Source: Eubacteriales bacterium
GTDB lineage: Bacteria > Bacillota > Clostridia > Oscillospirales > CAG-272
Length of the DNA stretch: 64,000 nucleotides
Assembly (NCBI GenBank): GCA_045542075.1
Contig: JAZQKI010000023.1
Span: forward strand, 18,727 to 82,726
Direction: 5' to 3'
Positions 1-64,000 of the stretch are shown here, one piece after another (positions within the stretch are counted from its first letter, which is position 1; each line of letters begins with the position of its first letter). The notes beneath the pieces were generated by a model. That model worked only from the letters and a program-made list of their open reading frames with translations, did no database searches and was not told where the DNA came from. The position numbers were made by a program, and so were the translations under genes.

Positions 1-1
1 C

Positions 2-433
2 CTCCCTGAATTTGCCAAAGCCGCACAAAGCTATTCGCTCGAGATACGCGGCTGCGAGCGCACGCGCAACATTCTCCCTACAGCTAAAGCCGCCACCGAG
101 GAGGATTTTGAGACGGAATACTACGACCTCATTATCGCGGTCAAAATAGTTGACTCAGTGGACGAGGCGATAGCGCACATAAACAAATACAACACAGGTC
201 ACAGTGAGGCAATAATCACAAATTCGCAGTCAAACGCAAACAAATTCCGCAAATACGTTGACGCGGCGGCAGTATATGTGAACGCCTCCACTCGCTTTAC
301 CGACGGCGGAGAGTTTGGATTTGGAGCAGAGATAGGCATATCCACGCAAAAGCTCCACGCCCGCGGACCTATGGGCCTTAAGGCTCTGACCACGCAGAAA
401 TATCTCATAAACGGCAACGGACAGATAAGATAA
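2..433 (+). CDS. proA: Gamma-glutamyl phosphate reductase, 3' part (truncated by window start)
   Basis: The frame is open from position 2. Motifs [51 protein letters not shown]. Confidence 0.97.
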
Positions 434-446
434 AGGCGGTAATTTT

Positions 447-995
447 ATGAAACTACTAATAGCATCCGACATACACGGCGACGCGATATGCTGCCGAAAA
501 ATCCTTGATGAGGCAAACGCTCGCGGCGTTGACAAAATAGTATTGCTCGGCGATATCCTCTACCACGGCCCGAGAAATGACCTGCCCGAAGGCTATGCTC
601 CGAAAAAGGTTATTGAAATGCTCAATCAGAATTCCAAAAAGCTCTTGTGCATCAAGGGAAACTGCGAGGCAGAGGTTGATGGGATGGTGCTTGATTTTCC
701 CATTCTTTCCGACTTCGGTTGGATATACGACGCCGAGAAAAACATATCCATGTATCTCTCCCACGGGCACAAATATAATCCCGAAAACCTCCCTCCTCTG
801 CCCGAAAATACAGTCCTTCTTTACGGCCACACGCACCTCTATGGCTTTTGTGAGCGCGATGGCATTCTCTGTCTCAATCCCGGCTCGGTAAGTCTGCCAA
901 AGGGAGGCAATCCAAAATCTTATGCGATCTATGAAAACGGAGAGTTTTGCATATTCTCGCTTGATGGCGCACTCATTGATATCCAAAAGCTATAA
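447..995 (+). CDS. yfcE: YfcE/MJ0936-family metallophosphoesterase (phosphodiesterase)
   Basis: Calcineurin-like motifs SDIHG, GDILYHGPRN, GNC, HGH, GHTH, NPGS. Confidence 0.9.
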   Translation: MKLLIASDIHGDAICCRKILDEANARGVDKIVLLGDILYHGPRNDLPEGYAPKKVIEMLNQNSKKLLCIKGNCEAEVDGMVLDFPILSDFGWIYDAEKNISMYLSHGHKYNPENLPPLPENTVLLYGHTHLYGFCERDGILCLNPGSVSLPKGGNPKSYAIYENGEFCIFSLDGALIDIQKL

Positions 996-1024
996 AAAAT
1001 TTAGGGTTTATCCCTGTTGCCCTA

Positions 1025-1053
1025 TTGACAATTTTTTTCTGCCGTGATATAAT
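1025..1053 (+). promoter_or_regulatory. SigA-type promoter of efp
   Basis: TTGACA-17-TATAAT with TG extension. Confidence 0.8.
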
Positions 1054-1108
1054 GAAATGTAAATATATATGTAAAAACACAAGTATCTAATTTTGGAGGT
1101 ATAAAACA

Positions 1109-1666
1109 ATGGTAGTAGCCGGCGATTTTAAGAATGGCATTACATTTGAAATGGAAGGTAACGTATTCCAGGTTATCGAGTTCCAGCACGTTAAGCCCGG
1201 TAAGGGTGCCGCTTTCGTTCGTACGAAGCTTAAGAACGTAATCACAGGTGCGGTTGTTGAAAAGACATTCAGCCCCACAGACAAGTATGAAAACGCATAT
1301 ATCGAAAGAAAGGACATGCAGTACTCCTACACTGACGGTGACCTTTACTACTTCATGGATATGGAGACCTTCGATATGCTTCCCCTTAACAGAGACAAGC
1401 TCGGCGATGCTTTCAAGTTCGTTAAGGAAGAAATGATGTGCAAGATCATCTCCTACAAGGGCAACGTATTCGGAGTTGAGCCTCCCACATTCGTTGAGCT
1501 TGAGGTTACAGAGACAGACCCCGGCTTTGCAGGCAACACAGCTACAAACACACTTAAGCCCGCAACTCTTGAGACAGGCGCAGTAATCAAGGTTCCGCTC
1601 TTCATCAACGTTGGTGACGTTCTCAAGATCGATACCCGCGACGGTCAGTATCTCTCCAGAGCTTAA
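1109..1666 (+). CDS. efp: Elongation factor P
   Basis: [39 protein letters not shown]. Confidence 0.99.
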
Positions 1667-1756
1667 TTTTAGGCAAATAAAAGCTGAAAAACTCGGGAAA
1701 TCCAATTTATATGCGGATTTCCCGTTTTCAAAATAAAAAAAGGAAGGTATAAAAAA

Positions 1757-2233
1757 ATGACACTTACAGAAAGATGCGCTTATATAAAGGGTCTTGCAGA
1801 GGGTCTTGATCTTGATAAGAAGGACACTGCTGAAGCAAAACTCATCAAGGCTTTAATTGAGCTTTGCACGGAAATGGCAGAGGAGATCGACGACGTTGAG
1901 TACGATATCGCTGAGCTTGCGGATTACTGCGAGGAGCTTGATGAGGATCTTGGCGACGTTGAGGAGGTTCTTCTCGACCTCGACGACGAGGATGACGATT
2001 GGGACGAGTGCGACGGCGACTGCGAGAGCTGCGACCTCTGCGACGAGTGCGAGGATTGCGACGACTGCGAGCTTTACGAGGACGAGGAATACTACGAGAT
2101 AGTTTGCCCCTCCTGCGGCGAGACTGTTTGCTTTGACGACTCCGTAAACGCTGAGGAGCTTATGTGCCCCGCTTGCGGCGCAACTCTTGGCTGCATCGTT
2201 GAGGACGACGACGTAACACCCGTTGAGGAATAA
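1757..2233 (+). CDS. CD1247-like acidic protein with C-terminal Zn ribbon
   Basis: N-terminal AYIKGLAEGL, CPSCG/CPACG knuckles, usual position downstream of efp in Clostridia. Confidence 0.8.
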   Translation: MTLTERCAYIKGLAEGLDLDKKDTAEAKLIKALIELCTEMAEEIDDVEYDIAELADYCEELDEDLGDVEEVLLDLDDEDDDWDECDGDCESCDLCDECEDCDDCELYEDEEYYEIVCPSCGETVCFDDSVNAEELMCPACGATLGCIVEDDDVTPVEE

Positions 2234-2250
2234 GATTTAAGAAGATAAGA

Positions 2251-2304
2251 TGCGGGGGAACTTTTTTGAAAAAAAGATTCCCCCGCACCCCTTCAAAAAA
2301 CCTT
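2251..2304 (+). repeat. REP-like element family A, copy 1
   Basis: TGCGGGGGAAC-T6-G-A7-GATTCCCCCGCA hairpin plus CCCCTTCAAAAAACCTT tail. Related copies lie at about 11.9k, 14.5k and 29.7k. Confidence 0.75.
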
Positions 2305-2330
2305 CGCGGAAAATTTATTTTGGGTAATAT

Positions 2331-2379
2331 AAAAGCCCTCTTGTGTGAGCAACCTGTTCATGCAAGAGGGCTTTTTTTT
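2331..2379. terminator. Long hairpin terminator between convergent genes
   Basis: AAAAGCCCTCTTG...CAAGAGGGC followed by a T run. A second hairpin GCACGCGCC-CGAA-GGCGCGTGC lies at about 2399-2420. Confidence 0.75.
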
Positions 2380-2439
2380 GTATTATATTGTTAAAAAAGC
2401 ACGCGCCCGAAGGCGCGTGCTAAATTGTAAATAATCAAA

Positions 2440-5400
2440 TTACTTAAGAATGGTTACATCAATGCTTGCAACTCTTATCTGAGCACCTACTGCATCAATC
2501 TTGATGTACTTATATCCAAGTGTTTCATCAACATCAAGAGTGTAATCAAGATAGGAGGTGGATGTTGTTGCAACTTTCGAAATGAGAGTCCATGTTACAC
2601 CGTCAGTAGAACCATAAACCTCAAGGGTTGCCTTCTTATAACCCATATTGAACTTAAGCTCCGAAACAACACCTGTAGAGGTAATTACAGCGTAGCCATT
2701 ATTGCTGCTGCTATCGTATATACGAAGCTGGGTATTGAAATGACAACCTTCATTATGCGTGCTTACCGAAATGTCTTCGCCAAATGTCTTTGTTTCATCA
2801 ACATACTGGGTTCCGGATACTGTGCTAAAATCAACCTTGATTGTTTCCTGTCCAGCAACGGGCTCTTTGCTTCCGCATACTGTGCAAACGCCACCTTCGT
2901 ATGTGTGATTATCACCATGAACAACATCAATTACCGCAGTTGCGCCCTGGGCAATCTGCTTATCACCGTTGTAGGAACCTACAACGCCCTTAATGGTAAT
3001 AGTATCTCCAAGACCAACCTGAGTGCCAAGTCTGAAAACATAAATTGTATTGCCGTTTTCATCCTTAATTGTAACCGACATATTTTTATATTTCGTGTTC
3101 CAAGCTTCTGTGCTAATTACAACACCGGTAATCTGAACCTTTGCTCCGTCAGCCTTTGCAAGAGCCTCGGGAATTGTTACTACAAAGTAGTGATTGGGGT
3201 CGATTGCGCCACATACTGTGCAAATACCTGTGTCATAGTCATGAGTGATTGTACGGGTTTTTCCGCAATCGCACTTTGTGTCACAAGCGTTTTCCCACAG
3301 GTGAGGAGCTACGCGACCTGCATCACACTCGTCACACTTCTCATCACATTCGTCGCTGTAAACGTGATCGGAGGGTGTACGTGTGTAGAAGCAAACGTTA
3401 CATACGGGGTCACAGTTGTTATCGTATGTATGCTCCTGACATACAGGAAGGCCGTTGCCTTCCTTTATGTCATTGAGCTTCTTCTCAGCATTTGTACCGA
3501 TCTGAGCAATGTATGCAAGGTTCTCTGCGCCTGCAACGGAGATCTCTCTGCGAGCCTCGTTGAGGTATGTCGCCATAATAGCGAGAACTTCTTCATCGGA
3601 AACGCCGTTGATGGTCTCAACGTATGCGTTGTAAACCTTCAATGCAGCCTCATACTTAGTAACGTAAAGCTCAGAGTTAGCTGCTGTTACCTTTGCAAGC
3701 TCTTCCTCAGAGATGCAATTTCTGTTGCCATCGTTATCTGTGTTGAACTTAGCGATTGCATCAGTGATATCCTTAACTGCTGCAACATATGCGTCCTTAG
3801 CATCTACATCTGCAAAGTAAGGAGCTGCGATATCATCGCCCATTGTAGGAATTACAAGAGCATTGATAAGATTCTTAATGTTTTCAACCTGTGCTGCGAG
3901 GTCAACAAGCTTATCCTCAGCTGCAACGAGTGCTGTATCGTCGATAGCTACTGCCTTGCCAAACTCTGCTACGAAATCAATTGCGTTTTCAGCAACTGTC
4001 TGCTCCCAAGCCTCAACTGCTTCTCTGAGAGCCTTAACTGCTGCAGCAGAATCTGTTGTAACAAATCCGAGCTCATTGATAGCTGCCTGGAGCTCATCAG
4101 CCTCAGCTGCGAGCTGCTCAACGAGAGCCTTGCGATTTGCCTTGAGCTCTGCGAGCTTGTTCTCAAGTACTACGAGGTCTGCCTCATCGTCTGCTGTACC
4201 AACGTTTGCAACATTGTAATCAGCAGCGGTTGTACCGTACTTTGTGAACCACTCTCTTACTGCTGTAAGAGCTGTCTCTGTCCACTTAATGTTGTCAACC
4301 GTAAGATCCTGATAGTGGTCTGTATTGCAATCAGCCCAAGCTTCCTGCGCACCCTTTACGTATGCGTCATACTCAGTCTGGATTGTGGAAAGAACTGTGT
4401 TAAGGTTCTCGTTAGTGTATTCGCCGTTGGAAACGTAAGCGATAATGAAGCCTACACCGTCAGCGTCGGTTGCGTTCTGCTCCCAAGTTCTGTAAGCAGC
4501 CCATGCAGCCTCTATTTCCTTGATCAATCCGAAGCTGTAGCCGTTCTGCTCAACGTTAGCATTGATCTTCTTTATGTCTTCAATAACCTCTGTAGCCAAT
4601 CCTACGAGATGAGCGATCTTAGCCTCAAATGCTGCCTTGATCTCGTTGTACTTAGCCTCGTTGATGAGAGCTCTGATAGTGTTGTATGCTTCAGCGTTTG
4701 CTTCTTCAGAGAATCCAAGCTTATCAAGTCTCTCTACCCAAGCGGTAGCTGTTGTGTTGTACTTGTCAAGAACTACGTACTCAGCGTTTACACCCTCAAT
4801 GGTTGTAAATGCGTCGTTAACAAGAATGTTTGCAACGTCGCCTGCCTCAGCTACGAGAGCCGTGAGCTCAGCGTACTGTGCCTCAACCTTAACGAATGCG
4901 GTCTCTGCTGCTACGAGAGCTGCAACGACTTCGCTATCACCGTGAAGTGCCTCAGCATAGTTGCGGTTGTCGATCAAAGCGAGGTACTCTGCTCTGATAT
5001 CAGCGATGTTGGTTGTGCCTGCTGTAACCTCAGCGTAGATAGCTGCGAGGTTATCTATATAGCCGTTCATCTTAGCTGTGATCTGTGCAGCGTAGATGTC
5101 AACGCACTTTGCATAGTATGTAGCATATGTTTCAGCTACGAGAGCTTCGAGAGCTGCTACTGTTGCATCGTCCTTAACGTCAGCGATCTTGGACGCACCT
5201 GTAGCGATAAGCTCTTCTGCTGCACCAAGTGTAGCTGCATCTGTTGCTGCCTCAGTGCTTGCCTTAGCAAGACCCATGTATGTCTCAACGATGGATGCGC
5301 TTACCTTAACAGCCTTTGCAACGAGATCCTCTGTTTCACCACCGAGGTTCTTGATTACGTTGATTCTGCATTCCTCGCTGATAGCAACAGCGTTAACCTT

Positions 5401-7077
5401 GTCCTTAGCCATTGTAGAGTTGTTGCGGATGGTGTCTACTGCAGAACCTCTTACAACTGCCTCTGTAAGATCAAGAACTCTGTGTGCTACGAGTCTGAGA
5501 AGCTCGATGTGAGCTGCGTTGAACGCTGCTTCTTCTTCAGCTGCGAAAGGAATATCTTCGTCAGCGATGTACGCGTCGATAACCTTCTTTACTTCTGCGA
5601 TAGCTGCGTCATTTGCCTCAGCTGCTGTGGTATCCTCAGCTGCTGCGATATTTGTCTTAATTGCTTCAACAGCCGCGTTAAGAACCGCGATTCTCTCTGC
5701 GTTGTATGTCTTGCAATCTGCATCGTACTTGTCGGAAAGATCAACTACTGCACCGTCAACGAGCATTGTGTCGGTATTAACGGTTGCAAGGTAAGCTCTA
5801 ACCTCATCAAGGATAGCTCTTACTGCAGCAAGATCTGTATCTTCCTTAGCAAGCTCTGCCTCAGCAGCAACGAGCTTGTCGTAAGCTGCCTTGTGGCCCT
5901 CGTTGGTGGAGTTGATAGCAGCGTTAACTACCTCGAAGAAATCCTTCTTAATTGTATCAACTTCATCAGTTGTGAGTGCTCTGCCGAGAAGGATCTGAGC
6001 AAGACCGTATGCCTCGCTTACAGTTGCCTTAACCTCAGCGGTTGCGTTGTAATCAACGCTAAGCTCTACCCATGTGTTGTATGTAGCGAAGATCTCGCTC
6101 CATGCCTTGTCAACAGCCTCGGTTGCTGCGTTGTAATCATTAACCATCTGCTGAAGAACTGCGATCTTGTCAGCGAGTCCGGCATCAACGCCCTTAAGCT
6201 CGTCAAGGGTGGAGTTGATAAGGTCGATAGCTGCCTGAGCGCTCTCGATAGCCATCTCTGCCATATCGATATCCCATGCATTGCTGTCGATAAGCGCCTG
6301 GAGAGCTGCGTCTGAAAGCTCAACAACTTCAATAACAGCCTGAGTAGCGTCTGTGATTGCCTGCTCGAGCTCAGCCTTGTTAGCTGCGTTAGCATCTGCA
6401 AGCTCACCCTTAGCGATTGTCAATGCGTTTTCAAGAGCTACGAGAGACTCTGTGAGATCCTTCTTGTCAGCTGCGATGTCAGCCTTAAGATCTGCTACTG
6501 CAGAGTTTACGTACTCTGTGAGCTTCGAGATGTCTGCCTTAAGCAATGCAACAGCTGCCTCAAGCTCTGCCTTTGCTGCTGCAAGGGAAGACTCAAGAGC
6601 TGCCTTATCAGCAGCGCCTGCTGCCTTAAGAGCTGCTTCTGCATTCTCGATAGCTGCGTTAAGAGCTGCAACCTCAGCATTGATCTTTGCATCATTTGCT
6701 GTGATCTTGTCGCTAAGCTCCTTCTTAGTTGCATCAAGACTTGCTCTTACTGCGTTGATGGCATCATTGAGAGCCTTCTCTGCAGCTGCAAGGCTTGCTT
6801 CTGTAGCCGCGCCTGCGTCCTTTGCTGCCTTGACAGCTGCGTTTACAGCAGCGATCTCAGCCGCGCAGTCAGCCTCGTTTGCGGCGATCTTCGCTTCAAG
6901 AGCCTTAACAGCATCCTCAAGCGCCTTCGCGGCATCAGCCTTGTTAGCGGAAACCTCATCCTTTGTTGTGCCGAGGTCCGCGGCAACATCGTCAACCTTA
7001 CAGCCTGTCAAGCAGAATGCAAGAGCAAGCACGAGGGCAACGATGACCACCGAAATTTTCGCGAAATTACGGTTCAT
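2440..7077 (-). CDS. Large Ala-rich helical/coiled-coil lipoprotein with C-terminal His/Cys repeats, an OB-fold-like domain and a beta-rich tip domain (1545 aa)
   Basis: ATG 7077 follows GGAGG. Lipobox LTGC, about 1200 aa of A/E/K/L-rich helix, H-x-Y-D-x-x-C-D-x-x-C-x-x-C repeats, and an OB-like segment V.ITGVV...IKDE.G..IYVF...VGLGD.ITIKG. Confidence 0.85.
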   Translation of the reverse strand: MNRNFAKISVVIVALVLALAFCLTGCKVDDVAADLGTTKDEVSANKADAAKALEDAVKALEAKIAANEADCAAEIAAVNAAVKAAKDAGAATEASLAAAEKALNDAINAVRASLDATKKELSDKITANDAKINAEVAALNAAIENAEAALKAAGAADKAALESSLAAAKAELEAAVALLKADISKLTEYVNSAVADLKADIAADKKDLTESLVALENALTIAKGELADANAANKAELEQAITDATQAVIEVVELSDAALQALIDSNAWDIDMAEMAIESAQAAIDLINSTLDELKGVDAGLADKIAVLQQMVNDYNAATEAVDKAWSEIFATYNTWVELSVDYNATAEVKATVSEAYGLAQILLGRALTTDEVDTIKKDFFEVVNAAINSTNEGHKAAYDKLVAAEAELAKEDTDLAAVRAILDEVRAYLATVNTDTMLVDGAVVDLSDKYDADCKTYNAERIAVLNAAVEAIKTNIAAAEDTTAAEANDAAIAEVKKVIDAYIADEDIPFAAEEEAAFNAAHIELLRLVAHRVLDLTEAVVRGSAVDTIRNNSTMAKDKVNAVAISEECRINVIKNLGGETEDLVAKAVKVSASIVETYMGLAKASTEAATDAATLGAAEELIATGASKIADVKDDATVAALEALVAETYATYYAKCVDIYAAQITAKMNGYIDNLAAIYAEVTAGTTNIADIRAEYLALIDNRNYAEALHGDSEVVAALVAAETAFVKVEAQYAELTALVAEAGDVANILVNDAFTTIEGVNAEYVVLDKYNTTATAWVERLDKLGFSEEANAEAYNTIRALINEAKYNEIKAAFEAKIAHLVGLATEVIEDIKKINANVEQNGYSFGLIKEIEAAWAAYRTWEQNATDADGVGFIIAYVSNGEYTNENLNTVLSTIQTEYDAYVKGAQEAWADCNTDHYQDLTVDNIKWTETALTAVREWFTKYGTTAADYNVANVGTADDEADLVVLENKLAELKANRKALVEQLAAEADELQAAINELGFVTTDSAAAVKALREAVEAWEQTVAENAIDFVAEFGKAVAIDDTALVAAEDKLVDLAAQVENIKNLINALVIPTMGDDIAAPYFADVDAKDAYVAAVKDITDAIAKFNTDNDGNRNCISEEELAKVTAANSELYVTKYEAALKVYNAYVETINGVSDEEVLAIMATYLNEARREISVAGAENLAYIAQIGTNAEKKLNDIKEGNGLPVCQEHTYDNNCDPVCNVCFYTRTPSDHVYSDECDEKCDECDAGRVAPHLWENACDTKCDCGKTRTITHDYDTGICTVCGAIDPNHYFVVTIPEALAKADGAKVQITGVVISTEAWNTKYKNMSVTIKDENGNTIYVFRLGTQVGLGDTITIKGVVGSYNGDKQIAQGATAVIDVVHGDNHTYEGGVCTVCGSKEPVAGQETIKVDFSTVSGTQYVDETKTFGEDISVSTHNEGCHFNTQLRIYDSSSNNGYAVITSTGVVSELKFNMGYKKATLEVYGSTDGVTWTLISKVATTSTSYLDYTLDVDETLGYKYIKIDAVGAQIRVASIDVTILK

Positions 7078-7186
7078 AAATACCTCCATGTTTTTGTTTT
7101 TCGTTTTTCAAAAAACATTATTTTTTTCAAGTCATCTCTAAAATAGGGACAGTTAGCCCACTTTGAGAGATTTTACCTTATTTACA

Positions 7187-7215
7187 AGTATAGCACAAAG
7201 GATGTGACTTGTCAA
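7187..7215 (-). promoter_or_regulatory. SigA-type promoter of the large lipoprotein gene
   Basis: Minus strand TTGACA-17-TATACT with TG extension. The leader contains a hairpin ATCTCT...AGAGAT. Confidence 0.75.
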
Positions 7216-7302
7216 GCACTTAAATCACTTTTTTGCATTATTTTTGCTGAAATTTTTTCCTATAAATTATAATATATTCCAAAAAATCCATAAATTTTCG
7301 AC

Positions 7303-7333
7303 AAAAAAGCCCGCCGACGTCAGTCAGCGGGCT
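7303..7333 (-). terminator. Rho-independent terminator of ygiQ
   Basis: AGCCCGC.GAC...GTC.GCGGGCT stem with a U tract on the minus strand. Confidence 0.75.
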
Positions 7334-7342
7334 AAATCCCTT

Positions 7343-9331
7343 TTATCTTTTACGTTTTGCTTGACTTGATCTGGCTTTATTTTCGCGGTTTTTATCTCTC
7401 GCCTGAGCTTGTCCGCGCGCGCTTGCGGAGGCTGTGCGCCTGTTTTCGTCACGGTTGCCTCCCCGATTTTTTCCCGTCGACGGCTTTGATGTGCGGCGAT
7501 CGCGCAAGGGGGCGTCAGTTCCCCTTCCTTTTTCCTCGGGTCGGACCAGACAATCCTTTCCGTAACCGATGAGGTCCTCCCTGCCCGCGCGTCTCAGCGC
7601 CTCGCGCACAAGGGCGGCGTTCTGAGGGCGGTTATACTGCAAAAGCGCTCTCTGAAGCTGCTTTTCGTGGTAGTCGGAGGCAACGTAAACAGGCTTCATA
7701 TCGAGCGGGTTTATTCCCGTATAATACATGACCGTCGATGCCGTGCCCGGTGTGGGGTAGTAGTCCTGGACCTGCTCGGGCGCATAGTTGTCCCGCTTAA
7801 GACACACGGCAAGGTTTACCGCGTCCTGAAGGGTAGATCCGGGGTGGCTGGACATAAGATAAGGCACCAGATACTGCTCCTTACCCACATTTTTGCTCAG
7901 CTCAAAATATTTTTTGCGGAAGCCCTGATATACCTCAAAATCCGGCTTTCCCATACAGCGGAGAACAGGGCTTGAGCAATGCTCGGGAGCCACCTTGAGC
8001 TGTCCCGAAACGTTGTCGCGAACAAGCTTTTTGAAAAATTCGTCGCTCTTGTCGTACATCAGATAATCAAAGCGTATTCCCGAGCGTATAAACACCTTTT
8101 TTACCTTAGGCAGCTTCTCTATTTCTTCAATAAGTTTTATGTATTCCGTGTGATCCACCTTCAGATTTTTGCAGGGTGTCGGCGCAAGGCATTTTCTGCT
8201 CGGGCATACTCCGTCCTTAAGCTGCTTGTCGCAGGACGGATATCGGAAATTCGCCGTAGGACCGCCAACGTCATGTATATATCCCTTAAACGTAGGCATC
8301 TGCGTTATGAGCTTTGCCTCGTTGACGCAGGACTCAATACTGCGCGAACGCACCGTCCTTCCCTGATGGAACGCCAGGGCGCAGAAATTACAAGCGCCAA
8401 AGCACCCTCTGTTATGAGTTATCGAGAACTGCACCTCCTCGATCGCGGGAACTCCGCCATCCTTTTCATACATAGGATGATACGTCCTTGCATAGGGCAG
8501 ACTGTAAACGTGGTCAAGCTCCTCCCTTTCAAGCGGTGGCATCGGGGGATTCTGCACAAGCATCTTACGGTCATAGATCTCGCAAATTGCTTGTCCGTTA
8601 ATGGAATCCTGGTTTTTATATTGCATGCCAAAGGCGCGGGCATATTCCCGCTTGTCTTCCTTTAATATATTGTAATCAAACGTCGCCGCAACAGGGAAAT
8701 TGACCTTATCCTCGGGCGAGCAGAGGTAGACTGTACCCCGTACGTCGCGTATTTTCTTGACAGGAACCCCCTTGTCAAGCAGCTCGGCTATGCGGATCAG
8801 TATGTTTTCTCCCATTCCGTACGTCAGAATATCTGCGCGGCTGTCGACGAGCACAGAACGGCGCACCTTATCATCCCAATAATCATAGTGCGCAAAGCGA
8901 CGTAAAGACGCCTCAAGTCCGCCAAGAATTATCGGCACGTCACCGTATGCCTCGCGTATTCTGTTTGAATATACTATCACGGCTCGGTCGGGACGCTTCC
9001 CCGCTCTGCCGCCGGGGGAATAATAGTCGTTATTTCTTTTTCTTTTGGCAGCGGTGTAATGCGCAACCATGGAATCTATATTTCCCGCGCTCACAAGAAA
9101 GCCCAGACGGGGCCTTCCAAACCTCTTGAAGTCCTCACAGGACCTGTAGTCGGGCTGAGAGAGCATAGCCACACGAAAGCCTTTATCCTCAAGGACTCTC
9201 GTGATTATCGCCGCACCAAAGGTGGGGTGGTCAACATACGCGTCTCCGCTTACGTAAACAAAGTCGGGCGCGTCCCAGCCGCGCTCTCTCATCTCCTCTG
9301 CGCTTACGGGAAGAAATCTGTTATCCTTCAT
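7343..9331 (-). CDS. YgiQ/UPF0313-family radical SAM protein
   Basis: GDAYVDHPTFG, HNRGCFGACNFCAL, DVGGPTAN, LKVAPEH, SSHPGST. Basic C-terminal tail. Confidence 0.95.
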   Translation of the reverse strand: MKDNRFLPVSAEEMRERGWDAPDFVYVSGDAYVDHPTFGAAIITRVLEDKGFRVAMLSQPDYRSCEDFKRFGRPRLGFLVSAGNIDSMVAHYTAAKRKRNNDYYSPGGRAGKRPDRAVIVYSNRIREAYGDVPIILGGLEASLRRFAHYDYWDDKVRRSVLVDSRADILTYGMGENILIRIAELLDKGVPVKKIRDVRGTVYLCSPEDKVNFPVAATFDYNILKEDKREYARAFGMQYKNQDSINGQAICEIYDRKMLVQNPPMPPLEREELDHVYSLPYARTYHPMYEKDGGVPAIEEVQFSITHNRGCFGACNFCALAFHQGRTVRSRSIESCVNEAKLITQMPTFKGYIHDVGGPTANFRYPSCDKQLKDGVCPSRKCLAPTPCKNLKVDHTEYIKLIEEIEKLPKVKKVFIRSGIRFDYLMYDKSDEFFKKLVRDNVSGQLKVAPEHCSSPVLRCMGKPDFEVYQGFRKKYFELSKNVGKEQYLVPYLMSSHPGSTLQDAVNLAVCLKRDNYAPEQVQDYYPTPGTASTVMYYTGINPLDMKPVYVASDYHEKQLQRALLQYNRPQNAALVREALRRAGREDLIGYGKDCLVRPEEKGRGTDAPLRDRRTSKPSTGKNRGGNRDENRRTASASARGQAQARDKNRENKARSSQAKRKR

Positions 9332-9351
9332 TTTTTCTCCAATAAATTTGC

Positions 9352-9441
9352 CTATTTTTTGGTCTTTTCTTTTTTGATCTTAAAAATTTTTCGCAGTATG
9401 GGCGAAACTATACTCGGCGCGCGGACAAGAACTATCTTCAT
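9352..9441 (-). CDS. spoVM: SpoVM-family small amphipathic sporulation protein (29 aa; absent from the ORF track)
   Basis: GGAGG RBS, then MKIVLVRAPSIVSPILRKIFKIKKEKTKK. It has Pro9 and sits directly after thiN, as in Bacillus. Confidence 0.8.
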   Translation of the reverse strand: MKIVLVRAPSIVSPILRKIFKIKKEKTKK

Positions 9442-9531
9442 ACTATACCTCCACAGCAGTTCTATTCATAGATATATTATGCTAAAGGATGTATTTTTGT
9501 TAAATGCCGCGAAAATATATAACTTTTACCC

Positions 9532-10158
9532 TCAAATATCCCTTGATTCTATAATAAAAAGTCCGCCTTTTTTGACCGTGACGAGCGCCGCGTTGCCCTC
9601 TATCTGATTTGACACCGCATACTGAAGCTTTCTGTCAAGAGTCTTGTTTTTCAAAGGGTATATCGCGCCCTCAATGCTCACTCCCTTCGCAACGTCCGTC
9701 GCGATAAGAGAAAAATACTTATAATCGCTCCTCAAAACTATGTGATTGGTGTTTTTTATATATGAAACCCTGTTCTGACCGCTGATTATATAGCCACGCT
9801 TGTGTCTTTCCCAAAGATTTTCAAGGATCGCAAGGGTGGAAAGCGTGTGGTCAAGCCTTCCGGACGTTGACCCTATGATAAATATCTCGCACGCGCCCAT
9901 CTCGACCGCCTTTTCAACGGCGAGCTGTGTGTCGGTCAGATCCTTTTTCACAGGAACCTGCAATATCTCGGGCACGTCCTTGGGCAGACCTCCCTTGAGC
10001 GAGTCAAAATCTCCTATCAGAAGATCGACCTTGACGCCCATTTTCACTGCGCTTTCATATCCCGAGTCCGCCGCGATTACTATATCCTCACCCTCGGGTC
10101 TTTCGGTTATGTACTGCGGAAATATCTCTCCGCCCGTGTAAACGAATGCTCTTTTCAT
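9532..10158 (-). CDS. thiN: Thiamine diphosphokinase
   Basis: IAADSG, IGDFDS, KDLTDTQLA, GRLDH, VSN motifs. Confidence 0.95.
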   Translation of the reverse strand: MKRAFVYTGGEIFPQYITERPEGEDIVIAADSGYESAVKMGVKVDLLIGDFDSLKGGLPKDVPEILQVPVKKDLTDTQLAVEKAVEMGACEIFIIGSTSGRLDHTLSTLAILENLWERHKRGYIISGQNRVSYIKNTNHIVLRSDYKYFSLIATDVAKGVSIEGAIYPLKNKTLDRKLQYAVSNQIEGNAALVTVKKGGLFIIESRDI

Positions 10159-10162
10159 ATTA

Positions 10163-11068
10163 TTACTTCCACTTTTGTTTATTTTTCAACACATTGTAGA
10201 GTTCTATGTAGCTGTCATGTCTGAATCTTGCCATTTCACCGCGCCTCACCTTTTTCAATACCGCACAGCCCTCCTCCTTTGTGTGAGTGCATTTGGTATA
10301 TTTACAGAGTCCGACACACTCATGTATCTCGGGAAAAACGTTTGGGAGATTCTCAATATCAAAAAAATTAAAGCGGTCGAAATCCAGCATTGAAAATCCG
10401 GGGGTGTCGGCAAGATATCCGTCCTTTCCGCAGACCTCAAAAAGTGTAACCGCGCGGGTGGTATGCTTTCCGCGTTCAACCTTTCGGCTTATCTCTCCCG
10501 TGCCTAACTCGAGGTCGGGAAAGAGCTTGTTCAAAAGTGTGGATTTTCCAACACCCGACGCGCCCGCAAACGCTGAGAGCTTGCTCGATAGATTACTTTT
10601 GACAAAATTCTGTATTTCTTCTATTCCTTCGCCAGTCGCGCAGGAAAGCACAAACACGTCATATCCCGCCTTTGAATATATCTCCTTTATCTGCTGAGCG
10701 TGCTCTCTGTCAAGCTCGCACTTGCCTACCACTATCACGGGGGTGATGTAATTGTGCTCGAGTATGGCACACATCTTGTCCGTCATGTCAAGCATAGGCT
10801 TGGGAGATGCCGCCGCCATTGTCACAAAAACATAATCGATATTGGCAAGCGGGGGGCGGATAAGCGAGTTTTTGCGCTCGCATATCTCGTCTATAACGGC
10901 ATTGCCGTTGTCGTCAATTCCTATATTTACAAAGTCCCCCACCAGCGGGGTAATATTTGCGTGTCTGAACGAGCCTCTGGCTCTGCATTTTACATCCTCC
11001 TCGGCAAGTCTGACAGTGTAAAGTCCGCCAACGCCGTGGATTATCCTTCCTTTTGAGCTTTCCGCCAT
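10163..11068 (-). CDS. rsgA: Ribosome small subunit-dependent GTPase A
   Basis: GASGVGKSTL, RGKHTTR, DTPGFS and the C-terminal C-K-Y-x-x-C-x-H-x-x-E-x-G-C Zn motif. Confidence 0.97.
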   Translation of the reverse strand: MAESSKGRIIHGVGGLYTVRLAEEDVKCRARGSFRHANITPLVGDFVNIGIDDNGNAVIDEICERKNSLIRPPLANIDYVFVTMAAASPKPMLDMTDKMCAILEHNYITPVIVVGKCELDREHAQQIKEIYSKAGYDVFVLSCATGEGIEEIQNFVKSNLSSKLSAFAGASGVGKSTLLNKLFPDLELGTGEISRKVERGKHTTRAVTLFEVCGKDGYLADTPGFSMLDFDRFNFFDIENLPNVFPEIHECVGLCKYTKCTHTKEEGCAVLKKVRRGEMARFRHDSYIELYNVLKNKQKWK

Positions 11069-11079
11069 GGATACCTCTC

Positions 11080-11832
11080 TTATTCTGAATTCACCGTTAT
11101 TATTACGGTGGTGTTTTTATCTATATAAATATTCGGCGCGGGGGTTTGAGATATGACCTCTCCCTCGACCGCATTCGGATCAAAGCCCTCTGTTATTTCG
11201 TAGCCTACGCCAAGACCCGAAAGAACGCCAATAGCATGTTCAACATTATTTCCGATAAAATCGGGAAGCATTATCCTTTGCACACCTCTCGGAGCTCGGA
11301 CATAAAGGATTATCTCATCTCCAATAAAAACAGTCTGATCCGCATCGGGATAGCTGCGAATGACCGACTCTGAAATGTTATCACCGGAATCGTCATATAT
11401 TTTCACAATTCGCGCCCCGCATTGCATCCCGCGTATTATAAGCTGAGCCTCCGCGAGAGATTTTCCCGACAGGTCGGGCATAGCAAAGCTCTCCTTGCCA
11501 AGGCTGATATTGAGCGTGAGTGTTGGTATCCGCCCATTCGGTATTTTTTGAGCCGACAAGCCGCTTGGGGATTGCGATATCACTACACCCTTTGGGTAAA
11601 TATCCGAATAAACGTAATTTTTTTCTATATTAAATCTTGCATCTGCTTTTATGTCCTGCTCATACGACCCCACAAGGTCGGGAAACATAAGCTCGTAGGT
11701 GTCGGACCTTCTATAAAACAGCGTGCAGAATACGGTCGCGCTTACCGTCATAAACACAAGAGTGGATATGATCGCCGCAACTATTAGTTTTTTTGAGATT
11801 TTGTTGCTTTTGTTTGATTTGTTTTTTCGCAT
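11080..11832 (-). CDS. Membrane-anchored PASTA-repeat protein with no kinase domain
   Basis: Basic N-terminus, one TM helix, then three PASTA-like repeats (PDLVG..GVVISQSP; MPDLSGKS..A; LPDFIG..GEVISQTP). RBS AGAGGTG precedes ATG 11832. Confidence 0.85.
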   Translation of the reverse strand: MRKNKSNKSNKISKKLIVAAIISTLVFMTVSATVFCTLFYRRSDTYELMFPDLVGSYEQDIKADARFNIEKNYVYSDIYPKGVVISQSPSGLSAQKIPNGRIPTLTLNISLGKESFAMPDLSGKSLAEAQLIIRGMQCGARIVKIYDDSGDNISESVIRSYPDADQTVFIGDEIILYVRAPRGVQRIMLPDFIGNNVEHAIGVLSGLGVGYEITEGFDPNAVEGEVISQTPAPNIYIDKNTTVIITVNSE

Positions 11833-11932
11833 AGTACACCTCTTTTTTAATATGTACTGTGCAAAATCAACGGTTAGTTTGTAAACGACAACGACCATAC
11901 ACAAACCGTAGATAACTTAAAAATTTTCGAGA

Positions 11933-12055
11933 ATTTTTTGGAAGGGAGTGTGGTGGGACTGCCTCACTTTGTTCAGCGCAAGTTTGCAGAGCAAGCTTGC
12001 GTAGCAGATCTCGAGGGATTTACTAACTTTTTACTAAAAAGGAGCTCCCCCACAT
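11933..12055 (-). repeat. REP-like family A, copy 2, interrupted by a ~65-bp insert carrying a second hairpin
   Basis: The reverse complement reads TGTGGGGGAGCTCCTTTTTAGTAAAAAG-[insert]-AGTCCCACCACACTCCCTTCCAAAAAATT. Confidence 0.65.
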
Positions 12056-12058
12056 CTC

Positions 12059-13108
12059 TTATCCTTCTCCCCCGTCCTCTCTCCTGAGCTGACCGCAGGA
12101 GGCATTGATATCCGAGCCAAGCTTGCGGCGGACTGTCGCGCGGATACCGCGTGACTCAAGGGTCGCTGCAAACTGCGATATGCCTCTTTTGTCGGCGGGC
12201 TTAAAGCCCGTCTCATCCACCTCGTTTACGGGGATAAGGTTTACGTGTATCGGCATAGACTCATCCTTTGTGCGAAGCGCGGAGTTGAGCACCTGCGCAA
12301 GCTTTTCCGCGAGGGGCTTTGAGTCATTCTTGCCTGAAATAAGCGTGTATTCAAACGATATCCTGCGCCCTGTCTTTTTGTAGTAGTCGCGGCAAGCGGC
12401 AAGCAATTCCGCAACTCCCCAACGGTTATTCACCGGCATTATCTCGGAGCGTGTCTTGTCGTCGGGCGCGTGCAGAGAGATAGACAGAGTAATGGGAAGG
12501 TCAAGCTCCGCAAGCTTATATATTCCCGTCACGACTCCGCAGGTTGAAAGCGAGATGTGTCTGTATCCGATGTTGACTCCCTGCTCATGATTGACCAGCT
12601 TCAAAAATCTTACGGAATTGTCAAAATTATCAAGAGGCTCGCCTATCCCCATCATTACGATATTGGAAATTCTGATATTAAGGTCTCTGTTTGCGGCAAG
12701 CACCTGACCAAGAATTTCTCCCGCCTCAAGATTTCTCACTCTGCCGCCAAGAGTCGACGCGCAGAACTTACATCCCATGCGACATCCGACCTGTGAGGAC
12801 ACGCAAATGGTATAGCCGTGCTCATGTTTCATAACCACGGACTCTATGCAGTTTTTGTCCGAAAGTTCAAACAGATATTTTACCGTTCCGTCAATTTGCG
12901 AAACCAACTTTCTTTTGACCGTCGGAAGCGACGTGTCAACGACCTGTGAAAGCTTTTCCTTTGTCTTTTTCCCCACGTTTGTCATTTCCGAGAGCAAAAT
13001 GCCCTTATGAAGCTGCGAAAATATCTGCTGCGCGCGGTATTTTGGCTCGCCGAGCGACAGCATAAGCTCCTCAAGCTCTGCGGGGTAGTATGAATATATG
13101 TTGTTCAT
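12059..13108 (-). CDS. rlmN: 23S rRNA m2A2503 / tRNA methyltransferase RlmN
   Basis: CVSSQVGCRMGCKFCAS, MGIGEPLDN, SLHAP, DINASCGQL. Confidence 0.98.
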   Translation of the reverse strand: MNNIYSYYPAELEELMLSLGEPKYRAQQIFSQLHKGILLSEMTNVGKKTKEKLSQVVDTSLPTVKRKLVSQIDGTVKYLFELSDKNCIESVVMKHEHGYTICVSSQVGCRMGCKFCASTLGGRVRNLEAGEILGQVLAANRDLNIRISNIVMMGIGEPLDNFDNSVRFLKLVNHEQGVNIGYRHISLSTCGVVTGIYKLAELDLPITLSISLHAPDDKTRSEIMPVNNRWGVAELLAACRDYYKKTGRRISFEYTLISGKNDSKPLAEKLAQVLNSALRTKDESMPIHVNLIPVNEVDETGFKPADKRGISQFAATLESRGIRATVRRKLGSDINASCGQLRREDGGEG

Positions 13109-13133
13109 AGTATGTCCTTTTGCATTTTGCACT

Positions 13134-14435
13134 TTATATTCTTCTCAATTTTGCAATAAAAAATCCATCGGTTTTGTGTGTATCGGGGTAAAGCGAGAGC
13201 ATTCCGCCCTCTGACGAAAGCTGTCCGACACAAAATTCCTCCGCCACAAACTCCGGGTGTGCCTCAAGAAATACTTTTATAACTCCGCCGTTTTCCTCGG
13301 GGAAAACCGTACAGGTGGAATAGATCAGCACTCCGCCGATCTTTACGTATTTTGACACATTTCCCAGAATATCCGACTGGATCCTCGGCAGCTTGTCCGA
13401 CTCGGACAGATCCTTATATCTTATCTCAGGCTTTTTTGCAACAACGCCAAAGCCCGAGCAGGGTGCGTCGCAGAGCAACACGTCCGCGCTTTTCTCAAGC
13501 GAGGGATCAAAATTTCTTGCATCCGCTTCCCGAATAGTTATTATATCAACACCAAGTCTTTCCGCGCCCGCGCCGACAAGCGAAAGCTTACTCTTGTGAA
13601 GATCACAGGAAAGCATACTGCCCATATTTTGCATATTGATCGCCATACCGAATGACTTTGAACCGGGACACGAGCAACAGTCGATAACCGTATCTCCCGC
13701 CTTGACTCCCGTTGCCTCAACGCATATCTGCGATGCCTCGTCCTGAACAAAGAAATATCCCTCGTCCGCCCCCGGCAGTGACGCAAATGAAACACCGCTT
13801 ACGTTTATTCCGTGCGGCGAATTTTTTGTAAATTCATATTTGATTTCTGCCGAGTCAAGCAGCCTTGCATAGTCATCACGGCTTATTTTGAGCGTGTTTA
13901 TACGCAGAGTCATCGGCGGCGTTCTATTGTAGCTATCAAAAATCCCGCAAGCCCGTTCAAATCCGAAAATACTCAAAAACCTCTCGCAAAGGCCCGTCGG
14001 AAACGAGTATTTAACAGACAAATACTCTACCGCGTCAGTTTTCTTATCGGGAAGCTGTATCTTCTCTCTTTTTCTCAGATACGAGCGCAATATCGCATTC
14101 ACAAAGCCCTTTGTCCGCCTGGGCGCAAGATCCACCGTCTCATTTATTGCCGCATACTCGGGTATGCGGTCTAAAAACATAAGCTGATAAAGGCCTATGC
14201 GCAAAATTATTCTTGTGTCATTCTCTATTTTCGACGGATCGGAGGCGAGCTTGTCTATGAAAAAATCAAGAGTGATGCGTCTCTCCACAACGCCCATAAC
14301 TATGGCGGTGAAAAGTCCCCTGTCACTCTCGCCAAGTCCGCTCGCATTCAGCGCTCTGTCAATAGCGATATTCGAATACTGTCCGCTTGAATATAATTTT
14401 TTCAAAACGTCAAAGGCCAGCTTTCTTGGACTCAT
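13134..14435 (-). CDS. rsmB: 16S rRNA m5C967 methyltransferase RsmB
   Basis: NusB-like N-terminus, VQDEAS, DAPCSG.G, YSTCT..PEEN, DGFFIA. Confidence 0.97.
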   Translation of the reverse strand: MSPRKLAFDVLKKLYSSGQYSNIAIDRALNASGLGESDRGLFTAIVMGVVERRITLDFFIDKLASDPSKIENDTRIILRIGLYQLMFLDRIPEYAAINETVDLAPRRTKGFVNAILRSYLRKREKIQLPDKKTDAVEYLSVKYSFPTGLCERFLSIFGFERACGIFDSYNRTPPMTLRINTLKISRDDYARLLDSAEIKYEFTKNSPHGINVSGVSFASLPGADEGYFFVQDEASQICVEATGVKAGDTVIDCCSCPGSKSFGMAINMQNMGSMLSCDLHKSKLSLVGAGAERLGVDIITIREADARNFDPSLEKSADVLLCDAPCSGFGVVAKKPEIRYKDLSESDKLPRIQSDILGNVSKYVKIGGVLIYSTCTVFPEENGGVIKVFLEAHPEFVAEEFCVGQLSSEGGMLSLYPDTHKTDGFFIAKLRRI

Positions 14436-14462
14436 AGACACTCCTTTCTTTAGAGGATATCC

Positions 14463-14514
14463 GTGAAAACCTTTTTTATAAAAAAGGTTTTCACAGAACT
14501 TTCCAAAAAACTTT
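14463..14514 (+). repeat. REP-like family A, copy 3
   Basis: GTGAAAACCTTTTTT-AT-AAAAAAGGTTTTCAC hairpin plus AGAACTTTCCAAAAAACTTT tail. Confidence 0.7.
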
Positions 14515-14621
14515 AATGAATTTTTTATGATTCTACGGTTTGTAATTGGAAATTTGATTTTTTCGTATGGGTCGATATTCTCAGAGACCCGTTTTATAAT
14601 TTATAAATTACTTATTCAAAA

Positions 14622-15551
14622 TCAAGCAAGAATATCACCAACCGCGATCCTTCTGCCGTTGATGAAATCCGATGCTTTCATCTTACCCTTACCCTCGGGA
14701 ACAACTCCGAGAATAGAAATAACTCCATCGCCGCAAGCAACCTTTATGTCGCCGTCGGTGGAAATTACCGTCCCACATTCTGCATCTGCCTTTTTATCCG
14801 AAAAAATTCTGCTCTCGGTAATTTTGAGCAGCCTTCCATCGGGAGTGTGCGTAAACGCAAGAGGAATGGGAGACAGACCGCGTATAAGATTGTGTATCTC
14901 GCGCGCGGGTCTTGAAAAATCAATCAGACAGTCGCTCTTTTCTATTTTTGCGGCATAAGTCGCACCCTCTCCCTGAACGGTGGGGGTAATACTGCCCTCC
15001 TCAAGTCCCTTTACTGTTTCAAGCAAAAGCGACGCGCCAAGGGATGCGAGTCTGTCGTGTATGACCTCAAAATTGTCATTTTCATCTATTTTAGCCTCTG
15101 CCTTAAGAAGCATATCACCCGTGTCAAGTCCCTCTGCCATAAGCATTGTGGTAATGCCCGTTACAGACTTGCCGTCAATTATCGCTCTCTGCATAGGAGC
15201 CGCTCCTCTGTACTCGGGGAGTAGCGAGCCGTGAACGTTGACGCATCCATATTTGGGATAGTCAAGCACGTTTTTGGGCAGTATTCTTCCGTAAGCCACA
15301 ACGACTATAAGCTCAGGATCAATATCCGCCAGCGTCGCGGCGAACTCCTCACCGCGAAGCGTCAAGGGCTGAAGCACGGGGATGTTTTTTTCCTGCGCGT
15401 AAACCTTAACTGGCGGAGGTGTAAGGTGATGTCCTCTGCCTTTAGGCTTGTCGGGCTGAGTTATTACCGCCGCGACGTCATACCCCGCCTCGCAAAGAGC
15501 CTTTAGCGACTCAAGCGCGAAGTCGGGAGTTCCCATAAATAAAATTCTCAT
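14622..15551 (-). CDS. fmt: Methionyl-tRNA formyltransferase
   Basis: FMGTPDFA, TQPDKPKGRG, NVHGSLLP.YRGAAP, LDTGDML. Confidence 0.99.
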   Translation of the reverse strand: MRILFMGTPDFALESLKALCEAGYDVAAVITQPDKPKGRGHHLTPPPVKVYAQEKNIPVLQPLTLRGEEFAATLADIDPELIVVVAYGRILPKNVLDYPKYGCVNVHGSLLPEYRGAAPMQRAIIDGKSVTGITTMLMAEGLDTGDMLLKAEAKIDENDNFEVIHDRLASLGASLLLETVKGLEEGSITPTVQGEGATYAAKIEKSDCLIDFSRPAREIHNLIRGLSPIPLAFTHTPDGRLLKITESRIFSDKKADAECGTVISTDGDIKVACGDGVISILGVVPEGKGKMKASDFINGRRIAVGDILA

Positions 15552-15568
15552 TCTATCACTCCAGCTTA

Positions 15569-16045
15569 TCAGTCTTCAAAATCCAATTCGTCGGGTGAGA
15601 GCATTCTTTCGGCTTTGTCAATATAGAGCTTTCCGTCAAGATGGTCAAGCTCGTGGCAGAAGCATCTCGCGAGCAGCTCGGAGCCCGTGTAGTCCACGAT
15701 CTGTCCGTGTCTGTTCATAGCTCTTACCGTCACATGCATAGGTCTTTTTACTATTCCCCATTCACCCGGCACGGAAAGACAGCCCTCGACTCCCTCCTGC
15801 TCGCCCGAAAAAGCGATTATTTTGGGGTTGATAAGCTCGTAGACCTCGCCATCCTCTACCTCAACCACTACGATCCTGCGGAGTATGCCGACCTGCGGAG
15901 CGGCAAGACCAACTCCGTTTGCGGCTCTCATAGTCTCTACCATATCGTCAAGCAAAGTAAGTATTCTGGGGGTTATCTCCTCCACCTCTCTGCATCTTTT
16001 TCTCAAGGTATCATCGCCTTTTTTTACTATTTTCAGCTTTGCCAT
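15569..16045 (-). CDS. def: Peptide deformylase
   Basis: GVGLAAPQVG, EGCLS, HELDHLDG. Confidence 0.99.
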   Translation of the reverse strand: MAKLKIVKKGDDTLRKRCREVEEITPRILTLLDDMVETMRAANGVGLAAPQVGILRRIVVVEVEDGEVYELINPKIIAFSGEQEGVEGCLSVPGEWGIVKRPMHVTVRAMNRHGQIVDYTGSELLARCFCHELDHLDGKLYIDKAERMLSPDELDFED

Positions 16046-16095
16046 TTATATAAACCTTCTTTCCTGTTAGTTGTTTTGTTACATTCTGCACTTGC

Positions 16096-16146
16096 GGATA
16101 GCCTTCCCCATTGGGGGGAAAGGGGGACCGATTGCGGTGGATGGAT
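16096..16146 (+). repeat. REP-like family B element (CCTTCCCC..GGGGAA type)
   Basis: GGATAGCCTTCCCCATTGGGGGGAAAGGGGGACCGATTGCGGTGGATG. Partial copies lie at 24745-24767 and about 26738-26756. Confidence 0.55.
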
Positions 16147-16193
16147 GTCATCGCCGCGATTCTTTCGGGTTGCCGTGGGTGCCAATTCCTACG

Positions 16194-18668
16194 TCAAAGC
16201 CCCGTCGGGTTAAAATCTATACTAAGTATGCTCTTGTCCTTGCCTTCCTTGCTGAAGCTTTGCATAAGCTCATCAAAGAACTGTCGGCTCCTTTTGGTAA
16301 GTCGGCATTTTATTATCATGCGCAATCTATATTTTTCCTCGACCTTATATACCGGCGCTTCAAACGGCCCGAATACCTCCAGCGGAATATCCGCAAAGGA
16401 GTTTTCGGTAAGTTTCTTTATCTCGCCCGACAGTCTGGTCGATATAAGTAACGCCTGCTTCTCATCCGCCGATACGACAGTCAGCACCGCAATATCGCAA
16501 TACGGCGGGAACGTGAGCAGCTTACGAAGTCTTATCTCGGAATTATAAAAGCTCTCGTAATCCTGCGCACAGGCAAGCTTTATCGTGTCATTGTCGGGAT
16601 TGTTTGTCTGAATAACCGCAACTCCGCTCTTTTCTGCGCGTCCAGCTCTGCCTATAACCTGCGCGAGCATTGAAAACGTGCGCTCGTTTGCGTGGTAATC
16701 GTCAAGATAGAGCGACATATCCGCCAAAAGAACGCCAACAAGCGTTACATTCGGGAAATCATGTCCCTTTGTGACCATCTGCGTGCCAAGCAGAATGTCC
16801 GCTTCGCCTCTGCGGAAGCTGTCAAGCAGCTCACGTGAGGAATTTTTGCCCGACGTGGAATCCGCGTCAAGCCTTAAAATTCTCGCCTCGGGGATAAGGA
16901 GCGAAAGCTCCTTTTCTATTCTCTGCGTGCCAAATCCGATGCGCGCCATATGCTCCGAGCCGCAAGACGGACAATTCTCGGGCATTCTCATCTTGCTTCC
17001 GCACCAATGGCAGAACAAAAAGCCTTTTTCGTGGTCTCCTCGCTCCGCGTGATAGCTCATAGACACAGAGCAATGAGGACAAAGCACCGCCTCGCCGCAG
17101 CTGCGGCAGCTCACCGCGGTATTGTATCCGCGCCTGTTGAGGAACAGCACAGCCTGCTCGCCACGGGATATGACTCCCTTTAGCCTTTCTATCAGCTCCG
17201 AGCCGAGCGGCGACGTGTTACCCGTCCGTGCCTCGCGGCGCATATCGTATATCTTTACCTCGGGGAGCTTGGCATCCCCGTATCTTTGCGTTAGCCTCAG
17301 AAGCTCGTATTTGCCCTCAAGAGCCTTGCTGTAGCTCTCAAGCGACGGAGTTGCCGACGACAAAAGCATCACCGCTCCGCTGTACGCGCATCTGTATCGC
17401 GCTATATCTCTTGCGTGATATTTCGGGGAGCTTTCGGACTTATACGTTGCCTCATGCTCCTCGTCTATAATTATAAGTCCAAGATTTTTGACGGGCGAGA
17501 ACACCGCCGAGCGCGTGCCTATAACTATGTCCGCCTCGCCGGACTTTATTTTTGAATAAGCGTCAAACCTTTCACCCGCGGAAAGTCCCGAGTGAACAAG
17601 AGAGACTCTTTGTCCGTATCTTGAACGGAATATCCCAAGTGTCTGCGGAGTCAACGCTATCTCGGGAAGAAGCACTATCACTCCTCTGCCCTCGCTTATC
17701 GCCTTGTCAATAGCGGTCACGATAACACTGGTCTTTCCGCTTCCCGTGACGCCGTGAAGCAACACCGCGCGCGGCTGACGCGAGCTTATATGCGAGCATA
17801 TTCTGTCCGCCGCCGACTGCTGCTCCGCGTTCAGAACGTATTCGGTCGGATGTCCTATCTCCCCCGATATCGCCTCTCTGTATCTACGCTCGCGTCGCTT
17901 TACTATAACGCCCTTTTGCACAAGCGTCTTTACGGGCGCATCGGTCGTATTGCTCGCAGAAAGAATCTCGTCAAGCGTTCTCTCTCTGCCATCCGACAGT
18001 ATTTCAATTATTACCTTATGCTTTTGCGCGGTTATTTTTGTGCTTTCAAGCACAGCCCTGTCAAGCGAATAAAAGCTTTCGTATATCTCGCCCGCAACTC
18101 TGCCGCTTTCAACACTCCTTTTTATAACCTGCTTTGAAAGCAGCCTTTCAACAGACTCTCCCGCCGCGGCAGCGCCAAATCTGCCCTTGAGCATATCCAT
18201 GCTCGCGGTACCCTTTGACACAATATAGTCGTAGACGAACAGGTCCGCCGGTGTGAATCCCGCAGAGGAATTAGGCAACACCTCGCCGCTCGGCGAATAA
18301 TACTCGGTGAGCTTTCCCAGTGCCGCCGCAGGGACAACACATCTCACCGCATCTCCAAACGTACAAAGTGTCTGTGTTTTCATGTACATGCAAAGCCCCA
18401 GCATCTCGTCGGACAGGGGGTCTCTGTCGGGGCAGACGTCTATTACAGACTTGGGGTTTTTATACTCGCTTATGCTCATAAGCTCCCAGACTATCGCCAT
18501 CTGCTTGCGATTGGTACGTCCAAAGGGCACCGTTACAAAGCACCCTCTCTGTATTTTGCCGCGCAGGTCAATTGGCACAAAATAGTCATAGGAGGTGTCT
18601 ATTGCATACGGACTGTCAAGCAAATACACCGATACGTATTCGTACCTTGAACAAGTTCCCTGTTGCAT
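16194..18668 (-). CDS. priA: Primosomal protein N' (PriA)
   Basis: GVTGSGKT, DEEHE, SATPS, the Cys-rich CRSC..CPHC..CHWC..CPSC region, GTQMVTKGHDF, QVIGRAGR. Confidence 0.98.
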   Translation of the reverse strand: MQQGTCSRYEYVSVYLLDSPYAIDTSYDYFVPIDLRGKIQRGCFVTVPFGRTNRKQMAIVWELMSISEYKNPKSVIDVCPDRDPLSDEMLGLCMYMKTQTLCTFGDAVRCVVPAAALGKLTEYYSPSGEVLPNSSAGFTPADLFVYDYIVSKGTASMDMLKGRFGAAAAGESVERLLSKQVIKRSVESGRVAGEIYESFYSLDRAVLESTKITAQKHKVIIEILSDGRERTLDEILSASNTTDAPVKTLVQKGVIVKRRERRYREAISGEIGHPTEYVLNAEQQSAADRICSHISSRQPRAVLLHGVTGSGKTSVIVTAIDKAISEGRGVIVLLPEIALTPQTLGIFRSRYGQRVSLVHSGLSAGERFDAYSKIKSGEADIVIGTRSAVFSPVKNLGLIIIDEEHEATYKSESSPKYHARDIARYRCAYSGAVMLLSSATPSLESYSKALEGKYELLRLTQRYGDAKLPEVKIYDMRREARTGNTSPLGSELIERLKGVISRGEQAVLFLNRRGYNTAVSCRSCGEAVLCPHCSVSMSYHAERGDHEKGFLFCHWCGSKMRMPENCPSCGSEHMARIGFGTQRIEKELSLLIPEARILRLDADSTSGKNSSRELLDSFRRGEADILLGTQMVTKGHDFPNVTLVGVLLADMSLYLDDYHANERTFSMLAQVIGRAGRAEKSGVAVIQTNNPDNDTIKLACAQDYESFYNSEIRLRKLLTFPPYCDIAVLTVVSADEKQALLISTRLSGEIKKLTENSFADIPLEVFGPFEAPVYKVEEKYRLRMIIKCRLTKRSRQFFDELMQSFSKEGKDKSILSIDFNPTGL

Positions 18669-18719
18669 ACCTACACCTCCTCTGAAAGCATATTCCAAAC
18701 ACTCAATGCGGCAATCGGA

Positions 18720-19022
18720 TTATTCGAAATCTTCCTCTGCCTCTACTGCCGCGCTCTGTTTTTCGCGTCTGACTATAACGTAGTCACCCTCGTGAATTCT
18801 TCTTATAGCAGTCTTTACCGCCTTGTCGTCGCGAAGCTCCTTGTCGATCATGCTGTTGGTGGGATGATCGCTGTCCTTACCGTTTGCATTTGCGTGCTCC
18901 GCGTCCTCGCGCTGCTTTACGTATTCGTCCGTTACTATGCGCGCGCACTTTGCCGTTGCAAGCGAAAGCTCATATCTGTTGTACTGTCCCTTTGTAAGCT
19001 CGTTTATCGTTGGATAAAGCAT
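18720..19022 (-). CDS. rpoZ: RNA polymerase omega subunit
   Basis: MLYPTI..L....NRY.L..ATAK.AR.I and K.VKTAI..I; conserved synteny. Confidence 0.85.
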   Translation of the reverse strand: MLYPTINELTKGQYNRYELSLATAKCARIVTDEYVKQREDAEHANANGKDSDHPTNSMIDKELRDDKAVKTAIRRIHEGDYVIVRREKQSAAVEAEEDFE

Positions 19023-19069
19023 GTTTTTTCTCTCTTTCGTTATATAATATTTGATTTGTTTTTCTGTTT

Positions 19070-19342
19070 TTAGTCCTCGTCGGACGCGTCTTCCTCGACA
19101 AGCGTATCCTCGGAGTCAAGTCTGTTTGCGATAGTCTCCGCCTGAAGCATTGAGAGTATCACGTGGTCGGAATCGGTTATAACAACCGCCCTGGTTTTTC
19201 TTCCGCAGGTGACGTCAATAACTCTGCCCGCGTCCTTTGAGTCCTGAATGAGACGCTTGATGGGTGCGCTCTCGGGGCTCGCTATTGCAATTATTCGCTC
19301 AACGGCTATCATATTGCCGTATCCAATGTTTATAAATTTCAT
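19070..19342 (-). CDS. remA: RemA/DUF370-family regulator
   Basis: [36 protein letters not shown]. Confidence 0.93.
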
Positions 19343-19380
19343 TTTTTGCTCCTTTTTGCTATCTGTGTCGCACTCTGCAT

Positions 19381-20265
19381 TTACTCTATATTCTGTATCT
19401 GCTCGCGGATCTTTTCAAGCTCGGTCTTGACCTCAACAACAAGTCTCGCAATATCCGCATTAGCGCACTTGGAGCCCGTCGTATTTATCTCTCGGTTCAT
19501 TTCCTGAAGCAAGAAGTCCAGGCTTCTGCCAACAGGCTCATCCGAGTCAAGATATCCGTAGAACGCCACAAAGTGTGAGTTGAGTCTTACCAGCTCCTCG
19601 TCTATCGCCGCCTTGTCCGCGTAGATAGCGCATTCGGTAAGGATCCTGCTCTCGTCCACCGTCACGTTATTATCCGCAAGCACCGCGCGGAGCTTTTCCT
19701 CAAGCTTTGTCTTATATCCGCCAATATCGCTTTCGGACAATTCCTTTATCTTTTCCACAACAGTCTGTATGTGAGCCGCCTTGCCCTCGAGGTCTTTCTT
19801 TATCCTCTCTCCCTCGGCTATCCTTGCCGCTATAAATGCGTCAGCTGCCGCGGAAAGCACGGTCTCAAGGTCCTCCCAGTCGCGCTCATCCTCGTCTTTT
19901 TTCTTGAAGATCAGAACGTCAGGCGCACGCGCAACATCCATGAGAGTTATCTCGCCCGAGAGCCCAAAGTCCTGCTTTAACTTGCTCAGCGCCGCTATAT
20001 AATTCTGTGCGTATTCGGTGTTTACCGTGATCTCGGTATCCGCGCTCTCGGTAAACTCGACCGATATGAACACGTCAACCTTTCCTCGCGATATTCCCTT
20101 TTCCTGAAGATAGGGCTTTATTTTCTGCTCCAGATGAGAATAAATTCTCGGGAGCTTTACCTGACAGTCAAAATATCTGTTGTTTACGGACTTTATCTCG
20201 ACCGTTATGTCCTTTCCCCCGACAGTCCGGCGACTTCGCCCGAAGGACGTCATACTTTTCAGCAT
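19381..20265 (-). CDS. yicC: YicC/YloC-family endoribonuclease
   Basis: [49 protein letters not shown]. Confidence 0.95.
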
Positions 20266-20442
20266 AAAATCTGCCTCCCCGTAAAATTGCGCATATATAA
20301 TTATTTTAATACTTTTCCTATATCTTGTCAAGTTTTTGTGAACAATAATTTACTTATTATTCACCGTTTGTTTGCTTTTGTATATAAAAATCAAAATCAT
20401 GCCGAAGGGGTGTTTCCCCTCCGACATGACGGTCTGACTGTT

Positions 20443-20964
20443 TTATTTTTGAGCCTTGCTCCTGAATACGAAAAATTTACTGAAATAATAATTTGCAATT
20501 ATCTCGATAACGGAATATATCGCAAGCGCCGCCGTTGTGCCGAGTATTTCTGCCGAAAGCGTTATTCCGAGCAGAGTAAGCTCGCCTGTGATCACAGCCG
20601 CAAACAACAGCTCAAGCAGATACTGAAGCACAAGCGAAAGCAACAGTGTCAGCACTCTGCCCTCAGCAAAAACCAAAAGCTGCTTGCCTGTCGGGACGTC
20701 TTGATCCGCATCGGTAAAAACCCATCTTTTATTGGTATAAAAAGCCACTAACACACCCGAACACCATTTAAGTGTGTTCGCGACAATATTCGCCACGAGA
20801 TATCTTACGCTGTCCTTTCCTTCATCAAGCGCGCCAAACGCGACCTTGCCTATCCAAAGCGTAAGGTAGAACACCGAAAATGATACTATAGTCGTGCATA
20901 CCCCAAAGAAAAGATATTTTATTACAACCTTGTGTTTTTCGTAAAATTCTTTTATTTTTGACAT
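20443..20964 (-). CDS. GtrA-family membrane protein
   Basis: KYLFFGV.TT, AFYTNKRWVF, NYYFSKFFVF; four TM segments. Confidence 0.9.
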   Translation of the reverse strand: MSKIKEFYEKHKVVIKYLFFGVCTTIVSFSVFYLTLWIGKVAFGALDEGKDSVRYLVANIVANTLKWCSGVLVAFYTNKRWVFTDADQDVPTGKQLLVFAEGRVLTLLLSLVLQYLLELLFAAVITGELTLLGITLSAEILGTTAALAIYSVIEIIANYYFSKFFVFRSKAQK

Positions 20965-20976
20965 TCCTCTCTCCAA

Positions 20977-22425
20977 TTATCCGATTTTGAATGTCGTTCC
21001 CTCGCGAGAGTCAATAAGCGTGACGCCTCTATCAAGAAGATGCTGGCGTATGCGGTCTGCCTCGGCGAAGTTTTTATCCTTCTTTGCCTGCTTTCGCTGC
21101 TCAATAAGTGAAAGTATCTCCTGAACAAATGGGTCGCTCTCATCGTATGCGGGCGCCTCTTTCGCCTTTTCCTCCGCCTTTTTCTCGGCGCGGAGCTTGC
21201 TTGCCGCCTCGATAAGTCCGCAGGACAGAACTCTGTCAAAGTCCGCAACCAGCGCGAGCTTTGTCTTTCCGTTGGTCCTGAGCTTGAGCACGTCGTAAAG
21301 CGCGGTGATCGCGAGCGAGGTGTTAAGGTCATTGTCAAGCGCGTCTGTAAATCTCTTTTTGCCTTCCGCAAAAGCTTCTGCGTCAAGCTGACCGTCCTCG
21401 GGGTCAATCTGAGCGAGCCTTGCTATGAGCTTGTTGTAGGAAACAGTTGAATTATCAAGGTTTTCATAGGAGAAAACAAGATTTTTTCTGTAATGCGACT
21501 GCAAGCAGAAGAATCTGTACGCAAGCGGGTCATATCCCTTGGATTCAAGCAAGGACACCGTCAAAAACTCACCCGCGGACTTTGACATCTTGCCCGAGCT
21601 GGTGTTAAGATGATAAACGTGGAACCAATAGTTGCACCACTTGTGTCCCACAAACGACTCGGTCTGCGCTATCTCGTTTGTATGATGAGGGAACTGATTG
21701 TCAATTCCTCCGCAGTGTATATCAAGATATTCGCCAAGATATTTCATACTTATTCCCGAACATTCAATATGCCAGCCGGGATATCCGACTCCCCAGGGGG
21801 AATCCCACTTGAGCTCCTGCGAATCAAACTTGGACTTTGTAAACCAAAGCACGAAGTCTGCCTTGTTTTTCTTGTTTACGTCACCCTCAACGCCCTCACG
21901 GACGCCAACCTCAAGGTCTTCCTCCTCAAAGTCATTGAAAATGTAATACTGCTCGAGCTTTGACGTGTCAAAATACACGTTCCCGCCCGCCACGTAAGCA
22001 TATCCGCGTTCAAGTAGTCCCTCAACAAGCGCAATAAACTCAGAAATACATCCCGTTGCGGGAGCAATTATCCCGGGCTTTTTGATATTCAGCTTTTCGC
22101 AGTCCGCAAAAAACGCGTCGGTGTAATATTTTGCTATTTCAAGCACCGTCTTATGCTCGCGCTTAGCTCCCTTGAGCATCTTGTCCTCGCCCGTATCTCC
22201 GTCGCTGGACAGGTGTCCCACGTCGGTGATATTCATAACGCGGGTAACGTCAAGTCCACTGTACGAAAGATACTTCTCAAGCACATCCTCCATAATGTAG
22301 GTGCGGAGGTTTCCTATGTGCGCGAAATGATAAACGGTAGGTCCGCAGGTATACATGCTGACCTTGCCCTCCTCGCGCGGAATAAATTCTTCTCTTTTTC
22401 TTGTTGCAGAGTTATATAAAATCAT
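20977..22425 (-). CDS. cysS: Cysteine--tRNA ligase
   Basis: CGPTVY..AHIGN, GWHIECS, FPHHTNEIAQ, KMSKS. Confidence 0.98.
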   Translation of the reverse strand: MILYNSATRKREEFIPREEGKVSMYTCGPTVYHFAHIGNLRTYIMEDVLEKYLSYSGLDVTRVMNITDVGHLSSDGDTGEDKMLKGAKREHKTVLEIAKYYTDAFFADCEKLNIKKPGIIAPATGCISEFIALVEGLLERGYAYVAGGNVYFDTSKLEQYYIFNDFEEEDLEVGVREGVEGDVNKKNKADFVLWFTKSKFDSQELKWDSPWGVGYPGWHIECSGISMKYLGEYLDIHCGGIDNQFPHHTNEIAQTESFVGHKWCNYWFHVYHLNTSSGKMSKSAGEFLTVSLLESKGYDPLAYRFFCLQSHYRKNLVFSYENLDNSTVSYNKLIARLAQIDPEDGQLDAEAFAEGKKRFTDALDNDLNTSLAITALYDVLKLRTNGKTKLALVADFDRVLSCGLIEAASKLRAEKKAEEKAKEAPAYDESDPFVQEILSLIEQRKQAKKDKNFAEADRIRQHLLDRGVTLIDSREGTTFKIG

Positions 22426-22437
22426 GATGTTCTCCTA

Positions 22438-23295
22438 TCATCTCTCAATAAGTCTCGCGATCCTCTGTCCGACGAAAAGCACTCTCCGTCCGAACTCCTC
22501 GCGTACGTGGGCATCACTTGGCACGTCCCACGCCCTGACCTCTATATTTATATATCCGTTATACTCTATCCTTGCGAGCAAATCTGCCACAGCATCCCAA
22601 TCAATTTTGCCGTCAAATGGCATCAGGTGCGAGTCGGTATAGCCGTTATTGTCATGCGCGTGGACTGTCAAAAGCCTGTTTTTAAGGCAAAGAACGTCCT
22701 CTGTGGGTCTGCCAGAGATATTTGCGTGTCCAAAGTCCCAGCACACTCCAACGTCAAGCGCATCGGCAAGCGACAGGATCTCCGCCGCGGTACAACCGAA
22801 AAGGTGGTCGCCGTCTCCCTCGCAGGAGCTTGCCATGTTTTCAATACAGAGCTTCACGCCCTTCTCCCTCGCATACTCACAAATGGGAGTCAGAAATTCC
22901 ATATTCGCTCTTGCCCAGACATTTGCGCCAAATCTTTTCTCGTGAAGCGCGATGGGGTGTATGACCGCGAGCGGTATGCACATTTTTGCCGCCGCGTCTA
23001 TCCCCGCCCGTACGTCACGACTGTATCTTTCCATAGCGGAAGCTTCCATTGGATCGGGCATGTAAAACGGCAAATGGCAGGACGGAATATCAAGATTTTT
23101 CCGCTGTGCCTTCTGTCTTGCCGCATAAAGCACGGTCTTGTACGAGTCGTCGGATGCGCTGAGGCTGTCAAACGACATATCCACACCGTCAAAGCCAATA
23201 TCCGACATATAATCTATCATCCCTGTTACCGAAAATCTTCCGTTCGGATGAGCCGAATATATACGCGACGGCGCACAAACTCTGATTTTTGACAT
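22438..23295 (-). CDS. Sugar phosphate isomerase/epimerase (xylose isomerase-like TIM barrel)
   Basis: CIENM, CWDFGHAN, HAHDNNG..DSHL.PFDG.IDW, NIEV. Confidence 0.88.
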   Translation of the reverse strand: MSKIRVCAPSRIYSAHPNGRFSVTGMIDYMSDIGFDGVDMSFDSLSASDDSYKTVLYAARQKAQRKNLDIPSCHLPFYMPDPMEASAMERYSRDVRAGIDAAAKMCIPLAVIHPIALHEKRFGANVWARANMEFLTPICEYAREKGVKLCIENMASSCEGDGDHLFGCTAAEILSLADALDVGVCWDFGHANISGRPTEDVLCLKNRLLTVHAHDNNGYTDSHLMPFDGKIDWDAVADLLARIEYNGYINIEVRAWDVPSDAHVREEFGRRVLFVGQRIARLIER

Positions 23296-23542
23296 GATAT
23301 TCCTCCTTTTCTCGGTTTGCTTTTGCCGTTTTGCGGGCTTACGCATATCCAAAGCCCCGCAAACTGCTCATAGCTGGTTTAATTATATCAAAAAATCCAG
23401 CCCTTGTCAATGATTTTCTTCAAGTTTTGGGGTACAAGAAAAGGCTGCTGCGATTTACCCTGCTAAAGCGTTAAAAAGTGCATAAAAAACCTTTCACGCT
23501 ATGATTTTTTATGTGAAAATATACAAACTTTTATTTTATTTC

Positions 23543-23571
23543 TTGACTGCTATGCGCTTTTGATATATAAT
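23543..23571 (+). promoter_or_regulatory. SigA-type promoter of serC-serA-nagB
   Basis: TTGACT-17-TATAAT. A short leader hairpin GTCTT.CGCC-TC-GGCG.AAGAC follows. Confidence 0.7.
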
Positions 23572-23639
23572 GGGTAGTAAATAAATGTCTTACGCCTCGG
23601 CGCAAGACGGCAGATATTTTTCCCCGCGGAGGTTTTGTT

Positions 23640-24734
23640 ATGAACAGAGTTTACAATTTTTCGGCAGGTCCCTCAATGCTCCCCGTCCCCGTCCTTGAGC
23701 GCGCACAGAATGAGCTGTTGTGTTATGGCGACTCGGGTATGTCGGTGATGGAAATGAGTCACCGTTCTCCCGATTACGAAAAAATCATTGCAAAGGCTGA
23801 GGCAGACCTCCGAGCACTTATGAGCATTCCCGACAATTACAAGGTTTTGTTCCTTCAGGGCGGCGCTTCAACTCAATTTTCGGCAATCCCGCTCAATCTT
23901 ATAAATCTCAAACCCGCAAAAAAGGCGCTTTACGCGGTTTCGGGTCAGTTCTCAGGCAAGGCATACAAGGAAGCTCAGAAAATGGGCTTTAACGCAAAAT
24001 GCATAGCCACCACAAAGGATGATAACTTCAACCACACTCCCGTCATTACAAAGGATATGGTGGATCAGGACGCGTCTTATCTGCATATCTGCTTTAATAA
24101 CACCATTTACGGCACAAAGTACCCCGAGATCCCCGACACGGGCGACGTGCCGCTCGTTGCGGATCTTTCCTCCTGCATAATTTCCGAGCCTGTTGACGTA
24201 TCCAGATTCGGAGTCATTTACGCAGGCGCGCAGAAGAATATGGCTCCCGCGGGTCTTACTCTCGTCATAGTCCGCGAGGATCTTCTCGGATACGCCGACG
24301 AGTCTGTTCCCACCATGCTTGACTGGAAGGTCATGGCAGATAACGGCTCTATGTACAACACTCCCCCGTGCTACGCTATCTATATGGCAGGACTTGTGTA
24401 CGATTGGATAAACTCCATCGGCGGTCTTGACGTTATGAAAGAAATGAACGTCAGAAAGGCAAAGCTGCTTTACGATTATCTTGACAGTCAGTCCTATTAC
24501 GTCGCGCCCGTTATAACCGAGTCACGCTCGCTTATGAACGTCACGTTTGTCACAGGAGACGCAGAGCTTGACAAGAAGTTCGCGTCCGAAGCTTCTGCGG
24601 CAGGGCTTAAAAATCTCAAGGGACACCGCTCGGTAGGCGGCATGAGAGCATCTATATACAACGCCATGCCCTACGAAGGCGTAGTTGCCCTCGTTGAATT
24701 CATGAAGAAATTTGCCGAGGAAAACAAGAAATAA
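23640..24734 (+). CDS. serC: Phosphoserine aminotransferase
   Basis: YNFSAGPS, EMSHRS, AGAQKN (PLP Lys), YNTPP, KGHRSVGGMRASIYNAMP. Confidence 0.98.
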   Translation: MNRVYNFSAGPSMLPVPVLERAQNELLCYGDSGMSVMEMSHRSPDYEKIIAKAEADLRALMSIPDNYKVLFLQGGASTQFSAIPLNLINLKPAKKALYAVSGQFSGKAYKEAQKMGFNAKCIATTKDDNFNHTPVITKDMVDQDASYLHICFNNTIYGTKYPEIPDTGDVPLVADLSSCIISEPVDVSRFGVIYAGAQKNMAPAGLTLVIVREDLLGYADESVPTMLDWKVMADNGSMYNTPPCYAIYMAGLVYDWINSIGGLDVMKEMNVRKAKLLYDYLDSQSYYVAPVITESRSLMNVTFVTGDAELDKKFASEASAAGLKNLKGHRSVGGMRASIYNAMPYEGVVALVEFMKKFAEENKK

Positions 24735-24791
24735 GCGCAGAATCAGCCTTTCCCCGTGGGGAAGCCTATAATCACGAAAGGAAACACCGCT

Positions 24792-25943
24792 ATGAACATC
24801 AAGCTTCTGAATAAAATCGCAAAGGTCGGCACAAGCAGACTTCCCGCCGACAAATACAATATAGGCGAAGGTGTTGAAGCCCCCGTGGGTATTATGGTAC
24901 GCTCGGCGGCTATGCACGACTATGAATTTAATCCCGAGCTGCTCGCGATAGCAAGAGCGGGCGCGGGCGTAAATAACATCCCCCTTGACAGGTGCACAAA
25001 CAACGGCATCGTGGTATTTAACACACCCGGTGCGAACGCAAACGGAGTCAAGGAGCTGGTTATCTGCGGTCTTATGCTCGCGGCTCGTGACGTTGCGGGC
25101 GGAATTGAATGGGCAAAGACATTGACCGCCGACGTCGCAAAGACGGTCGAGAAGGGCAAGAGTCAGTTTGCGGGCACGGAGGTGCTTGGCAAAACCCTCG
25201 GAATTATCGGTCTCGGCGCGATTGGCGGACTTGTGGCTAACACCGCCGTCCATCTCGGCATGGACGTTGTCGGATGCGATCCCTACCTCTCGGTCGAGGG
25301 TGCGTGGAATCTGAACCACCACGTCCGCAAAGGCGCAACGTATGAGACAATTTACACCGAGTCGGACTTTATAACCCTTCACGTTCCCTCCACCCCTCAG
25401 ACAAAGGGAATGATAAACAAGGAAACCATCGCGCTTATGAAGGATGGTGTAAAGATCCTTAATTTCGCGCGTGCGGATCTCGTAAATGCTGACGATCTGA
25501 AGGGGGCGCTCGCAAGCGGCAAGGTCTCCGCGTACGTCACCGACTTCCCCACCGAGGACGTCCTTGGCGTTAAGGGTGTTGTTGCTATTCCCCACCTCGG
25601 CGCGTCAACCGAGGAGTCCGAGGACAACTGCGCAGTTATGGCGGCTCTCCAGCTTGACGATTATCTTACAAACGGAAACATCAAAAACAGCGTCAATTTC
25701 CCTGCAGTCTCAATGCCCCGAAGCACAGACTACCGCATCTGTGTGCTCCACAAGAACATTCCCGCAATGCTCTCGACCATCACCGCCGCTTTCTCGGAGT
25801 GTAAGATAAATATTGAAAATATGACCAACAAGTCTCGAGGAGACGCAGCATATACTATTCTTGACATCGTCGGCTGCGCAAGCGACGATATTATCGCAAA
25901 GCTTAACTCTACCGAAGGAATCATTCGAGTAAGAGTAATCTGA
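24792..25943 (+). CDS. serA: D-3-phosphoglycerate dehydrogenase with ACT domain
   Basis: ARAGAGVNNIP, GLGAIG, NFAR, PHLGASTEESE, C-terminal ACT (HKNIP..L); follows serC. Confidence 0.95.
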   Translation: MNIKLLNKIAKVGTSRLPADKYNIGEGVEAPVGIMVRSAAMHDYEFNPELLAIARAGAGVNNIPLDRCTNNGIVVFNTPGANANGVKELVICGLMLAARDVAGGIEWAKTLTADVAKTVEKGKSQFAGTEVLGKTLGIIGLGAIGGLVANTAVHLGMDVVGCDPYLSVEGAWNLNHHVRKGATYETIYTESDFITLHVPSTPQTKGMINKETIALMKDGVKILNFARADLVNADDLKGALASGKVSAYVTDFPTEDVLGVKGVVAIPHLGASTEESEDNCAVMAALQLDDYLTNGNIKNSVNFPAVSMPRSTDYRICVLHKNIPAMLSTITAAFSECKINIENMTNKSRGDAAYTILDIVGCASDDIIAKLNSTEGIIRVRVI

Positions 25944-25960
25944 TTTTTTGTGAGGTAAAT

Positions 25961-26689
25961 ATGAAGGTTATCGTAGTAAAGAACTACACCGAAATGTCGA
26001 AGAAGGCGGCAGAAATGCTTGCCTCAGTTATCAAAAACAAGCCTGATTGCGTGCTTGGACTCGCAACGGGCAGCACCCCCGAGGGACTGTATGCAAATCT
26101 CGTGGAGCTTTACAAAAACGGCGTGCTTGATTTTTCAAAAGTAAGCTCGGTAAATCTTGACGAATACTATCCGATCTCCCCCGACAATGACCAGAGCTAT
26201 CGCTATTTTATGAATTATCACTTGTTTGATCACGTCAATATTGATAAAAAGAACACTCACGTCCCCAATGGAATGGCAGACGACGCAGAAGCAGCCTGCA
26301 AGGCTCATGAGGACACGATAGATAGGCTCGGCGGAATGGATATCCAGGTGCTCGGCATCGGTCAGAACGGACATATCGGCTTTAACGAGCCGACAGATAA
26401 CCCCGTCCCCTTCACTCACGTGGAAAAGCTGACGGAAAGCACCATAAAGGCAAACGCGAGATTTTTCGAGTCCGAGGCCGACGTTCCCACGCACTCTCTG
26501 ACGATGGGAATACAGAGCATACTCAAGGCTCGCAGCATAGTGGTTCTTGCCTCGGGAAGCTCCAAGGCAAAAGCCATACACGCGATGCTTATGGAGGATC
26601 CCTCTCCCCGTTGCCCCGCGTCTCTCCTTCACTCGCACCCCGACGTGACAGTCATCTGCGACGAGGATGCGTATAGTCTCTGTAAATGA
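25961..26689 (+). CDS. nagB: Glucosamine-6-phosphate deaminase
   Basis: LGLATGSTP, NLDEY, LGIGQNGHIGFNEP, TMGI, PAS.L. Confidence 0.97.
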   Translation: MKVIVVKNYTEMSKKAAEMLASVIKNKPDCVLGLATGSTPEGLYANLVELYKNGVLDFSKVSSVNLDEYYPISPDNDQSYRYFMNYHLFDHVNIDKKNTHVPNGMADDAEAACKAHEDTIDRLGGMDIQVLGIGQNGHIGFNEPTDNPVPFTHVEKLTESTIKANARFFESEADVPTHSLTMGIQSILKARSIVVLASGSSKAKAIHAMLMEDPSPRCPASLLHSHPDVTVICDEDAYSLCK

Positions 26690-26694
26690 TATTG

Positions 26695-26726
26695 AAAACG
26701 GCATTTGCGCTTGCAATTGCCGTTTT
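26695..26726 (+). terminator. Terminator after nagB (near-identical to 28872-28903)
   Basis: AAAACGGCATTTGC-GCTT-GCAATTGCCGTTTT. Confidence 0.8.
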
Positions 26727-26780
26727 TTGTTCGCCCACGGGATAGCCTTTCCCCACTAAACAATCAAATTCTTTTGAATA

Positions 26781-26809
26781 TTGACACATCTCTCGAAAAG
26801 TGCTATAAT
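26781..26809 (+). promoter_or_regulatory. SigA-type promoter of ktrBA
   Basis: TTGACA-17-TATAAT with TG extension. Confidence 0.8.
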
Positions 26810-26841
26810 ATACCTATAAATTTTCAAAGGAGGGCTTGAAT

Positions 26842-28203
26842 ATGAAGACGAGAGGCAAATTTTCTCTGTCAACGGCGCAGATAATTCTGTTCAGCTTTAT
26901 TATTGCCGTCCTTGTTGGAAGTCTTCTGCTGTGGCTGCCGATAAGCTCGGCTGACGGCAAGAGCGTGCCTTATATAGATGCCCTATTCACCGCCACCACG
27001 GCAACCTGCGTAACGGGGCTTGTCACTCTGCCAACCGTCAGCACCTGGAGTGTTTTCGGTCAGATAGTAATTCTCTTACTGATACAGATAGGCGGTCTTG
27101 GAGTCATAACCGTTATGTCGGGCTTTATGCTTGCCCTTCATCGCAAGATGGGGCTTGGCGACAGGCTTCTCATTCAGGACGCGTTCAACCTGAACACGCT
27201 CTCCGGCCTTACATCGTTTATAAAAAAGGTCATAATCGGCACGTTTATCGTCGAGGGCGTTGGCGCCCTGCTTTATATGACAGTATTTATACCCGACTTC
27301 GGCGCAAAGGGTATCTGGATATCAATTTTCAATTCCGTTTCCGCCTTCTGCAACGCGGGAATCGATATAATAGCAACGGACAGCCTCTGCTCCTACGCCA
27401 CCAATCCCATAACAAACATAGTCACTTGCTTGCTTATAGTTCTCGGCGGTATAGGCTATATCGTGTGGTGGGATCTCGCGAGAGTGCTTCCCGAGTTCAG
27501 AAAAAAAGGTCTCAAATTCCTGCGCTCGCTCACGCTGCACAGCAAGATCGCAATATGCGCGACCTTGATTCTGATATTTGCGGGCGGAGCGTTGATATTT
27601 GCCTTTGAATACAATAACCCCGCAACCATCGGGGATATGTCTTTGTTTGATAAGATACAGATCAGCCTTTTCCAATCCGTTACTACGAGGACCGCAGGCT
27701 TTGCGTCCCTTCCGCAGGAAAATCTGACCAACGCCTCGTCAATTGTTTGCCTTGTGCTTATGTTTATAGGCGGATCTCCCGTGGGAACCGCGGGCGGTAT
27801 AAAGACCGTCACCGTCGCCGTACTTTTCGCCTCTGCATACTCAACGGTTCTCGGCAAGGAGGAGGTATCTCTCTTCGGACGGAATATCTCACGAGAGGCT
27901 TTAAGAAAATCCGTCGCTGTCCTTGGCGCATCGTTTTCAATAATGCTTATCGCGACCCTTGCCCTGTCGGCTTGCACGGATGCCTCGGTAATAGACGTTC
28001 TTTATGAAACTGTAAGCGCTACGGCAACCGTCGGACTTACCCGAGGAATAACCTCAACTCTCAACGTTGCAGGTAAGATGATAATTATTTTTACTATGTA
28101 TCTCGGACGTGTGGGCCCTATATCTCTCGCGTTTGCGTTAAATGTTAAGAAAAGAAGCCAGAACATAATAAAAAATCCCTCTGAGGACATCAGCGTGGGA
28201 TAA
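26842..28203 (+). CDS. ktrB: Ktr/Trk potassium uptake membrane subunit
   Basis: ATCVTGL, SAFCNAG, TTRTAGF, MFIGGSP.GTAGGIK, SATATVGL, MYLGRVGP. Confidence 0.93.
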   Translation: MKTRGKFSLSTAQIILFSFIIAVLVGSLLLWLPISSADGKSVPYIDALFTATTATCVTGLVTLPTVSTWSVFGQIVILLLIQIGGLGVITVMSGFMLALHRKMGLGDRLLIQDAFNLNTLSGLTSFIKKVIIGTFIVEGVGALLYMTVFIPDFGAKGIWISIFNSVSAFCNAGIDIIATDSLCSYATNPITNIVTCLLIVLGGIGYIVWWDLARVLPEFRKKGLKFLRSLTLHSKIAICATLILIFAGGALIFAFEYNNPATIGDMSLFDKIQISLFQSVTTRTAGFASLPQENLTNASSIVCLVLMFIGGSPVGTAGGIKTVTVAVLFASAYSTVLGKEEVSLFGRNISREALRKSVAVLGASFSIMLIATLALSACTDASVIDVLYETVSATATVGLTRGITSTLNVAGKMIIIFTMYLGRVGPISLAFALNVKKRSQNIIKNPSEDISVG

Positions 28204-28218
28204 AGAAAGGATGTTTTT

Positions 28219-28869
28219 ATGAGTATAAATCAGACTTATGCAGTATTTGGTCTTGGCAGGTACGGCTTGGCCGTTGCCAAGGAGCTTGTAGGCAGCGGCG
28301 CAGAGGTGCTTGCTGTCGATATTGATGAGAGCATAGTCAATATAGCGGCAGCGCAGATCCCCGTCTGCAAATGCGCCGACGTCACTGACCCCGAGGTGCT
28401 TTCCCGCCTTGGAATAGGAAATGTGGACACCATCATTATCGCTATGGCGGAAAATCTTGAGGCAAGCGTGCTCACGACCATGCTTTGTAAGGAGGCAGGA
28501 GTTAAGACCGTTATCGCCAAGTGCGCCAACGAAACGCACAAAAAGATCCTTTTGCGCGTGGGTGCGGATAAGGTCGTATTCCCCGAGAGCGAGTCGGGAG
28601 CAAGACTTGCGAAGAACCTGCTCTCGTCCGGCTTTGTCGATATGATAGAGCTTGCGAGAAACGTGTCCATGATAGAGCTTGACGTCAAGGAAGAATGGGT
28701 GGGTAAAAATCTGCTTGAGCTTAACCTCAGAAAGAAATATTCTATAAACATCGTAGCGATCCGCTCGCGTGACAGCGTGCGCATCGAGATAAATCCCGAA
28801 ATTCCCCTTGAGGCAGACGAAAAGCTTATCGTTATCGCGAACACGTCAAAGCTGAGTAAGTTGAAGTAA
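28219..28869 (+). CDS. ktrA: Ktr/Trk potassium uptake RCK subunit
   Basis: AVFGLGRYG Rossmann motif, GADKVVFPE.ESG, TrkA-C domain. Confidence 0.93.
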   Translation: MSINQTYAVFGLGRYGLAVAKELVGSGAEVLAVDIDESIVNIAAAQIPVCKCADVTDPEVLSRLGIGNVDTIIIAMAENLEASVLTTMLCKEAGVKTVIAKCANETHKKILLRVGADKVVFPESESGARLAKNLLSSGFVDMIELARNVSMIELDVKEEWVGKNLLELNLRKKYSINIVAIRSRDSVRIEINPEIPLEADEKLIVIANTSKLSKLK

Positions 28870-28871
28870 TA

Positions 28872-28903
28872 AAAACGGCATTTGCTTTTGCAAATGCCGT
28901 TTT
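28872..28903. terminator. Bidirectional terminator between ktrA and the thioesterase gene
   Basis: AAAACGGCATTTGC-TTTT-GCAAATGCCGTTTT perfect hairpin. Confidence 0.85.
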
Positions 28904-29633
28904 ATATTTTTGAAAGCTTAACAATCGCCTCAAGGCATGTCTCGCCTGCAGAATTTGTTGTCTTAAGCTCAAAAAATCCGTCCTCGCGCAGACCTCTGTT
29001 GACCGTCAATGTAGCGCCAAGCGGCGCTTCCTTGAGATATGACAGCGACATTTCCGACACATATTTTTCCTGCATGTCGGGCAAAAAGTCGCAAAGCATA
29101 TCGGGGTAATTTGTGTTATTCATGTGCATATTGTAGTCTATGTCCGAGTAGAAAATTGTCCTCTCTCCGACTTTTTCAAGCACCTCGCCCTTGCCTATTC
29201 TCGCTCTCGGGGGCAAAATCGCCGCATCTATCGGCTCGTCGTAGGGGAAATTATCCCTTTGCAGGCGGTCCGCCTTTACGAGAGCCTTATTGTGTATATC
29301 AACAAGCGCCCACGTGCTTGAGGCACGCGCCACTATCTCGCCGTCAGCTCTCATCTCAAAAAATCTCAAAAACGAGTAGCCCTTTGCCTCCTTGCACCAC
29401 GTGCTGACCTCTATTTTCTTATATGCGGTCACAGGTTTTATTATCTTCATTGAAAGCTGGCTCAGAATAAATCCGACGCCCTCTTTGTCTCTCAGCTCGT
29501 CGAGCGGCATGCCAAACTCCGCGCACTGAATATTTGCAGTTTCCTGAAAATACATAAGTATCTTGCTCGTCCGCAGAACTCTGTTTGAGTCCGTGTCGTG
29601 CCATTTTGTCGTATATGTATGCGTAAATTTCAT
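28902..29633 (-). CDS. Acyl-ACP thioesterase (FatA/B-like double hotdog)
   Basis: YFQETA, ASSTWALVD, YSDIDYNMHMNNTNY, YLKEA. Start codon uncertain. Confidence 0.9.
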   Translation of the reverse strand: MKFTHTYTTKWHDTDSNRVLRTSKILMYFQETANIQCAEFGMPLDELRDKEGVGFILSQLSMKIIKPVTAYKKIEVSTWCKEAKGYSFLRFFEMRADGEIVARASSTWALVDIHNKALVKADRLQRDNFPYDEPIDAAILPPRARIGKGEVLEKVGERTIFYSDIDYNMHMNNTNYPDMLCDFLPDMQEKYVSEMSLSYLKEAPLGATLTVNRGLREDGFFELKTTNSAGETCLEAIVKLSKI

Positions 29634-29732
29634 AATTTCTCGGAAAGCTTTTTCAAGCCATTCCACACCTCATCAAAATGTTTTCCTTCCCGTCTATCCG
29701 ATTATAAACGGAACCTATGCCCTTTTATTCGG

Positions 29733-29788
29733 GAAGGTTTTTAGAAGGGGTGTGGGGAAACCTTTTCTCGAAAAAGGTTTCCCCACAT
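29733..29788 (-). repeat. REP-like family A, copy 4 (downstream of fba)
   Basis: The reverse complement reads TGTGGGGAAACCTTTTTCGAGAAAAGGTTTCCCCACACCCCTTCTAAAAACCTT. Confidence 0.8.
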
Positions 29789-29795
29789 ATTCCCA

Positions 29796-30755
29796 TTAAA
29801 GTGTATTCGAAGATCCAAGAACGTTCTTGATCTTATGCTGAACCATCTTCTTAACTTCTTCTCTACCCACCTTGAGATACTCACGGGGATCAAATGCCTC
29901 GGGCTTATTTGTGAGCACGCGGCGGATACCTGCGGTCATAGCGAGACGGATATCGGAGTCGATATTGATCTTACAAACAGCCATCTTAGCTGCGCGACGG
30001 AGCTGCTCCTCGGGGATACCAACTGCGTCGGGAAGCTTACCACCGATAGAATTTATCTCGGAAACGCATTCGTGAGCAACGCTGGACGCGCCGTGGAGAA
30101 CGATCGGGAACTCGGGAAGACGCTTGCCGACCTCCTCAAGAATATCAAAGCGGAGCGGAGGGGGAACGAGAACGCCGTTCTCATTTCTCGTGCACTGCTT
30201 TGCGGTGAACTTGTACGCGCCGTGGGATGTACCGATAGAGATAGCGAGAGAGTCAACGCCCGTACGTGAAACGAACTCCTCAACCTCCTCGGGACGAGTG
30301 TAAGAGGAATGCTCTGCGACAACGTCATCTTCAACACCCGCGAGAACGCCAAGCTCGCCCTCAACTACCGCGCCGTGAGCGTGAGCATACTCAACGACCT
30401 TCTTTGTGAGCGCGATGTTGTCCTCAAAGGAGTGGTGGGAGCCGTCGATCATAACGGATGTAAAGCCGCCGTCGATACAGGACTTGCAGATCTCAAAGTC
30501 TGCGCCGTGGTCAAGGTGAAGCGCAAGGTCTATTCCGCTGTCCTTAACTGCCGCGTTTGCGAGAGCCATGAGGTATTCGTGCTTTGCGTACTTGCGCGCG
30601 CCCGCAGATACCTGAAGGATAACGGGAGACTGCTCCTCAGCAGCCGCCTCGGTTATAGCCTGGATTATTTCCATATTGTTGATGTTGAATGCGCCTATCG
30701 CGTATCCGCCTGCGTAGGCCTTTTTGAACATTTCTTTAGTAGTTACGAGTGCCAT
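29796..30755 (-). CDS. fba: Class II fructose-1,6-bisphosphate aldolase
   Basis: GAFNINN.E, ALHLDHG, SVMIDGS, GTSHGAYK, IVLHGAS, KINIDSD. Confidence 0.97.
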   Translation of the reverse strand: MALVTTKEMFKKAYAGGYAIGAFNINNMEIIQAITEAAAEEQSPVILQVSAGARKYAKHEYLMALANAAVKDSGIDLALHLDHGADFEICKSCIDGGFTSVMIDGSHHSFEDNIALTKKVVEYAHAHGAVVEGELGVLAGVEDDVVAEHSSYTRPEEVEEFVSRTGVDSLAISIGTSHGAYKFTAKQCTRNENGVLVPPPLRFDILEEVGKRLPEFPIVLHGASSVAHECVSEINSIGGKLPDAVGIPEEQLRRAAKMAVCKINIDSDIRLAMTAGIRRVLTNKPEAFDPREYLKVGREEVKKMVQHKIKNVLGSSNTL

Positions 30756-30858
30756 ACTAAAATTCCTTTCAAAAGAATAAGTTTTTTAACAATTTATTTT
30801 ATCACATCTTTTGAAAAAAATCAAGTACTCTTTTCAGTTTTCTTTGTTTCCGAACAAA

Positions 30859-31353
30859 TTAAAATGTCTTGTTTTTTCCGTTTTCCTGCGCTATATCCGA
30901 CACCGCTCGGCCCTCATCCTGCAAAGCAGCCGCAGGGGACGCAAGCTCCGCCCGATCCGGTGCTTGCGCAGCGGACGTCTGCAATGGCGATGTATGAGCC
31001 ACGCCCGCAAGATTGAGACTGACCGCGATCGCGTTATCCACCTCGCTCATTTTAGCGGGGCTGAGATGCCCCGCCTTTTCCTTGAGTCGGCGCTTGTCGA
31101 GAGTCCGTATCTGTTCAAGCAGTATGACGGAGTCCTTTATAAGTCCCGTAGCCTCCGCGTATATGTCGATATGTGTGGGGAGCTTTGCCTTGCCTGTTTT
31201 TGATGTAATTGCGGCGGCAATCACCGTTGGGCTGTATTTGTTGCCTACGTCGTTTTGAATTATCAGAACGGGGCGGAGTCCACCCTGCTCGGAGCCTATA
31301 ACGGGGCTCAGATCGGCGTAAAATATGTCCCCTCTTTTTATGCTCGGTATCAT
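30859..31353 (-). CDS. mazF: MazF/NdoA(EndoA)-family endoribonuclease with C-terminal extension
   Basis: [53 protein letters not shown]. Confidence 0.93.
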
Positions 31354-31464
31354 TTTCTCGCTTCCTTCTTTCAGAATTTGTATTTTGATTTTTGACTCAA
31401 ATACATACCCTTAAACAAAAAACGGAAAATTTTGTTTTGCTTAAAAGCTTGCAAGCTGCGCAAA

Positions 31465-32244
31465 CTAAAAATATCCCTTACGGAACACACGCGGAAGAAA
31501 TATCGGAAACAGTGAAAGAAGCCCTGCTGCCGTTTCAAAACAAAGCAAAGCGGCAAGCAGCTTTCGAAAGAAACCGCCCTTTTGGCTTTGCGGCGGACCT
31601 GTGTCGGACGGATACTCTGACACGGACTCTGTATTTTCGGCAATCTCCTCCGTGGGTCGTTCCGCGGAGGGATGACTCTGCTCCGATGATGAAGGCGACT
31701 CTGTCGGATGTTCGACAAAGCTATCTGTGGGTAGCTCCGACAAGTCCGGGTCAATGCGCAAGCCTGAAAGTAGAATGTTTTGAGATAATATCCTGTTATC
31801 CTCAAAATATACAGCCGAAGACTTTGTGGGCAGAGACAATATAAACTCGATTTCTCCGTCATAACCATCGAGCGGCAAAAAGCACAAGGTCGCGATCCTG
31901 CCGCCGATCTCCGAATTTTCCTCGCCCCAGAGCAGCAGTCGAATTCTGCCCTCTCCGAGCGAGCAATCAAATTCAAGAGATTTCAGCGCATCCCCGCGCT
32001 CACATGAGCAGATCATTGTTTTTGCGGGGTCGTAGGTTATGTCAAGCTCCAAGCCGCAAAGCATGGATCCTTGCGGTGAAAACATTATTTTCAATATAAA
32101 AATGCCCGAGCTATCATCCATTGCGCCCTCAAGATAAATTCGCGGCTGTATGTCCTGCGCGCGGATACAGATCAGTCGCGAGGATATAAGAATAGGTAAA
32201 ATCAGCGCAAAAAGAAAAAAGACGGCTTTTTTGCATTTGCTCAC
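31465..32244 (-). CDS. Secreted/membrane protein with cohesin-like beta domain, P/S/E/T linker and C-terminal hydrophobic anchor
   Basis: GGAGG then GTG 32244. Signal-like N-terminus and the cohesin-like pattern GLELDITYDP...G.IATLCF. Confidence 0.6.
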   Translation of the reverse strand: MSKCKKAVFFLFALILPILISSRLICIRAQDIQPRIYLEGAMDDSSGIFILKIMFSPQGSMLCGLELDITYDPAKTMICSCERGDALKSLEFDCSLGEGRIRLLLWGEENSEIGGRIATLCFLPLDGYDGEIEFILSLPTKSSAVYFEDNRILSQNILLSGLRIDPDLSELPTDSFVEHPTESPSSSEQSHPSAERPTEEIAENTESVSEYPSDTGPPQSQKGGFFRKLLAALLCFETAAGLLSLFPIFLPRVFRKGYF

Positions 32245-32384
32245 GGCGTCCTCCTTTTTTGTGTGAAGCATTGATGATAAAATATATTTTTTACGTCGCG
32301 AGCTTATGCGGATATTTTTCGGACTTCGGGGCAAACTAAAATTGGGGACTTCCCTATTAAAGCATAAATTTATTGGAGATAAAT

Positions 32385-32675
32385 ATGAAAAACAAGACAT
32401 CAACATTTATCGCGCTTGTATTGGCATGTGTCCTTTGTTCCTTCTGTCTTTCTTCCTGCGGAGGAAACAACACAGACGGAAACAACGAAAAGGACTCAAC
32501 ACCCAATTCCACAGAAAAAGCGCCGACATCTCCTTCCGAGATAATGTCAGAGGTAGTTGACGATATAACTCCCGATCCCAAGAACGGCAGAACGGTCGAC
32601 GAGAACTCTGACGAATACACTGCCGACGAAAAGGACGGCCACGGCTTTATGTCGGACATGTTTGGCGGAAAATAA
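32385..32675 (+). CDS. Small acidic, disordered lipoprotein
   Basis: GGAG RBS, lipobox LSSC, and its own terminator GGGGCTGA-TC-TCAGCCCC-T. Confidence 0.75.
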   Translation: MKNKTSTFIALVLACVLCSFCLSSCGGNNTDGNNEKDSTPNSTEKAPTSPSEIMSEVVDDITPDPKNGRTVDENSDEYTADEKDGHGFMSDMFGGK

Positions 32676-32748
32676 GTTTTAGGGGCTGATCTCAGCCCCT
32701 TTTTTATAAAAGAGCGACAGGCAAATTGCCTGTCGCAAAGCTTTTTTA

Positions 32749-33513
32749 TTAAAGAGTTGAACCAAAGTCGGTGACAATTGTCTGTCCCGTAATTGCTCTT
32801 GACTCGTCGGATGCGAAGAACAAAAGCATATTTGCCACGTCGTCAGGCATGCAGGGCTGTACCTTGAGGTCGTTGTGCTTCATCATCTGTCCAAAGATGT
32901 TCATATCCATATTGGCAGGGCTCATTCCCGCAACCATAGGAGTCACGATGGTGCCGGGACAAAGCGCGTTACAACGCACGTTTGTTCCTACAAAGCGGAG
33001 CGCGGTATGACGTGTAAGTCCGATAACCGCCGCCTTGGACGCAACGTATGCCGCGCCGCCGCAGCCCATAACACCCGCAACAGACGCCACGTTAACGATA
33101 GAGCCATAACCCGTCTTTGCCATCTCTGCGGTTATCTCTCGCATCATACACATAGTTCCCTTTGTGTTGATGTCAATAACGCGGTTCATATCCTCATCGG
33201 TGAAGCTGTCGATAGCCTTAAGTCCCTCGTCAAGAACGCCCGCGTTGTTGATAAGAATATCAACCTTGCCAAATGCCTTGAGTGTTTCGTCAAGCACCTT
33301 TTTTGCGTCCTCTGCCTTGGAGATGTCGCTGACAACGGGGAGAACCTCGCCACCTGCCGCGCGTATTTTCTCCGCAACCTCAAGCAGAGGTGCTTCGCGG
33401 CGTGCGGTGATGACCACCTTTGCGCCCTCCGCGGCAAACTTTACCGCAGTTGCCGCTCCTACACCGGAGTTTCCGCCGGTAATAATTGCTACTTTTCCAT
33501 TCAAACGGTTCAT
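32749..33513 (-). CDS. Short-chain dehydrogenase/reductase (SDR)
   Basis: TGGNSGVG, NNAG, YVASK, PGTIVT. Confidence 0.95.
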   Translation of the reverse strand: MNRLNGKVAIITGGNSGVGAATAVKFAAEGAKVVITARREAPLLEVAEKIRAAGGEVLPVVSDISKAEDAKKVLDETLKAFGKVDILINNAGVLDEGLKAIDSFTDEDMNRVIDINTKGTMCMMREITAEMAKTGYGSIVNVASVAGVMGCGGAAYVASKAAVIGLTRHTALRFVGTNVRCNALCPGTIVTPMVAGMSPANMDMNIFGQMMKHNDLKVQPCMPDDVANMLLFFASDESRAITGQTIVTDFGSTL

Positions 33514-33613
33514 AATTATTATCCTCCTAAATTTTTTCGTTATATATATTATAACATAAAATCAAAATAAATACAAGGGGTTAAAAAAGCGGGAAATAAA
33601 TCCCGCTTTTTGC

Positions 33614-34441
33614 CTATACAAACCTCTGTGCGTAGCCGCATCTGCGACAAAGCTCCTCGGTGGCAACTCCGCGGCTAAAGCCGCATACCATAGCCTTGGC
33701 GCGCTCGGAGTTAAGAATATCATTTATATCGTCAGTGAATATGTTGCCGAGATTTATCACGCCGTCGCTGTCAAGACAGCACGGCACTATAGTTCCGTCG
33801 GCGAGAATGCCGAATTGGTCGCGGAGCCCGTAGCAAAAGAACTTATTTCCCTTTACATCCGCCTGACTGTCGGGCCACTCAAAGCGTTCTCCCCATTCAA
33901 GAAATATCTTGTTTTTTATTCTGATGCCGCGCGTGTTCTCTGCCCACTCGCCGTCTATATTTTGGCGGAGCAGAGTCATCGCCATCTCATTTCTGCCACC
34001 GTCAAAGCCTTTGTTCCACAAGCGGAAAACAACTATTACTCCCATCTTCGCAGCAGCCTTTGCAAAGTCGCAAAGTCCATTTACATAAGCCTCGTAGCTC
34101 TCGTCCGTGCCGTCCTCAAAGCTGTGCAAGGAGATGTTGACCTTGTGCAGCCACGCGCTCAAAAGCTCAGCTCCGCGTCTGCCGAGAAGCGTGCCGTTTG
34201 TGGTGATAATGGACTTATATCCGCGATCCCCCGCCATCTTTATGAACTCGGGCAGCTGCGGATGAGTCAGCGGCTCGCCCATCAGGTGATAATATATGTA
34301 TTTAGTCTTGTCCGTCAGCTTGTCGAGAATTTGCGAGAACTCGTCCGCGCTCATTCTCCGCCCATCCCGCTTGTGCCCGTGACAAAAGGAGCAGCTCATA
34401 TTGCAAATATTAGTTATCTCTACGTAGACCTTGCTGTACAT
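33614..34441 (-). CDS. Radical SAM protein with SPASM/twitch-type C-terminus
   Basis: CNMSCSFC, GEPL.HP, C..L....GILADG..VPCC.D...CRRC. Confidence 0.9.
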   Translation of the reverse strand: MYSKVYVEITNICNMSCSFCHGHKRDGRRMSADEFSQILDKLTDKTKYIYYHLMGEPLTHPQLPEFIKMAGDRGYKSIITTNGTLLGRRGAELLSAWLHKVNISLHSFEDGTDESYEAYVNGLCDFAKAAAKMGVIVVFRLWNKGFDGGRNEMAMTLLRQNIDGEWAENTRGIRIKNKIFLEWGERFEWPDSQADVKGNKFFCYGLRDQFGILADGTIVPCCLDSDGVINLGNIFTDDINDILNSERAKAMVCGFSRGVATEELCRRCGYAQRFV

Positions 34442-34517
34442 AATTGCTCCTTTCACGAAAGATTTTTATGAAATAGCCTCGCAGCTGTGCGAGGCTACTT
34501 TATGAGGATTTTGGGTA

Positions 34518-35522
34518 TTATTCCCACTCTATCGTGCCCGTAGGCTTAGGCGTAATATCGTAAAGCACGCGGTTTATTCCCTCTACCTCGCTTGTGATCC
34601 TTGCGCAGATCTTATGAAGAACTGCGTAGGGTATCTCCTCGATGGTCGCGGTCATGGCGTCCTTTGTGTTGACCGCGCGGATTATCGCGGGCCAGCCCTC
34701 GTAGCGGCTGTCGTCCTTTACGCCGACGCTCTTTATGTCGGGAATGACTACGAAATACTGCCATACCTTTTCAGCGAGTCCGTTTTTGTCAAACTCATCG
34801 CGGAGAATCGCATCTGCCTCGCGGAGCGCGTGAAGTCTGTCGCGGGTTATCGCGCCAAGACATCTGACACCAAGACCGGGGCCGGGGAATGGCTGACGAT
34901 AGACCATGCCGTGCGGGAGACCGAGCGCCTCGCCGACGACTCTGACCTCGTCCTTAAAGAGAAGCTTTACAGGCTCAACAAGCTCAAACTTGAGGTCCTC
35001 GGGAAGTCCGCCAACGTTGTGGTGTGACTTGACTGCCTTTTTGCCCTCTGCCTGCTTTACGGATTCAAGAATGTCGGGGTATATAGTTCCCTGCGCCAAA
35101 AACTCAACGCCCTCAAGCTTGCGCGCCTCGTCGGCAAACACCTCGATAAATTCCTTGCCGATTATCTTTCTCTTGCTTTCGGGGTCGGAAACGCCGCTGA
35201 GAAGGTCAAGGAAACGGTCTGTTGCGTCAACGTACACAAGGTTTGCGTCAAGAGACTTGCCGAAGATCTCAATCACCTGCTCGCTCTCACCCTTGCGCAT
35301 AAGTCCGTGATTTACGTGGACGCAGATGAGCTGCTTTCCGATAGCCTTGATAAGAAGCGCGGCTACGACGGACGAGTCAACTCCGCCCGAAAGCGCAAGC
35401 AACACCTTTTTGTCGCCGACCTGCTCTCTGATGGCAACTACCTGCTCGTCAATAAACTTGTCAGCAAGCTCTTTGTTTGTGATACGAGGCATCGTATCGG
35501 GTCTTACGTTTGGATTGTTCAT
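34518..35522 (-). CDS. guaA: GMP synthase, ATP-pyrophosphatase and dimerisation domains only (334 aa, no glutaminase domain)
   Basis: GGAGG RBS then ATG 35522. SGGVDS, LAQGTIYPD..ES, KSHHNVGG, RQPFPGPGL, DIT.KP..TIEWE. Confidence 0.93.
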   Translation of the reverse strand: MNNPNVRPDTMPRITNKELADKFIDEQVVAIREQVGDKKVLLALSGGVDSSVVAALLIKAIGKQLICVHVNHGLMRKGESEQVIEIFGKSLDANLVYVDATDRFLDLLSGVSDPESKRKIIGKEFIEVFADEARKLEGVEFLAQGTIYPDILESVKQAEGKKAVKSHHNVGGLPEDLKFELVEPVKLLFKDEVRVVGEALGLPHGMVYRQPFPGPGLGVRCLGAITRDRLHALREADAILRDEFDKNGLAEKVWQYFVVIPDIKSVGVKDDSRYEGWPAIIRAVNTKDAMTATIEEIPYAVLHKICARITSEVEGINRVLYDITPKPTGTIEWE

Positions 35523-35576
35523 GTCCTTGTCCTCCGCAAAACAGCCCTCACAGGCGTGAGATGATTTTATGTAATA

Positions 35577-35605
35577 ATTATAAACATATTTGCTTTTGTT
35601 GTCAA
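35577..35605 (-). promoter_or_regulatory. SigA-type promoter of guaA
   Basis: Minus strand TTGACA-17-TATAAT about 55 nt upstream of ATG 35522. Confidence 0.8.
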
Positions 35606-35787
35606 CAAAAAATAGCGAAAAAACATCCCGCCGAAAACAAAAATTTTTATGCGCATATTGCAGAATTTTTGTAGAAAAAATATAAAATAAGAGATTTTTC
35701 GCGTCAAAATCAAGGAATTGAAAAAATTTTGAAAAACCTATTGCAAAATTCAAAAAGGTGTGATATAATAGGAACGTTGTAAAACAC

Positions 35788-35863
35788 AGGGGTATAGCTC
35801 AGTTGGTAGAGTACCGGTCTCCAAAACCGTGGGTCGTGGGTTCGAGCCCTTCTGCCCCTGCCA
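35788..35863 (+). tRNA. tRNA-Trp(CCA)
   Basis: 76-nt cloverleaf AGGGGTA...TGCCCCT-G-CCA, anticodon loop CT-CCA-AA, TTCGA loop. Promoter TTGCAA-17-TATAAT at 35741-35769. Confidence 0.97.
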
Positions 35864-35903
35864 TAAACAAAACAGACGGCTTTTTGCCGTCTGTTTTGTT
35901 TAT
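35863..35903 (+). terminator. Perfect 18-bp hairpin directly after the tRNA
   Basis: ATAAACAAAACAGACGGC-TTTTT-GCCGTCTGTTTTGTTTAT. Confidence 0.8.
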
Positions 35904-35962
35904 AGTTGTGGTAAAAGAGGTGAAAACCCGCTTACATAGTTTGCAAGGCAAACTATGTGAAT

Positions 35963-35986
35963 GTTCGAGCCCTTCTGCCCCTGCCA
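35963..35986 (+). repeat. Exact 24-bp direct copy of the tRNA-Trp 3' end (att-like)
   Basis: GTTCGAGCCCTTCTGCCCCTGCCA, identical to 35840-35863. Confidence 0.92.
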
Positions 35987-36204
35987 AGTCTTTAGGTCGA
36001 TTTAGATCCGACCGAGAAAACCGCGCCAAGGCGCAAGAAAAGCGGAGATTTCGAAAGATTTCTCTGCTTTTTTCAACCCTAACTTTTTTCGAATTTCCAC
36101 AGATCCATTTTCGATTTTTCTTCGAGTAGAAGGATTCGAACTACCGAAAGGGTTGAAATATTTATAATTTTATGCTATAATAATCTCGGAAAGGTGGTAA
36201 TAAT

Positions 36205-37251
36205 ATGAAAAGATTATTTTCCGTTTTGTTGTGTTTTCTTATGATCATGAGTGTTGTTTCTTGTAACAACACTTCTAATACTTCTGACATCAAGGACACA
36301 ACAGATATTCAAACAAACGAAAACACACCCTCGCAAGAAAGCGATCCGTATATCGCTGTAATTGAAAAGTACAAAGAATTGCTGATTTGCAAAAAGAATA
36401 ATACAGCCATTCCCGAAGCGAGTGAAACAGACTCGGTGGCAATCAAAACGGTGCATGAGCTTGCAAAAAAATGTAGAGATCCTTTGGATATGGGATATGC
36501 CAAAAAGGATATTAACGGCGACGAAATTGAGGAACTGATTTTTACGGAAAGCACGTTAGACATTGTTGTGATTTTTACCGTTAAAAATGGTGCGGTTGTT
36601 CCCTTGATAACGCGAGAACATCTCGATTTTCTTATTTGGCTTGATGAACACGGTTTGATTCGAGCACAAGAACTTATCGTAGAAGGTCAATATATGACCG
36701 GAAGAAATTATCTTGTTTATGAGATATCCGAGGGTAATCTTAAAGAACGCATTGCAATTGGCTGTGATGCAATGAAACAAGGGGATTGGCACAAGATAGA
36801 GGATAATCAGAAAATCTCTATTTCCAAAGAAGAGTGGAGTGCGTTATATTCCCAATATGATATTTGTCCTTTTGGTTGGGACGAACGAGAGTACACGAAA
36901 AATCATGCGGACTTGACCGTTATCTCTTTACTCGAAACAGCCACGCCTGAAGTCAAAAGCTATAAGCTTACCTCGATTATCAAAAACGATCGAGTTAAGA
37001 TCTCATCTGTTTCTGCCGAAAGCGTTTCTTTTACAATGATTTATAACAAGCTTTTAGAATCGGATGAGATTTATGAAACCAAAATCACTGTTTCGGCGCT
37101 TTACACTAATGGAAAATACCTGTTTGACAATGGTGTTATAAAGGGAAGCATTGAGTTTGGACACGACAGTGTTTGGGTAAACATCGATAAAAGTACCAAT
37201 GAGCATATTGATTGTAGATCATATTTGTATGATTACGTGATAAGCAATTAA
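36205..37251 (+). CDS. Hypothetical lipoprotein (AT-rich island)
   Basis: Lipobox VVSC, a DINGD..EELI calcium-loop-like motif, and its own TTGAAA-17-TATAAT promoter. Confidence 0.8.
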   Translation: MKRLFSVLLCFLMIMSVVSCNNTSNTSDIKDTTDIQTNENTPSQESDPYIAVIEKYKELLICKKNNTAIPEASETDSVAIKTVHELAKKCRDPLDMGYAKKDINGDEIEELIFTESTLDIVVIFTVKNGAVVPLITREHLDFLIWLDEHGLIRAQELIVEGQYMTGRNYLVYEISEGNLKERIAIGCDAMKQGDWHKIEDNQKISISKEEWSALYSQYDICPFGWDEREYTKNHADLTVISLLETATPEVKSYKLTSIIKNDRVKISSVSAESVSFTMIYNKLLESDEIYETKITVSALYTNGKYLFDNGVIKGSIEFGHDSVWVNIDKSTNEHIDCRSYLYDYVISN

Positions 37252-37430
37252 AGCAAATGGATAATAAATGTTTTATATAACCGCTTACATAGATTCGTTT
37301 GCAAGCATGGCGCGAAAGCCCGATAGACCTCGGACAACTTTTTGCGCTCATCATCGCCAAGGGGTAAGTCTACCTTCACGGCGAAAATCACGGATCGATT
37401 TTGTACGGTAGCCTTATATGGATCTATTTT

Positions 37431-37496
37431 GTAAGGGTATGCCAAAAAGAATAGGGATGGCGATTGCCATCCCTATTCTTTTTGGCATAGCCATAC
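37431..37496. repeat. Long inverted repeat (24-bp perfect core, extended arms)
   Basis: TATGCCAAAAAGAATAGGGATGGC-GATT-GCCATCCCTATTCTTTTTGGCATA. Confidence 0.85.
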
Positions 37497-37656
37497 GTTC
37501 GTCGCTTTGCTCCTCACTAACCGAGTTTTGCTCCGCAAAACTTCGCGGATTTTAGGAGCCTTGCTACCAAAAATCATCTGTTGCTTTTGATAACTCCCCT
37601 TCGATTGACACAACACAAACTTCGTGATATAATGAAATCAGAAAGGCGGTGGAAAA

Positions 37657-38184
37657 ATGAAAACAGAGTCCAAAAACATATTAACGAGAGAAAACTGTAA
37701 AGTAGAGCTTATGAGGTTATCCAAAGCAAGGCTAATGCAAGACTCAGTTGTGTTGACGGTATTACTGTTGATATTTGTTCCACTTTTTCTTTTATCGATG
37801 TATTTAGCCAAATATATTTTGATTTTGGGAATTATTTTTGCTTTGATCTGTATGATTTTTCCCGCTATGCTTGTTTATAGAATTATACGAGATGTGACTT
37901 TCTCAAAAATGATCGGGCAAAATGGCTTTTCAATTGTGAAGGATACTGTTTCTCGCATATCTCTCGATGAAATTCCCAAAAGTTATGACGAAGGTCGTCG
38001 TACAGTTAACGTGATTTATTTTGCAAAGCACGGACGATGTGTCGCGCCTAAAGTAAGAACTCCCTTTGACCTTTCTGCCTCGGGCGATGAATTTTATCTT
38101 GTTGTCCTGCATAAAAAAGAAGAAATTGTCTTTGCCTATAATTCCATAATGTACAACTGTAACGAATTGGATGTAACCCAATGA
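37657..38184 (+). CDS. Hypothetical two-TM membrane protein (AT-rich island)
   Basis: Two hydrophobic helices then a soluble domain. TTGACA-17-TATAAT at 37605-37633. Confidence 0.75.
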   Translation: MKTESKNILTRENCKVELMRLSKARLMQDSVVLTVLLLIFVPLFLLSMYLAKYILILGIIFALICMIFPAMLVYRIIRDVTFSKMIGQNGFSIVKDTVSRISLDEIPKSYDEGRRTVNVIYFAKHGRCVAPKVRTPFDLSASGDEFYLVVLHKKEEIVFAYNSIMYNCNELDVTQ

Positions 38185-38285
38185 AGAATCTTACGGGGAT
38201 TCAGACTCCTTTTTGCTCGTTTAGATACATAGACCTCCTTTACAATCTCGGCGTTTCGCCTCAACACAACAAAGGAGAACATTCC

Positions 38286-38639
38286 ATGAAAAAACCCTTA
38301 AATTTAATCTCATACTCTCTTTTCACCCTCTTTTATGCGGGCTTTTTCAGCCTTGGAATGATGTGCCTGCTCAATTTTTTCGGATTGGCTTTTTCCATTT
38401 CGCTTGACGGGCCGTCTGCCATTGAAGCATTTCCGAGATTTACTTTGTTCTGTATTTTAGTCGGGCTTTTCTGTTTGATAGCGTTGGTATTCCTTGCGAT
38501 ATTGAATATAAAATTTTCCGAGAAATTGAATTACGAAAAACGCACGTGGATCATTCAATCGGTATGCGCCCTCGTGCTTTCCGTTCCCTTGCTTAAGGTA
38601 TGGGAGCTGTTGTTTGATTTTATTCAAAAAGCGGTATGA
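38286..38639 (+). CDS. Hypothetical three-TM membrane protein
   Basis: AAGGAG RBS before ATG 38286, hydrophobic throughout, terminator at about 38643-38669. Confidence 0.7.
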   Translation: MKKPLNLISYSLFTLFYAGFFSLGMMCLLNFFGLAFSISLDGPSAIEAFPRFTLFCILVGLFCLIALVFLAILNIKFSEKLNYEKRTWIIQSVCALVLSVPLLKVWELLFDFIQKAV

Positions 38640-38766
38640 TTTTACCCCGCCGAGACAACTCGGCGGGGTTATATTATATCCTGATTTATTAATTGACACC
38701 CCACAAAATACGTGCTATAATAAACACAGAAAAATTCCGTCTGTCGGGCGAGGAAGGAGGACTTAT

Positions 38767-39828
38767 ATGAATAACCGCACGCGGGAGCTACTGATAGCCC
38801 ATTATCAGTCCTATCCCGAGCTTGAAATATACGACGTGTTCAAATTCATATTCCATAGCGCCATGGGCTGCGAGCATTTGGTGTCAGATTATAATGTCGC
38901 CGTGGATTATATCAAGCGCGAGTATTCCGCTATGCAGTCTCCGTCGTCCACTCTTGTAGACAGACTTGACGGAGAATACAGCCGCGTCCATCTGTCATAT
39001 CTTGACCGAGGGCTGAGCGCGAAAACTCTGGGAAAATTGTTCTGCAAGTCTGCAAAAATCATGGAAAACGGCAAATCAGAAATAGAGGACAAGCTCAAAA
39101 TCGCGCGAGAGCTTACACTTGACGGCAGTCTGCCCTTCTCTATCGACGAGTTTGACAAAGCCGCGACTGCTTGGACAAATAAGTCCTTATGCGCGATACA
39201 TCATTCAGAAAAATTCCGCGGTCACTATAAGCCCGCTTATCGAGTTGTTGCGAATGAATACGTCAAATTCCTGCCCTTATTTTGCGAGATAGATAAGCTG
39301 CTCCAAAAAGGCTCGGCAGTCGTTGCCATTGAGGGCGGCGCCGCTTCGGGCAAGACAACTCTTGCAAAAATGCTTGAGGATATCTACGACTGCACAGTCC
39401 TGCACACCGATGACTTTTTCTTGCACCCCGAGCAGCGCACACCCCAGCGTCTCTCCGAGATAGGCGGCAATATGGACCGAGAGAGATTTCTCTCCGAGGT
39501 GTTGACACCTCTCAGCCAAGGTGAAGAGCTTTCATACCGAAAATTCGACTGCTCAACTCAGCAGCTTATGCCGTCCGAGGTCATCTGCCCCAAAAAGCTG
39601 ACGGTTATCGAGGGCTCATACTCAATGCACCCGTCTCTTGCAAAATTTTACGACCTATCGGTGTTTTTGGAGATCAACCCCGAAAAACAGAGAGAGCGTA
39701 TTCTTACGCGAAACTCTCCACCCTTCGCAACCCGATTTTTTGACGAGTGGATACCCAAGGAAAGAGAATATTTCTCGCGTTTCGGTATAAAAGAGTCTTG
39801 CGATATTTGCCTATGTGACGACGCCTGA
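38767..39828 (+). CDS. Fusion of an unknown N-terminal domain and a uridine-kinase-like P-loop domain
   Basis: AIEGGAASGKTT, H.DDFF, YRKFDC, IEGSYS. Promoter TTGACA-17-TATAAT at 38693-38721. Confidence 0.8.
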   Translation: MNNRTRELLIAHYQSYPELEIYDVFKFIFHSAMGCEHLVSDYNVAVDYIKREYSAMQSPSSTLVDRLDGEYSRVHLSYLDRGLSAKTLGKLFCKSAKIMENGKSEIEDKLKIARELTLDGSLPFSIDEFDKAATAWTNKSLCAIHHSEKFRGHYKPAYRVVANEYVKFLPLFCEIDKLLQKGSAVVAIEGGAASGKTTLAKMLEDIYDCTVLHTDDFFLHPEQRTPQRLSEIGGNMDRERFLSEVLTPLSQGEELSYRKFDCSTQQLMPSEVICPKKLTVIEGSYSMHPSLAKFYDLSVFLEINPEKQRERILTRNSPPFATRFFDEWIPKEREYFSRFGIKESCDICLCDDA

Positions 39829-39908
39829 ATAATCCCTGTTTTTATTGACTTTATTGATTATTTATGTTATAATTCAGTTATCACGCACAGTGAAAGGAGA
39901 TCCCTAAA

Positions 39909-41654
39909 ATGATAAACATTCCAAGAAACCAGCACCCCCGCCCCGACAGACTCCGAGAGGACTGGCTCTGTCTTAACGGCGAGTGGGATTTTGAGATAGA
40001 TAACGACAAGATTGGCGTTGACAAGGAATTTTTCAAGAGAGACAGTCTTGATAGCAAAATCATAGTCCCCTTCTGCCCCGAGAGCAAGCTTTCGGGCGTT
40101 GAGCACACCGACTTTATGTATTCGGTCTGGTACAGGCGTGACATTTCCTTGCCGCAGGAGTGGGCGGGCAAGCGCGTGCTTTTGCACATTGATGCCTGCG
40201 ACTTTGAGACTACCGTTTACGTAAACGGCGCAAAGGTCGGCACTCACAAGGGCGGCTACACGTCCTTTGAATTTGACATAACCGATTATCTTTGCGAAAG
40301 CGGAAACTATATCACAGTCCACGCGCTTGACGATATTCACTCCTGGCATCAGGCGGCAGGCAAGCAGTCTCACGAGAAAGAGTCCTTCAGCTGCTTCTAC
40401 ACAAGAACCACGGGCATCTGGCAGACCGTCTGGCTTGAGGCGGTGGAGAAGGCTCACGTGGTGTCCTACAAGGTATTCCCCAATATATCCGCTCCGTCGG
40501 TTTCGCTTGACGTAAAGACCGAAAACGCACTCGGATCAACCCTTTGTGTTAAGGCTTATTACGAGGGCAGACTCGTAGGTCAGGCGCAAAGTCAAGTCAA
40601 CTCCGCGTCAACAACGCTGAACATATCCTTGTCCGAGAAGCACCTGTGGGAATGCGGTCACGGAAGACTCTATGACCTTGAATTTACACTTGAGAGCAAC
40701 GGAAAAACCGACAAAATGAAAGGTTATTTCGGTCTGCGCGAGGTGTCTCTCTCCAAGGAAAAGGGCATGCAGATAAACGGAAAGACAGTATTTGGCAGAT
40801 ATATTCTCGACCAGGGCTTCTACCCTGACGGCGTTTGCACCGCGCCCTCTGACGAGGCTTTAATATTTGACATTGAGGCGTCAATGGCTTGCGGCTTTAA
40901 CGGTGCGAGACTTCACCAGAAGGTGTTTGAGCCGAGATTTTTGTACCACGCCGACAGGCTGGGATATATGGTCTGGGCAGAGACGGGCAACTGGCATCTC
41001 GATCACACCTATCTTGAGGCAATATATTGGTTCTTACCCGAATGGCTTGAGGAAATGGAAAGAGACTTTTCTCATCCGTCGGTCATAGGCTGGTGCCCCT
41101 TTAACGAAACCTGGGAGATGAACGGCAGACCTCAGTGCAATGAGTTTCTTGACTATATATACGACATAACAAAGGCGCTTGACAGCACCCGTCCCGTAAT
41201 TACGTCAAGCGGTTCGTTCCCGACGGAGAGAAGCGACGTTCATGACGTACACGACTACGAGCAGGACCCCGAAAAATTCAAGGAATATTATTCCGAGATA
41301 GATAAGGGTATCGTGCGCGATCAGATATTCAGACAGTTCCCCGGACTTCAGCGCTACAATCCCAAGCTCCCCGTTTTCGTGAGTGAATACGGCGGAATAA
41401 AGTGGGTAATAGACGGCGACGACTCAGGCTGGGGCTACGGTAACACCGTAAGCTCCGAGGAGGAATACTTTGCTCGTCTCAAGGGGCTTACCGACGTGCT
41501 GCTTGACAACGGCAATATTTTTGCGTTCTGTCTGACACAGCTCACCGACGTTGAGCAGGAGATAAACGGCCTGCTTACCTACGACCGACGCTTCAAGTTC
41601 CCGCCCGAAAGATTTAAGGAGATCTTCGGCAGAAAGTCAGTTATTGAGGACTGA
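39909..41654 (+). CDS. Glycoside hydrolase family 2 (beta-galactosidase/glucuronidase-like)
   Basis: LNGEWDF, VPFCPES.LSG, H.GGY, GIWQTVWLE, LDQGFYPDG, W.PFNE, SEYGG, TQLTDVEQE.NG. Confidence 0.92.
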   Translation: MINIPRNQHPRPDRLREDWLCLNGEWDFEIDNDKIGVDKEFFKRDSLDSKIIVPFCPESKLSGVEHTDFMYSVWYRRDISLPQEWAGKRVLLHIDACDFETTVYVNGAKVGTHKGGYTSFEFDITDYLCESGNYITVHALDDIHSWHQAAGKQSHEKESFSCFYTRTTGIWQTVWLEAVEKAHVVSYKVFPNISAPSVSLDVKTENALGSTLCVKAYYEGRLVGQAQSQVNSASTTLNISLSEKHLWECGHGRLYDLEFTLESNGKTDKMKGYFGLREVSLSKEKGMQINGKTVFGRYILDQGFYPDGVCTAPSDEALIFDIEASMACGFNGARLHQKVFEPRFLYHADRLGYMVWAETGNWHLDHTYLEAIYWFLPEWLEEMERDFSHPSVIGWCPFNETWEMNGRPQCNEFLDYIYDITKALDSTRPVITSSGSFPTERSDVHDVHDYEQDPEKFKEYYSEIDKGIVRDQIFRQFPGLQRYNPKLPVFVSEYGGIKWVIDGDDSGWGYGNTVSSEEEYFARLKGLTDVLLDNGNIFAFCLTQLTDVEQEINGLLTYDRRFKFPPERFKEIFGRKSVIED

Positions 41655-41667
41655 ATTATATACTAAA

Positions 41668-41703
41668 ACAGCAACCCACTCCGATTTCGGAGTGGGGTGC
41701 TGT
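41668..41703. terminator. Hairpin between convergent GH2 and giant protein genes
   Basis: ACAGCA.CCCACTCCGA-TT-TCGGAGTGGG.TGCTGT. Confidence 0.75.
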
Positions 41704-41738
41704 GTTTTTATGTTGCTTTATTTTGTTTTGGTATTGCC

Positions 41739-44700
41739 TTATTCTGTAAAGGTTATAGAGTAATCAAAGCTTCCGTCAGCTCCCACGGGAACAAACGCAA
41801 ATCTTACGTCATACTCGTCAGCCGAATAGCCGAGAGCTGTCGCAAGCTGCTCTACCTCGCTCTTGCTGAACACCTTTGCTCTGAGCGTATCATGCTCTGT
41901 GACGGTAACGTTATCAAGAATGATCTCGTCATTTCCGTCCTCGCCGGGTGTATGGAGGATAAGGCTTACGTAATACATAAACTCGACGTCATTATTTACG
42001 TAATAGCCAACGACGTAATTCTCTCCGTTGCCGTAATCGTCCGAGAAATCCTCGAAAATTATGTCGCCATTCGCGCCGTTCGCGTTCTCAAGACCGCATT
42101 CGCTGCAGCAGTATCCTTCGCCGTCACTATTGCCATACCAATAATGTCCGTGCGCAGAGTAAGTGCCTTGATACAAGGTCATTTCACAGAAGTCACAATA
42201 CTCGTAATACGATCCATTCTGAGTGCAGGTGGGATACTTGGTCGTGTTGATGTGCGAGCCTACGTGATTTTCCTCGGTCTTCGTGCTGCTTTCACCGCTG
42301 CTGTGCTTGTAATTCGTGGTTTTGGTGCAACCGCCCGAGAATTTATACGTGTAATCGTACCTGTACCACGTTCCGTCGGAGTGGTTTATGCTGTACTCAT
42401 ATATCTTAAATCTGTAATCCTTATAATACGTATATGCGTATTCACGTCCGCTGTTTTCTCCGTCGGAGTTTCTGTAGGTCTCGACCATCTTATATCCCTC
42501 AGAGCCGAAGCTTGCCGTATAAGTGCTGCGAGTATAAAGATTTTCGTACCAGGATTCGCTTCCGTCGGCGTTGATATATTTGACGTACTCTCTGGAATTA
42601 TAGCGATTTCCGTTGTAACTTGAATACTCGTATATCTCGTTTCTGTACTTGCGTCTTCCGTCCTCAAGCTTATTGATCGCGATTATCTCACTCTTTGCGG
42701 TATATCCATCAGCGTCGTAATAATCTATGGAGCTGTAGCTGCTGCCACAGTCGGAGCAATAATACTCGGTACCCCAGGCTGTGTCTTCCTCTATATTGGT
42801 GACCGTGTAATTGTGATAAGCTGCGCTTCCCGTCTTATAGGTAATCTCATATGCACACTTACCCGTCTCCTCGTTATAGCCAAACTGCCATGTCACGTAT
42901 CTGTCCGCACGGCATTCTCCCGGAACAGCAAGCCAGTATATAGCAGTTCTTATCTTGTATGCGCACTGCTCGGGGTCAGTCACCGCGCAGGTGTAGACAG
43001 TGGCGGTGTAACCAAAGTAATTTGTGCCCGACGCGGTATATTGGTTTTCATTTATATAACCGTCGATCCACATATCGCACCAATTGGAATCAAACTCACA
43101 AAGCACGTCGTCGTGTATATCGACCGATTTGTTCTCTCCGCAAACACAGCTGTAATGATAAGCATATCCGCCGCATACGCTGCCGTACTTGGACAGATCT
43201 ATGGTTTCAACCAGGAGCGAGGTGTGCCAGCTGTACTGCTGCTCGTAGGAATGTCCGCAGTCGCGACAGGTGTACGTGATTATAACTCCGTCATCGCAGG
43301 ACTTTGCTCCGTCCACAAGCTTGCCAGTCGCCTTATAGTCGTGCGCCTCCCATGATTTATGGCTCTCAATGGGCTCAAGAGCACCGCCGTTTGCCGATAC
43401 GACGTAGGTTGAATACTGTGTTGTCGTACAGGTCTTGGAATCTCTTTCCTCATAGTAGGAGTGCTGAATTCTGAGCCCGCACTTATCACAGGACGCCACA
43501 GAAACGTGAACGAGTCTTCCGTAATCGTCGAAATATTCGTTGTCCGTATATTTGCATGAGCACATACCGTACATATCGTAATATACGTTCTGCTCATATC
43601 CGCAAGGACATGAATACTTCTCAATATATCCGCCGCAGGCTCCGATGTCCTCAAGATTGTGATATTCTACTAAGAAGGTATTGTGCCAGTTCATTTCCTC
43701 GTTGTAGGAATATCCGCAATCACGGCATGTATACGTCACAGTATAGCCGTCCTCACAGGATTTGCCGTGCATATCAAAGTCGTACTTGTAGTTATGCTCC
43801 TTGTCAGTGGAGTAAACGTACTCATAGTCCTCTATAAGCACTGTATCGCCAACCTTTACAGTGTAGCTTCTGTAGCGGATAACGTCGCATCCCTCCTTGA
43901 CGGAATAGCTTTCGCGTATCATCCTGAATTCACACTTATTGCAGGTAAATGTTCTTATTTCATGCTCGATGCCGTTTTCGTCGGTAATATACTCCGTTGT
44001 ATAGGAGTAATCACACTTCATGCTGTCATCAAAGCTCTTGTTCTTGCCGCAGGCACATTCTTCAATACGAACGTATCCGCCGCAAGCGCCATACTCGGAA
44101 AGCTCAAATCTGTACTTTTCATACAGGTAGTGGTCATACTCCTCATATTCCTTTGAATATCCGCAGTCGCGGCATGTATACGTGACGAGATATCCCTCCT
44201 CGCAGGACTTTCCGTACAGCATGAAGGAATAGCTGTAGTTGTGATCTTCCCATTCGCTGTACTTATGCTTATAGTTGGAAATTACGGTCTGATCACCGAC
44301 CTTTATCGTGTAGACGTAATATCTGACCTCGAGGCATCCCTCCTTAACTGTGTAGGAATCGCTGGTCATAACAAGACCGCAGTCCTCACAGGTCATAGTT
44401 CTGATGCTGTGCCAGATTCCGTTTGCGTCCTCAACATCCTCATAGGTCGATGTATAATTGCAATCTATATCGTATTGGAAGGATTGTCTCTGTCCACAAG
44501 GGCAGTTATATATTTCTACGTAGCCGCCGCATGCACCGAAAGCTGAAAGATCATATTTTTCTTTGAGATAAGTCTCATGCCAGCTTCTCTCCTCATCGTA
44601 GGAGTGTCCGCAGTCCTTACATACGGCGTGAACTGTATATCCGTCCTCACAAGACTTGCCGTTCATATCATAGGTGAACGAATAATTATGGCTTTGCTGC

Positions 44701-47700
44701 GAACGGAAGATAACGTTATCCTCGAATATTACTGTCTCTCCGTTTACGGAAACTCTTATATTTCCGTAAAGGTATTCCATACAACCGGTCCTTGTATTGT
44801 AGTTGTCGGTTTCAATCTTTATTCCGCAGATTGAGCATGTGAATGTCTGTACTGTGTGCTCTATTCCGTTGCCGTCGGTATAATAGGTTGTTGTTTGCTC
44901 CTGTTTACAATCCAGGCTTCTCTCAATATAGCCTTCCTTGCCACAGGGACACTTATATATGCGGATACGTCCGCCGCACACGTCGTATTCGGAAAGGTCA
45001 TATTCCTTAATGAGAACTTCCTTGTGGTCATATCCTTCGTAGCTGCTGTTTTCACCGCATTCACGGCAGGTCATGTAAACGGTATAGCCCTCCGAACAGT
45101 CGGTTCCCTTAAGCTCGAATGAATACTCATAATCATGAGACATCCACCAGCTGTTGCGTAATTTGAGTCCGGATATGACCGTCTTGCCGTTCATTGTCGC
45201 ACTGACTATCTCGCAATTATATCTGTAGCAGCCGTCCTTTTCGGTGTAGCGGTCTCTTGTAAGCTCGAATCCACATTCTCTGCATACGCCCTTTTCGACA
45301 GAGTGAGCAATTCCGTTCTCATCTGTGTATCCATAGGAGGAATCACCGTACTCAAAATCACATGCGTATTCGAAGCTCGTATGATTCTGCTCGCCACAAG
45401 GACAAACATACACCTCGATATGTCCGCCGCACGCACCGAAATCAGAGAAATTATAGGATTCCACCATGTACGTTTCATGCCAATATATTTCTCTCTCATA
45501 AGAGTATCCGCATGTCTCACATACCGCACTGACGGTATATCCGTCCTCGCAGGATTCACCGAAAAGCTTAAATGAATACTCATATTTGTGGTTATCTCTG
45601 GTTCCGTTGAATTCCTGGAAGCTATCGACTATAACGCGCTCGCCAATGCTTACTGTCCAGATAACGTATTCCTTATCAACACATCCCTCTGTAACGTAAT
45701 AGAGGTCGCGGATCCTTTCAAGACCGCACTTTTCACAGGTCATGGTCTCCACTCTATGTACTATGCCGTTTTCGTCCGTGTATTCACGCTCGCCGTCATA
45801 GATGTGTCCGTCACAGGTATCTCCATACTCAAATCGAGTTTCCTGTCCGCATGCGCAAGAATACAGCTTGATGTATCCGCCGCATCCGCCGAACTCCGCA
45901 AGATCGTAATTGCCTATGCAGAAGCGTCCGTGTCCGTGGCCTTCGCTCTTGCTCTCGTATCCGCAATCAGCACAAATGCCATAAGCCGTAAATCCATCGT
46001 CACAGGTCTCTCCTTCGAGAGTAAAGGTGTAGTTGTAATTGTGGTTGTCGTAAATTTCGGGAACACACTCAAGATTATTTATTATTACGTTGTCGCCTAC
46101 GGATATATTGTAGATGACGTGTCTGTACTCATAGCAGCCCTCTATTACGGTGTAGCGGTCGCTTTCCACAGCAAGTCCGCATTCCATGCAGAAGCTCTTT
46201 GATACCTCGTGACGGGTTCCGTTCTCATCAATATATGGGATTGAGGGAGACGACGCAAGACCGCCTTCAATATTGAGGCTCACTCCGCTTATCTCGCCAC
46301 AGGGGCAGGTATATACTTCAATATATCCGTCGCATCCGCCATAATCCGAAAGATTATACTTTTTTGTAGTTATTCTCTCGTGATAGTTTTCGGTATAGGA
46401 CTGACTGCTGCCGCAAACTGTACACGTACGCGTGATACGAACGCCGTCCAGACAGCTCTCTCCCTCAAGCTCATACTCATACTCGTACTCGTGGTTGGAG
46501 GATCTGTAGCTATCCATATATTCGAATACTCGCTCGCCGTCCTTTTCAATATAAGCAAGCTCATACTCTATCTCGTAGCAGCCGTCTTTCTCGTACCATT
46601 CCTCGCTCACGAACACAAGTCCGCACTTTGAGCAGACTCCGCGTTCGCCCTCGTGAATGTTTCCGTTCTCGTCAGTTTCCTCAAAGTCCTCGTATTCAAT
46701 AGAGCACTCCATATCAAGGTCGTTGATATAGGTGAACTTTCCGCAGTCCTCACACTTGCTACCGTAAATAACTATGTCACCGCAATCTGTGCTTGCGACA
46801 GTATGTGTACCGTAGGTATCGTTGTGATATTCCTCTTTCTCTATCCATATTACGTTATCAAGGAACACCTCACCGTTTACGCTCATTACAAATTCATACG
46901 TAGCGGTCAGCATGCAATCCGCAATAACCGCCTCGGCGTATATATCCTCCGTAAATCCGCAAACGGTACAGTACGCGGATGCCGACATATACATATTGCC
47001 GTCCTCGGTGACACCCTCATCGCCCTCTCCGAACTCAAGCTTACAGCTGCCTGCCGATTCCGCGTTATCTACGTCAAGATACTTATACTCGCCGCAGGCA
47101 CAGGTGTTAAGTGTAATCGTTCCGCCGCACGCGCCGTACTCCGAAATGTCGACTGTTATCGTCGCGTCGGTCTTGGAATGGTCGCAGTCGCCCGAAAAAT
47201 GTCCGCAGCCTGTGCATACGCCGTTCTCATATGTATGCGCCGTGGTGGGAATCACCTGTGTCTTTACGTAATTACATACAGAACACGTAGCTCTGCTCTC
47301 ACCCGTCTCAGAACAGGTTGCAGCCTTTATGATCTCTGCCGTTCCAAGGGTGTGAGCCTGAGTCTCGACCTTTTCCTGACATACCGTACAGATATGCCAG
47401 TGAGAAGTCTCATTCGACTCCCAGCCTGCCGAGCAGGTATGGTCTGCCTTAGGTATTACCTGCGTGAGTGTATCATTATAAACAGCTCCGCTATATACTG
47501 CCTGCGCGGTATAGGTCATAAGTCCTGTTTCCATGCAGGTCGCGTCCTTCTTCACAGAAGTCACGCTTGCTTCTATTTCAACTGTATGGGCCGAATCATG
47601 CTTACATACAAAGACAACCTTCGCGCTCTTATAGTCATCGCTCCATACCCATTCGGACGTATATTTATGTCCGTGCGCGGGTACCATGCGGTCGTTATAC

Positions 47701-49997
47701 TCGTTTCCGCACATAGAGCACTTGTGCGCTGTATATCCGTTGGTATCGCAGGTCGCGGGAACAACTGTGTCCACGTATGTGTGCTTTATCTGCGCCTTTG
47801 TCTGCTTGTATTCCTCGCCGCAATTACCGCAAACGTGCTTAATGTAGCCCGCTGTTGTACACGAAGGCTCTACTGTTTCGGCTACCGCCCAATTATGACC
47901 TGTTGCAGCGATAGTGGTCTTATAGGAATATCCGCAGTTACATGTATATGTGATCTTTCCTGCAACCGTACATGTAGCGGGAGTTTCAACAGATGTATAG
48001 CTATGTCCTGTAGCCTTGACTATATTTTTCTTTTCGGTCATTGCGCAGCGGATACATACCTCAAGGGTATATCCGTCCTTTATACAGGTAGCGTCTACTA
48101 CGGTAGTACGTATATTGTGTCCGTAAAGCTGACATCTCTCCTCGGGCTTGAGTCTTGTAACAGAGTAGTACGAGAAGTGATCTGTCTGGAAGGTAACGTA
48201 GCCGTTGCTGTATGCCGCCTCAATGCATACGGGCTGTCCCTCGCTGATGTACCAGATAGCAACGCTGTCTACGTCATCACCCTCGGGTACACTGTAAGGA
48301 AGGGTTATTGTTATATATCCACCGTTGAAGGACGTGATATTCTGTGTTCCGTCGTTCATGGTGAAGTTGTAAATAGGATTGTTTCCAAGCTGCTCAAGCT
48401 GTCCCGCATCAAGCAGATTCTTTGCCGCATCAAGCTCCGCACCCGTAAGAGTTCCCGCGGAGAGCGTGAGATCCTTGTTAGCTATCGCTCCAAGCGTGGT
48501 GGAGTCAAGCGCCATAGACGCTCCCTTAAGATCAACTCCGCCTGCCTCTGCAAGATCGGACGCGTTGACCTTTGCGGATTCCTCGGTAGAGGCATCTATT
48601 GCCGTCTTGGTTTCATTACAACCCTTGTTTGTACATTTATAAGTTCTTATATTGCCAGAAAGAGTGCCCTCGTCCCAGATATGAGCGTTGGTATTCTTTT
48701 TTATAGTCTCTGTTATCTTATGTCCGCAAGCAGAACACGTGAGGGTCTTTACACCGTCAGTAACGCATGTAGCCTCGGTAGTTACCTTTGCTATGTAGTC
48801 GTGATTGGAGATCTTGTCTCCCTCAACTTCCTCTCCGCAAACGGTACACTTGTATATCTGAACGAAATCGCAGGTGGTTCCCTCAACAGGTCTTTCTGTG
48901 GGGGTAACTCCTTCTATGCTGTGTCCAAGCTCACTTCCTACCGTATCGGTATAGGAGTCACCGCAGCCTGTACAGGTATATGTGTCTATCTGCGGGGATG
49001 TGCAGGTCGCCTCGTCGGATCCCGAGAACTCGTAATTGTGCTTGAGCGCAGGCTCCGTCGCGTCACAGTTTGCGCAGGTGCGATCCTGCTTACAGGTCGG
49101 ATCGGTCCAGCTATGTCCAGCCGCATCGGTCTCACTGTCGTTATACGTATCGCCGCAGACACTACAGGTATGGCTTGTATATCCCTTTTCGGTACATGTG
49201 GAATCCACTACCGTATCCTTGTAATCATGTCCAAGCGCCTCACCCTCGGTCGCGGAGCAGACCGAGCAGGTCTTGGGAGATGTACAGGTAGCGTCCACCC
49301 AGGCGTGATCGGCTACGTCACCGCGTGTTTCTCCGCAAGAAGAACAGGTTGAGAGCTGTGAGCAGGTAGCGTCTGTCCAGCTATGTTCTGCAAGCTCGCC
49401 GTATTCCTCGCCGCAATTCTCACATTTTGCCTTTGACTCACAGGTAGCACTGCCGCCCTTGTGTCCAAGCGCCTTGCCCTCGGTCGCGGAGCAGACCGAG
49501 CAGGTCTTGGGAGACGTACAGGTAGCATCTGTCCAGCTATGTCCTGCAGGCTCGCCGTATTTCTCGCCGCATATTTCACATTCCGCACCAGACTCGCAGG
49601 TAGCACTGCCACCCTTGTGTCCCAGTGCCTCGCCATCAGTCGCTGAGCAGACCGAGCAGGTCTTGGGAGACGTACAGGTAGCATCTACCCAAGTGTGCGC
49701 CAATATATCGCCGTATTCAGCGCTACATCTGTCGCACTTTGCCTTGGATGTGCAGGTCGCCTCTCCGCCGCTGTGTCCGAGCGCGGATATTTTTTCTTCC
49801 TTTGTCTCGCCACAAAGCGAGCAGACTGCTTCCTTTGTTCCCTCGGCGGTACAGGTGGCGTCAGTCTTGACGCTCCACTCTCCCCACGAGTGTACGCAGT
49901 CCTCATTTTTGTTGTTGCATGACGAGATGCAGATAACACATATCAGCATCACGAGAATACATAAAACGCCTGTTAAAACTCGTTTTTTGGTATTCAT
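41739..49997 (-). CDS. Giant Cys/His-rich repeat lipoprotein (2752 aa)
   Basis: CAGGAGG RBS, lipobox ISSC, dozens of H...ATC...CxxCG modules, an FQTDHFSYYSV domain and seven ~150-aa repeats. Confidence 0.9.
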   Translation of the reverse strand: MNTKKRVLTGVLCILVMLICVICISSCNNKNEDCVHSWGEWSVKTDATCTAEGTKEAVCSLCGETKEEKISALGHSGGEATCTSKAKCDRCSAEYGDILAHTWVDATCTSPKTCSVCSATDGEALGHKGGSATCESGAECEICGEKYGEPAGHSWTDATCTSPKTCSVCSATEGKALGHKGGSATCESKAKCENCGEEYGELAEHSWTDATCSQLSTCSSCGETRGDVADHAWVDATCTSPKTCSVCSATEGEALGHDYKDTVVDSTCTEKGYTSHTCSVCGDTYNDSETDAAGHSWTDPTCKQDRTCANCDATEPALKHNYEFSGSDEATCTSPQIDTYTCTGCGDSYTDTVGSELGHSIEGVTPTERPVEGTTCDFVQIYKCTVCGEEVEGDKISNHDYIAKVTTEATCVTDGVKTLTCSACGHKITETIKKNTNAHIWDEGTLSGNIRTYKCTNKGCNETKTAIDASTEESAKVNASDLAEAGGVDLKGASMALDSTTLGAIANKDLTLSAGTLTGAELDAAKNLLDAGQLEQLGNNPIYNFTMNDGTQNITSFNGGYITITLPYSVPEGDDVDSVAIWYISEGQPVCIEAAYSNGYVTFQTDHFSYYSVTRLKPEERCQLYGHNIRTTVVDATCIKDGYTLEVCIRCAMTEKKNIVKATGHSYTSVETPATCTVAGKITYTCNCGYSYKTTIAATGHNWAVAETVEPSCTTAGYIKHVCGNCGEEYKQTKAQIKHTYVDTVVPATCDTNGYTAHKCSMCGNEYNDRMVPAHGHKYTSEWVWSDDYKSAKVVFVCKHDSAHTVEIEASVTSVKKDATCMETGLMTYTAQAVYSGAVYNDTLTQVIPKADHTCSAGWESNETSHWHICTVCQEKVETQAHTLGTAEIIKAATCSETGESRATCSVCNYVKTQVIPTTAHTYENGVCTGCGHFSGDCDHSKTDATITVDISEYGACGGTITLNTCACGEYKYLDVDNAESAGSCKLEFGEGDEGVTEDGNMYMSASAYCTVCGFTEDIYAEAVIADCMLTATYEFVMSVNGEVFLDNVIWIEKEEYHNDTYGTHTVASTDCGDIVIYGSKCEDCGKFTYINDLDMECSIEYEDFEETDENGNIHEGERGVCSKCGLVFVSEEWYEKDGCYEIEYELAYIEKDGERVFEYMDSYRSSNHEYEYEYELEGESCLDGVRITRTCTVCGSSQSYTENYHERITTKKYNLSDYGGCDGYIEVYTCPCGEISGVSLNIEGGLASSPSIPYIDENGTRHEVSKSFCMECGLAVESDRYTVIEGCYEYRHVIYNISVGDNVIINNLECVPEIYDNHNYNYTFTLEGETCDDGFTAYGICADCGYESKSEGHGHGRFCIGNYDLAEFGGCGGYIKLYSCACGQETRFEYGDTCDGHIYDGEREYTDENGIVHRVETMTCEKCGLERIRDLYYVTEGCVDKEYVIWTVSIGERVIVDSFQEFNGTRDNHKYEYSFKLFGESCEDGYTVSAVCETCGYSYEREIYWHETYMVESYNFSDFGACGGHIEVYVCPCGEQNHTSFEYACDFEYGDSSYGYTDENGIAHSVEKGVCRECGFELTRDRYTEKDGCYRYNCEIVSATMNGKTVISGLKLRNSWWMSHDYEYSFELKGTDCSEGYTVYMTCRECGENSSYEGYDHKEVLIKEYDLSEYDVCGGRIRIYKCPCGKEGYIERSLDCKQEQTTTYYTDGNGIEHTVQTFTCSICGIKIETDNYNTRTGCMEYLYGNIRVSVNGETVIFEDNVIFRSQQSHNYSFTYDMNGKSCEDGYTVHAVCKDCGHSYDEERSWHETYLKEKYDLSAFGACGGYVEIYNCPCGQRQSFQYDIDCNYTSTYEDVEDANGIWHSIRTMTCEDCGLVMTSDSYTVKEGCLEVRYYVYTIKVGDQTVISNYKHKYSEWEDHNYSYSFMLYGKSCEEGYLVTYTCRDCGYSKEYEEYDHYLYEKYRFELSEYGACGGYVRIEECACGKNKSFDDSMKCDYSYTTEYITDENGIEHEIRTFTCNKCEFRMIRESYSVKEGCDVIRYRSYTVKVGDTVLIEDYEYVYSTDKEHNYKYDFDMHGKSCEDGYTVTYTCRDCGYSYNEEMNWHNTFLVEYHNLEDIGACGGYIEKYSCPCGYEQNVYYDMYGMCSCKYTDNEYFDDYGRLVHVSVASCDKCGLRIQHSYYEERDSKTCTTTQYSTYVVSANGGALEPIESHKSWEAHDYKATGKLVDGAKSCDDGVIITYTCRDCGHSYEQQYSWHTSLLVETIDLSKYGSVCGGYAYHYSCVCGENKSVDIHDDVLCEFDSNWCDMWIDGYINENQYTASGTNYFGYTATVYTCAVTDPEQCAYKIRTAIYWLAVPGECRADRYVTWQFGYNEETGKCAYEITYKTGSAAYHNYTVTNIEEDTAWGTEYYCSDCGSSYSSIDYYDADGYTAKSEIIAINKLEDGRRKYRNEIYEYSSYNGNRYNSREYVKYINADGSESWYENLYTRSTYTASFGSEGYKMVETYRNSDGENSGREYAYTYYKDYRFKIYEYSINHSDGTWYRYDYTYKFSGGCTKTTNYKHSSGESSTKTEENHVGSHINTTKYPTCTQNGSYYEYCDFCEMTLYQGTYSAHGHYWYGNSDGEGYCCSECGLENANGANGDIIFEDFSDDYGNGENYVVGYYVNNDVEFMYYVSLILHTPGEDGNDEIILDNVTVTEHDTLRAKVFSKSEVEQLATALGYSADEYDVRFAFVPVGADGSFDYSITFTE
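49228..49690 (-). repeat. DNA-level intragenic repeats (three copies of the DATCTSPKTCSVCSAT unit)
   Basis: GAGCAGACCGAGCAGGTCTTGGGAGA(T/C)GTACAGGTAGC recurs near 49255, 49489 and 49645. Confidence 0.85.
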
Positions 49998-50055
49998 TTT
50001 GCCCTCCTGAAAAATTAAAAAATTAAAGAAGCTGATGTTTGAAACGTCATAGCAA

Positions 50056-50113
50056 AATATACACTAAAGTGTATATTCGTATACATTGTATCACAATCTA
50101 GCATAAAAATCAA
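50056..50113 (-). promoter_or_regulatory. Promoter of the giant gene with an operator-like palindrome
   Basis: Minus strand TTGATT-17-TACAAT (50085-50113) and AATATACACT-AA-AGTGTATATT at 50056-50077. Confidence 0.6.
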
Positions 50114-50194
50114 TAGTTTTTTCTTTTTGTGCGTCTTCCCTACATTATATGCTCCACGCGCAGCCATAACGCCTGTCGGCTCAATATTGGTATA

Positions 50195-50223
50195 TTGACA
50201 AATTTTGCCTTTGCCTGTATAAT
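50195..50223 (+). promoter_or_regulatory. Consensus SigA promoter
   Basis: TTGACA-17-TATAAT. Confidence 0.8.
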
Positions 50224-50351
50224 AATTTTGTGAACAGAGCGCGTGTACTCCGCTCACAGCTGCAAATATGATCAAACGGTGTCGGCTCCCGTATAGCCGA
50301 CAAAAAATCGGAGAAAATAAATCAAGTTGAAATGAAAGTGAGGAAAATATT

Positions 50352-51365
50352 ATGCCAGGACCGGGTGGAGGCTCAAGAGGCGGCGGATTTGGTGGCGGAA
50401 GCTTTGGCGGAGGAGGCAGCCGAGGAGGCGGCTTCAGAGGAGGTTATCACGGCCATCATCACTATTATCACAGACCCTTTTTCTACGGTGGCTGGGGACC
50501 GAGATTTTACGGAGGAGGCTGCTTTGGCGGTCTGCTTGGAATGCTCATGTTCCCTCTCATCATTCTTCTTATAGTAGGCGTTATGCTGTTTGGCTACGTC
50601 GGTCGGGTAATGACCAACCTTGCCAATGGCGGTGTTATAAGCTACAACGAGGCGACATTCCAGGAGTATGCCGACAAGCAATACGCACAGGAATTTGGCT
50701 CAAGTCCAAAGACATACGAGGATAACGTGCTGATCGTTTTCCTTACAAACGAGGAATACGACGGATACTACTGTATCGCTTGGGTAGGAAACAACGTAAA
50801 TTACGGAATAAATAAGATGTTCGGCGATCAGTCAACTGCCTTTGGCAGAGCTATGCTCGGCTCGGTGAACTCTGAGTATTATGAATATTCCCTGTCCGCA
50901 AATCTCGCTATGGCTATGAACTCCATGACTCAAAGCATCTCGGATCTGGGGCTTGAATCGTCGTTTATCAATATTCCTGCTGCTCAAAGCACTGTAAAAC
51001 CGCACGTGACGAACAAAACACCCCTTAGCATAAGCGAGGACACCGTAAATACCGCGCTTGAGGAGTTTACCGAGGAGACCGGAATTACGGCAGTTATAGT
51101 CGTGGATACCATGGAGAACGTATTTGGAAAATATATGCCTCTGAGCGATGTTATCTTCCTTGTGATCATGGGAGTTGCTATCATATTCGCAATAGTCATG
51201 ATTGTAAAGAGAGTAAAAAACAGAAATAATAACGGCGGAGGTCAGAATAGACAGAACGGCTATAATAACGGAAATTACAACAATAATTACAACAATAATT
51301 ACAACAATAACTACAACAACGGAAGCTATAATAACGGAGGCTCAGATAATTACAACCGGTATTAA
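50352..51365 (+). CDS. Two-TM membrane protein with Gly/Arg/Phe-rich N-terminus and Asn/Tyr-rich C-terminus
   Basis: GGGSRGGGFGG repeats, TM, a ~180-aa domain, TM, then NNNY repeats. Confidence 0.85.
   Translation: MPGPGGGSRGGGFGGGSFGGGGSRGGGFRGGYHGHHHYYHRPFFYGGWGPRFYGGGCFGGLLGMLMFPLIILLIVGVMLFGYVGRVMTNLANGGVISYNEATFQEYADKQYAQEFGSSPKTYEDNVLIVFLTNEEYDGYYCIAWVGNNVNYGINKMFGDQSTAFGRAMLGSVNSEYYEYSLSANLAMAMNSMTQSISDLGLESSFINIPAAQSTVKPHVTNKTPLSISEDTVNTALEEFTEETGITAVIVVDTMENVFGKYMPLSDVIFLVIMGVAIIFAIVMIVKRVKNRNNNGGGQNRQNGYNNGNYNNNYNNNYNNNYNNGSYNNGGSDNYNRY
51273..51320 (+). repeat. 12-bp tandem repeat x4 encoding NYNN
   Basis: AATTACAACAAT x3 plus AACTACAACAAC. Confidence 0.9.
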
Positions 51366-51377
51366 GCCTTGCGTCAA

Positions 51378-51421
51378 ATAAAGATCCGACGACCGCAAAA
51401 TCGTGGTCGTCGGATCTTTAT
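51378..51421. terminator. Bidirectional terminator
   Basis: ATAAAGATCCGACGACC...GGTCGTCGGATCTTTAT. Confidence 0.85.
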
Positions 51422-51440
51422 TTATCTGATCGGTCAATTT

Positions 51441-52868
51441 TTATTTTCTCTTGAAAAATACCGCGCCTGCCGCAATCACGCTTACAAGCGTAAGCAAGCC
51501 TGATACCGCGGACATTCTGCATCCAAACAAACTAACTCCGCCGGGCTGCGGTGTCGATGATCCATCATGCGAGGGATCTTGTGACGGAGCTTGCGAGGAG
51601 TCGCTTCCCTCGTTTTGCGGGGGTGTTTGCGAGGGAGCTTGCGAGGAGCCGCCATTTTCATTTTTCTCTCCGTCCTCATTGGGTTCCTGTGTGGGAGGAG
51701 CTTCGCTGTTGCTCTCGCTTGGCAGCTCTACGTCGGGGTTTTTCTCAAAATCCGGTATTTCGTTATTGCCGTCAGATCCCGAGTTTCCCTTTTCCTCATC
51801 AAAGCTTCCGCTAAACCACAAATGTATTTCTCCGTCAAGGCTCAAAAGTCTGTAGGAATATCCTCCGCTTCCTCCGAGCAGCTGATATACCTCTCCTGAG
51901 TTGTCGGATATCCACTGCTCAAACCCGTCTCCATCAAATTTGAATACGGCATATGCCTCATCTTCAGTCACCTTCACGAACATATCCGCAAGCGTCTGCG
52001 CCTTGTCATCTCCGTCAAGGATCGCTCCGTTTTTATCAAAATATCCATATCCCGTGTGGCTGCAGTCGGGCAACTTGTAAGCTGTCGTATCCTCAAAATG
52101 CGTTTTGCTTATCTGCTCAAGGCTATTGTTGAAATATGCCCTGTAAAGATGCTCTCCCTGATCATCCCAGGTCACGTCGGTGTAAAGGCAGACTCCCTCC
52201 TCTATCATTACCATATTCCACGCGTGAGGCTCGGGAAGCCCTGTATTGGGCTCGTAAGACTGTCCGCTGATCCTCCACGAGCATATTCCAACCCGCTGAA
52301 GAAGCAGCTGATATGCCGACGCGTATCCCGCGCATACAGCCTTACCCGAAACAAGCGCGCCGTATGCCGTCTGATGCAAGCCCTCGTAAACATACTCCGT
52401 ATGCTTTGCAACAACGTCGTGCAAATACAACGCCTTCTCATAATTATCTCCGTTTGGAACAGTCTCAATAATACTGCTCACAACGCTCTCAAGCTGAGCC
52501 CTCATCAGAGGTATATCTGAGAGATCAACGTTATATTCAGGGCTGACCGTCACAACCGTTCCGTCTGAATAAGACGAATATCCGTATCCCCCGTTTATCC
52601 AGAAGCACTCGGGATGGTCGCTCAAAAACAGCTCCATGGCAAGCGACACCTCGTCCGACGTCACCTTTTTGTCCTCATCCAGCGAAATTTCCGTCTTTGG
52701 CGAGGAGCAAAGCAGGTCCTCGCAAAGCTTATCATATACGTACGCGACGTTTCCGTCTATAGTGTCTCTTGCGTAATATACGTCCTGCTGTGCCGAGGTC
52801 ACGACGGTAAATACCGCCATAGCCAAAAATACCGTTAAAACAAGGAATATCACCTTTGTTCTTTTCAT
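51441..52868 (-). CDS. Secreted transglutaminase-like (Cys-His-Asp) domain protein with P/S/E linker and C-terminal anchor
   Basis: Signal peptide, AVCAGYA, HAWN, DVTWDD. Ends in GC-TM-KRK. Confidence 0.88.
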   Translation of the reverse strand: MKRTKVIFLVLTVFLAMAVFTVVTSAQQDVYYARDTIDGNVAYVYDKLCEDLLCSSPKTEISLDEDKKVTSDEVSLAMELFLSDHPECFWINGGYGYSSYSDGTVVTVSPEYNVDLSDIPLMRAQLESVVSSIIETVPNGDNYEKALYLHDVVAKHTEYVYEGLHQTAYGALVSGKAVCAGYASAYQLLLQRVGICSWRISGQSYEPNTGLPEPHAWNMVMIEEGVCLYTDVTWDDQGEHLYRAYFNNSLEQISKTHFEDTTAYKLPDCSHTGYGYFDKNGAILDGDDKAQTLADMFVKVTEDEAYAVFKFDGDGFEQWISDNSGEVYQLLGGSGGYSYRLLSLDGEIHLWFSGSFDEEKGNSGSDGNNEIPDFEKNPDVELPSESNSEAPPTQEPNEDGEKNENGGSSQAPSQTPPQNEGSDSSQAPSQDPSHDGSSTPQPGGVSLFGCRMSAVSGLLTLVSVIAAGAVFFKRK

Positions 52869-53147
52869 TTTCTACCCTCCCTTTCTTTTTGTCATCTTAA
52901 TTATATCATTTTGTTTGGGTGAAATCAACGTTTTTTCCGATATTTGCGATCCTTTTGACGCGATTTTTACATATTAAGCAAAAATTTTAGGCGTTTTCAC
53001 ATTGTTTTTTCTCAAAATCTATTTACATTTGAGGTGTTTTGTGATATCATTATAATGTATGATTATGCTCGGGCAGAATGTCCTGTCCACAGCATATCTA
53101 CAATTATCGGTTAAAATATTTTTTATAAATTCAGGAGGACAAAACCA

Positions 53148-56100
53148 ATGGCTATCCAAAGAAAAAAGCTTTCTATGGACGGTAACCAGGCTGCAGCTCA
53201 CGCGAGCTATGCGTTTACCGAAGTAGCAGGCATTTATCCGATCACTCCCTCCAGCCCTATGGCTGACTTCACCGACCAGTGGGCAGCTGCAGGACAGAAG
53301 AACGTGTTCGGAACAACCGTTAACGTAGTAGAGATGGAATCCGAAGCCGGTGCCGCAGGTACCGTTCACGGCTCTCTCGCATCCGGCGCTCTCACAACAA
53401 CCTACACAGCGTCCCAGGGTCTTCTTCTCATGATCCCCAACATGTACAAGATCGCAGGTGAGCTTCTCCCCGGCGTATTCCATGTTTCGGCTCGTGCAGT
53501 TGCTTCCCACGCTCTTAACATTTTCGGAGACCACTCCGACATTTACGCTTGCCGTCAGACAGGCTTTGCTATGCTCGCAGAGACCAACCCCCAGGAGGTT
53601 ATGGACCTTGCGGCTGTAGCACACCTTTCCGCTATCAAGGGCCGTGTTCCCTTCCTTAACTTCTTCGACGGCTTCCGTACCTCTCATGAGATTCAGAAGA
53701 TCGAGGTATGGGACTATGCTGACCTTGAGGAAATGCTTGACAAGGATGCGGTTGCCGCATTCCGCGCTCACGCTCTCAACCCCAACAAGCCCGCTCTCCG
53801 CGGAACCGCGCAGAACGGCGATATATTCTTCCAGAACAGAGAGGCTTGTAACAAGTATTACAATGCTCTTCCCGCTGTTGTTGAGGAGTATATGAACAAG
53901 GTAAACGAGAAGATCGGTACAAACTACCAGCTCTTCAATTACTACGGTGCTCCCGATGCAGAGAGAGTTATTGTTGCTATGGGCTCTATCTGCGACGTTA
54001 TCGAGGAGGTCATCGACTATATGAACGCAGCAGGCGAGAAGGTCGGTCTTGTTAAGGTTCGTCTTTACAGACCCTTCTGCGCAGAAAAGCTCGCAGAGGC
54101 TATTCCCGCAAGCTGTAAGAAGCTCGCAGTTCTTGACAGAACCAAGGAGCCCGGCTCTCTCGGTGAGCCTCTCTATCTTGACGTTGTTACAGCTCTCTCC
54201 AGAGTTGGCAGAACAGATATCAAGGTAGTTGGCGGACGCTACGGTCTCGGCTCGAAGGATACTCCTCCTTCTTCCGTATTCGCAATTTACGACAACCTCG
54301 CAAAGGATGCTCCCAAGGGCAACTTCACCGTAGGTATCGTAGACGACGTTACAGGTCTCTCCCTTGAGGAAAAGCCCGCTCCCGACACAGCTCCCGCAGG
54401 AACTATCGCTTGTAAGTTCTGGGGTCTCGGCGGTGACGGTACAGTTGGCGCAAACAAGAACTCCATCAAGATCATCGGTGACCACACCGATAAGTTCATT
54501 CAGGCTTACTTCCAGTACGACTCCAAGAAGACCGGCGGTATCACAATTTCTCACCTCCGCTTCGGAGATAAGCCTATCAAGTCTCCCTACTATATCAACA
54601 AGGCTGACTTCGTAGCTTGTCACAACCAGGCGTACCTCAAGAAGTATGATATGGTTTCCGACGTTAAGCCCGGCGGAACCTTCCTTCTCGACTGCCAGTG
54701 GACAACTCTCGAGGAGCTTGATAAGAACCTCCCCGCAGCAGTTAAGAAGTACCTCGCTGAAAACAACGTAAACTTCTACACCATCGACGCTACCAGCCTT
54801 GCTATCAAGCAGATCGGTAACGCAAAGGTAAAGAATACCATCCTTCAGTCTGCGTTCTTCGCTCTCGCAAAGATCCTTCCCGCAGAGGAAGCTATCGAGT
54901 ACATGAAGAAGATGGCATACAAGTCCTATATTAAGAAGGGACAGGCTATGGTTGATCTCAACTATGCCGCTATCGACGCGGGCGCTGACGCGTTCGTTAA
55001 GGTAGACGTTCCCGCTGAGTGGGCAAATTGCGTAGATAACACAGAGGCAGTTCTCGTAACAGGCGAGCGCGCAGATCTCGTTGACTTCGTAAACGACGTG
55101 GTTAACCCCACAAACGCTATGAAGGGTGACAGCCTCCCCGTTTCCGCATTTGAAAAGTACGTTGACGGTCAGTTCCCCCAGGGCTCCGCAGCTTACGAGA
55201 AGCGCGGTGTTGCAGTTATGGTTCCCGAGTGGATCCCCGAAAACTGTATCCAGTGTAACAGCTGTTCCTTTGTATGTCCTCACGCAACCATCCGTCCTTA
55301 CGCTATGAACGAGGAAGAGGTTGCAAACGCTCCCGAGGCTACAAAGTTCGCAGCTAAGCCCATTATAAAGACAAATTACAAGTTCACAATGGCAGTATCT
55401 CCCCTTGACTGTATGGGTTGTACCCTCTGCGTTAAGGCTTGTCCCGTCAACCAGGGTGTTGATAAGAAGGCAGCCGAGGCAGGCGTTAAGGCAGATCCTT
55501 CCAAGTATGCGCTTAAGATGATGCCCCAGGCAACTCAGAGCGAGCAGCAGGCTGCATTCGACTATGCGGTTGCAAGCGTTTCCGAGAAGCCCGAGATCAT
55601 CAACAACACCGTTAAGGGCTCTCAGTTCAAGCAGCCCCTGCTTGAATTCTCCGGCTCCTGCGCAGGCTGTGCTGAAACCTCCTACGCAAGACTCGTAACA
55701 CAGCTCTTCGGTGAGAGAATGTATATCTCCAACGCAACCGGATGTTCTTCCATCTGGGGTGGCTCCGCTCCCTCCACACCTTACACGGTAAACAAGGAAA
55801 GCGGCAAGGGTCCCGCTTGGGCTAACTCCCTCTTTGAGGACAACGCTGAGCACGGTCTCGGTATGTATCTCGGTCAGAAGGCTATAAGAAACAGACTTAT
55901 CGGCTACGTCAAGTCCCTTGACTACTCCGACTGCCCCGAGTGCAAGGCTCTCCTTGACAACTACCTCGACACTCTCGAGGACGGCGCGGCTAACGAGAAG
56001 GCAACAAAGGCTATGGTAGAAATGCTCGAAAAGGTTGTTGTTGAATATCCCGATGACTGCGAGATCGAAAAGAAGATCCTCGCTGAAAAGAACTACCTCA

Positions 56101-56753
56101 ACAAGAAGTCCATGTGGATCTTCGGTGGAGACGGTTGGGCATACGATATCGGCTTCGGCGGTCTTGACCACGTGCTTGCAAGCGGCGAGAACGTAAACAT
56201 CTTCGTATTTGATACAGAGGTTTACTCCAACACCGGTGGACAGGCATCCAAGGCTTCCAATATCGGTCAGGTTGCTCAGTTCGCAGCTGCAGGTAAGGCT
56301 ATCGGCAAGAAGAATCTCGCTGAGATCGCTATGTCCTACGGTTACGTTTACGTTGCTCAGGTATCTATGGGCTATGACAAGAACCAGCTCCTCAAGGCTC
56401 TTACAGAGGCTGAGGCATACAACGGTCCTTCGCTTATTATCGGTTACGCTCCCTGTGAGATGCACGGTATCGCTAAGGGCGGTATGCAGAACTGCCAGAT
56501 CGAGATGAAGAAGGCAGTTGAGGCAGGTTACTGGCAGACATTCAGATACAATCCTACCCTTGAATCCAACAAGCTTACAATAGACTCCAAGGAGCCTACG
56601 GCAAGCTACGTTGACTTCATCAAGAACGAGACTCGTTACGCTCGTCTTGCACAGTCTAACCCCGAAAGAGCAGCTGCTCTCTTCGCTAAGGCTGAGGCTA
56701 ACGCAAAGGCTAAGTACGAGAGACTCCAGAAGATGGGTAAGTTGTATGAATAA
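53148..56753 (+). CDS. nifJ: Pyruvate:ferredoxin (flavodoxin) oxidoreductase
   Basis: YPITPSS, GLGGDGTVGANK, CIQCN.C..VCP, CMGC.LC..ACP, FSGSCAGC.ET, GGDGWAYDIG. Confidence 0.98.
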   Translation: MAIQRKKLSMDGNQAAAHASYAFTEVAGIYPITPSSPMADFTDQWAAAGQKNVFGTTVNVVEMESEAGAAGTVHGSLASGALTTTYTASQGLLLMIPNMYKIAGELLPGVFHVSARAVASHALNIFGDHSDIYACRQTGFAMLAETNPQEVMDLAAVAHLSAIKGRVPFLNFFDGFRTSHEIQKIEVWDYADLEEMLDKDAVAAFRAHALNPNKPALRGTAQNGDIFFQNREACNKYYNALPAVVEEYMNKVNEKIGTNYQLFNYYGAPDAERVIVAMGSICDVIEEVIDYMNAAGEKVGLVKVRLYRPFCAEKLAEAIPASCKKLAVLDRTKEPGSLGEPLYLDVVTALSRVGRTDIKVVGGRYGLGSKDTPPSSVFAIYDNLAKDAPKGNFTVGIVDDVTGLSLEEKPAPDTAPAGTIACKFWGLGGDGTVGANKNSIKIIGDHTDKFIQAYFQYDSKKTGGITISHLRFGDKPIKSPYYINKADFVACHNQAYLKKYDMVSDVKPGGTFLLDCQWTTLEELDKNLPAAVKKYLAENNVNFYTIDATSLAIKQIGNAKVKNTILQSAFFALAKILPAEEAIEYMKKMAYKSYIKKGQAMVDLNYAAIDAGADAFVKVDVPAEWANCVDNTEAVLVTGERADLVDFVNDVVNPTNAMKGDSLPVSAFEKYVDGQFPQGSAAYEKRGVAVMVPEWIPENCIQCNSCSFVCPHATIRPYAMNEEEVANAPEATKFAAKPIIKTNYKFTMAVSPLDCMGCTLCVKACPVNQGVDKKAAEAGVKADPSKYALKMMPQATQSEQQAAFDYAVASVSEKPEIINNTVKGSQFKQPLLEFSGSCAGCAETSYARLVTQLFGERMYISNATGCSSIWGGSAPSTPYTVNKESGKGPAWANSLFEDNAEHGLGMYLGQKAIRNRLIGYVKSLDYSDCPECKALLDNYLDTLEDGAANEKATKAMVEMLEKVVVEYPDDCEIEKKILAEKNYLNKKSMWIFGGDGWAYDIGFGGLDHVLASGENVNIFVFDTEVYSNTGGQASKASNIGQVAQFAAAGKAIGKKNLAEIAMSYGYVYVAQVSMGYDKNQLLKALTEAEAYNGPSLIIGYAPCEMHGIAKGGMQNCQIEMKKAVEAGYWQTFRYNPTLESNKLTIDSKEPTASYVDFIKNETRYARLAQSNPERAAALFAKAEANAKAKYERLQKMGKLYE

Positions 56754-56789
56754 TACTGACGTTGGAATTTAATTCTGATGTTAAAAAAT

Positions 56790-56823
56790 TACGGGAAAGC
56801 CAATCGGCTTTCCCGTCTTTTTT
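56790..56823 (+). terminator. nifJ terminator
   Basis: ACGGGAAAGCC-AATC-GGCTTTCCCGT followed by a T run. Confidence 0.85.
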
Positions 56824-56832
56824 GATTAGTAA

Positions 56833-57182
56833 TTGTTTTTCTTTGTCACTTTTTGCCAACAGCGGCAAAAAGTGACCAAAAAACGCCGCTTAAAGCGGAA
56901 GGGTGTTCTAATTTTTCTTCCGAAAAATTTGCTCTGCGAGCATCGAACGACCCCCTTCCCCTTTAAGAATACCCCAACCCCTCCGCGCCACGCCTACGGC
57001 GCAGGCGCGCTACAAGATAATAGTTTCTACATACTCCACTTGTTAGACGAGTTTGCTTGCAAAATCGCAAGCGTTTGCGTGAGAGGGTTTCAAAAGGGAG
57101 AGAGGAATCGCAACCTCTCTCCCTTTTGTGGCTCTTTTTGGATACTTTTTGCAGCTATTGGCAAAAAGTATCAAGAAACAAA
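56833..57182. mobile_element. Non-autonomous MITE/REPIN-like element with ~50-bp imperfect terminal inverted repeats
   Basis: The left end CTTTGTCACTTTTTGCCAACAGCGGCAAAAAGTGACCAAAAAACGCC matches the reverse complement of the right end CTTGATACTTTTTGCCAATAGCTGCAAAAAGTATCCAAAAAGAGCC. No credible ORF inside. Confidence 0.65.
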
Positions 57183-58883
57183 AATCATACCGCCAATATT
57201 GACGTTAACCTCACAAATCTTACAATCAACCTCGCCGCGCGAAATCTCTTCTCCCTTACAATCAACCACACGGTAGCTCTTACCACACATACCCTTAAGG
57301 TAAATGCTCTCGCCGGAGCTCATATTTACTACTGAAAGCTCATTATAATCTCCGCAAACAACTGTGTTCTCATACGCCACTACAACCGCCTTGCCGCCAA
57401 GCTCGGTGCATACCTGACTGTAAAAGCTCTCGGGATTCTGCGCAGTCAGCTTTCCGTCAAGGAGAATCTCTCTGTGCTCTTTCCAGAAGGAAAGATAATG
57501 CTTAAGTACATTGTAATGCTCGGCTGAAAGCTCGTGAATACGCATAGATATCTGCGGTACGCCGAAAAGCGTTGCCGCAAGCTGAGCCGCTACGTTCTCA
57601 TTCGTATCAGTAGGATGCCACATAAGCATGTCCGAATGCACGGCAGTCTTTCCAGACGTAAGTCTGAGATCAACAACTCCTCTGCGATTAAGCATACCGT
57701 CGTTGGGACAGTCGCCAACACGGAGCATATTTCCGTACTTGCGTATAGAAGGACCAACATAGGACTGTCTGAACTCTATCATAATTTCGGGATTTATCTC
57801 GCACAGTGCCTTATGTATCTGCACCATAAGATCGTCAACCGCCTCGTCAAGCGACTCAAAGTCACGTCTCGGGTCGGGAGCGAGGGATTTTTCGGAGAGG
57901 TTGAAGCTGTCTATGAAGTCAAGCTTCAAGCCGTCAAGCTCCCAATCCTTTACCGCGTTTACGTAGAGATTTATAAGACGCTCTCTTATAAACTTATATC
58001 TTGGGTCAAGACAGTAACCGCCGTGTATATCCTGATCGCTGAGCAAGAATTCCTTGACCTCGTCATATATCTTTGCGTGCTTACCGACAAACGGTACGGA
58101 ATACCAAAGGATTACCTTCATTCCCGTCTCGTGAATTCTGTCAACAAGTCCCTTCATATCGGGTATACGCTCAGGCTCCCAGTCCCCGCAATACGCATAT
58201 CCGCGTCCGCTGTCGGTAGTCTGCCAGCCGTCGTCAATTATGACGGTGTCCATTCCAAGCGGCTTTGACAGTCTGCACTGCTCTACTATCTCGTCGGGCA
58301 CGAGCACCTGATGATAGCTGTACCAGAGCGAGTTCATAGGAAGTCTCGCATAATCCGGCACGGGCGCGGGTGGGTATCCGCACTCTTTTTCCCACCACTC
58401 AACTACGTCGTAAACCGCGTCGTAATAAGGAATGTCTCTGGTGTCTATACGCATAGTCACGTTATACTCCTCTATCGCGGTCGCAGGCATCGTAAAGAAA
58501 TTAACTCTCCACTTTATCTCTGCGTCGACCTCGTCAACTCCGGAGGTTATTACGGTAGCCGTTGCTGCATCGGACAGCGCAAGAGTTATTCTGTTTTTGC
58601 CCGAAAGAGATATTCCGCAATGTATCGGCATTCCCGACGCAAGTCTCGAATATGTGCACCTTGGCGCGTAATCTCTGCCAACCGTTCTGTTTTCGTTCAT
58701 CGACGGGCTCCACATAGAGTAAATGTCGCGCTCGGGTGTTGAAAATTCTATTGCGAAATGCTGCGGATTCTCCTTCTGAGCGAGCTTGTAGCATACGTTG
58801 ACATTGAGTATTCCGTCGCACACCTGATTTTGTGTAATTGTGATTTTTGAATTGGCATTACCGCCAACGGCTCTGAATTCCAT
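57171..58883 (-). CDS. Glycoside hydrolase family 36 (alpha-galactosidase-like)
   Basis: GGAGG RBS before ATG 58883. NSLWYSYHQ, IIDDGWQ, GDW, DGLKLDF, RVGDCP. Confidence 0.88.
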   Translation of the reverse strand: MEFRAVGGNANSKITITQNQVCDGILNVNVCYKLAQKENPQHFAIEFSTPERDIYSMWSPSMNENRTVGRDYAPRCTYSRLASGMPIHCGISLSGKNRITLALSDAATATVITSGVDEVDAEIKWRVNFFTMPATAIEEYNVTMRIDTRDIPYYDAVYDVVEWWEKECGYPPAPVPDYARLPMNSLWYSYHQVLVPDEIVEQCRLSKPLGMDTVIIDDGWQTTDSGRGYAYCGDWEPERIPDMKGLVDRIHETGMKVILWYSVPFVGKHAKIYDEVKEFLLSDQDIHGGYCLDPRYKFIRERLINLYVNAVKDWELDGLKLDFIDSFNLSEKSLAPDPRRDFESLDEAVDDLMVQIHKALCEINPEIMIEFRQSYVGPSIRKYGNMLRVGDCPNDGMLNRRGVVDLRLTSGKTAVHSDMLMWHPTDTNENVAAQLAATLFGVPQISMRIHELSAEHYNVLKHYLSFWKEHREILLDGKLTAQNPESFYSQVCTELGGKAVVVAYENTVVCGDYNELSVVNMSSGESIYLKGMCGKSYRVVDCKGEEISRGEVDCKICEVNVNIGGMIFVS

Positions 58884-59007
58884 AATTGACCTCCGTTTTC
58901 TATAGCCTTTTCCTATTGAAAAGTCATTGAAATCTATTTGTAAATAAACGTCTACTGTTTGCGTGTCATCAAGATAATTTGCAAGCAACTTGCGCCGACC
59001 ACTCCGA

Positions 59008-59087
59008 TGTCATCCCTCCGCTCTTTTGCAAGCAAAAATTTGGAGATTTTTCGACTTCACGGCTGAGCCGTTCCGCTCAAGATGACA
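59008..59087. repeat. Degenerate GTCATC...GATGAC palindromic repeat (REP-like family C)
   Basis: TGTCATCC ... GAGATTTTTCGACTTCACGGCTGAGCCGTTCCGCTCAAGATGACA. Confidence 0.5.
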
Positions 59088-59101
59088 ATTTTGCATTTAT
59101 C

Positions 59102-60511
59102 CTACCCTTCGTCCTTTGGCAATTTCTTAAGAAATACCAACAGGCAGGGCAAACACACTACAGCCGAGGCTACGTATGCCAAGGGCTGCGATATCTGTAC
59201 TCCGAGCAGACCAAGCCATCCGGGCAACAAAAGTATCAGGGGAATAAACACAAGTCCGTTCTGCAGAACTGACAAAATAAGCGCGATCTTGTTCTTTCCT
59301 ATACTCTGGAAAAGCATATTTGCCACCACCGACATGGGCACAAACAGAAGCGACGCGCAATAGATCCTGAGTGCCTTGCCACCTATCTCGATAACGTCAC
59401 GTTCGTTTCCAAAAAGCGATATTATCTGCGGAGCAAATATAAAGCACGCAGTCGCTATAGCTCCTATAAATGCCGCTCCGAAGCCAAGCGTAAAGAGCGC
59501 CGCGCTCTTGACTCTGCTGTACTTTTTCGCTCCGTAATTGTACGCAGACACAGGCTGGAAGCCCTGTCCTATTCCAAGTCCGACACAGAACACAAACTGC
59601 GACGTTCTCGCAACGTATCCCATTGCCGCTATTGCCGCGTCGGCAAATTCCTTGCTTGTCGCCATGCTTGCCGCGACCGCCTTGACCTGATTGTTGAGCA
59701 GCATAGTTGAGACGCTGTTAAGTCCCTGACGCGCAAGGCTGGGAAGTCCCGTGGCTACTATATTTCCAATGATCCTTCCGCTGAAGCGGAATTTTGTTAT
59801 ACTCAGCTTACTTTGAGTCTTTCCCGCAAGGAATACCGACAAAAGTATTCCAAACGATATGTACTGTGAGATAGCGGTCGCGAGTCCCGCGCCGCCTATT
59901 CCCATATTGCATCCGAAAATAAATACGGGGTCAAGCGCTATATTGAGAATACCGCCGCTTGTAAGTCCGATCATTGCGAGCGCCGCCTTGCCCTCATAAC
60001 GCAAAACGTTGTTGAGCACGCACGAGCCCGTCATCGCGGGCGCGGCTATGAGAATATATTTTGCATAATCGCGAGCGTACGGCAGAATAGTCTCCGTGCT
60101 TCCGCAGAGCCTCAGAAACGGGTCCATAAATATAAATCCCAAAAGAGATATTAAAAGTCCCGTAAATATTGAAATGAAAAATCCCGTTGAGGCATATTCG
60201 GTCGCCTCGTCATTTTTCTTTGCGCCGAGAAGTCTGCTTATATTGCTTCCCGAGCCGTGACCGTACATAAATCCAAACGCCTGAATTACCGACATAAGCA
60301 CGAAAACTATGCTTATCGCACCGCCTGCAGATATTCCCGAGCCGTCACTCTTGATATTGCTGACGAAATACGAGTCCGCCATATTATATATGTTGGTGAT
60401 AAGCATGCTTATGGTGGTGGGAATACCAAGTGAGATAACCAGCTTGGGTATTGGCGTCTGTGTCATTTTGATGTAATGCTTGTCACTTGTATTGAGTACC
60501 TTTTCAGACAT
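59102..60511 (-). CDS. MATE-family efflux transporter
   Basis: PTTISMLITNIYNMADSYFV, NIALDPVFIF, GAGLATAISQ, GQGFQPV..YNYGAK. Confidence 0.95.
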   Translation of the reverse strand: MSEKVLNTSDKHYIKMTQTPIPKLVISLGIPTTISMLITNIYNMADSYFVSNIKSDGSGISAGGAISIVFVLMSVIQAFGFMYGHGSGSNISRLLGAKKNDEATEYASTGFFISIFTGLLISLLGFIFMDPFLRLCGSTETILPYARDYAKYILIAAPAMTGSCVLNNVLRYEGKAALAMIGLTSGGILNIALDPVFIFGCNMGIGGAGLATAISQYISFGILLSVFLAGKTQSKLSITKFRFSGRIIGNIVATGLPSLARQGLNSVSTMLLNNQVKAVAASMATSKEFADAAIAAMGYVARTSQFVFCVGLGIGQGFQPVSAYNYGAKKYSRVKSAALFTLGFGAAFIGAIATACFIFAPQIISLFGNERDVIEIGGKALRIYCASLLFVPMSVVANMLFQSIGKNKIALILSVLQNGLVFIPLILLLPGWLGLLGVQISQPLAYVASAVVCLPCLLVFLKKLPKDEG

Positions 60512-60512
60512 T

Positions 60513-61358
60513 TTACGCTAACACCTCGATATAATTTGAGAATGCTCGCTTTCCGTTTGCGTCAGTTATCTCCACGCGTACAAACCTTTCGCCATCAAGA
60601 GGCACGTACTCGGCAAAAATGAGATCCTTTCCAACTATTCTACGGTTGTTTTCCTCGGTCGAATCCGTGAAAAATTCAATTCTCAGCGCAGGTGTACAAT
60701 GCACCTGTATTCTTCCCGACGGAAGCTGGGAGATATGCACCTCCGCATCCGACTCGCTTGAGAAAAACCTGCCCGCCTTCAGCGCGCGTATAACACTCTG
60801 CATATCCGCTTCCCTCGCCTCAACGCAAACTCCGCCCAGAAGTCCGTCGCCCGAGGCTATAATTCCCACAGGTCTTCCCGCAGCCGCGAGAATGTCGCAC
60901 AGCATAGCAGCCTCACCGTTCTCGTCTCTTTCGGGATTTGCAACCTCAATAGCGTCAAGTCCCTCAAGTCTGAGCAGCTCGTCGGGTATGTTTTTGTGAG
61001 ATATACAGCCGCAAAGAATAGCATATCCGTTTCTCTGATGTATCATTTTTATTGCCTCCGCCGCCTTGGATGACGAGGTCTTTATCATATTCTCCCAATC
61101 CGACGGCACCTCGGGGTCGGAGGTCATTCCTATTCCAACAATGCTGAACTCTCCGTCTGTGGACTGTGGGTTGCCTATCTTATACTCGCACGCCGTAATA
61201 AGCCCTTCTCCCTCAGGGGAAAGCACTCCCGCCTTCACGGGAGCTACCGCGTCATACCCCGCGCAGGAATATACTCTGGCAAATGGCAAAAATCCGCCGT
61301 CCTCATATCCGCGCAGACAAATTTTTATTCTCGTCACGTCCTTTATATCTACAAACAT
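60513..61358 (-). CDS. Degenerate PHP-family (CehA/McbA-like) metallohydrolase homologue
   Basis: Y..AGYD.VA, GLDAIEVAN, V.A.....SVI.ALKAG.FFSS and FVRVEITD..GKRAFSN. The metal-binding His residues are missing. Confidence 0.6.
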   Translation of the reverse strand: MFVDIKDVTRIKICLRGYEDGGFLPFARVYSCAGYDAVAPVKAGVLSPEGEGLITACEYKIGNPQSTDGEFSIVGIGMTSDPEVPSDWENMIKTSSSKAAEAIKMIHQRNGYAILCGCISHKNIPDELLRLEGLDAIEVANPERDENGEAAMLCDILAAAGRPVGIIASGDGLLGGVCVEAREADMQSVIRALKAGRFFSSESDAEVHISQLPSGRIQVHCTPALRIEFFTDSTEENNRRIVGKDLIFAEYVPLDGERFVRVEITDANGKRAFSNYIEVLA

Positions 61359-61373
61359 CCCTATACCTGCCTT

Positions 61374-61426
61374 TTAAGATGTAATATTACATCTTAATTA
61401 TACATTAGACAAGTCTGCAATGTCAA
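61374..61426 (-). promoter_or_regulatory. Promoter of the PHP-like/MATE unit with a perfect 24-bp palindrome
   Basis: Minus strand TTGACA-18-TATAAT (61397-61426) and TTAAGATGTAAT|ATTACATCTTAA at 61374-61397. Confidence 0.7.
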
Positions 61427-61511
61427 GAGTTTTTTGAGTGTGTCTTGACTTTATGCGGGTTTATGGTATAATAAGACTTGTAACAGAAAATTTCCTGAAA
61501 GGAGGGTGCGT

Positions 61512-62666
61512 ATGACAGAAATAACATATCCCGAAAAGGTCAGAAAAATATTTGAGATATTCAACAAGCACGGATACGATGCTTATGCCGTCGGCGGCTG
61601 TGTCAGAGACTCTCTTATGGGAAGGACCCCTGCCGATTGGGATATAACCACGTCTGCATCACCCGAAAAAATCATTGAGATATTTGAGCGCGAGGGCATC
61701 CGTACGCTCCCCACGGGACTCAAGCACGGCACGGTTTCAGTCCTGCTTGACGGAGAGATATTTGAATGCACGACCTTCCGCATCGACGGAGATTATAAGG
61801 ACTCGCGCCACCCCGAAAGCGTCAGCTTTACGGATAAATTGGAGCTTGATCTTGCCCGCCGCGACTTTACAGTCAATGCTATGGCGGCATCGTCCGAGCG
61901 TGGTGTCTGTGACTTTTTCGGCGGCAGAGATGATCTTGAAAAAGGTTTTATCCGCTGTGTCGGAAACCCTCATCTTCGCTTTTTTGAGGATGCGCTCCGC
62001 ATTCTTCGCGGAGTCCGTTTTGCGACCGTACTCAACTTTGATATAGAAGCCGAAACCCTTTGTGCTATAAAGGATCTGGCGCATACACTGTCGGATATCT
62101 CCGCCGAGAGAAAGACCGTGGAATTTTCAAAAATCCTCTGCTCGGAGTTTGCTGACAGAGGCGCGAAATTGCTGTTTGAGACGGGCATCATATATGAGCT
62201 TTTACCCGACGCGCAGACTCTTCCAACTAATATGACCTTGCTTAATTCTGAGTTTTCCCTCCGTCTTGCTACGTTTATGCACCAATCGGGAGCGAGAGAT
62301 CTTTCAAGGCTCAGACTCTCCAACGCCCAGAAAAAATCCATATCAATTTTGCTCACTCCCATTGAGTTTACAGACACCGACGAGGGCGCGCGCCGCACTC
62401 TCGCAGAATACGGCGAGCTTGCGATCCCCGCTTGCAAGCTTTGGGGCAGAGATACTCTTTTGGAACTTGTCGCAAAGCAAAAAAAGCTTGATCCCGCAGT
62501 GAGCATAAGTCAGCTTGAAATTGACGGAAATATTCTCCTCTCGATAGGTATTCGACCCGAAAATATAGGAAAAACACTCTCCGCTCTGCTTGATGCTGTC
62601 ATTTGTCACCCCGAGTTGAATAATAAAAATTCCCTTATTGAAGAGGCTAAAAGAATAAACGCATAA
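61512..62666 (+). CDS. cca: CCA tRNA nucleotidyltransferase (class II)
   Basis: VGGCVRD.L, DWDITT, G.KHGT, DLARRDFTVNAMA, EDALRILR..RF, SAER. Confidence 0.93.
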   Translation: MTEITYPEKVRKIFEIFNKHGYDAYAVGGCVRDSLMGRTPADWDITTSASPEKIIEIFEREGIRTLPTGLKHGTVSVLLDGEIFECTTFRIDGDYKDSRHPESVSFTDKLELDLARRDFTVNAMAASSERGVCDFFGGRDDLEKGFIRCVGNPHLRFFEDALRILRGVRFATVLNFDIEAETLCAIKDLAHTLSDISAERKTVEFSKILCSEFADRGAKLLFETGIIYELLPDAQTLPTNMTLLNSEFSLRLATFMHQSGARDLSRLRLSNAQKKSISILLTPIEFTDTDEGARRTLAEYGELAIPACKLWGRDTLLELVAKQKKLDPAVSISQLEIDGNILLSIGIRPENIGKTLSALLDAVICHPELNNKNSLIEEAKRINA

Positions 62667-62897
62667 ATACCCGAAAAAATTTCGGTATTTATGCGTTTGT
62701 TTTTGTAAAAATATTTTGAAAAATACTCAATAATGTTGACAAAGCAGTCCCAAAAGAGTTATAATAAAATGATATAATGCGAAAGTAGGATAATTTTTTG
62801 AAATTTGAGTATTTTTTGCATATTCTTCAGGTTTTGCGACGGGCAGATGGCGTCGCAAAGCGCTCACACAACTAAAAATCAAGAATGGAGAAAAGGC

Positions 62898-63941
62898 ATG
62901 AAGAAGATCTACATTATCTTGCAAAACGGTCAGGTTTTTGAGGGAAGATCATTCGGCGCAGAGGGCCGTGTGGTCGGTGAAATTATTTTCACAACTTCAA
63001 TGGTAGGATATCTCGAGGCTCTTACAGACCCCGTATATCACGGACAAATACTCGTCCAGACCTTCCCCCTCATCGGTAATTACGGAGTTATCGAACAAGA
63101 CCTCCAGACAGACAAAATTCACGCGTCGGCATACGTGGTAAGAGAATGGGCAAATAACCCCTCAAATTACCGTTGCGGCGGAGATATTGACTCATGGCTC
63201 AAGAAAAACGGTGTCGTAGGTATCTGCGACGTCGACACAAGAGCGCTGACTGAGGCAATTCGTGACTATGGCGTTATGAACGCGATCATCACGGACACCC
63301 TCCCCGACCCCATAGTTCCCGACGAGGTGATCACCTATGCGGTTAAAAACTACGTCTCGGCAGTCACCTGCACCGAGAAAAAGCTTTATCCGGCTGAAAA
63401 CGCAAGATATAACGTAGCTATTTATGATTTCGGCGTGACGGCAAGCGTTATAGACAGTCTCACAAGCCGTGGCTGCAACGTCACCGTCTTCCCTGCAAGC
63501 ACTCCCGCTTCAGATATACTTTGCGGCGGATTTGACGGAGTCGTGCTTTCAAACGGCCCCTGCGGAGATCCAAAGGACAACGTCGAAATAATCCTTGAAA
63601 TAAGAAAGCTGCTCGGTAGCCTTCCCATGTTCGGCATGGGACTTGGCCATCAGCTCGCTGCTCGCGCGGCAGGAGCAGGCACGACTAAATTGAAGTTTGG
63701 TCACCACGGTGCAAATCAACCCGTTAAAAACACCGAAACGGGTAAGGTCGAGATAACCAACCAGGCGCATCTCTACACCGTCAACCCCGCCCGTCTCCCC
63801 GCCTCCGCAACTCTCACGGAAATAAACGTCCTTGACGGCTCGGTCGAGGCGATAGAATACAGAGAACAAAAGGCATTTACGGTACAATATTATCCGAGCG
63901 ATATTCACTTTGATAAGTTTGTAAAGCTTATGGAAAAGTAA
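62898..63941 (+). CDS. carA: Carbamoyl-phosphate synthase small subunit, catalytic triad degenerate
   Basis: GE..F.TSMVGY.E.LTDP.Y.GQI, DTRALT, DFG, LSNGP, KFGHHGANQPVK. It has FGMGLGHQ and VQYYPS in place of FGICLGHQ and VQYHPE. Confidence 0.92.
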   Translation: MKKIYIILQNGQVFEGRSFGAEGRVVGEIIFTTSMVGYLEALTDPVYHGQILVQTFPLIGNYGVIEQDLQTDKIHASAYVVREWANNPSNYRCGGDIDSWLKKNGVVGICDVDTRALTEAIRDYGVMNAIITDTLPDPIVPDEVITYAVKNYVSAVTCTEKKLYPAENARYNVAIYDFGVTASVIDSLTSRGCNVTVFPASTPASDILCGGFDGVVLSNGPCGDPKDNVEIILEIRKLLGSLPMFGMGLGHQLAARAAGAGTTKLKFGHHGANQPVKNTETGKVEITNQAHLYTVNPARLPASATLTEINVLDGSVEAIEYREQKAFTVQYYPSDIHFDKFVKLMEK

Positions 63942-64000
63942 TTTCGCAAAACAAATTTTTTCAACTTTTAATTAAACCACATTAAAACAAAGCAATTACG

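Follow-up and report, generated by a model that had tools for sequence, protein, structure and literature searches.

In textbooks, glutamine supplies the nitrogen in vivo when purines, pyrimidines, GMP, and NAD are made. In vertebrates, the carbamoyl-phosphate synthetase CPS1 carries a glutaminase-like domain that is unable to hydrolyze glutamine and has Ser at the position of the glutaminase Cys, and its synthetase takes free ammonia. The nearest published case to the proteins described below is the PurF' protein of Crenarchaeota, a Cys-less PurF paralogue whose gene is in the vicinity of purF and further pur genes. Brown et al. 2011 (PMC3261824) put it forward, as an untested proposal, as an ammonia-dependent PRPP aminotransferase; the paper cites E. 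coli PurF in which replacement of Cys1 abolished the use of glutamine while the use of ammonia was kept. In vivo, free ammonia is the substrate of the single-domain NadE of the E. coli type (De Ingeniis et al. 2012; PMC3376133), and Cys mutants of Plasmodium GMP synthetase retained NH4Cl-dependent activity (PMC9312489). Table 1 of PMC3376133 contains no GuaA, CarAB, PyrG, PurL, or AsnB without a glutaminase across 600 to 886 genomes; guaA was fused to its glutaminase in 100% of 730 genomes, with no case lacking one. A full-text search of the main text of openly available articles returned no description of a bacterial glutaminase-dead CarA, a GATase-less GuaA, a Cys-less PurF, or their co-occurrence.

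Four glutaminase-dead enzymes, GuaA, CarA, PurF, and NadE, were found in a sequence audit of a single genome, that of an animal-gut Clostridia bacterium (1.64 Mb, 96.65% complete), in which the whole genome was examined for amidotransferases. Two of the four are encoded in the window, the 64,000-nucleotide stretch of DNA that was analyzed (Table 1). The initial annotation had described both as defective, guaA by absence of a domain and carA by substitution of the catalytic triad, and both defects were confirmed. Intact glutaminases of carA or guaA elsewhere in the genome, which would have undermined this picture, were looked for genome-wide by profile search and tblastn, and none was found. 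With glutaminase parts lost in four enzymes and several other amidotransferases absent, synthesis from ammonia is probable: we favor the reading that most nitrogen-transfer steps in this bacterium run on free ammonia rather than on glutamine, and purines, pyrimidines, and NAD are probably built from ammonia directly. Sequencing runs matching window positions 25900 to 35800 were exclusively DNA runs from gut metagenomes, with no RNA runs among them.

Table 1. Features of the window that bear on nitrogen transfer (positions are those of the 64,000-nucleotide stretch)
Feature	Position	Strand	Description
serC-like	23640..24734	+	Class V aminotransferase; opens the serC-serA-nagB run; PF00266, 148 bits
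serA-like	24756..25943	+	D-2-hydroxyacid dehydrogenase; PF02826, 123.7 bits; PF00389
nagB	25961..26689	+	Glucosamine-6-phosphate deaminase; TIGR00502, 275.7 bits (cut-off, 236.9)
guaA'	34518..35522	-	GMP synthase, ATP-pyrophosphatase and dimerization parts only; 334 aa; no glutaminase domain
carA*	62898..63941	+	Carbamoyl-phosphate synthetase small subunit, dead triad; 347 aa; Cys to Gly, His to Tyr, Glu to Ser

The guaA frame (34518 to 35753, minus strand) matched GMP_synt_C (PF00958; 127 bits), contained the PP-loop SGGVDSS, and had no GATase domain by profile search. Translation likely starts at Met78 of the frame (MNNPN...), giving the protein listed in Table 1. This protein accounts for the sole PF00958 match of the genome. 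It scored 451 bits against TIGR00884 (cut-off, 339) and 474.8 bits against NF000848 (cut-off, 400), in the latter case covering model positions 195 to 512 of 512 only; it has the synthetase and dimerization part of a glutamine-hydrolyzing GMP synthase (EC 6.3.5.2) but not the Cys-His-Glu glutaminase. Four canonical GuaA proteins from relatives (506 to 523 aa) aligned to the genome by tblastn only over their own residues ~197 to 510, and their glutaminase halves found no genome match at an E value of ≤0.01. With the same four queries, no remains of a decayed glutaminase were detected 5' of guaA' in the window; some other members of the clade keep a glutaminase-fold stub of about 100 aa without Cys, which is not present here. 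GuaA' was 72 to 98% identical to the short-type copies of relatives, 69 to 98% identical across the order, and ~55% identical to canonical GuaA. The PP-loop, the dimerization domain, and the C-terminal motif are common to GuaA', canonical two-domain GuaA, and the ATP-pyrophosphatase subunit of the archaeal two-subunit GMP synthetase. However, the archaeal enzyme has a glutaminase partner, whereas no partner class I glutaminase subunit for GuaA' was found anywhere in the genome. The neighbors of guaA' were a radical SAM gene and unannotated open reading frames, and a uridine-kinase-like domain lies at 38614 to 39828 of the window.

The carA frame (62805 to 63941, plus strand) matched both CPSase_sm_chain (PF00988; 169 bits) and GATase (PF00117; 107 bits), with the start likely at MKKIY (position 62898). 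CarA* scored 363 bits against NF009475 (cut-off, 221); it has the small-subunit domain and the class I GATase fold and adjoins carB, but its Cys-His-Glu triad is lost. In the alignment, FGICLGHQ of relatives was FGMGLGHQ in CarA*, and VQFHPEAxxGPxDT was VQYYP--------SD, with a deletion of 8 residues. The carB gene, which starts ~145 nt 3' of carA*, just outside the window, is fused to dapF and encodes an intact CarB (NF003671, 1,413 bits). All six CarA copies in the genus lacked the Cys (Gly in five, Ser in one), with varied replacements of His and Glu, and the carA*-carB order was kept in 9 of 12 dead-CarA loci, the other three showing the end of the locus or no open reading frame. At least two independent losses of the Cys were evident in the CarA tree, and parsimony gave four. 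Among the 150 nearest 50%-identity cluster representatives, 91 lacked the Cys, 75 of them with Gly, in a search whose query was a dead CarA and which may favor dead relatives. The dN/dS ratio was ~0.10 (0.08 to 0.12 for the whole gene and 0.07 to 0.13 for the dead domain; five of seven pairs, those with unsaturated dS, were used). This purifying selection, extending into the dead domain, argues that carA* is functional and not a relic, and the catalytic residues were lost in place. The ratio, together with conservation across families, argues against carA* and guaA' being recent pseudogenes. Like CPS1, CarA* retains a glutaminase-like module though dead, and one genus member has Ser at the Cys position. 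Unlike CPS1, which is a single fused polypeptide, carA and carB are separate genes here; Gly is the commonest substitute for the Cys, the His and Glu are missing as well, an 8-residue deletion is often present, and CarB is fused to DapF. Activation by N-acetylglutamate belongs to CPS1, and none is known for CarA*-CarB. For an ammonia-dependent synthetase of the CPS I kind, the observations are a dead module under purifying selection and an intact CarB; use of NH3 is predicted.

The other two enzymes are encoded outside the window. The pur operon has the order purE-purF'-purM-purN-purD-purL-gdhA, with purF' in the purF slot between purE and purM. PurF' begins MGGFFG, with Gly2 aligned to Cys1 of Bacillus subtilis PurF (PDB 1ao0) in an alignment spanning residues 3 to 415; the HRGQE, HVRY, HNG, and SDTE stretches of 1ao0 are replaced, and the PRPP site VDDSIVRGT is retained. 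The protein scored 161 bits against TIGR01134, under the cut-off of 350; it has the PRTase domain and the operon position of a glutamine PRPP amidotransferase but neither the nucleophilic Cys nor the glutamine site. Its identity to other copies was 66 to 96% in the genus and 52 to 76% across the order, and the MGG/MSG start and the DYHSHLGT motif were present in all 18 plus 14 genomes examined. PurF' was the sole PurF homolog found in this genome and in 39 others sampled in the order, and it must therefore carry the pathway alone. We know of no two-subunit PurF. In its gene features, the bacterial PurF' resembles the Crenarchaeota protein (PMC3261824) in lacking the N-terminal Cys and in being encoded among pur genes, but differs in belonging to a highly conserved family (MGGFFG...DYHSHLGT) of the [4Fe-4S] B. 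subtilis type.

NadE kept the two-domain form of a glutamine-dependent NAD synthetase (PF02540, 90 bits; PF00795 CN-hydrolase, 44 bits; NF002730, 728 bits), unlike the single-domain E. coli type, but not the complete Glu-Lys-Cys triad: the Glu and Lys remain, but Tyr stands in place of the Cys (GVEFYEDL, with EICED in 12 of 17 aligned relatives). Sister species have Ser or Gly at this position. For dN, the glutaminase-to-synthetase domain ratio was 1.6 to 3.2 in Cys-less pairs versus 0.6 to 2.1 in Cys-keeping pairs (18 pairs), which is suggestive of modestly faster evolution of the glutaminase domain after loss of the Cys; this residue, like those of CarA, was lost in place.

The initial annotation had attributed the defects to decay, which does not hold for GuaA or PurF. 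Sequence comparison indicates that PurF' and GuaA' are old glutaminase-less paralogues, widespread in the order and often found beside the canonical enzyme, and that this lineage retained them while its canonical copies disappeared. In a survey of 151 genomes of the order, each ≥90% complete and classed from sequence identity, the length of the frame, and how many matches it gave, 40 had only PurF', 40 had only the short-type GuaA, and 25, from 11 families, had both of these conditions (Fisher P = 1e-8, related genomes being treated as independent). Amt was present in none of these 25 genomes versus 55 of the 126 others (P = 5e-6, on the same treatment), and the median number of class I glutaminase matches was 1 in the 25 and 4 in the rest. 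The variants also occurred in larger genomes alongside canonical enzymes. The recurrence of the gene set and of Amt absence in many families suggests that these lineages are committed to an ammonia-rich habitat.

A further gene of the window, nagB, had been cited as part of the ammonia argument because of an anabolic context. It is an equivalog-level match to its family and follows serC and serA in one orientation, with 21 nt between serC and serA and 17 nt between serA and nagB. The argument is weak. In Akkermansia muciniphila, which lacks GlmS, NagB cannot aminate fructose-6-phosphate and the organism requires GlcNAc (PMC5902328). Here too GlmS was not found and NagB is the sole link between fructose-6-phosphate and GlcN6P, whereas nagB lies behind serC-serA and not with amino-sugar catabolic genes, and the direction of the reaction is a prediction. 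Since NagA is encoded elsewhere in the genome and the Akkermansia NagB fails on fructose-6-phosphate, GlcN6P may come from salvaged GlcNAc; the NagB reaction could run in reverse, making GlcN6P with ammonia, or serve the ordinary salvage or catabolism of GlcNAc.

The strict form of the proposal, in which ammonia has replaced glutamine throughout the genome and glutamine synthetase is dispensable as supplier of the nitrogen donor, accords with the four glutaminase-dead enzymes and with the presence of AsnA (356 bits) and of GdhA at the end of the pur operon. It is already contradicted, and hence most improbable, by HisH (GICLGMQ...FHPE; TIGR01855, 219 bits) and PurL (GICNGFQ...HGEG; TIGR01857, 1,869 bits), whose triads are intact and which pass the equivalog cut-offs, and by two glutamine synthetase genes, one encoding a type I GlnA (525 bits; cut-off, 429) and the other GSIII-like. 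The switch from glutamine to ammonia thus appears broad but is not the genome-wide one that had been hypothesized. Similarly, the ATP saving envisaged from feeding NH3 directly would be partial only, since two glutamine synthetase genes are kept and glutamine is still needed. Glutamine might also still be the donor, through a glutaminase acting in trans, for which an unrecognized subunit, HisH in a moonlighting role, or a free glutaminase raising internal NH3 would be candidates. Separate glutaminase subunits are common, the two-subunit enzymes of archaea (GMP synthetase; PMC9312489) and Thermus (NadE; PMC3376133) being examples, and the two glutamine synthetase copies are retained. However, HisH and the dead CarA contain the only class I domains (PF00117) in the genome, profile search gave no match to class II glutaminases, amidases, or the SNO family beyond PurF', no candidate gene adjoins guaA' or lies inside the pur operon, and PurF' has lost its glutamine-binding residues, so that we regard a trans-acting glutaminase as improbable.

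Slightly less improbable, though still unlikely, is reductive evolution with salvage, in which a small genome sheds biosynthesis, the glutaminase-less proteins are inactive relics or otherwise employed, and nucleobases or nucleosides, NAD precursors, GlcNAc, and amino acids are imported. The genome is small, and PyrG, GlmS, AsnB, GOGAT, GatA, TrpG/PabA, and PdxT were not found in it (no match to PF06418, PF13522, PF00310, PF01425, or PF01174 by profile search, the first filter of which may pass over weak matches in a genome 96.65% complete; no tblastn match with two PyrG, two GlmS, one AsnB, and one TrpG from relatives). There is no ammonia-only substitute for PyrG in this genome, and at least CTP must therefore come from salvage, for which the uridine-kinase-like domain also speaks, as do NagA and the Akkermansia precedent for GlcNAc. 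Of the decay predicted for nine further enzymes, loss of glutaminase function was borne out in PurF and NadE, and HisH and PurL are intact; the absence of PyrG, GlmS, AsnB, TrpG, and GatA could stem from genome reduction, with auxotrophy and reliance on salvage, rather than from a change of donor. Nevertheless, relics are difficult to reconcile with the complete-looking pur operon around PurF', the presence of GuaB (637 bits), the low dN/dS of carA*, the dead domain included, the 52 to 98% identity of PurF' and GuaA' across 26 families, substrate-site motifs included, and the occurrence of the same variants in larger genomes beside canonical enzymes. A single match to PyrB-type OTCace was also present.

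Ammonia use by GuaA', PurF', CarA*-CarB, and NadE, which we infer from lost residues and conservation, would give the following scheme. NH3 would probably diffuse into the cell, since profile search (PF00909) detected no Amt transporter; of the glnA, gdhA, asnA, and amtB genes that had been proposed for checking, only the last was missing. The presence of AsnA and GdhA and the lack of any match to GOGAT or Amt accord with use of ammonia. GdhA would convert NH3 to glutamate and AsnA would convert it to asparagine; GuaA' and the Cys-less PurF' would take it directly to form GMP and phosphoribosylamine, respectively; CarB, paired with the catalytically dead but conserved CarA, would form carbamoyl phosphate for pyrimidines; and NadE with its dead nitrilase-type domain would form NAD. 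In the weakest step, NagB in reverse may form GlcN6P. Glutamine would still be made by the two glutamine synthetases and used by HisH, PurL, and protein synthesis.

More tentatively, and with somewhat less than even confidence in the whole, PurF', GuaA', dead CarA, and dead NadE may constitute a second, high-ammonia isozyme set of gut Oscillospirales-type Clostridia. Genomes with both sets, mostly with Amt, would switch from one route to the other, glutamine or ammonia, as the supply of nitrogen dictates, and many lineages would independently have committed to the ammonia-only set, dropping Amt and the canonical copies. The strongly preferred Gly at the position of the former CarA nucleophile and the invariant DYHSHLGT of PurF' would then have an adaptive role, letting in or binding free NH3/NH4+, and not be mere decay, and for much of the gut microbiota glutamine would lose its standing as universal amide donor. 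If the predicted ammonia use is true, metabolic models and automatic annotation, which names these genes "glutamine-hydrolyzing," would need to change, the gene set would serve as a genomic marker for commitment to ammonia-rich habitats, and the dependence of many rumen and gut anaerobes on ammonia would have an explanation at the level of enzymes.

Four amidotransferases encoded by G000, the source genome (1.64 Mb in 48 contigs), are predicted to have lost glutaminase function, namely, GuaA, CarA, PurF, and NadE, and no intact copies of these enzymes were found elsewhere in it. The window spans positions 18727 to 82726 of its contig C23. The initial annotation had read guaA, carA, and nagB as signs of a genome-wide switch from glutamine to free ammonia; the four enzymes support the direction of that proposal, and its scope, its account of how the variants arose, and the weight given to nagB did not hold. 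The absence of a glutaminase domain from guaA and the substituted triad of carA were borne out by domain scans and alignments. GuaA, which is 334 aa long from the most likely start (a Met 40 residues ahead of the PP-loop), had no GATase domain in the Pfam scan and covered only positions 195 to 512 of the 512 in the NCBIfam equivalog model. It gave the single GMP_synt_C match in the whole genome, and when four canonical GuaA proteins of relatives (506 to 523 aa) were searched against G000, the matches were confined to their residues ~197 to 510. CarA, 347 aa long when started at MKKIY, retains the two domains of its family and scores above two NCBIfam cutoffs (363 versus 221 and 355 versus 307); it reads FGMGLGHQ in place of FGICLGHQ, and QYYP followed by an eight-residue deletion in place of QFHPEAxxGPxD. 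A PF00117 search of the whole genome returned two class I glutaminase domains only, those of the dead CarA and HisH, and thus neither an intact carA nor an intact guaA glutaminase was found elsewhere.

Features of the window, with positions in nucleotides
Feature	Position	Strand	Arrangement or content	Source
serC	23640-24734	+	run serC-serA-nagB	Pfam/NCBIfam scan
serA	24756-25943	+	same strand as serC; gap 21 nt	Pfam/NCBIfam scan
nagB	25961-26689	+	same strand as serA; gap 17 nt	Pfam/NCBIfam scan
GMP synthase gene (guaA)	34518-35753 (frame)	-		Pfam/NCBIfam scan
carA	62805-63941	+	at window end	Pfam/NCBIfam scan
Very long ORF	2440-7089	-	1549 aa	no Pfam match, E<=0.001
Very long ORF	41739-49997	-	2752 aa	no Pfam match, E<=0.001
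MazF/PemK-type toxin domain protein	30859-31353	-		PF02452, 125 bits
ORF upstream of the MazF/PemK-type gene	31465-32406		313 aa	no Pfam match
Protein with C-terminal uridine-kinase/PRK-like P-loop domain	38614-39828	+	404 aa	PF00485, 29 bits

The sole PurF homologue of G000 (474 aa) is encoded in the operon purE-purF-purM-purN-purD-purL-gdhA. Its N terminus, MGGFFG, places Gly2 opposite Cys1 of Bacillus subtilis PurF (PDB 1ao0), and in the same alignment the 1ao0 stretches HRGQE, HVRY, HNG, and SDTE, which we take to be the glutamine-site motifs, are all replaced. The protein retains the PRPP loop VDDSIVRGT as well as its cluster cysteines and scores 161 bits on TIGR01134, under the cutoff of 350. 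The last gene of this operon, gdhA (NADP-type glutamate dehydrogenase family; locus L044:1415-2761, minus strand, on contig C46 of G000), lies directly 3' of purL on the pur operon strand. NadE is a two-domain protein (NF002730, 728 bits) that reads GVEFYEDL where 12 of 17 aligned relatives read EICED.

Other glutamine-dependent enzymes proved intact, which argues against a genome-wide change: HisH retains GICLGMQ...FHPE (TIGR01855, 219 bits; cutoff, 105), the large PurL retains GICNGFQ...HGEG (TIGR01857, 1869 bits; cutoff, 1057), and glutamine synthetase is represented by a type I GlnA (525 bits; cutoff, 429) and a GSIII-like gene. The decay forecast for further amidotransferases was seen in PurF and NadE and not in HisH or PurL; for PyrG (PF06418; tblastn with PyrG of two relatives), GlmS and AsnB (PF13522, PF13537, and tblastn), TrpG/PabA (PF00117 and tblastn), and GatA (PF01425), no gene was found, nor was one found for GOGAT (PF00310) or PdxT (PF01174), in this 96.65% complete genome with profile searches that apply a first-look filter. 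The initial annotation had also raised the question of glnA, gdhA, asnA, and amtB, of which the first three are present (AsnA, 356 bits) and an ammonium transporter (Amt) was not found in G000. GuaB is present (637 bits).

Searches for PyrG were likewise negative in 14 of the 15 genus genomes and in 4 of the 10 other families that were sampled, and the lack of this enzyme presumably reflects cytidine salvage rather than a donor change. The PyrG-less G000 encodes CarAB and a PyrB-type protein; the latter is the one OTCace-family match, belongs to the lower-scoring class, and is taken to be PyrB. The 404-aa uridine-kinase/PRK-like protein may bear on how pyrimidines are salvaged in such a genome. 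GlmS was not found in the nearest sampled relative, G006, either, and GlmS-sized genes occur in four other genomes of the genus (G002, G005, G010, and G012). One of these, G012 (350 contigs; completeness, 86%; contamination, 3%), has canonical PurF, GuaA, PyrG, AsnB, and GOGAT beside the variants; this genome comes from a less reduced species or else is a mixed bin.

The variants differ in history. As judged from sequence comparisons, GuaA and PurF are paralogue families retained and conserved across the order, and not products of decay local to G000. The Cys-less paralogue PurF' is present in every one of the 15 genomes sampled from the genus, at 66 to 96% identity, and in two other families, at 72 to 73% identity, whereas its identity to canonical PurF (EECGVFG) is only ~33%. 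All 18 copies begin MGGFFG...DVFFGTDYHSHLGT, and in 14 further genomes the start is MGG (10 genomes), MSG (3 genomes), or an alternative start before GGFLG (1 genome), with a canonical Cys-bearing PurF adjoining PurF' in 6 of the 14 (loci L152 to L157, from G142, G126, G149, G119, G099, and G144). Among 5.8 billion proteins, the best 120 of at least 8000 candidates were at least 74% identical to PurF'; few of these 120 are named, and the name is "amidophosphoribosyltransferase." Short-type GuaA is 69 to 98% identical order-wide and ~55% identical to canonical GuaA, and short-type and canonical genes are adjacent by coordinates in several genomes (G029, G047, G105, and G164). Five members of the short-type clade, with frames of ~435 to 458 aa (L167 to L171, from G054, G057, G139, G101, and G136), carry a glutaminase-fold stub of ~100 residues (MKQDMILILDLGSEEN...), in which LCVDHKG replaces the GICYGMQ-like nucleophile motif, the nucleophile Cys is lacking, and the second half of the domain is gone. 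By the evidence of this stub, the short-type clade is therefore descended from full-length GuaA, and the stub-bearing proteins look like intermediates between that form and the 334-aa form.

CarA and NadE are cases of decay in place. Cys is missing from all six CarA copies of the genus: Gly with QYYP and the deletion is found in G000, G006, and G010, Gly in G002, Gly with QFRPD in G005, and Ser with QFLPE and no deletion in G013. At the Cys position of NadE, G000, G002, and G006 have Tyr and G013 has Ser; G005 has Gly there and is also changed at the triad Glu and Lys. Seven other members of the genus keep this Cys, and the five species with Cys-less NadE are all carriers of dead CarA. For dead CarA, dS was unsaturated in 5 of 7 pairs, and in these dN/dS was 0.08 to 0.12 over the whole gene and 0.07 to 0.13 when only the dead domain was considered. 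In 9 of 12 dead-CarA loci, the gene is directly followed by an ORF that is of CarB size or is truncated by the end of the locus. A 29-row CarA tree, whose rows are biased by a source scan with patterns that included the dead motif, gave four state changes by parsimony, at least two of them forced by well-supported branches. When 1.84 billion cluster representatives were searched exhaustively with HMMER, free of pattern bias and with dead CarA as the query, Cys proved absent from 91 of the best 150 representatives (Gly in 75, Asp in 8, Asn in 3, Ser in 2, and another residue in 3), with the His and Glu positions highly variable. In 10 of these clusters, the members that carry a name are MAGs of Clostridia, Ruminococcus, Oscillospiraceae, and Ruminococcaceae, and the annotation of some reads "glutamine-hydrolyzing." By record title, the closest public relatives of the G000 carA are Eubacteriales MAGs, and more distant ones are from Acutalibacteraceae, Oscillospiraceae, and Clostridia, several of them from ruminant gut samples.

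The CarB of G000 lies just past the window end (L045:812-4906, plus strand; G000:C23:82811-86905) and is a 1364-aa fusion with a C-terminal diaminopimelate epimerase, DapF (PF01678, 166 bits; TIGR00652, 248 bits). Of 20 related loci, 11 have an ORF of 1345 to 1365 aa 3' of carA, with dead and intact CarA alike, and CarB in a fusobacterial locus is 1070 aa long.

The order was sampled with 151 genomes, G000 among them, each at least 90% complete; they were sorted into classes according to identity, length of the frame, and number of matches, and the tables were compiled by hand. For PurF, 40 had PurF' only, 29 had PurF' plus a second match, 69 had the canonical type only, and 13 had none; the corresponding numbers for GuaA were 40 with the short type only, 33 with the short type plus another match, 73 with the canonical type only, and 5 with none at E<=1e-30. 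PurF' only and short GuaA only coincided in 25 genomes, versus ~10.6 expected if independent (Fisher p=1e-8), and Amt was found in none of these 25 versus 55 of the 126 others (p=5e-6), p-values that are overstated because related genomes are not independent. The 25 genomes span 11 of 26 families and never exceed half of a family's sample; in one family, f19, four genomes have the set and lack Amt and four lack the set and have Amt. Amt was present in 0 of 40 genomes with short GuaA only, 2 of 40 with PurF' only, and 20 of 29 with both PurF forms. The median number of class I glutaminase matches was 1 in the 25 genomes versus 4 in the rest.

An ammonia-dependent carbamoyl phosphate synthetase with a dead glutaminase domain is known in vertebrate CPS I. 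The glutaminase/synthetase arrangement was tabulated in 490 to 886 genomes by De Ingeniis et al. (2012), whose Table 1 lists "no glutaminase" for NadE only (44%) and contains no glutaminase-less guaA (730 genomes), carAB (600 genomes), pyrG, purL, or asnB (PMC3376133). A Cys-less PurF' of Crenarchaeota, with ammonia dependence as a proposal, appears in Brown et al. (2011; PMC3261824). In a full-text search of the main text of open-access papers, neither the bacterial variants nor their joint occurrence was found described. What is new is the multienzyme set, together with its repeated appearance in different families and its association with Amt loss.

Where ammonia is abundant, NH3 would reach the synthetase sites directly. 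To our knowledge, NH3 can serve as a substrate in vitro for all glutamine amidotransferases that have been studied. Examples of NH3 use include Cys1 mutants of Escherichia coli PurF (PMC3261824), Cys mutants of Plasmodium GMPS (PMC9312489), and, in vivo, single-domain NadE (PMC3376133). Loss of the glutaminase would save the ATP of glutamine synthetase for each amide and would also end a futile hydrolysis. The nagB step is the weakest of this mechanism, and the role first given to nagB was overstated: NagA is present in G000 in a sugar-type operon, and in the Akkermansia precedent a NagB-bearing cell without GlmS can simply need GlcNAc (PMC5902328). HisH and PurL would remain glutamine dependent, and glutamine synthetase would therefore stay essential; most amide and amine transfers of G000 would, by their sequences, be carried out by enzymes unable to split glutamine.

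Follow-up and report, generated by a model that had tools for sequence, protein, structure and literature searches.

An undescribed 150-residue Cys/His repeat in a giant surface lipoprotein from a gut Clostridia bacterium: a putative metal-linked stalk

Introduction

What could a repeat of about 150 residues, unusually rich in Cys and His, be doing in seven tandem copies in a giant exported protein, and do its Cys residues bind metal or pair as disulfides? The question is posed by gene P0001, which an uncultured gut Clostridia bacterium carries in a window of 64,000 nucleotides (the whole stretch of DNA that was analyzed). Giant adhesins are known to possess metal-rigidified stalks, such as those built from Ca2+-bound Ig-like repeats. 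Stalk repeats are among the features of bacterial fibrillar adhesins described by Monzon and Bateman (PMC9210967). Here, the repeat, its family, its predicted fold and the conservation of its potential ligands were analyzed.

Results

P0001 encodes a predicted lipid-anchored protein

The P0001 gene occupies positions 41739–49997 of the minus strand, as do all the features described below, and the open reading frame list and translation show a monocistronic gene for a giant surface lipoprotein of 2,752 residues. A consensus scan found a promoter-like site (TTGATT-17-TACAAT, with TG before the second hexamer; 50085–50113), downstream of which lies the start codon; this is a pattern match only, and promoter-like sites were as numerous in the region as in shuffled sequences. 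A terminator-like hairpin of 9 pairs, 7 of them G-C, with a T tail (41675–41696), also a pattern match only, directly follows the stop codon.

The N-terminus (residues 1–27, 49917–49997) begins with MNTKKR, continues with a hydrophobic stretch, and ends in the lipobox I-S-S-C at Cys27, in line with the lipobox consensus [LVI][ASTVI][GAS]C. The same genome gave two matches over the cut-off for Lgt (PF01790) and one for the signal peptidase II LspA (PF01252), and four same-genus homologues likewise start with a signal peptide and a lipobox-type Cys. These sequence features indicate that P0001 is a lipid-anchored extracellular protein.

A contig from another public run spans positions 42112–49274 with 104 differences and 8 gaps, indicating that the repeat array is not an assembly artefact. 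The window also encodes PFOR, suggesting that the organism is probably an anaerobe. Each of the genes neighboring P0001 in the window is common to at most 2 of 28 related loci.

The array consists of seven full and three degenerate units

The sequence-only reading had placed seven repeats at 43344–46493, with partial copies on both sides. Seven tandem units of 149–153 residues, with pairwise identities of 31–48%, were indeed found at 43338–46493 (residues 1169–2220), and all of them matched the repeat profile far beyond chance: Unit 1 (residues 1169–1318, 46044–46493, E 2.7e-59), in which column 77 carries no Cys; Unit 2 (1319–1469, 45591–46043, E 4.1e-59); Unit 3 (1470–1620, 45138–45590, E 1.2e-61); Unit 4 (1621–1769, 44691–45137, E 1.3e-59); Unit 5 (1770–1918, 44244–44690, E 5.7e-66), which was used for modeling; Unit 6 (1919–2067, 43797–44243, E 3.4e-60); and Unit 7 (2068–2220, 43338–43796, E 8.7e-57). 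The flanking partial copies correspond to three degenerate units. Two precede the array at 46494–47222 (residues 926–1050, E 1.8e-10, and 1072–1161, E 4.2e-11), in agreement with the genome search, and one follows it at 43062–43337 (residues 2219–2312, E 5.7e-17), covering profile positions 1–89, that is, only modules A and B of the three described below.

The consensus proposed in the earlier reading agrees with our alignment A1, whose 20 invariant columns include H1, C14, C24, C27, H38, C54, C63, C65, C103, C106, and C121. Individual units contain 10–11 Cys, 3–8 His, 13–22 Tyr, and 13–20 Glu. Across the repeat region as a whole, Cys accounts for 6.9% of residues, Tyr for 11.2%, and Glu for 11.1%, and the net charge is −99. 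The estimate of about 10 Cys and 3 His per unit thus stands for Cys, whereas only two His, H1 and H38, are ligand-like; the third, H95, is present in 54–63% of units and covaries with a cross-strand Asp/Glu.

The repeat represents an undescribed family

The repeat, not recognized in the first reading, gave no clear match in Pfam, NCBIfam, the PDB (sequence and fold), or the literature. At E ≤ 1, Pfam returned only a spurious Hepsin-SRCR match below its own cut-off, and NCBIfam returned none; PDB sequence and profile searches gave best E values of 0.07–0.34, none significant, and no description of a 150-residue repeat of this type was found in the literature searches. The repeat profile, in contrast, matched 513 protein clusters at E ≤ 1e-3, of which 292 matched at ≤ 1e-30; a single protein contained as many as 23 matched stretches. 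Nearly all of these are giant 'hypothetical' proteins from metagenome-assembled genomes (MAGs) of gut Clostridia. Within the same genome, the repeat is confined to one gene.

The whole protein has 247 homologues at E ≤ 1e-3, some of which bear Dockerin_1, BspA-type LRR_5, or SBP_bac_8 domains, in keeping with an extracellular location. Between two species of the genus, units at the same position are 45, 52, 46, 40, 54, 57, and 66% identical, compared with 31–49% off the diagonal, suggesting that the array is old and stable. The gene was absent from 20 of the 24 same-genus species searched, many of whose genomes are incomplete, and no copy was found in 200 further genomes from the order; it is therefore dispensable. 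Overall, these sequence comparisons support the view that the 150-residue repeat is a real, conserved, and undescribed family.

Unit 5 is predicted to adopt an all-beta fold

AlphaFold2 predicted Unit 5 as an all-beta structure of 11 strands (pLDDT 97.4, pTM 0.85), and its N-terminal half alone was also predicted confidently (pLDDT 95.4), bearing out the earlier proposal that the repeat is beta-rich. In this model, the unit would comprise three beta modules, A (residues 1–37), B (38–76), and C (77–150), with module C expanded into a five-stranded meander.

The PDB fold search with the Unit 5 model gave no clear match: the best VIA-align Z scores were 2.9 with the N-terminal half as query and 6.0 with the complete unit, the latter covering the meander only, and the best Foldseek E values were 0.09–0.13. 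The weak matches, none of them significant, were RPA12 in sequence (E 0.22–0.34) and NrdR (Z 2.3, residues 35–77) and ZPR1 (Z 2.1, residues 1–38) in fold, all of which point toward zinc ribbons.

Conservation of the ligand-like residues favors metal sites over disulfides

Twelve ligand-like positions per unit, 10 Cys and 2 His, are kept at 94% or more, with Cys/His swaps. Among 897 full units, H1, C24, and C27 are conserved in 100%, C14 in 99.9%, C63 in 99.6%, C105 in 99%, C54, C65, and C120 in 97%, and C102 in 96%. The 147 units without H38 have Cys in its place in 50 cases, and Cys or His one column on in 45%. Similarly, of the 289 units lacking C77, 216 carry another Cys in the stretch from C65 to C102, mostly 1–3 columns off. 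Gly frequently follows the knuckles (G28, 71%; G66, 84%; G106, 80%).

The same residues could instead be paired as cystines, with no metal bound, in a disulfide-stapled extracellular repeat, an arrangement shared by many extracellular repeats rich in Cys. The protein is exported, exactly 10 Cys are found in 350 of 764 units (46%), which would also fit five disulfides, and a working DsbA or VKOR has been reported for some Clostridia (PMC12453122). However, an odd number of Cys was counted in the match columns of 306 of the 764 units, and cystine pairing leaves unexplained the invariant H1, the H38-to-Cys swaps, and a module composition of three Cys and one His. Furthermore, DsbB, VKOR, DSBA, Thioredoxin_4, and DsbD_TM gave no matches in the genome, whereas control genomes did, and the host metabolism appears anaerobic, as judged from PFOR; in the account of Daniels et al. 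(PMC2823432), anaerobic Gram-positives do not show the even-Cys bias typical of disulfide formers. The genome is 96.65% complete and could still conceal a gene.

Ligand conservation, the Cys/His swaps, the missing even-Cys bias, and the missing Dsb proteins together favor three putative tetrahedral metal sites per unit, much as the sequence-only reading had supposed, and make a disulfide-stapled repeat unlikely. The metal in these putative sites is probably Zn, since Cys3His is the usual structural Zn ligand set.

The putative sites seem to be interleaved between modules

The ligands had originally been grouped linearly, as H-C-CxxC, H-C-CxC, and C-CxxC-C. The model topology and a covariation analysis of 1,611 units (effective number 1,517), whose ladders match the hairpins of the AlphaFold2 model, do not agree with this grouping. 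These analyses place C14 and C54 in loops, each at the opposite end of its hairpin from the knuckle of its own module, and C120 at the tip of a hairpin, some 12 residues away from C102/C105; all three would adjoin the His and knuckle of the following module. The residues flanking the ligands covary between neighboring modules at site II (15–37, 14–36, 13–67, and 38–67) and at site III (53–107, 56–77, 55–76, and 79–100). Outside the invariant columns, the top inter-unit pair is 117 of one unit with 26 of the next, a modest coupling of 1.07, ranking 54 among about 4,560 pairs. The near-invariant Cys columns couple all-with-all and are hence uninformative for the grouping, and the co-loss of ligands gave no grouping either.

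The ends of the arrays provide further evidence. Array 1 of P0001 (residues 34–460, 48618–49898), defined by its module list, sequence, and cap statistics, consists of short His-Cys3 modules, opens with a cap Cys34 two residues ahead of His36, and terminates with His439 and C455-x4-C460, the loop Cys being absent. Of 106 lipobox proteins, 77 carry a Cys two residues before the first His (position −2) and 29 lack it, compared with 165 of 3,509 internal modules with such a Cys. At crudely defined array starts, a Cys within 6 residues upstream of the first His was found in 185 of 323, with no nearby Cys in the other 138, compared with 23 of 1,325 internal modules. An HFSYY motif occurs 162 times in the family and is followed by a 'C-x(1-6)-H' cap in 155 of these cases. 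A self-contained H-C-CxxC site needs neither a cap Cys at the start nor an array end without the loop Cys, and both therefore argue against it. Strand topology, covariation, and the cap cysteines suggest that the preceding module contributes one Cys to each putative site, so that the metals would link modules and units.

The remaining segments include a conserved C-terminal domain

About 20 short His-Cys3 modules are distributed across the N-terminal 900 residues of P0001, and at least 15 further exported proteins of the same genome bear 4–9 such modules each. In Array 1, a DNA tandem repeat of period 156 (49363–49738) shows that two modules were duplicated recently. A segment with a low Cys density per 100 residues (residues ~470–615, 48153–48590), ending in a conserved HFSYY motif, separates Array 1 from Array 2 (residues 622–925, 47223–48134), which the module list and cap statistics define as a cap Cys at residue 622 followed by irregular His-Cys3 modules. 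Downstream of the 150-residue units lies a Tyr-rich region (residues 2313–2589, 42231–43061) with YD-like short repeats. Neither this region nor the Cys-poor segment matched a Pfam or other known family.

Alignment with homologues delineates a conserved domain at the C-terminus (residues 2590–2752, 41742–42230), at the opposite end of the chain from the lipid anchor. It is 50–62% identical to the domains of three same-genus homologues, and a search with it brought up 24 loci from gut MAGs, identity ranging from 38 to 62% across these comparisons; it gave no Pfam family and no Atlas lead. This domain is a candidate for the functional head.

The conservation of this domain also bears on whether P0001 is a polymorphic toxin, an RHS-type effector, or an enzyme carrier that uses its repeats for delivery. 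One homologue carries the source label 'RHS repeat protein', and YD-like short repeats occur at residues ~2430–2580. However, that stretch is merely about 150 residues rather than a long YD shell, no RHS_repeat, toxin, or enzyme family was matched at E ≤ 1, no conserved immunity-like neighbor is present, and the C-terminal domain is conserved rather than polymorphic. We consider such a delivery function highly improbable.

Discussion

The results point, with slightly better than even probability in our estimation, to a rigid, Zn-linked stalk with interleaved sites, formed by the seven full and three degenerate units of a surface lipoprotein. In the proposed mechanism, each module would supply a knuckle, CxxC or CxC, positioned at the tip of a hairpin, together with an adjacent His (or Cys77), and would donate its far-end Cys (the loop residues C14 and C54 in modules A and B, and the hairpin-tip C120 in module C) to the site of the next module. 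Site I would combine H1, C24, and C27 with C120 from the preceding unit; site II would consist of C14, H38, C63, and C65; and site III of C54, C77, C102, and C105. The sites would most likely be occupied by Zn(II); each ion would join two consecutive modules, and that of site I two successive units. Metal binding, the identity of the metal, and the composition of each site are inferred, as are the rigidity and the stalk role.

The putative modules resemble zinc ribbons and rubredoxin-type zinc knuckles, such as the C-terminal ribbon of TFIIS/RPA12 and the N-terminal ribbon of NrdR: both have CxxC(G) at the tips of beta-hairpins and Cys3His or Cys4 sets (putative ones in the repeat), in mini-domains whose size leaves no room for a hydrophobic core. 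In contrast to those families, to which it has no significant sequence or fold match, the repeat appears to have one knuckle per module instead of two, the fourth ligand apparently coming from the preceding module; its modules occur in arrays of dozens, the third being a 70-residue five-stranded meander; and the protein is exported and lipid-anchored rather than nucleic-acid-associated. Modules A and B follow the grammar of the short His-Cys3 modules, H ... C ... CxxC, whereas the 150-residue unit is a fixed triplet evolving as one, combines a putative Cys4 site with a beta meander in its third module, and has its own profile, which finds only the 513 clusters and a single gene in the same genome.

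Rubredoxin knuckles are also of the CxxCG type, the proposed site III is all-Cys, and anoxic gut contents can supply Fe(II). These points would suit Fe(Cys)4 or Fe(Cys)3His sites in a redox-active or electron-conducting surface appendage, and the earlier reading had allowed for rubredoxin-like Fe. However, two of the three proposed sites are Cys3His, for which Fe is less likely than Zn. The sites would lie at opposite ends of strands of 7–15 residues, about 20–45 Å apart as estimated from strand length, which is too far for electron hopping; no cofactor-loading genes are found nearby, and there are no conserved neighbors. We regard iron sites as very unlikely. Multi-heme cytochromes c of surface electron conduits, which share with P0001 a Cys-rich, repetitive sequence, export, and occurrence in anaerobes, were considered and rejected: the 2,752 residues contain no CxxCH motif, as had been noted previously, and no cytochrome family was matched.

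The mature protein contains 51 C-x1-2-C knuckles and 175 Cys, corresponding to about 50 putative sites per chain, and could in principle soak up zinc or heavy metals at the cell surface like a sponge, storing or buffering metal with no mechanical role. Against such a sponge, the putative ligands sit at structural positions of a confidently predicted fold, unit number and identity are kept position by position between species, and a separate C-terminal domain is conserved across 24 loci; the gene is also missing from most relatives. We give this reading very little credence, and neither the 'metal store' nor the 'redox-sensitive appendage' suggested at the outset gained specific support.

The stalk reading is closest to the fibrillar adhesins. 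In both, a tandem array of beta-domains (in P0001, the seven full and three degenerate units and the short mini-modules) stands between a cell anchor, here the lipobox Cys, and a distal conserved domain, and metal stiffens the inter-domain joints, putatively so in P0001; both are giant and patchily distributed. P0001 differs in its putative ligands, which are the soft-metal ligands Cys and His rather than the Asp/Glu of adhesin Ca2+ sites, in its N-terminal lipid anchor, so that the head would be C-terminal, and in that no Pfam stalk or adhesive domain was found.

The most likely role of P0001 is that of a rigid stalk bearing the conserved C-terminal domain. On the surface of a host that would be a strictly anaerobic gut Clostridia bacterium, the modules would be daisy-chained into a beta rod that has no core, in which metal sites would stand in for disulfides in an organism apparently unable to make them, and which would hold the C-terminal domain away from the membrane.

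Repeat array and organization of the giant lipoprotein

The gene at 41739..49997 (- strand) encodes a predicted surface lipoprotein of 2,752 aa, with 6.5% Cys, 8.8% Tyr, and 9.6% Glu. With the motif H-x-[YF]-x-[YF] as the anchor, seven full copies of a Cys/His unit start at aa 1169, 1319, 1470, 1621, 1770, 1919, and 2068. These units are 149–153 aa long and share 31–48% pairwise identity, and their alignment contains 20 invariant columns and no conserved stretch of 7–10 columns. Each of the seven matched the units' own profile with an E-value between 8.7e-57 and 5.7e-66, and the same profile located degenerate copies at aa 926–1050, 1072–1161, and 2219–2312. The sequence-only reading had described seven full copies with about 10 Cys each at 43344–46493; its coordinates, consensus, copy number, and Cys count were all reproduced by translation, unit alignment, and counting.

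Tandem Repeats Finder called no DNA-level repeat for the 150-aa units, because they are too diverged in DNA. The sole DNA repeat found (49363–49738, period 156, 2.1 copies, 88% matches) corresponds to the duplication of two 26-aa mini-modules, short His-Cys3 repeats (H..C..CxxC) in the N-terminal part of the protein. The N-terminal mini-module array is still expanding, in contrast to the old 150-aa units. In an independent public run, one contig spans 42112–49274, with 104 differences and 8 gaps.

The N-terminus carries a signal peptide and a lipobox, I-S-S-C27, and both Lgt and LspA are encoded in the genome. The chain then comprises a "cap" Cys34, an extra Cys just before the first His, followed by an array of short His-Cys3 modules (aa 34–460); a Cys-poor segment (aa ~470–615); a second cap Cys followed by irregular modules (from aa 622); ten 150-aa-type units (aa 926–2312); a Tyr-rich region; and, at the chain end, a conserved C-terminal domain of 163 aa. 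The Tyr-rich stretch contains about five YD-like short repeats (42258–42710, - strand; aa ~2430–2580) with no match to RHS_repeat, and one homologue carries the source label 'RHS repeat protein'.

Pattern matching alone places a promoter-like site upstream of the ORF and, downstream, a terminator-like hairpin. The surrounding genes have housekeeping or unrelated functions (GH2 glycosidase, transglutaminase-like protein, PFOR), and none of them was common to more than 2 of 28 related loci, indicating that the giant gene stands alone. Two long stop-free ORFs, one antisense to the giant gene (46653–49352, + strand, 899 aa) and one antisense to the PFOR gene (53019–56465, - strand, 1,148 aa), were rejected as shadow frames, with nonsense-like translations and no family. 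Elsewhere in the window are a radical SAM/SPASM protein (33614–34456, - strand) and a large radical SAM protein with Radical_SAM_N and DUF3362 (7343–9331, - strand), for neither of which a link to the giant gene was seen. In a second large lipoprotein of 1,549 aa (2440–7089, - strand; lipobox L-T-G-C, no Pfam family), about 1,200 Ala-rich, coiled-coil-like residues precede several short modules of Cys/His type and a C-terminal domain.

Distribution of the repeat and of the mini-modules

A word-indexed search with aa 1169–2220 as the query, restricted to candidate proteins of 1,513–4,816 aa, returned 247 proteins of 1.7–4.7 thousand residues at E ≤ 1e-3. These proteins are unnamed or "hypothetical", belong to Clostridia/Clostridiales if a label is given, and are almost all devoid of Pfam domains. 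At E ≤ 1e-3, the exhaustive profile search yielded 513 cluster representatives, of which 406 remained at ≤ 1e-10 and 292 at ≤ 1e-30; the proteins are up to 7,583 aa long and contain up to 23 matched stretches each. Among 221 fetched proteins, the unit copy number ranged from 2 to 21.

Within the genome (1.64 Mb, 48 contigs, 96.65% complete), the 150-aa repeat is confined to the giant gene. A search of species-representative genomes detected it in 4 of 24 further species from the genus and in none of 200 other genomes of the same order. Two of 399 other genomes of the same class matched weakly (E 3e-4 and 7e-4); these matches, in other families and with internal stop codons, were judged spurious. 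A locus search with a single unit as the query found no relative. With the alignment of the C-terminal domain as the query, 24 loci in MAGs were obtained, with record titles naming roe deer, yak, goat gut, human (Hadza), and other gut samples, and the window DNA itself is present in animal gut metagenomes of five studies.

The seven units share 45, 52, 46, 40, 54, 57, and 66% identity with the units at the same positions of a same-genus homologue, versus 31–49% off the diagonal. This position-by-position orthology indicates that the seven-unit array is old and that each unit has been maintained individually. In addition, at least 15 other ORFs of the genome with a signal peptide or lipobox carry 4–9 mini-modules each, for example the loci C42:76011-79175 (-), C44:3563-8989 (+), C26:48969-55094 (+), and C48:67387-71979 (-), which identifies the mini-module as a general building block of the organism's surface proteins.

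Family and fold searches

For the giant protein, Pfam at E ≤ 1 gave nothing but a sub-threshold Hepsin-SRCR match, and NCBIfam gave no match. Against the PDB, the best hits of the unit profile had E-values of 0.07–0.34 (the zinc ribbons of PHF8, RPA12, and RpoM), and the best hit of a sequence search with the N-terminal mini-module array had an E-value of 0.11. For the unit, the ESM Atlas returned nothing but unnamed Bacillota clusters; for the C-terminal domain, no hit reached 0.9.

The AlphaFold2 model, computed from an 85-row alignment of units from the window and 28 related loci, predicts eleven strands and one short helix with a mean pLDDT of 97.4 and a pTM of 0.85; the N-terminal half of the unit alone was modelled with a pLDDT of 95.4. 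With Foldseek against the PDB, the whole unit reached a best E-value of 0.088 and its N-terminal half one of 0.13, with TM scores of about 0.2–0.3. VIA-align against 48,161 chains gave a best Z of 6.0 for the whole unit, covering residues 76–148 only as a generic levivirus-coat-like meander, and a best Z of 2.9 for the N-terminal half. The best E-value of the BFVD fold search was 0.038. These comparisons suggest that, within the limits of the search tools, the predicted fold corresponds to no recognized known fold.

Full-text literature searches likewise found no description of the repeat, and a candidate paper proved to be unrelated. The repeat, not recognized in the sequence-only reading, thus had no clear match in Pfam, NCBIfam, the PDB, fold libraries, or the literature. 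The 150-aa unit appears to be a member of no described zinc-knuckle or fibrillar-adhesin-stalk family. If it works as proposed below, it would resemble a chain of zinc knuckles and, equally, the metal-stiffened stalks of fibrillar adhesins. The novel points are the recognition of the composite unit as a separate family, its confidently predicted yet unmatched fold, and the evidence for sites common to neighbouring modules.

Conserved Cys and His residues as putative metal ligands

Across 897 full units, H1, C24, and C27 are kept in 100%, C14 in 99.9%, C63 in 99.6%, C105 in 99%, C54, C65, and C120 in 97%, C102 in 96%, H38 in 88% (with Cys instead in a further 35 units), C77 in 77%, and H95 in 55%. 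For the 147 units without H38, Cys occupies that column in 50, and Cys or His lies one column on in 45%. Where C77 is missing (289 units), another Cys is present in the stretch from C65 to C102 in 216 units, mostly 1–3 columns from column 77. Counting these swaps and shifts, twelve putative ligand positions (10 Cys and 2 His) are conserved in no fewer than about 94% of units, which would suffice for three four-ligand sites.

H95 lies outside these twelve positions and pairs across a strand with Asp/Glu112. No other pair in the family covaries as strongly; H-D or H-E occurs in 555 of 1,146 units, and the pair may represent either a salt bridge at the surface or a fourth, weak metal site. In unit 5, the two columns fall at aa ~1863 and ~1880 (window ~44356–44411).

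The conserved Cys residues might alternatively form disulfides. An odd number of Cys is found in 306 of 764 units, and glycines accompany the knuckles, the CxxC or CxC motifs at the hairpin tips. Together with the Cys/His interchange and the invariant His, these features appear to fit metal ligands, not cystines. In addition, DsbB, VKOR, DSBA, Thioredoxin_4, and DsbD_TM had no match in the 96.65% complete genome, under conditions in which control genomes were matched; DsbD_TM had been sought as a surface-reducing route and was dropped. Daniels et al. (PMC2823432) report that even Cys numbers are favoured in secreted proteins and lipoproteins of all groups except anaerobic Gram-positive bacteria. 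A 2025 paper (PMC12453122) shows DsbA or VKOR in some Clostridia, so that Dsb absence is not to be assumed in general. The bound metal would probably be Zn rather than Fe, given the Cys3His sets and export in an unfolded state. Haem binding was ruled out, since a motif count of the giant protein found no CxxCH, as had been noted from the sequence.

Proposed assignment of the ligands to sites

A total of 1,611 distinct units (effective number 1,517) entered a mean-field direct-coupling analysis, which was read together with the strand map of the model. The couplings match the model's hairpin ladders b1/b2 (8-19, 6-21, 5-22, 2-26), b2/b3 (18-35, 20-33, 22-31), and b4/b5 (43-62, 44-60), as well as its meander (101-108, 99-110, 114-125, 131-136). 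The ladders and strand map place H1 next to the C24-C27 knuckle, C14 in the b1-b2 loop at the other end of a 7-residue hairpin from its own knuckle, C54 opposite C63-C65, and C120 at a hairpin tip about 12 residues away from C102-C105. The sequence-only reading had grouped the ligands linearly, as H-C-CxxC, H-C-CxC, and C-CxxC-C. With the positions fixed by the ladders, such groups are geometrically unlikely, and this part of the reading was not borne out: C14, C54, and C120 each sit apart from their own module's knuckle.

Couplings at the flanks of the ligands suggest other partners. Those at 15-37, 14-36, 38-15, 13-67, and 38-67 put C14 with H38, C63, and C65, and those at 53-107, 53-132, 56-77, 55-76, and 79-100 put C54 with C77, C102, and C105. 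For 1,312 pairs of consecutive units, the top inter-unit coupling outside the invariant columns was 117(n)-26(n+1) (score 1.07, rank 54 of about 4,560), which would set the C120 turn against the knuckle of the next unit. The couplings among the Cys columns were all-with-all and were set aside, and the co-loss of columns resolved no groups, because the ligand columns are too conserved. A complex prediction of units 5 and 6 with four Zn, run without controls, scored 0.00 and gave no verdict.

Borrowing of one Cys per site from the preceding module would require an extra ligand at the start of an array and a last module without the loop Cys. The first array begins C34-V-H36 and ends H439 ... C455-x4-C460, and the second begins C622-QLYG-H627. 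Cys at position -2 of the first His was found in 77 of 106 lipobox proteins versus 165 of 3,509 internal modules, and Cys within 6 aa upstream of the first His at 185 of 323 array starts versus 23 of 1,325 internal modules. A cap Cys follows the HFSYY motif in 155 of its 162 occurrences in the family. This boundary pattern appears to agree with the borrowing scheme.

From the topology, the modest couplings, and the cap statistics, we infer a three-site scheme, in which site I would comprise C120(n-1), H1, C24, and C27; site II, C14, H38, C63, and C65; and site III, C54, C77, C102, and C105.

Discussion

The strands of modules A (residues 1–37), B (38–76), and C (77–150) are 7–15 residues long and would leave little space for a hydrophobic core; stability would come from the ions. 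As each ion would tie two modules, the ions would, as proposed, also fix the joints: the far end of A would meet the near end of B, that of B the knuckle end of C, and that of C the next A. Such head-to-tail chaining would produce a straight rod. Strand lengths at about 3.3 Å per residue roughly suggest a unit length of 8–9 nm and a full-chain length on the order of 100 nm. With 51 C-x1-2-C knuckles and 175 Cys, the mature protein would offer about 50 sites. With the lipid anchor at the N-terminus, the conserved C-terminal domain is proposed to be the distal tip. Some homologues add Dockerin_1, BspA-type LRR_5, or SBP_bac_8 domains, which fit an extracellular scaffold with variable heads.

We therefore raise, tentatively and with more doubt than confidence, the possibility of a new class of extracellular protein rod, whose core-less beta modules would owe their existence entirely to the metal ions that link each one to its successor. 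All sites, whether Zn(Cys3His) or Zn(Cys4), would span two consecutive modules, and one per 150-aa unit would span units, with about 50 ions acting as the backbone "rivets" of a stalk about 100 nm in length. Anaerobic Clostridia would then use extracellular zinc thiolate chemistry in place of disulfides, and the stalk would collapse upon oxidation or metal starvation.

Disulfides stabilize the exported proteins of aerobes. To our knowledge, the stabilization of long surface fibres in strict anaerobes without Dsb enzymes has been little studied. The family suggests an answer for such Dsb-less anaerobes, namely zinc-thiolate arrays whose sites seem to straddle the boundaries between modules. It would give the adhesin-finding catalogue for gut metagenomes a new stalk domain, without a family or solved relative, and would make sense of the very common unnamed His-Cys3 mini-repeat in Clostridia surface proteins. 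If the rod reading is true, the stalk would be an oxygen- and zinc-sensitive appendage, and the implied demand of a single surface protein for about 50 zinc ions would bear on gut zinc economy and oxygen sensitivity.

Follow-up and report, generated by a model that had tools for sequence, protein, structure and literature searches.

The open reading frame at positions 62898 to 63941 of the window (the whole stretch of 64,000 nt that was analysed) encodes, on the forward strand like all features described here, a full-length homologue of CarA, the carbamoyl-phosphate synthetase (CPS) small subunit, in a gut bacterium whose genome is referred to as G000. The assignment of the 347 aa protein (P0001) follows from the translated frame and from Pfam, NCBIfam and phmmer comparisons, and the protein lies above the curated NCBIfam cut-offs of both NF009475 (363.2 vs. 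221) and TIGR01368 (354.9 vs. 307.35). A terminator-like hairpin found by a consensus scan only (62671 to 62685) is located 3′ of the upstream gene and would set that gene apart from the transcription unit of the carA-like gene. It is followed by a sigma-70-type promoter-like site, TTGACA-18 nt-TATAAT (62736 to 62765), and by a GGAG ribosome-binding site (62887 to 62890) that we read from the sequence 7 nt 5′ of the ATG. The gene had previously been credited with its own promoter; this stands as a 12/12 consensus match only. When leader and gene were scanned against Rfam, all matches were sub-threshold and due to chance, and no PyrR site or riboswitch was found there.

Both domains of CarA are present. 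The N-terminal CPSase small-chain domain, which contacts CarB, spans residues 6-131 (62913 to 63290) and matches PF00988 over profile positions 1-126 of 126, with 169.5 bits against a cut-off of 27 (E 3.5e-50). That this CarB-binding domain is well preserved, as the earlier note had it, agrees with the match to the whole profile and with a dN/dS of 0.04-0.12 (NG86, pairs within the triad-less clade introduced below, dS 0.37-1.1). The class I amidotransferase-like domain (residues 175-333, 63420 to 63896) matches PF00117 with 106.8 bits (E 1.4e-30); here the fold is retained and the catalytic residues are gone.

To place these residues we used phmmer alignments to the E. coli CarA structures 1t36_B and 1c30_B together with MAFFT alignments of the relatives. 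The glutaminase triad of E. coli CarA consists of Cys269, His353 and Glu355. At the position of the nucleophile Cys269 both alignments place Gly248 (GGA, 63639 to 63641) within the motif FGMGLGHQ, and His-Pro-Glu is replaced by Tyr332-Pro333-Ser334 (63891 to 63899), with Tyr332 aligned to His353 and Ser334 to Glu355 by phmmer. The MAFFT alignment with the relatives places an 8-residue deletion between Pro333 and Ser334, corresponding to about Glu355-Asp362 of E. coli, so that the third triad member is either a serine or deleted. Phmmer and MAFFT also agree on NQAHL (63759 to 63773) in place of SQNHG, in which E. coli Asn311 has become Ala and Gly313 has become Leu, with Gln310 and His312 kept. 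The glycine in FGMGLGHQ, VQYYPS instead of VQYHPE, the shortened loop behind this motif and the change to NQAHL had all been read off the letters in the earlier note, which proposed alignment to E. coli CarA as a check; each of the four observations holds, and all three triad residues are missing. Two further changes came with the alignments. Val46 (63033 to 63035) occupies, according to phmmer, the position of the glutamine-site residue Ser47, which E. coli CarA and every one of the 91 intact CarAs from the order sample possess. In addition, a single residue, Cys222 (63561 to 63563, SNGPCGDP), is inserted before the Gly that matches the oxyanion-hole residue Gly241 in both types of alignment. 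As in CPS I, the amidotransferase-like domain is kept and its nucleophile is replaced. Judged from these residues, loss of catalysis in the carA-like protein is close to certain.

The same state recurs in close relatives. A carA match was found in 9 of the 24 other genomes of the genus, and in the 15 without one (completeness 68-95%) the pathway appears to be dispensable, so that selection may be weak in some lineages. Seven of the matches, from seven other species, are full-length copies and all of them lack both Cys and His, with one match per genome that carries such a dead copy. Four (G002, G006, G010 and G020) share the form with Gly, Tyr and the deletion, two have Ser, Leu or Thr, and Glu at the three positions, and one has Gly, Arg and Asp. 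The remaining two matches are a fragment and an intact copy (G021) with only 43% identity. Further afield, 80 of the best 120 homologues have retained both Cys and His and the other 40 are missing at least one of the two, and about 90 of the best 150 representatives at 50% identity lack the Cys, mostly in favour of Gly, in a set that is biased towards look-alikes of the dead query. In a FastTree phylogeny of 283 sequences, 136 are without the Cys, at least 24 changes of state are required, and the query falls into a pure Cys-less clade of 31. Named relatives are metagenome-assembled genomes titled Eubacteriales, Acutalibacteraceae, Oscillospiraceae or Clostridia, some of them from rumen or caecum. 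One Acutalibacteraceae group shows a triad-less form of its own, in which an equally large loop deletion occurs without the Cys222-type insertion.

For a frequency that does not depend on similarity to the query we turned to an evenly drawn sample of the order, consisting of 151 genomes of at least 90% completeness including G000, in which CarA reading frames were chosen with BLAST as a guide and every match was typed (134 in total). A carA match was present in 111 of the 151 genomes: 70 had one intact copy, 5 had two intact copies, 12 had one intact and one dead copy, 18 had one dead copy only and 6 had two dead copies only. Thus, 24 of the 111 carA-bearing genomes possess only CarA without Cys or His, with a range of 22-24 since the second match of G122 is an untypable fragment of 135 aa and an N-terminal fragment at a contig end in G052 was left out; a contig-end fragment in G129 with Cys and His intact was counted as intact. 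The survey of triad-less CarA suggested by the earlier note therefore finds it widespread in the order. Twenty of the 24 dead-only genomes possess argF, and in several of them it adjoins the dead carA (e.g., G031, G066, G086, G117 and G072), which indicates that elsewhere the dead form also serves arginine synthesis.

The sample also allowed us to compare which positions are held in the two states. We called a position relaxed if its conservation reached at least 90% among 91 intact CarAs and was much lower among 38 dead ones; such positions include E. coli Ser47, Lys202, Asn240, Cys269, Gln273, Asn294 and His353. Conserved in both states are Gly241, Gln310, His312 and many residues of the N-domain. 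Between His353 and the next conserved Phe, every one of the 91 intact CarAs has 14 residues, whereas 10 of 40 dead ones, from several lineages, have a shorter stretch of 6-11, suggesting that the length of this loop is constrained only while the glutaminase works. The stretch deleted in our protein covers the equivalent of E. coli Gly359, and the missing loop is the one that we take to close off the E. coli ammonia tunnel on its glutaminase side.

The carB gene is located downstream of the carA-like gene on the same strand, outside the window and behind a gap of about 140-180 nt. It encodes an intact CarB of 1352 aa (1413.5 bits against a 599-bit cut-off), in which the residues Cys232, Ala251 and Ala314 of the ammonia gate, as well as Arg265, are conserved in comparison with 1bxr_A; the gate residues are those named in PMC8674909. 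The C-terminus of this CarB consists of a DapF-like domain (PF01678 twice; TIGR00652, 248 bits) in which the first catalytic Cys is replaced by Ala and the second is kept. It is the only DapF-family match in G000, and since a meso-DAP dehydrogenase is present (454 bits), no epimerase is needed. We considered whether the fused domain replaces the glutaminase and rejected this, because the fusion also occurs together with intact CarA (G030, L047-L051). The carA-like copy of G000 thus combines the loop deletion, the Cys insertion, a genome in which argF was not found and the carB::DapF-like fusion.

G000 contains pyrB, pyrI, pyrE and pyrF. Neither argF nor a gene for carbamate kinase was found in this genome, where pyrB is the only member of the OTCase/ATCase family, and pyrG was likewise not found, so that it is doubtful whether the pyrimidine pathway is complete. 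CarAB is the only source of carbamoyl phosphate found in G000 and feeds pyrimidine synthesis. Nitrogen assimilation is represented by two glutamine synthetases and a glutamate dehydrogenase. The only other PF00117 protein of the genome is HisH, with its Cys and His-Pro-Glu intact; together with the two glutamine synthetases this indicates that only CarA has been affected by the loss of the triad.

In pairs from the triad-less clade, the dN/dS of the amidotransferase-like domain is 0.06-0.13 (carB, 0.03-0.04; DapF-like domain, 0.07-0.09), which shows that the dead domain is maintained by purifying selection and that the gene is not in decay. Structure prediction is consistent with a retained fold. 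An AF2 model of the carA-like protein (pLDDT 95.9) superimposes in Foldseek with a TM score of 0.96 on E. coli CarA (1m6v_B) and of 0.90 on human CPS1. A complex of the protein with residues 1-560 of CarB scored 0.91, compared with 0.00 for the best of three controls. Of 80 solved complexes 58 attained this mark, as did 2 of 110 mismatched pairs, though a pass of this kind may reflect only the likeness to, or the memory of, the solved E. coli CarAB. Three runs of the model share at least 98% of the contacts with a partner pLDDT of at least 92, and most CarA residues in the modelled interface belong to the N-domain (31-122). On this basis the carA-like protein is modelled as bound to CarB.

We therefore consider it probable, in line with the earlier note, whose genomic checks all came out in support, that this is an ammonia-dependent bacterial CPS in which a pseudo-glutaminase CarA is kept as the structural partner of CarB. 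In this scenario the protein would keep its fold and its CarB-binding surface and be unable to hydrolyse glutamine, and together with the intact, downstream-encoded CarB it would form the only CPS of the cell. This enzyme would take free ammonia as its nitrogen donor and feed pyrimidine synthesis via pyrBI, pyrE and pyrF, and CarA would have been retained because CarB needs a structural partner. The lack of glutaminase activity, the use of ammonia as CPS substrate and the binding to CarB in the cell are what we infer from the lines of evidence above. For the loop, we hypothesize that its deletion probably makes the empty active site an open inlet for external ammonia. The CPS of E. coli has a poor affinity for ammonia, and a working ammonia-fed CPS would consequently need a high internal ammonia concentration or an adapted CarB.

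Among the alternatives, one keeps ammonia as the substrate and assigns the dead domain the role of a sensor, which would bind, but not hydrolyse, glutamine or some other metabolite and thereby adjust CarB allosterically. The codon comparison offers some encouragement here, in that the amidotransferase-like domain is under purifying selection over its whole length and not at the interface only. The C269S variant of E. coli CarA (PDB 1c30/1c3o) moreover is said to bind glutamine still. However, residues of the pocket have been replaced in our protein, the loop that covers it is deleted and the pocket positions are variable across the dead CarAs, so that we regard a sensor as unlikely.

Still less weight goes to an altered chemistry, in which ammonia would be released from an amide donor via a relocated nucleophile, Cys222 assisted by one of the kept histidines (E. 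coli His272 or His312), or in which a different donor would be used. Most members of the close clade have a Cys as the inserted residue in SNGPCGDP, which sits directly beside the oxyanion-hole residue, and GHQ, Gln310 and His312 are at least 90% conserved in dead and intact CarAs alike. Yet P0010/L005 have a Ser at this place, and the residue that follows varies between Gly and Val. The Cys222-type insertion was seen in 1 of 42 sequences without Cys or His and in 0 of 92 intact ones of the order sample, i.e., it is absent from the other 41 as well as from the dead clade of the Acutalibacteraceae. Of the glutamine site, Ser47, Asn311 and Gly313 have been exchanged, and dead CarAs show many different residues at the position of His353 (Y, D, I, Q, A, V and others), as expected without a catalytic role. 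We judged the relocated nucleophile from sequence alone and consider it quite improbable.

About as improbable is a relic, that is, a functionless carA-like gene on its way to being lost beside a CarB that works by itself. In E. coli, CarB is capable of ammonia-dependent carbamoyl-phosphate synthesis without CarA. Within the genus, CarA diverges faster from the G000 copy than CarB does (84% vs. 94% identity in G010; 58-60% vs. 81% in G005), and the 15 of 24 genus members without a carA match would fit a gene that can be lost. Against this stand the low dN/dS over a dS of 0.37-1.1, the absence of any stop or frameshift among the genus's 7 further full-length copies without the triad and in the 31-member clade, and the features of the gene itself with its perfect promoter consensus, its ribosome-binding site, the complete N-domain profile and a confidently predicted fold. 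A pseudogene is rejected on the open frame and a dN/dS that is not near 1. The related objection that the gene may be a decaying paralogue beside an intact carA, anticipated in the earlier note, fails on the same two observations and on copy number, as the protein query and PF00988 each retrieved a single match in G000 and no second carA-like gene, intact or otherwise, was found in this 96.65% complete genome.

The least probable explanation is an artefact, either an assembly or sequencing error or an intact carA hidden in an assembly gap of a 1.64 Mb draft in 48 contigs, since contigs obtained from four sequencing runs (four studies) do not deviate at the codons for Gly and for Tyr-Pro-Ser, triad-less forms occur in seven further species of the genus, and 24 of the 111 genomes of the order have only dead copies. 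Sequencing error, the other objection anticipated at the outset, is ruled out by the agreeing contigs and the triad-less forms of the genus. Over the region 62700 to 64000, record 1 of run X1 covers 62700 to 63889, record 10 of X2 covers 63630 to 63846, and records 17 and 18 of X5 cover 63534 to 63684 and 63789 to 63938; the Gly248 codon is unchanged in the contigs from these three runs, one of the compared runs possibly being the source of the assembly itself. Close by there is a single variant, a synonymous T>C at 63890 that occurs in one minor contig. Jointly, these four alternatives take up about a quarter of the probability.

The closest known systems help to delimit the proposed ammonia-dependent enzyme. 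Bacterial CPS is classed under the glutamine-dependent type II in PMC6022934. With E. coli CarA-CarB (type II; PDB 1jdb, 1bxr, 1c30, 1m6v) it has in common the two-gene carA-carB layout, both CarA domains and the fold at a TM score of 0.96, as well as the domain set and tunnel-gate residues of CarB and the modelled interface. Unlike in E. coli, the residues Cys269, His353 and Glu355 are absent here, other residues stand in for Ser47, Asn311 and Gly313, the protein lacks the loop at about Glu355-Asp362 and has one extra residue before Gly241, and CarB carries the additional DapF-like domain at its C-terminus. A further parallel is provided by the perforated-tunnel mutants that Kim and Raushel reportedly described in 2004, laboratory point mutants from which glutamine-derived ammonia is said to leak outwards. 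The 8 residues deleted in our protein cover the Gly359 stretch that those mutants disturb, but here the deletion is natural and, by analogy, may be read as letting external ammonia in.

The ammonia-dependent CPS I of vertebrate mitochondria (human CPS1; PDB 5dot, 5dou) resembles our protein in that an inactive amidotransferase-like domain with a replaced catalytic Cys is kept, with a fold similarity of TM 0.90. According to PMC4655335, human CPS1 is unable to use glutamine because of a Ser (Ser294) at the position of the catalytic Cys, glutamine is used by all CPS types except CPS1, and CPS1 must take ammonia from solution; the loss of the equivalent Cys in vertebrate CPS I, to which the earlier note had pointed, agrees with this. 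The two systems also differ. CPS1 is a single polypeptide of ~1500 residues, whereas carA and carB are separate reading frames here; CPS1 keeps His and Glu and has Ser at the Cys position, whereas here the position is Gly and the whole triad is gone; and CPS1 needs N-acetylglutamate and serves the urea cycle, whereas the product here feeds pyrimidine synthesis. For a fish CPS III, convergence on the use of ammonia is described in PMC7657897.

A lead on the ecology of the trait comes from the ammonium transporter Amt (PF00909), which was found in none of the 24 dead-only genomes compared with 50 of the 87 genomes with intact CarA, a contrast between related genomes that overstates their independence. 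It has the same direction within the families f2, f5, f8, f18 and f21, in which both CarA states occur and Amt varies; in f1, f17, f19 and f24 no Amt was found in any carA-matching genome, and none was found in G000. The absence of Amt would be consistent with lineages in which ammonia never has to be scavenged. We put forward, as a possible but on balance doubtful extension, that two retired enzymes are arranged around one working enzyme here, i.e., a CarA whose emptied pocket serves as a gated inlet for external ammonia, widened here by the loss of the presumed tunnel-sealing loop, and a one-cysteine DapF-like module with a new regulatory or ligand-sensing function, and that this arrangement evolved many times and is present in a substantial share of the gut and rumen Clostridia of the Oscillospirales type, sampled only in lineages without Amt, as a genomic marker of permanently high ammonia.

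In the literature that we covered, mostly outside the subscription journals, we found no description of a bacterial triad-less CarA or of a CarB-DapF fusion, and the former is apparently not yet in print. Going beyond the earlier note, the analysis brought up the carB::DapF-like fusion, the correspondence of the deleted loop to the presumed tunnel-sealing loop of E. coli, and the finding that the trait is common and not specific to one genome. What is added here comprises its frequency across the order, the contrasts in loop length and in Amt, the context of pyrimidine genes in a genome where argF was not found, and the co-occurrence of two putatively retired enzyme modules in one CPS. To our knowledge, textbooks ascribe an ammonia-run CPS only to the vertebrate liver enzyme. 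If the proposed reading is true, the automatically assigned name 'glutamine-hydrolyzing carbamoyl-phosphate synthase small subunit' (as for P0010) would be wrong for triad-less proteins, and natural variants would be at hand with which to examine the entry of ammonia into the CPS tunnel and the reasons for the dependence of CarB on CarA. It would also constitute a natural and repeatedly evolved parallel to the vertebrate transition from CPS III to CPS I. About one-fifth of the sampled carA-bearing genomes of the order would make their pyrimidine precursors, and mostly also their arginine precursors, directly from ammonia, and metabolic models of nitrogen flow in the gut and rumen would change.

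The large-subunit gene of carbamoyl-phosphate synthetase, carB, lies directly downstream of the CarA-like gene (62898..63941, forward strand) and past the end of the window, at positions 82847-86905 of the contig (248-4306 of locus L026; window-equivalent start ~64121), and it carries an in-frame fused DapF-like domain. This domain is complete and is the sole DapF-family match in the genome, and of the two catalytic Cys residues of DapF the first is replaced by Ala and the second is retained. The genome encodes a meso-DAP dehydrogenase and therefore needs no epimerase. We observed the same fusion in all full-length relatives of two sets (8/8 and 11/11), every one of which lacks the first catalytic Cys and has Ala, Gly or Ser instead. 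CarA is intact, with both catalytic Cys and His of the glutaminase kept, in some of the relatives with the fusion and dead, without these residues, in others. The DapF-like domain shows a dN/dS of 0.07-0.09.

A family of divergent CarA paralogues, with 26-30% identity to the CarA of the window, was found in five genomes of genus g2 (L025 in G025, L179 in G110, L180 in G140, L182 in G169 and L183 in G155). At the triad positions, Cys is replaced by Gly, His by Leu and Glu by Cys (LGxGLGF...FLPCSD). In two of these genomes the divergent paralogue accompanies an intact CarA, and in the other three it accompanies a second dead copy. Upstream of the CarA-like gene in the window, the leader segment that lies after the promoter region and ahead of the start codon (62789-62898) is replaced in one contig of sequencing run X1 (record 2, depth 4), in which 117 different letters stand for 108 nt, suggesting a strain with another leader upstream of the same CarA-like gene.

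The PF00117 amidotransferases of the genome, which is 96.65% complete, are only two, the CarA-like protein and HisH, and hence no GuaA-type domain was found among these matches. Neither CTP synthase (TIGR00337) nor an Amt transporter (PF00909) was found in the whole genome; each was present in 14/14 control genomes. At this level of completeness, some of the missing genes may lie in unassembled sequence. Across the order sample, 40 of the 151 genomes (each at least 90% complete) gave no carA-like match, and many of these encode argF, the gene of the carbamoyl phosphate-using OTCase; G026, G037, G040 and G049 have OTCase matches above the cut-off without a CarA match. Within the genus, a carA-like match at E <= 1e-10 was missing from 15 of the 24 other genomes (completeness 68-95%), and one of the genomes with a match, G021, encodes an intact CarA with only 43% identity to that of the window, a copy that may be foreign or a contamination. 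The pathway seems to have been lost often in this genus.
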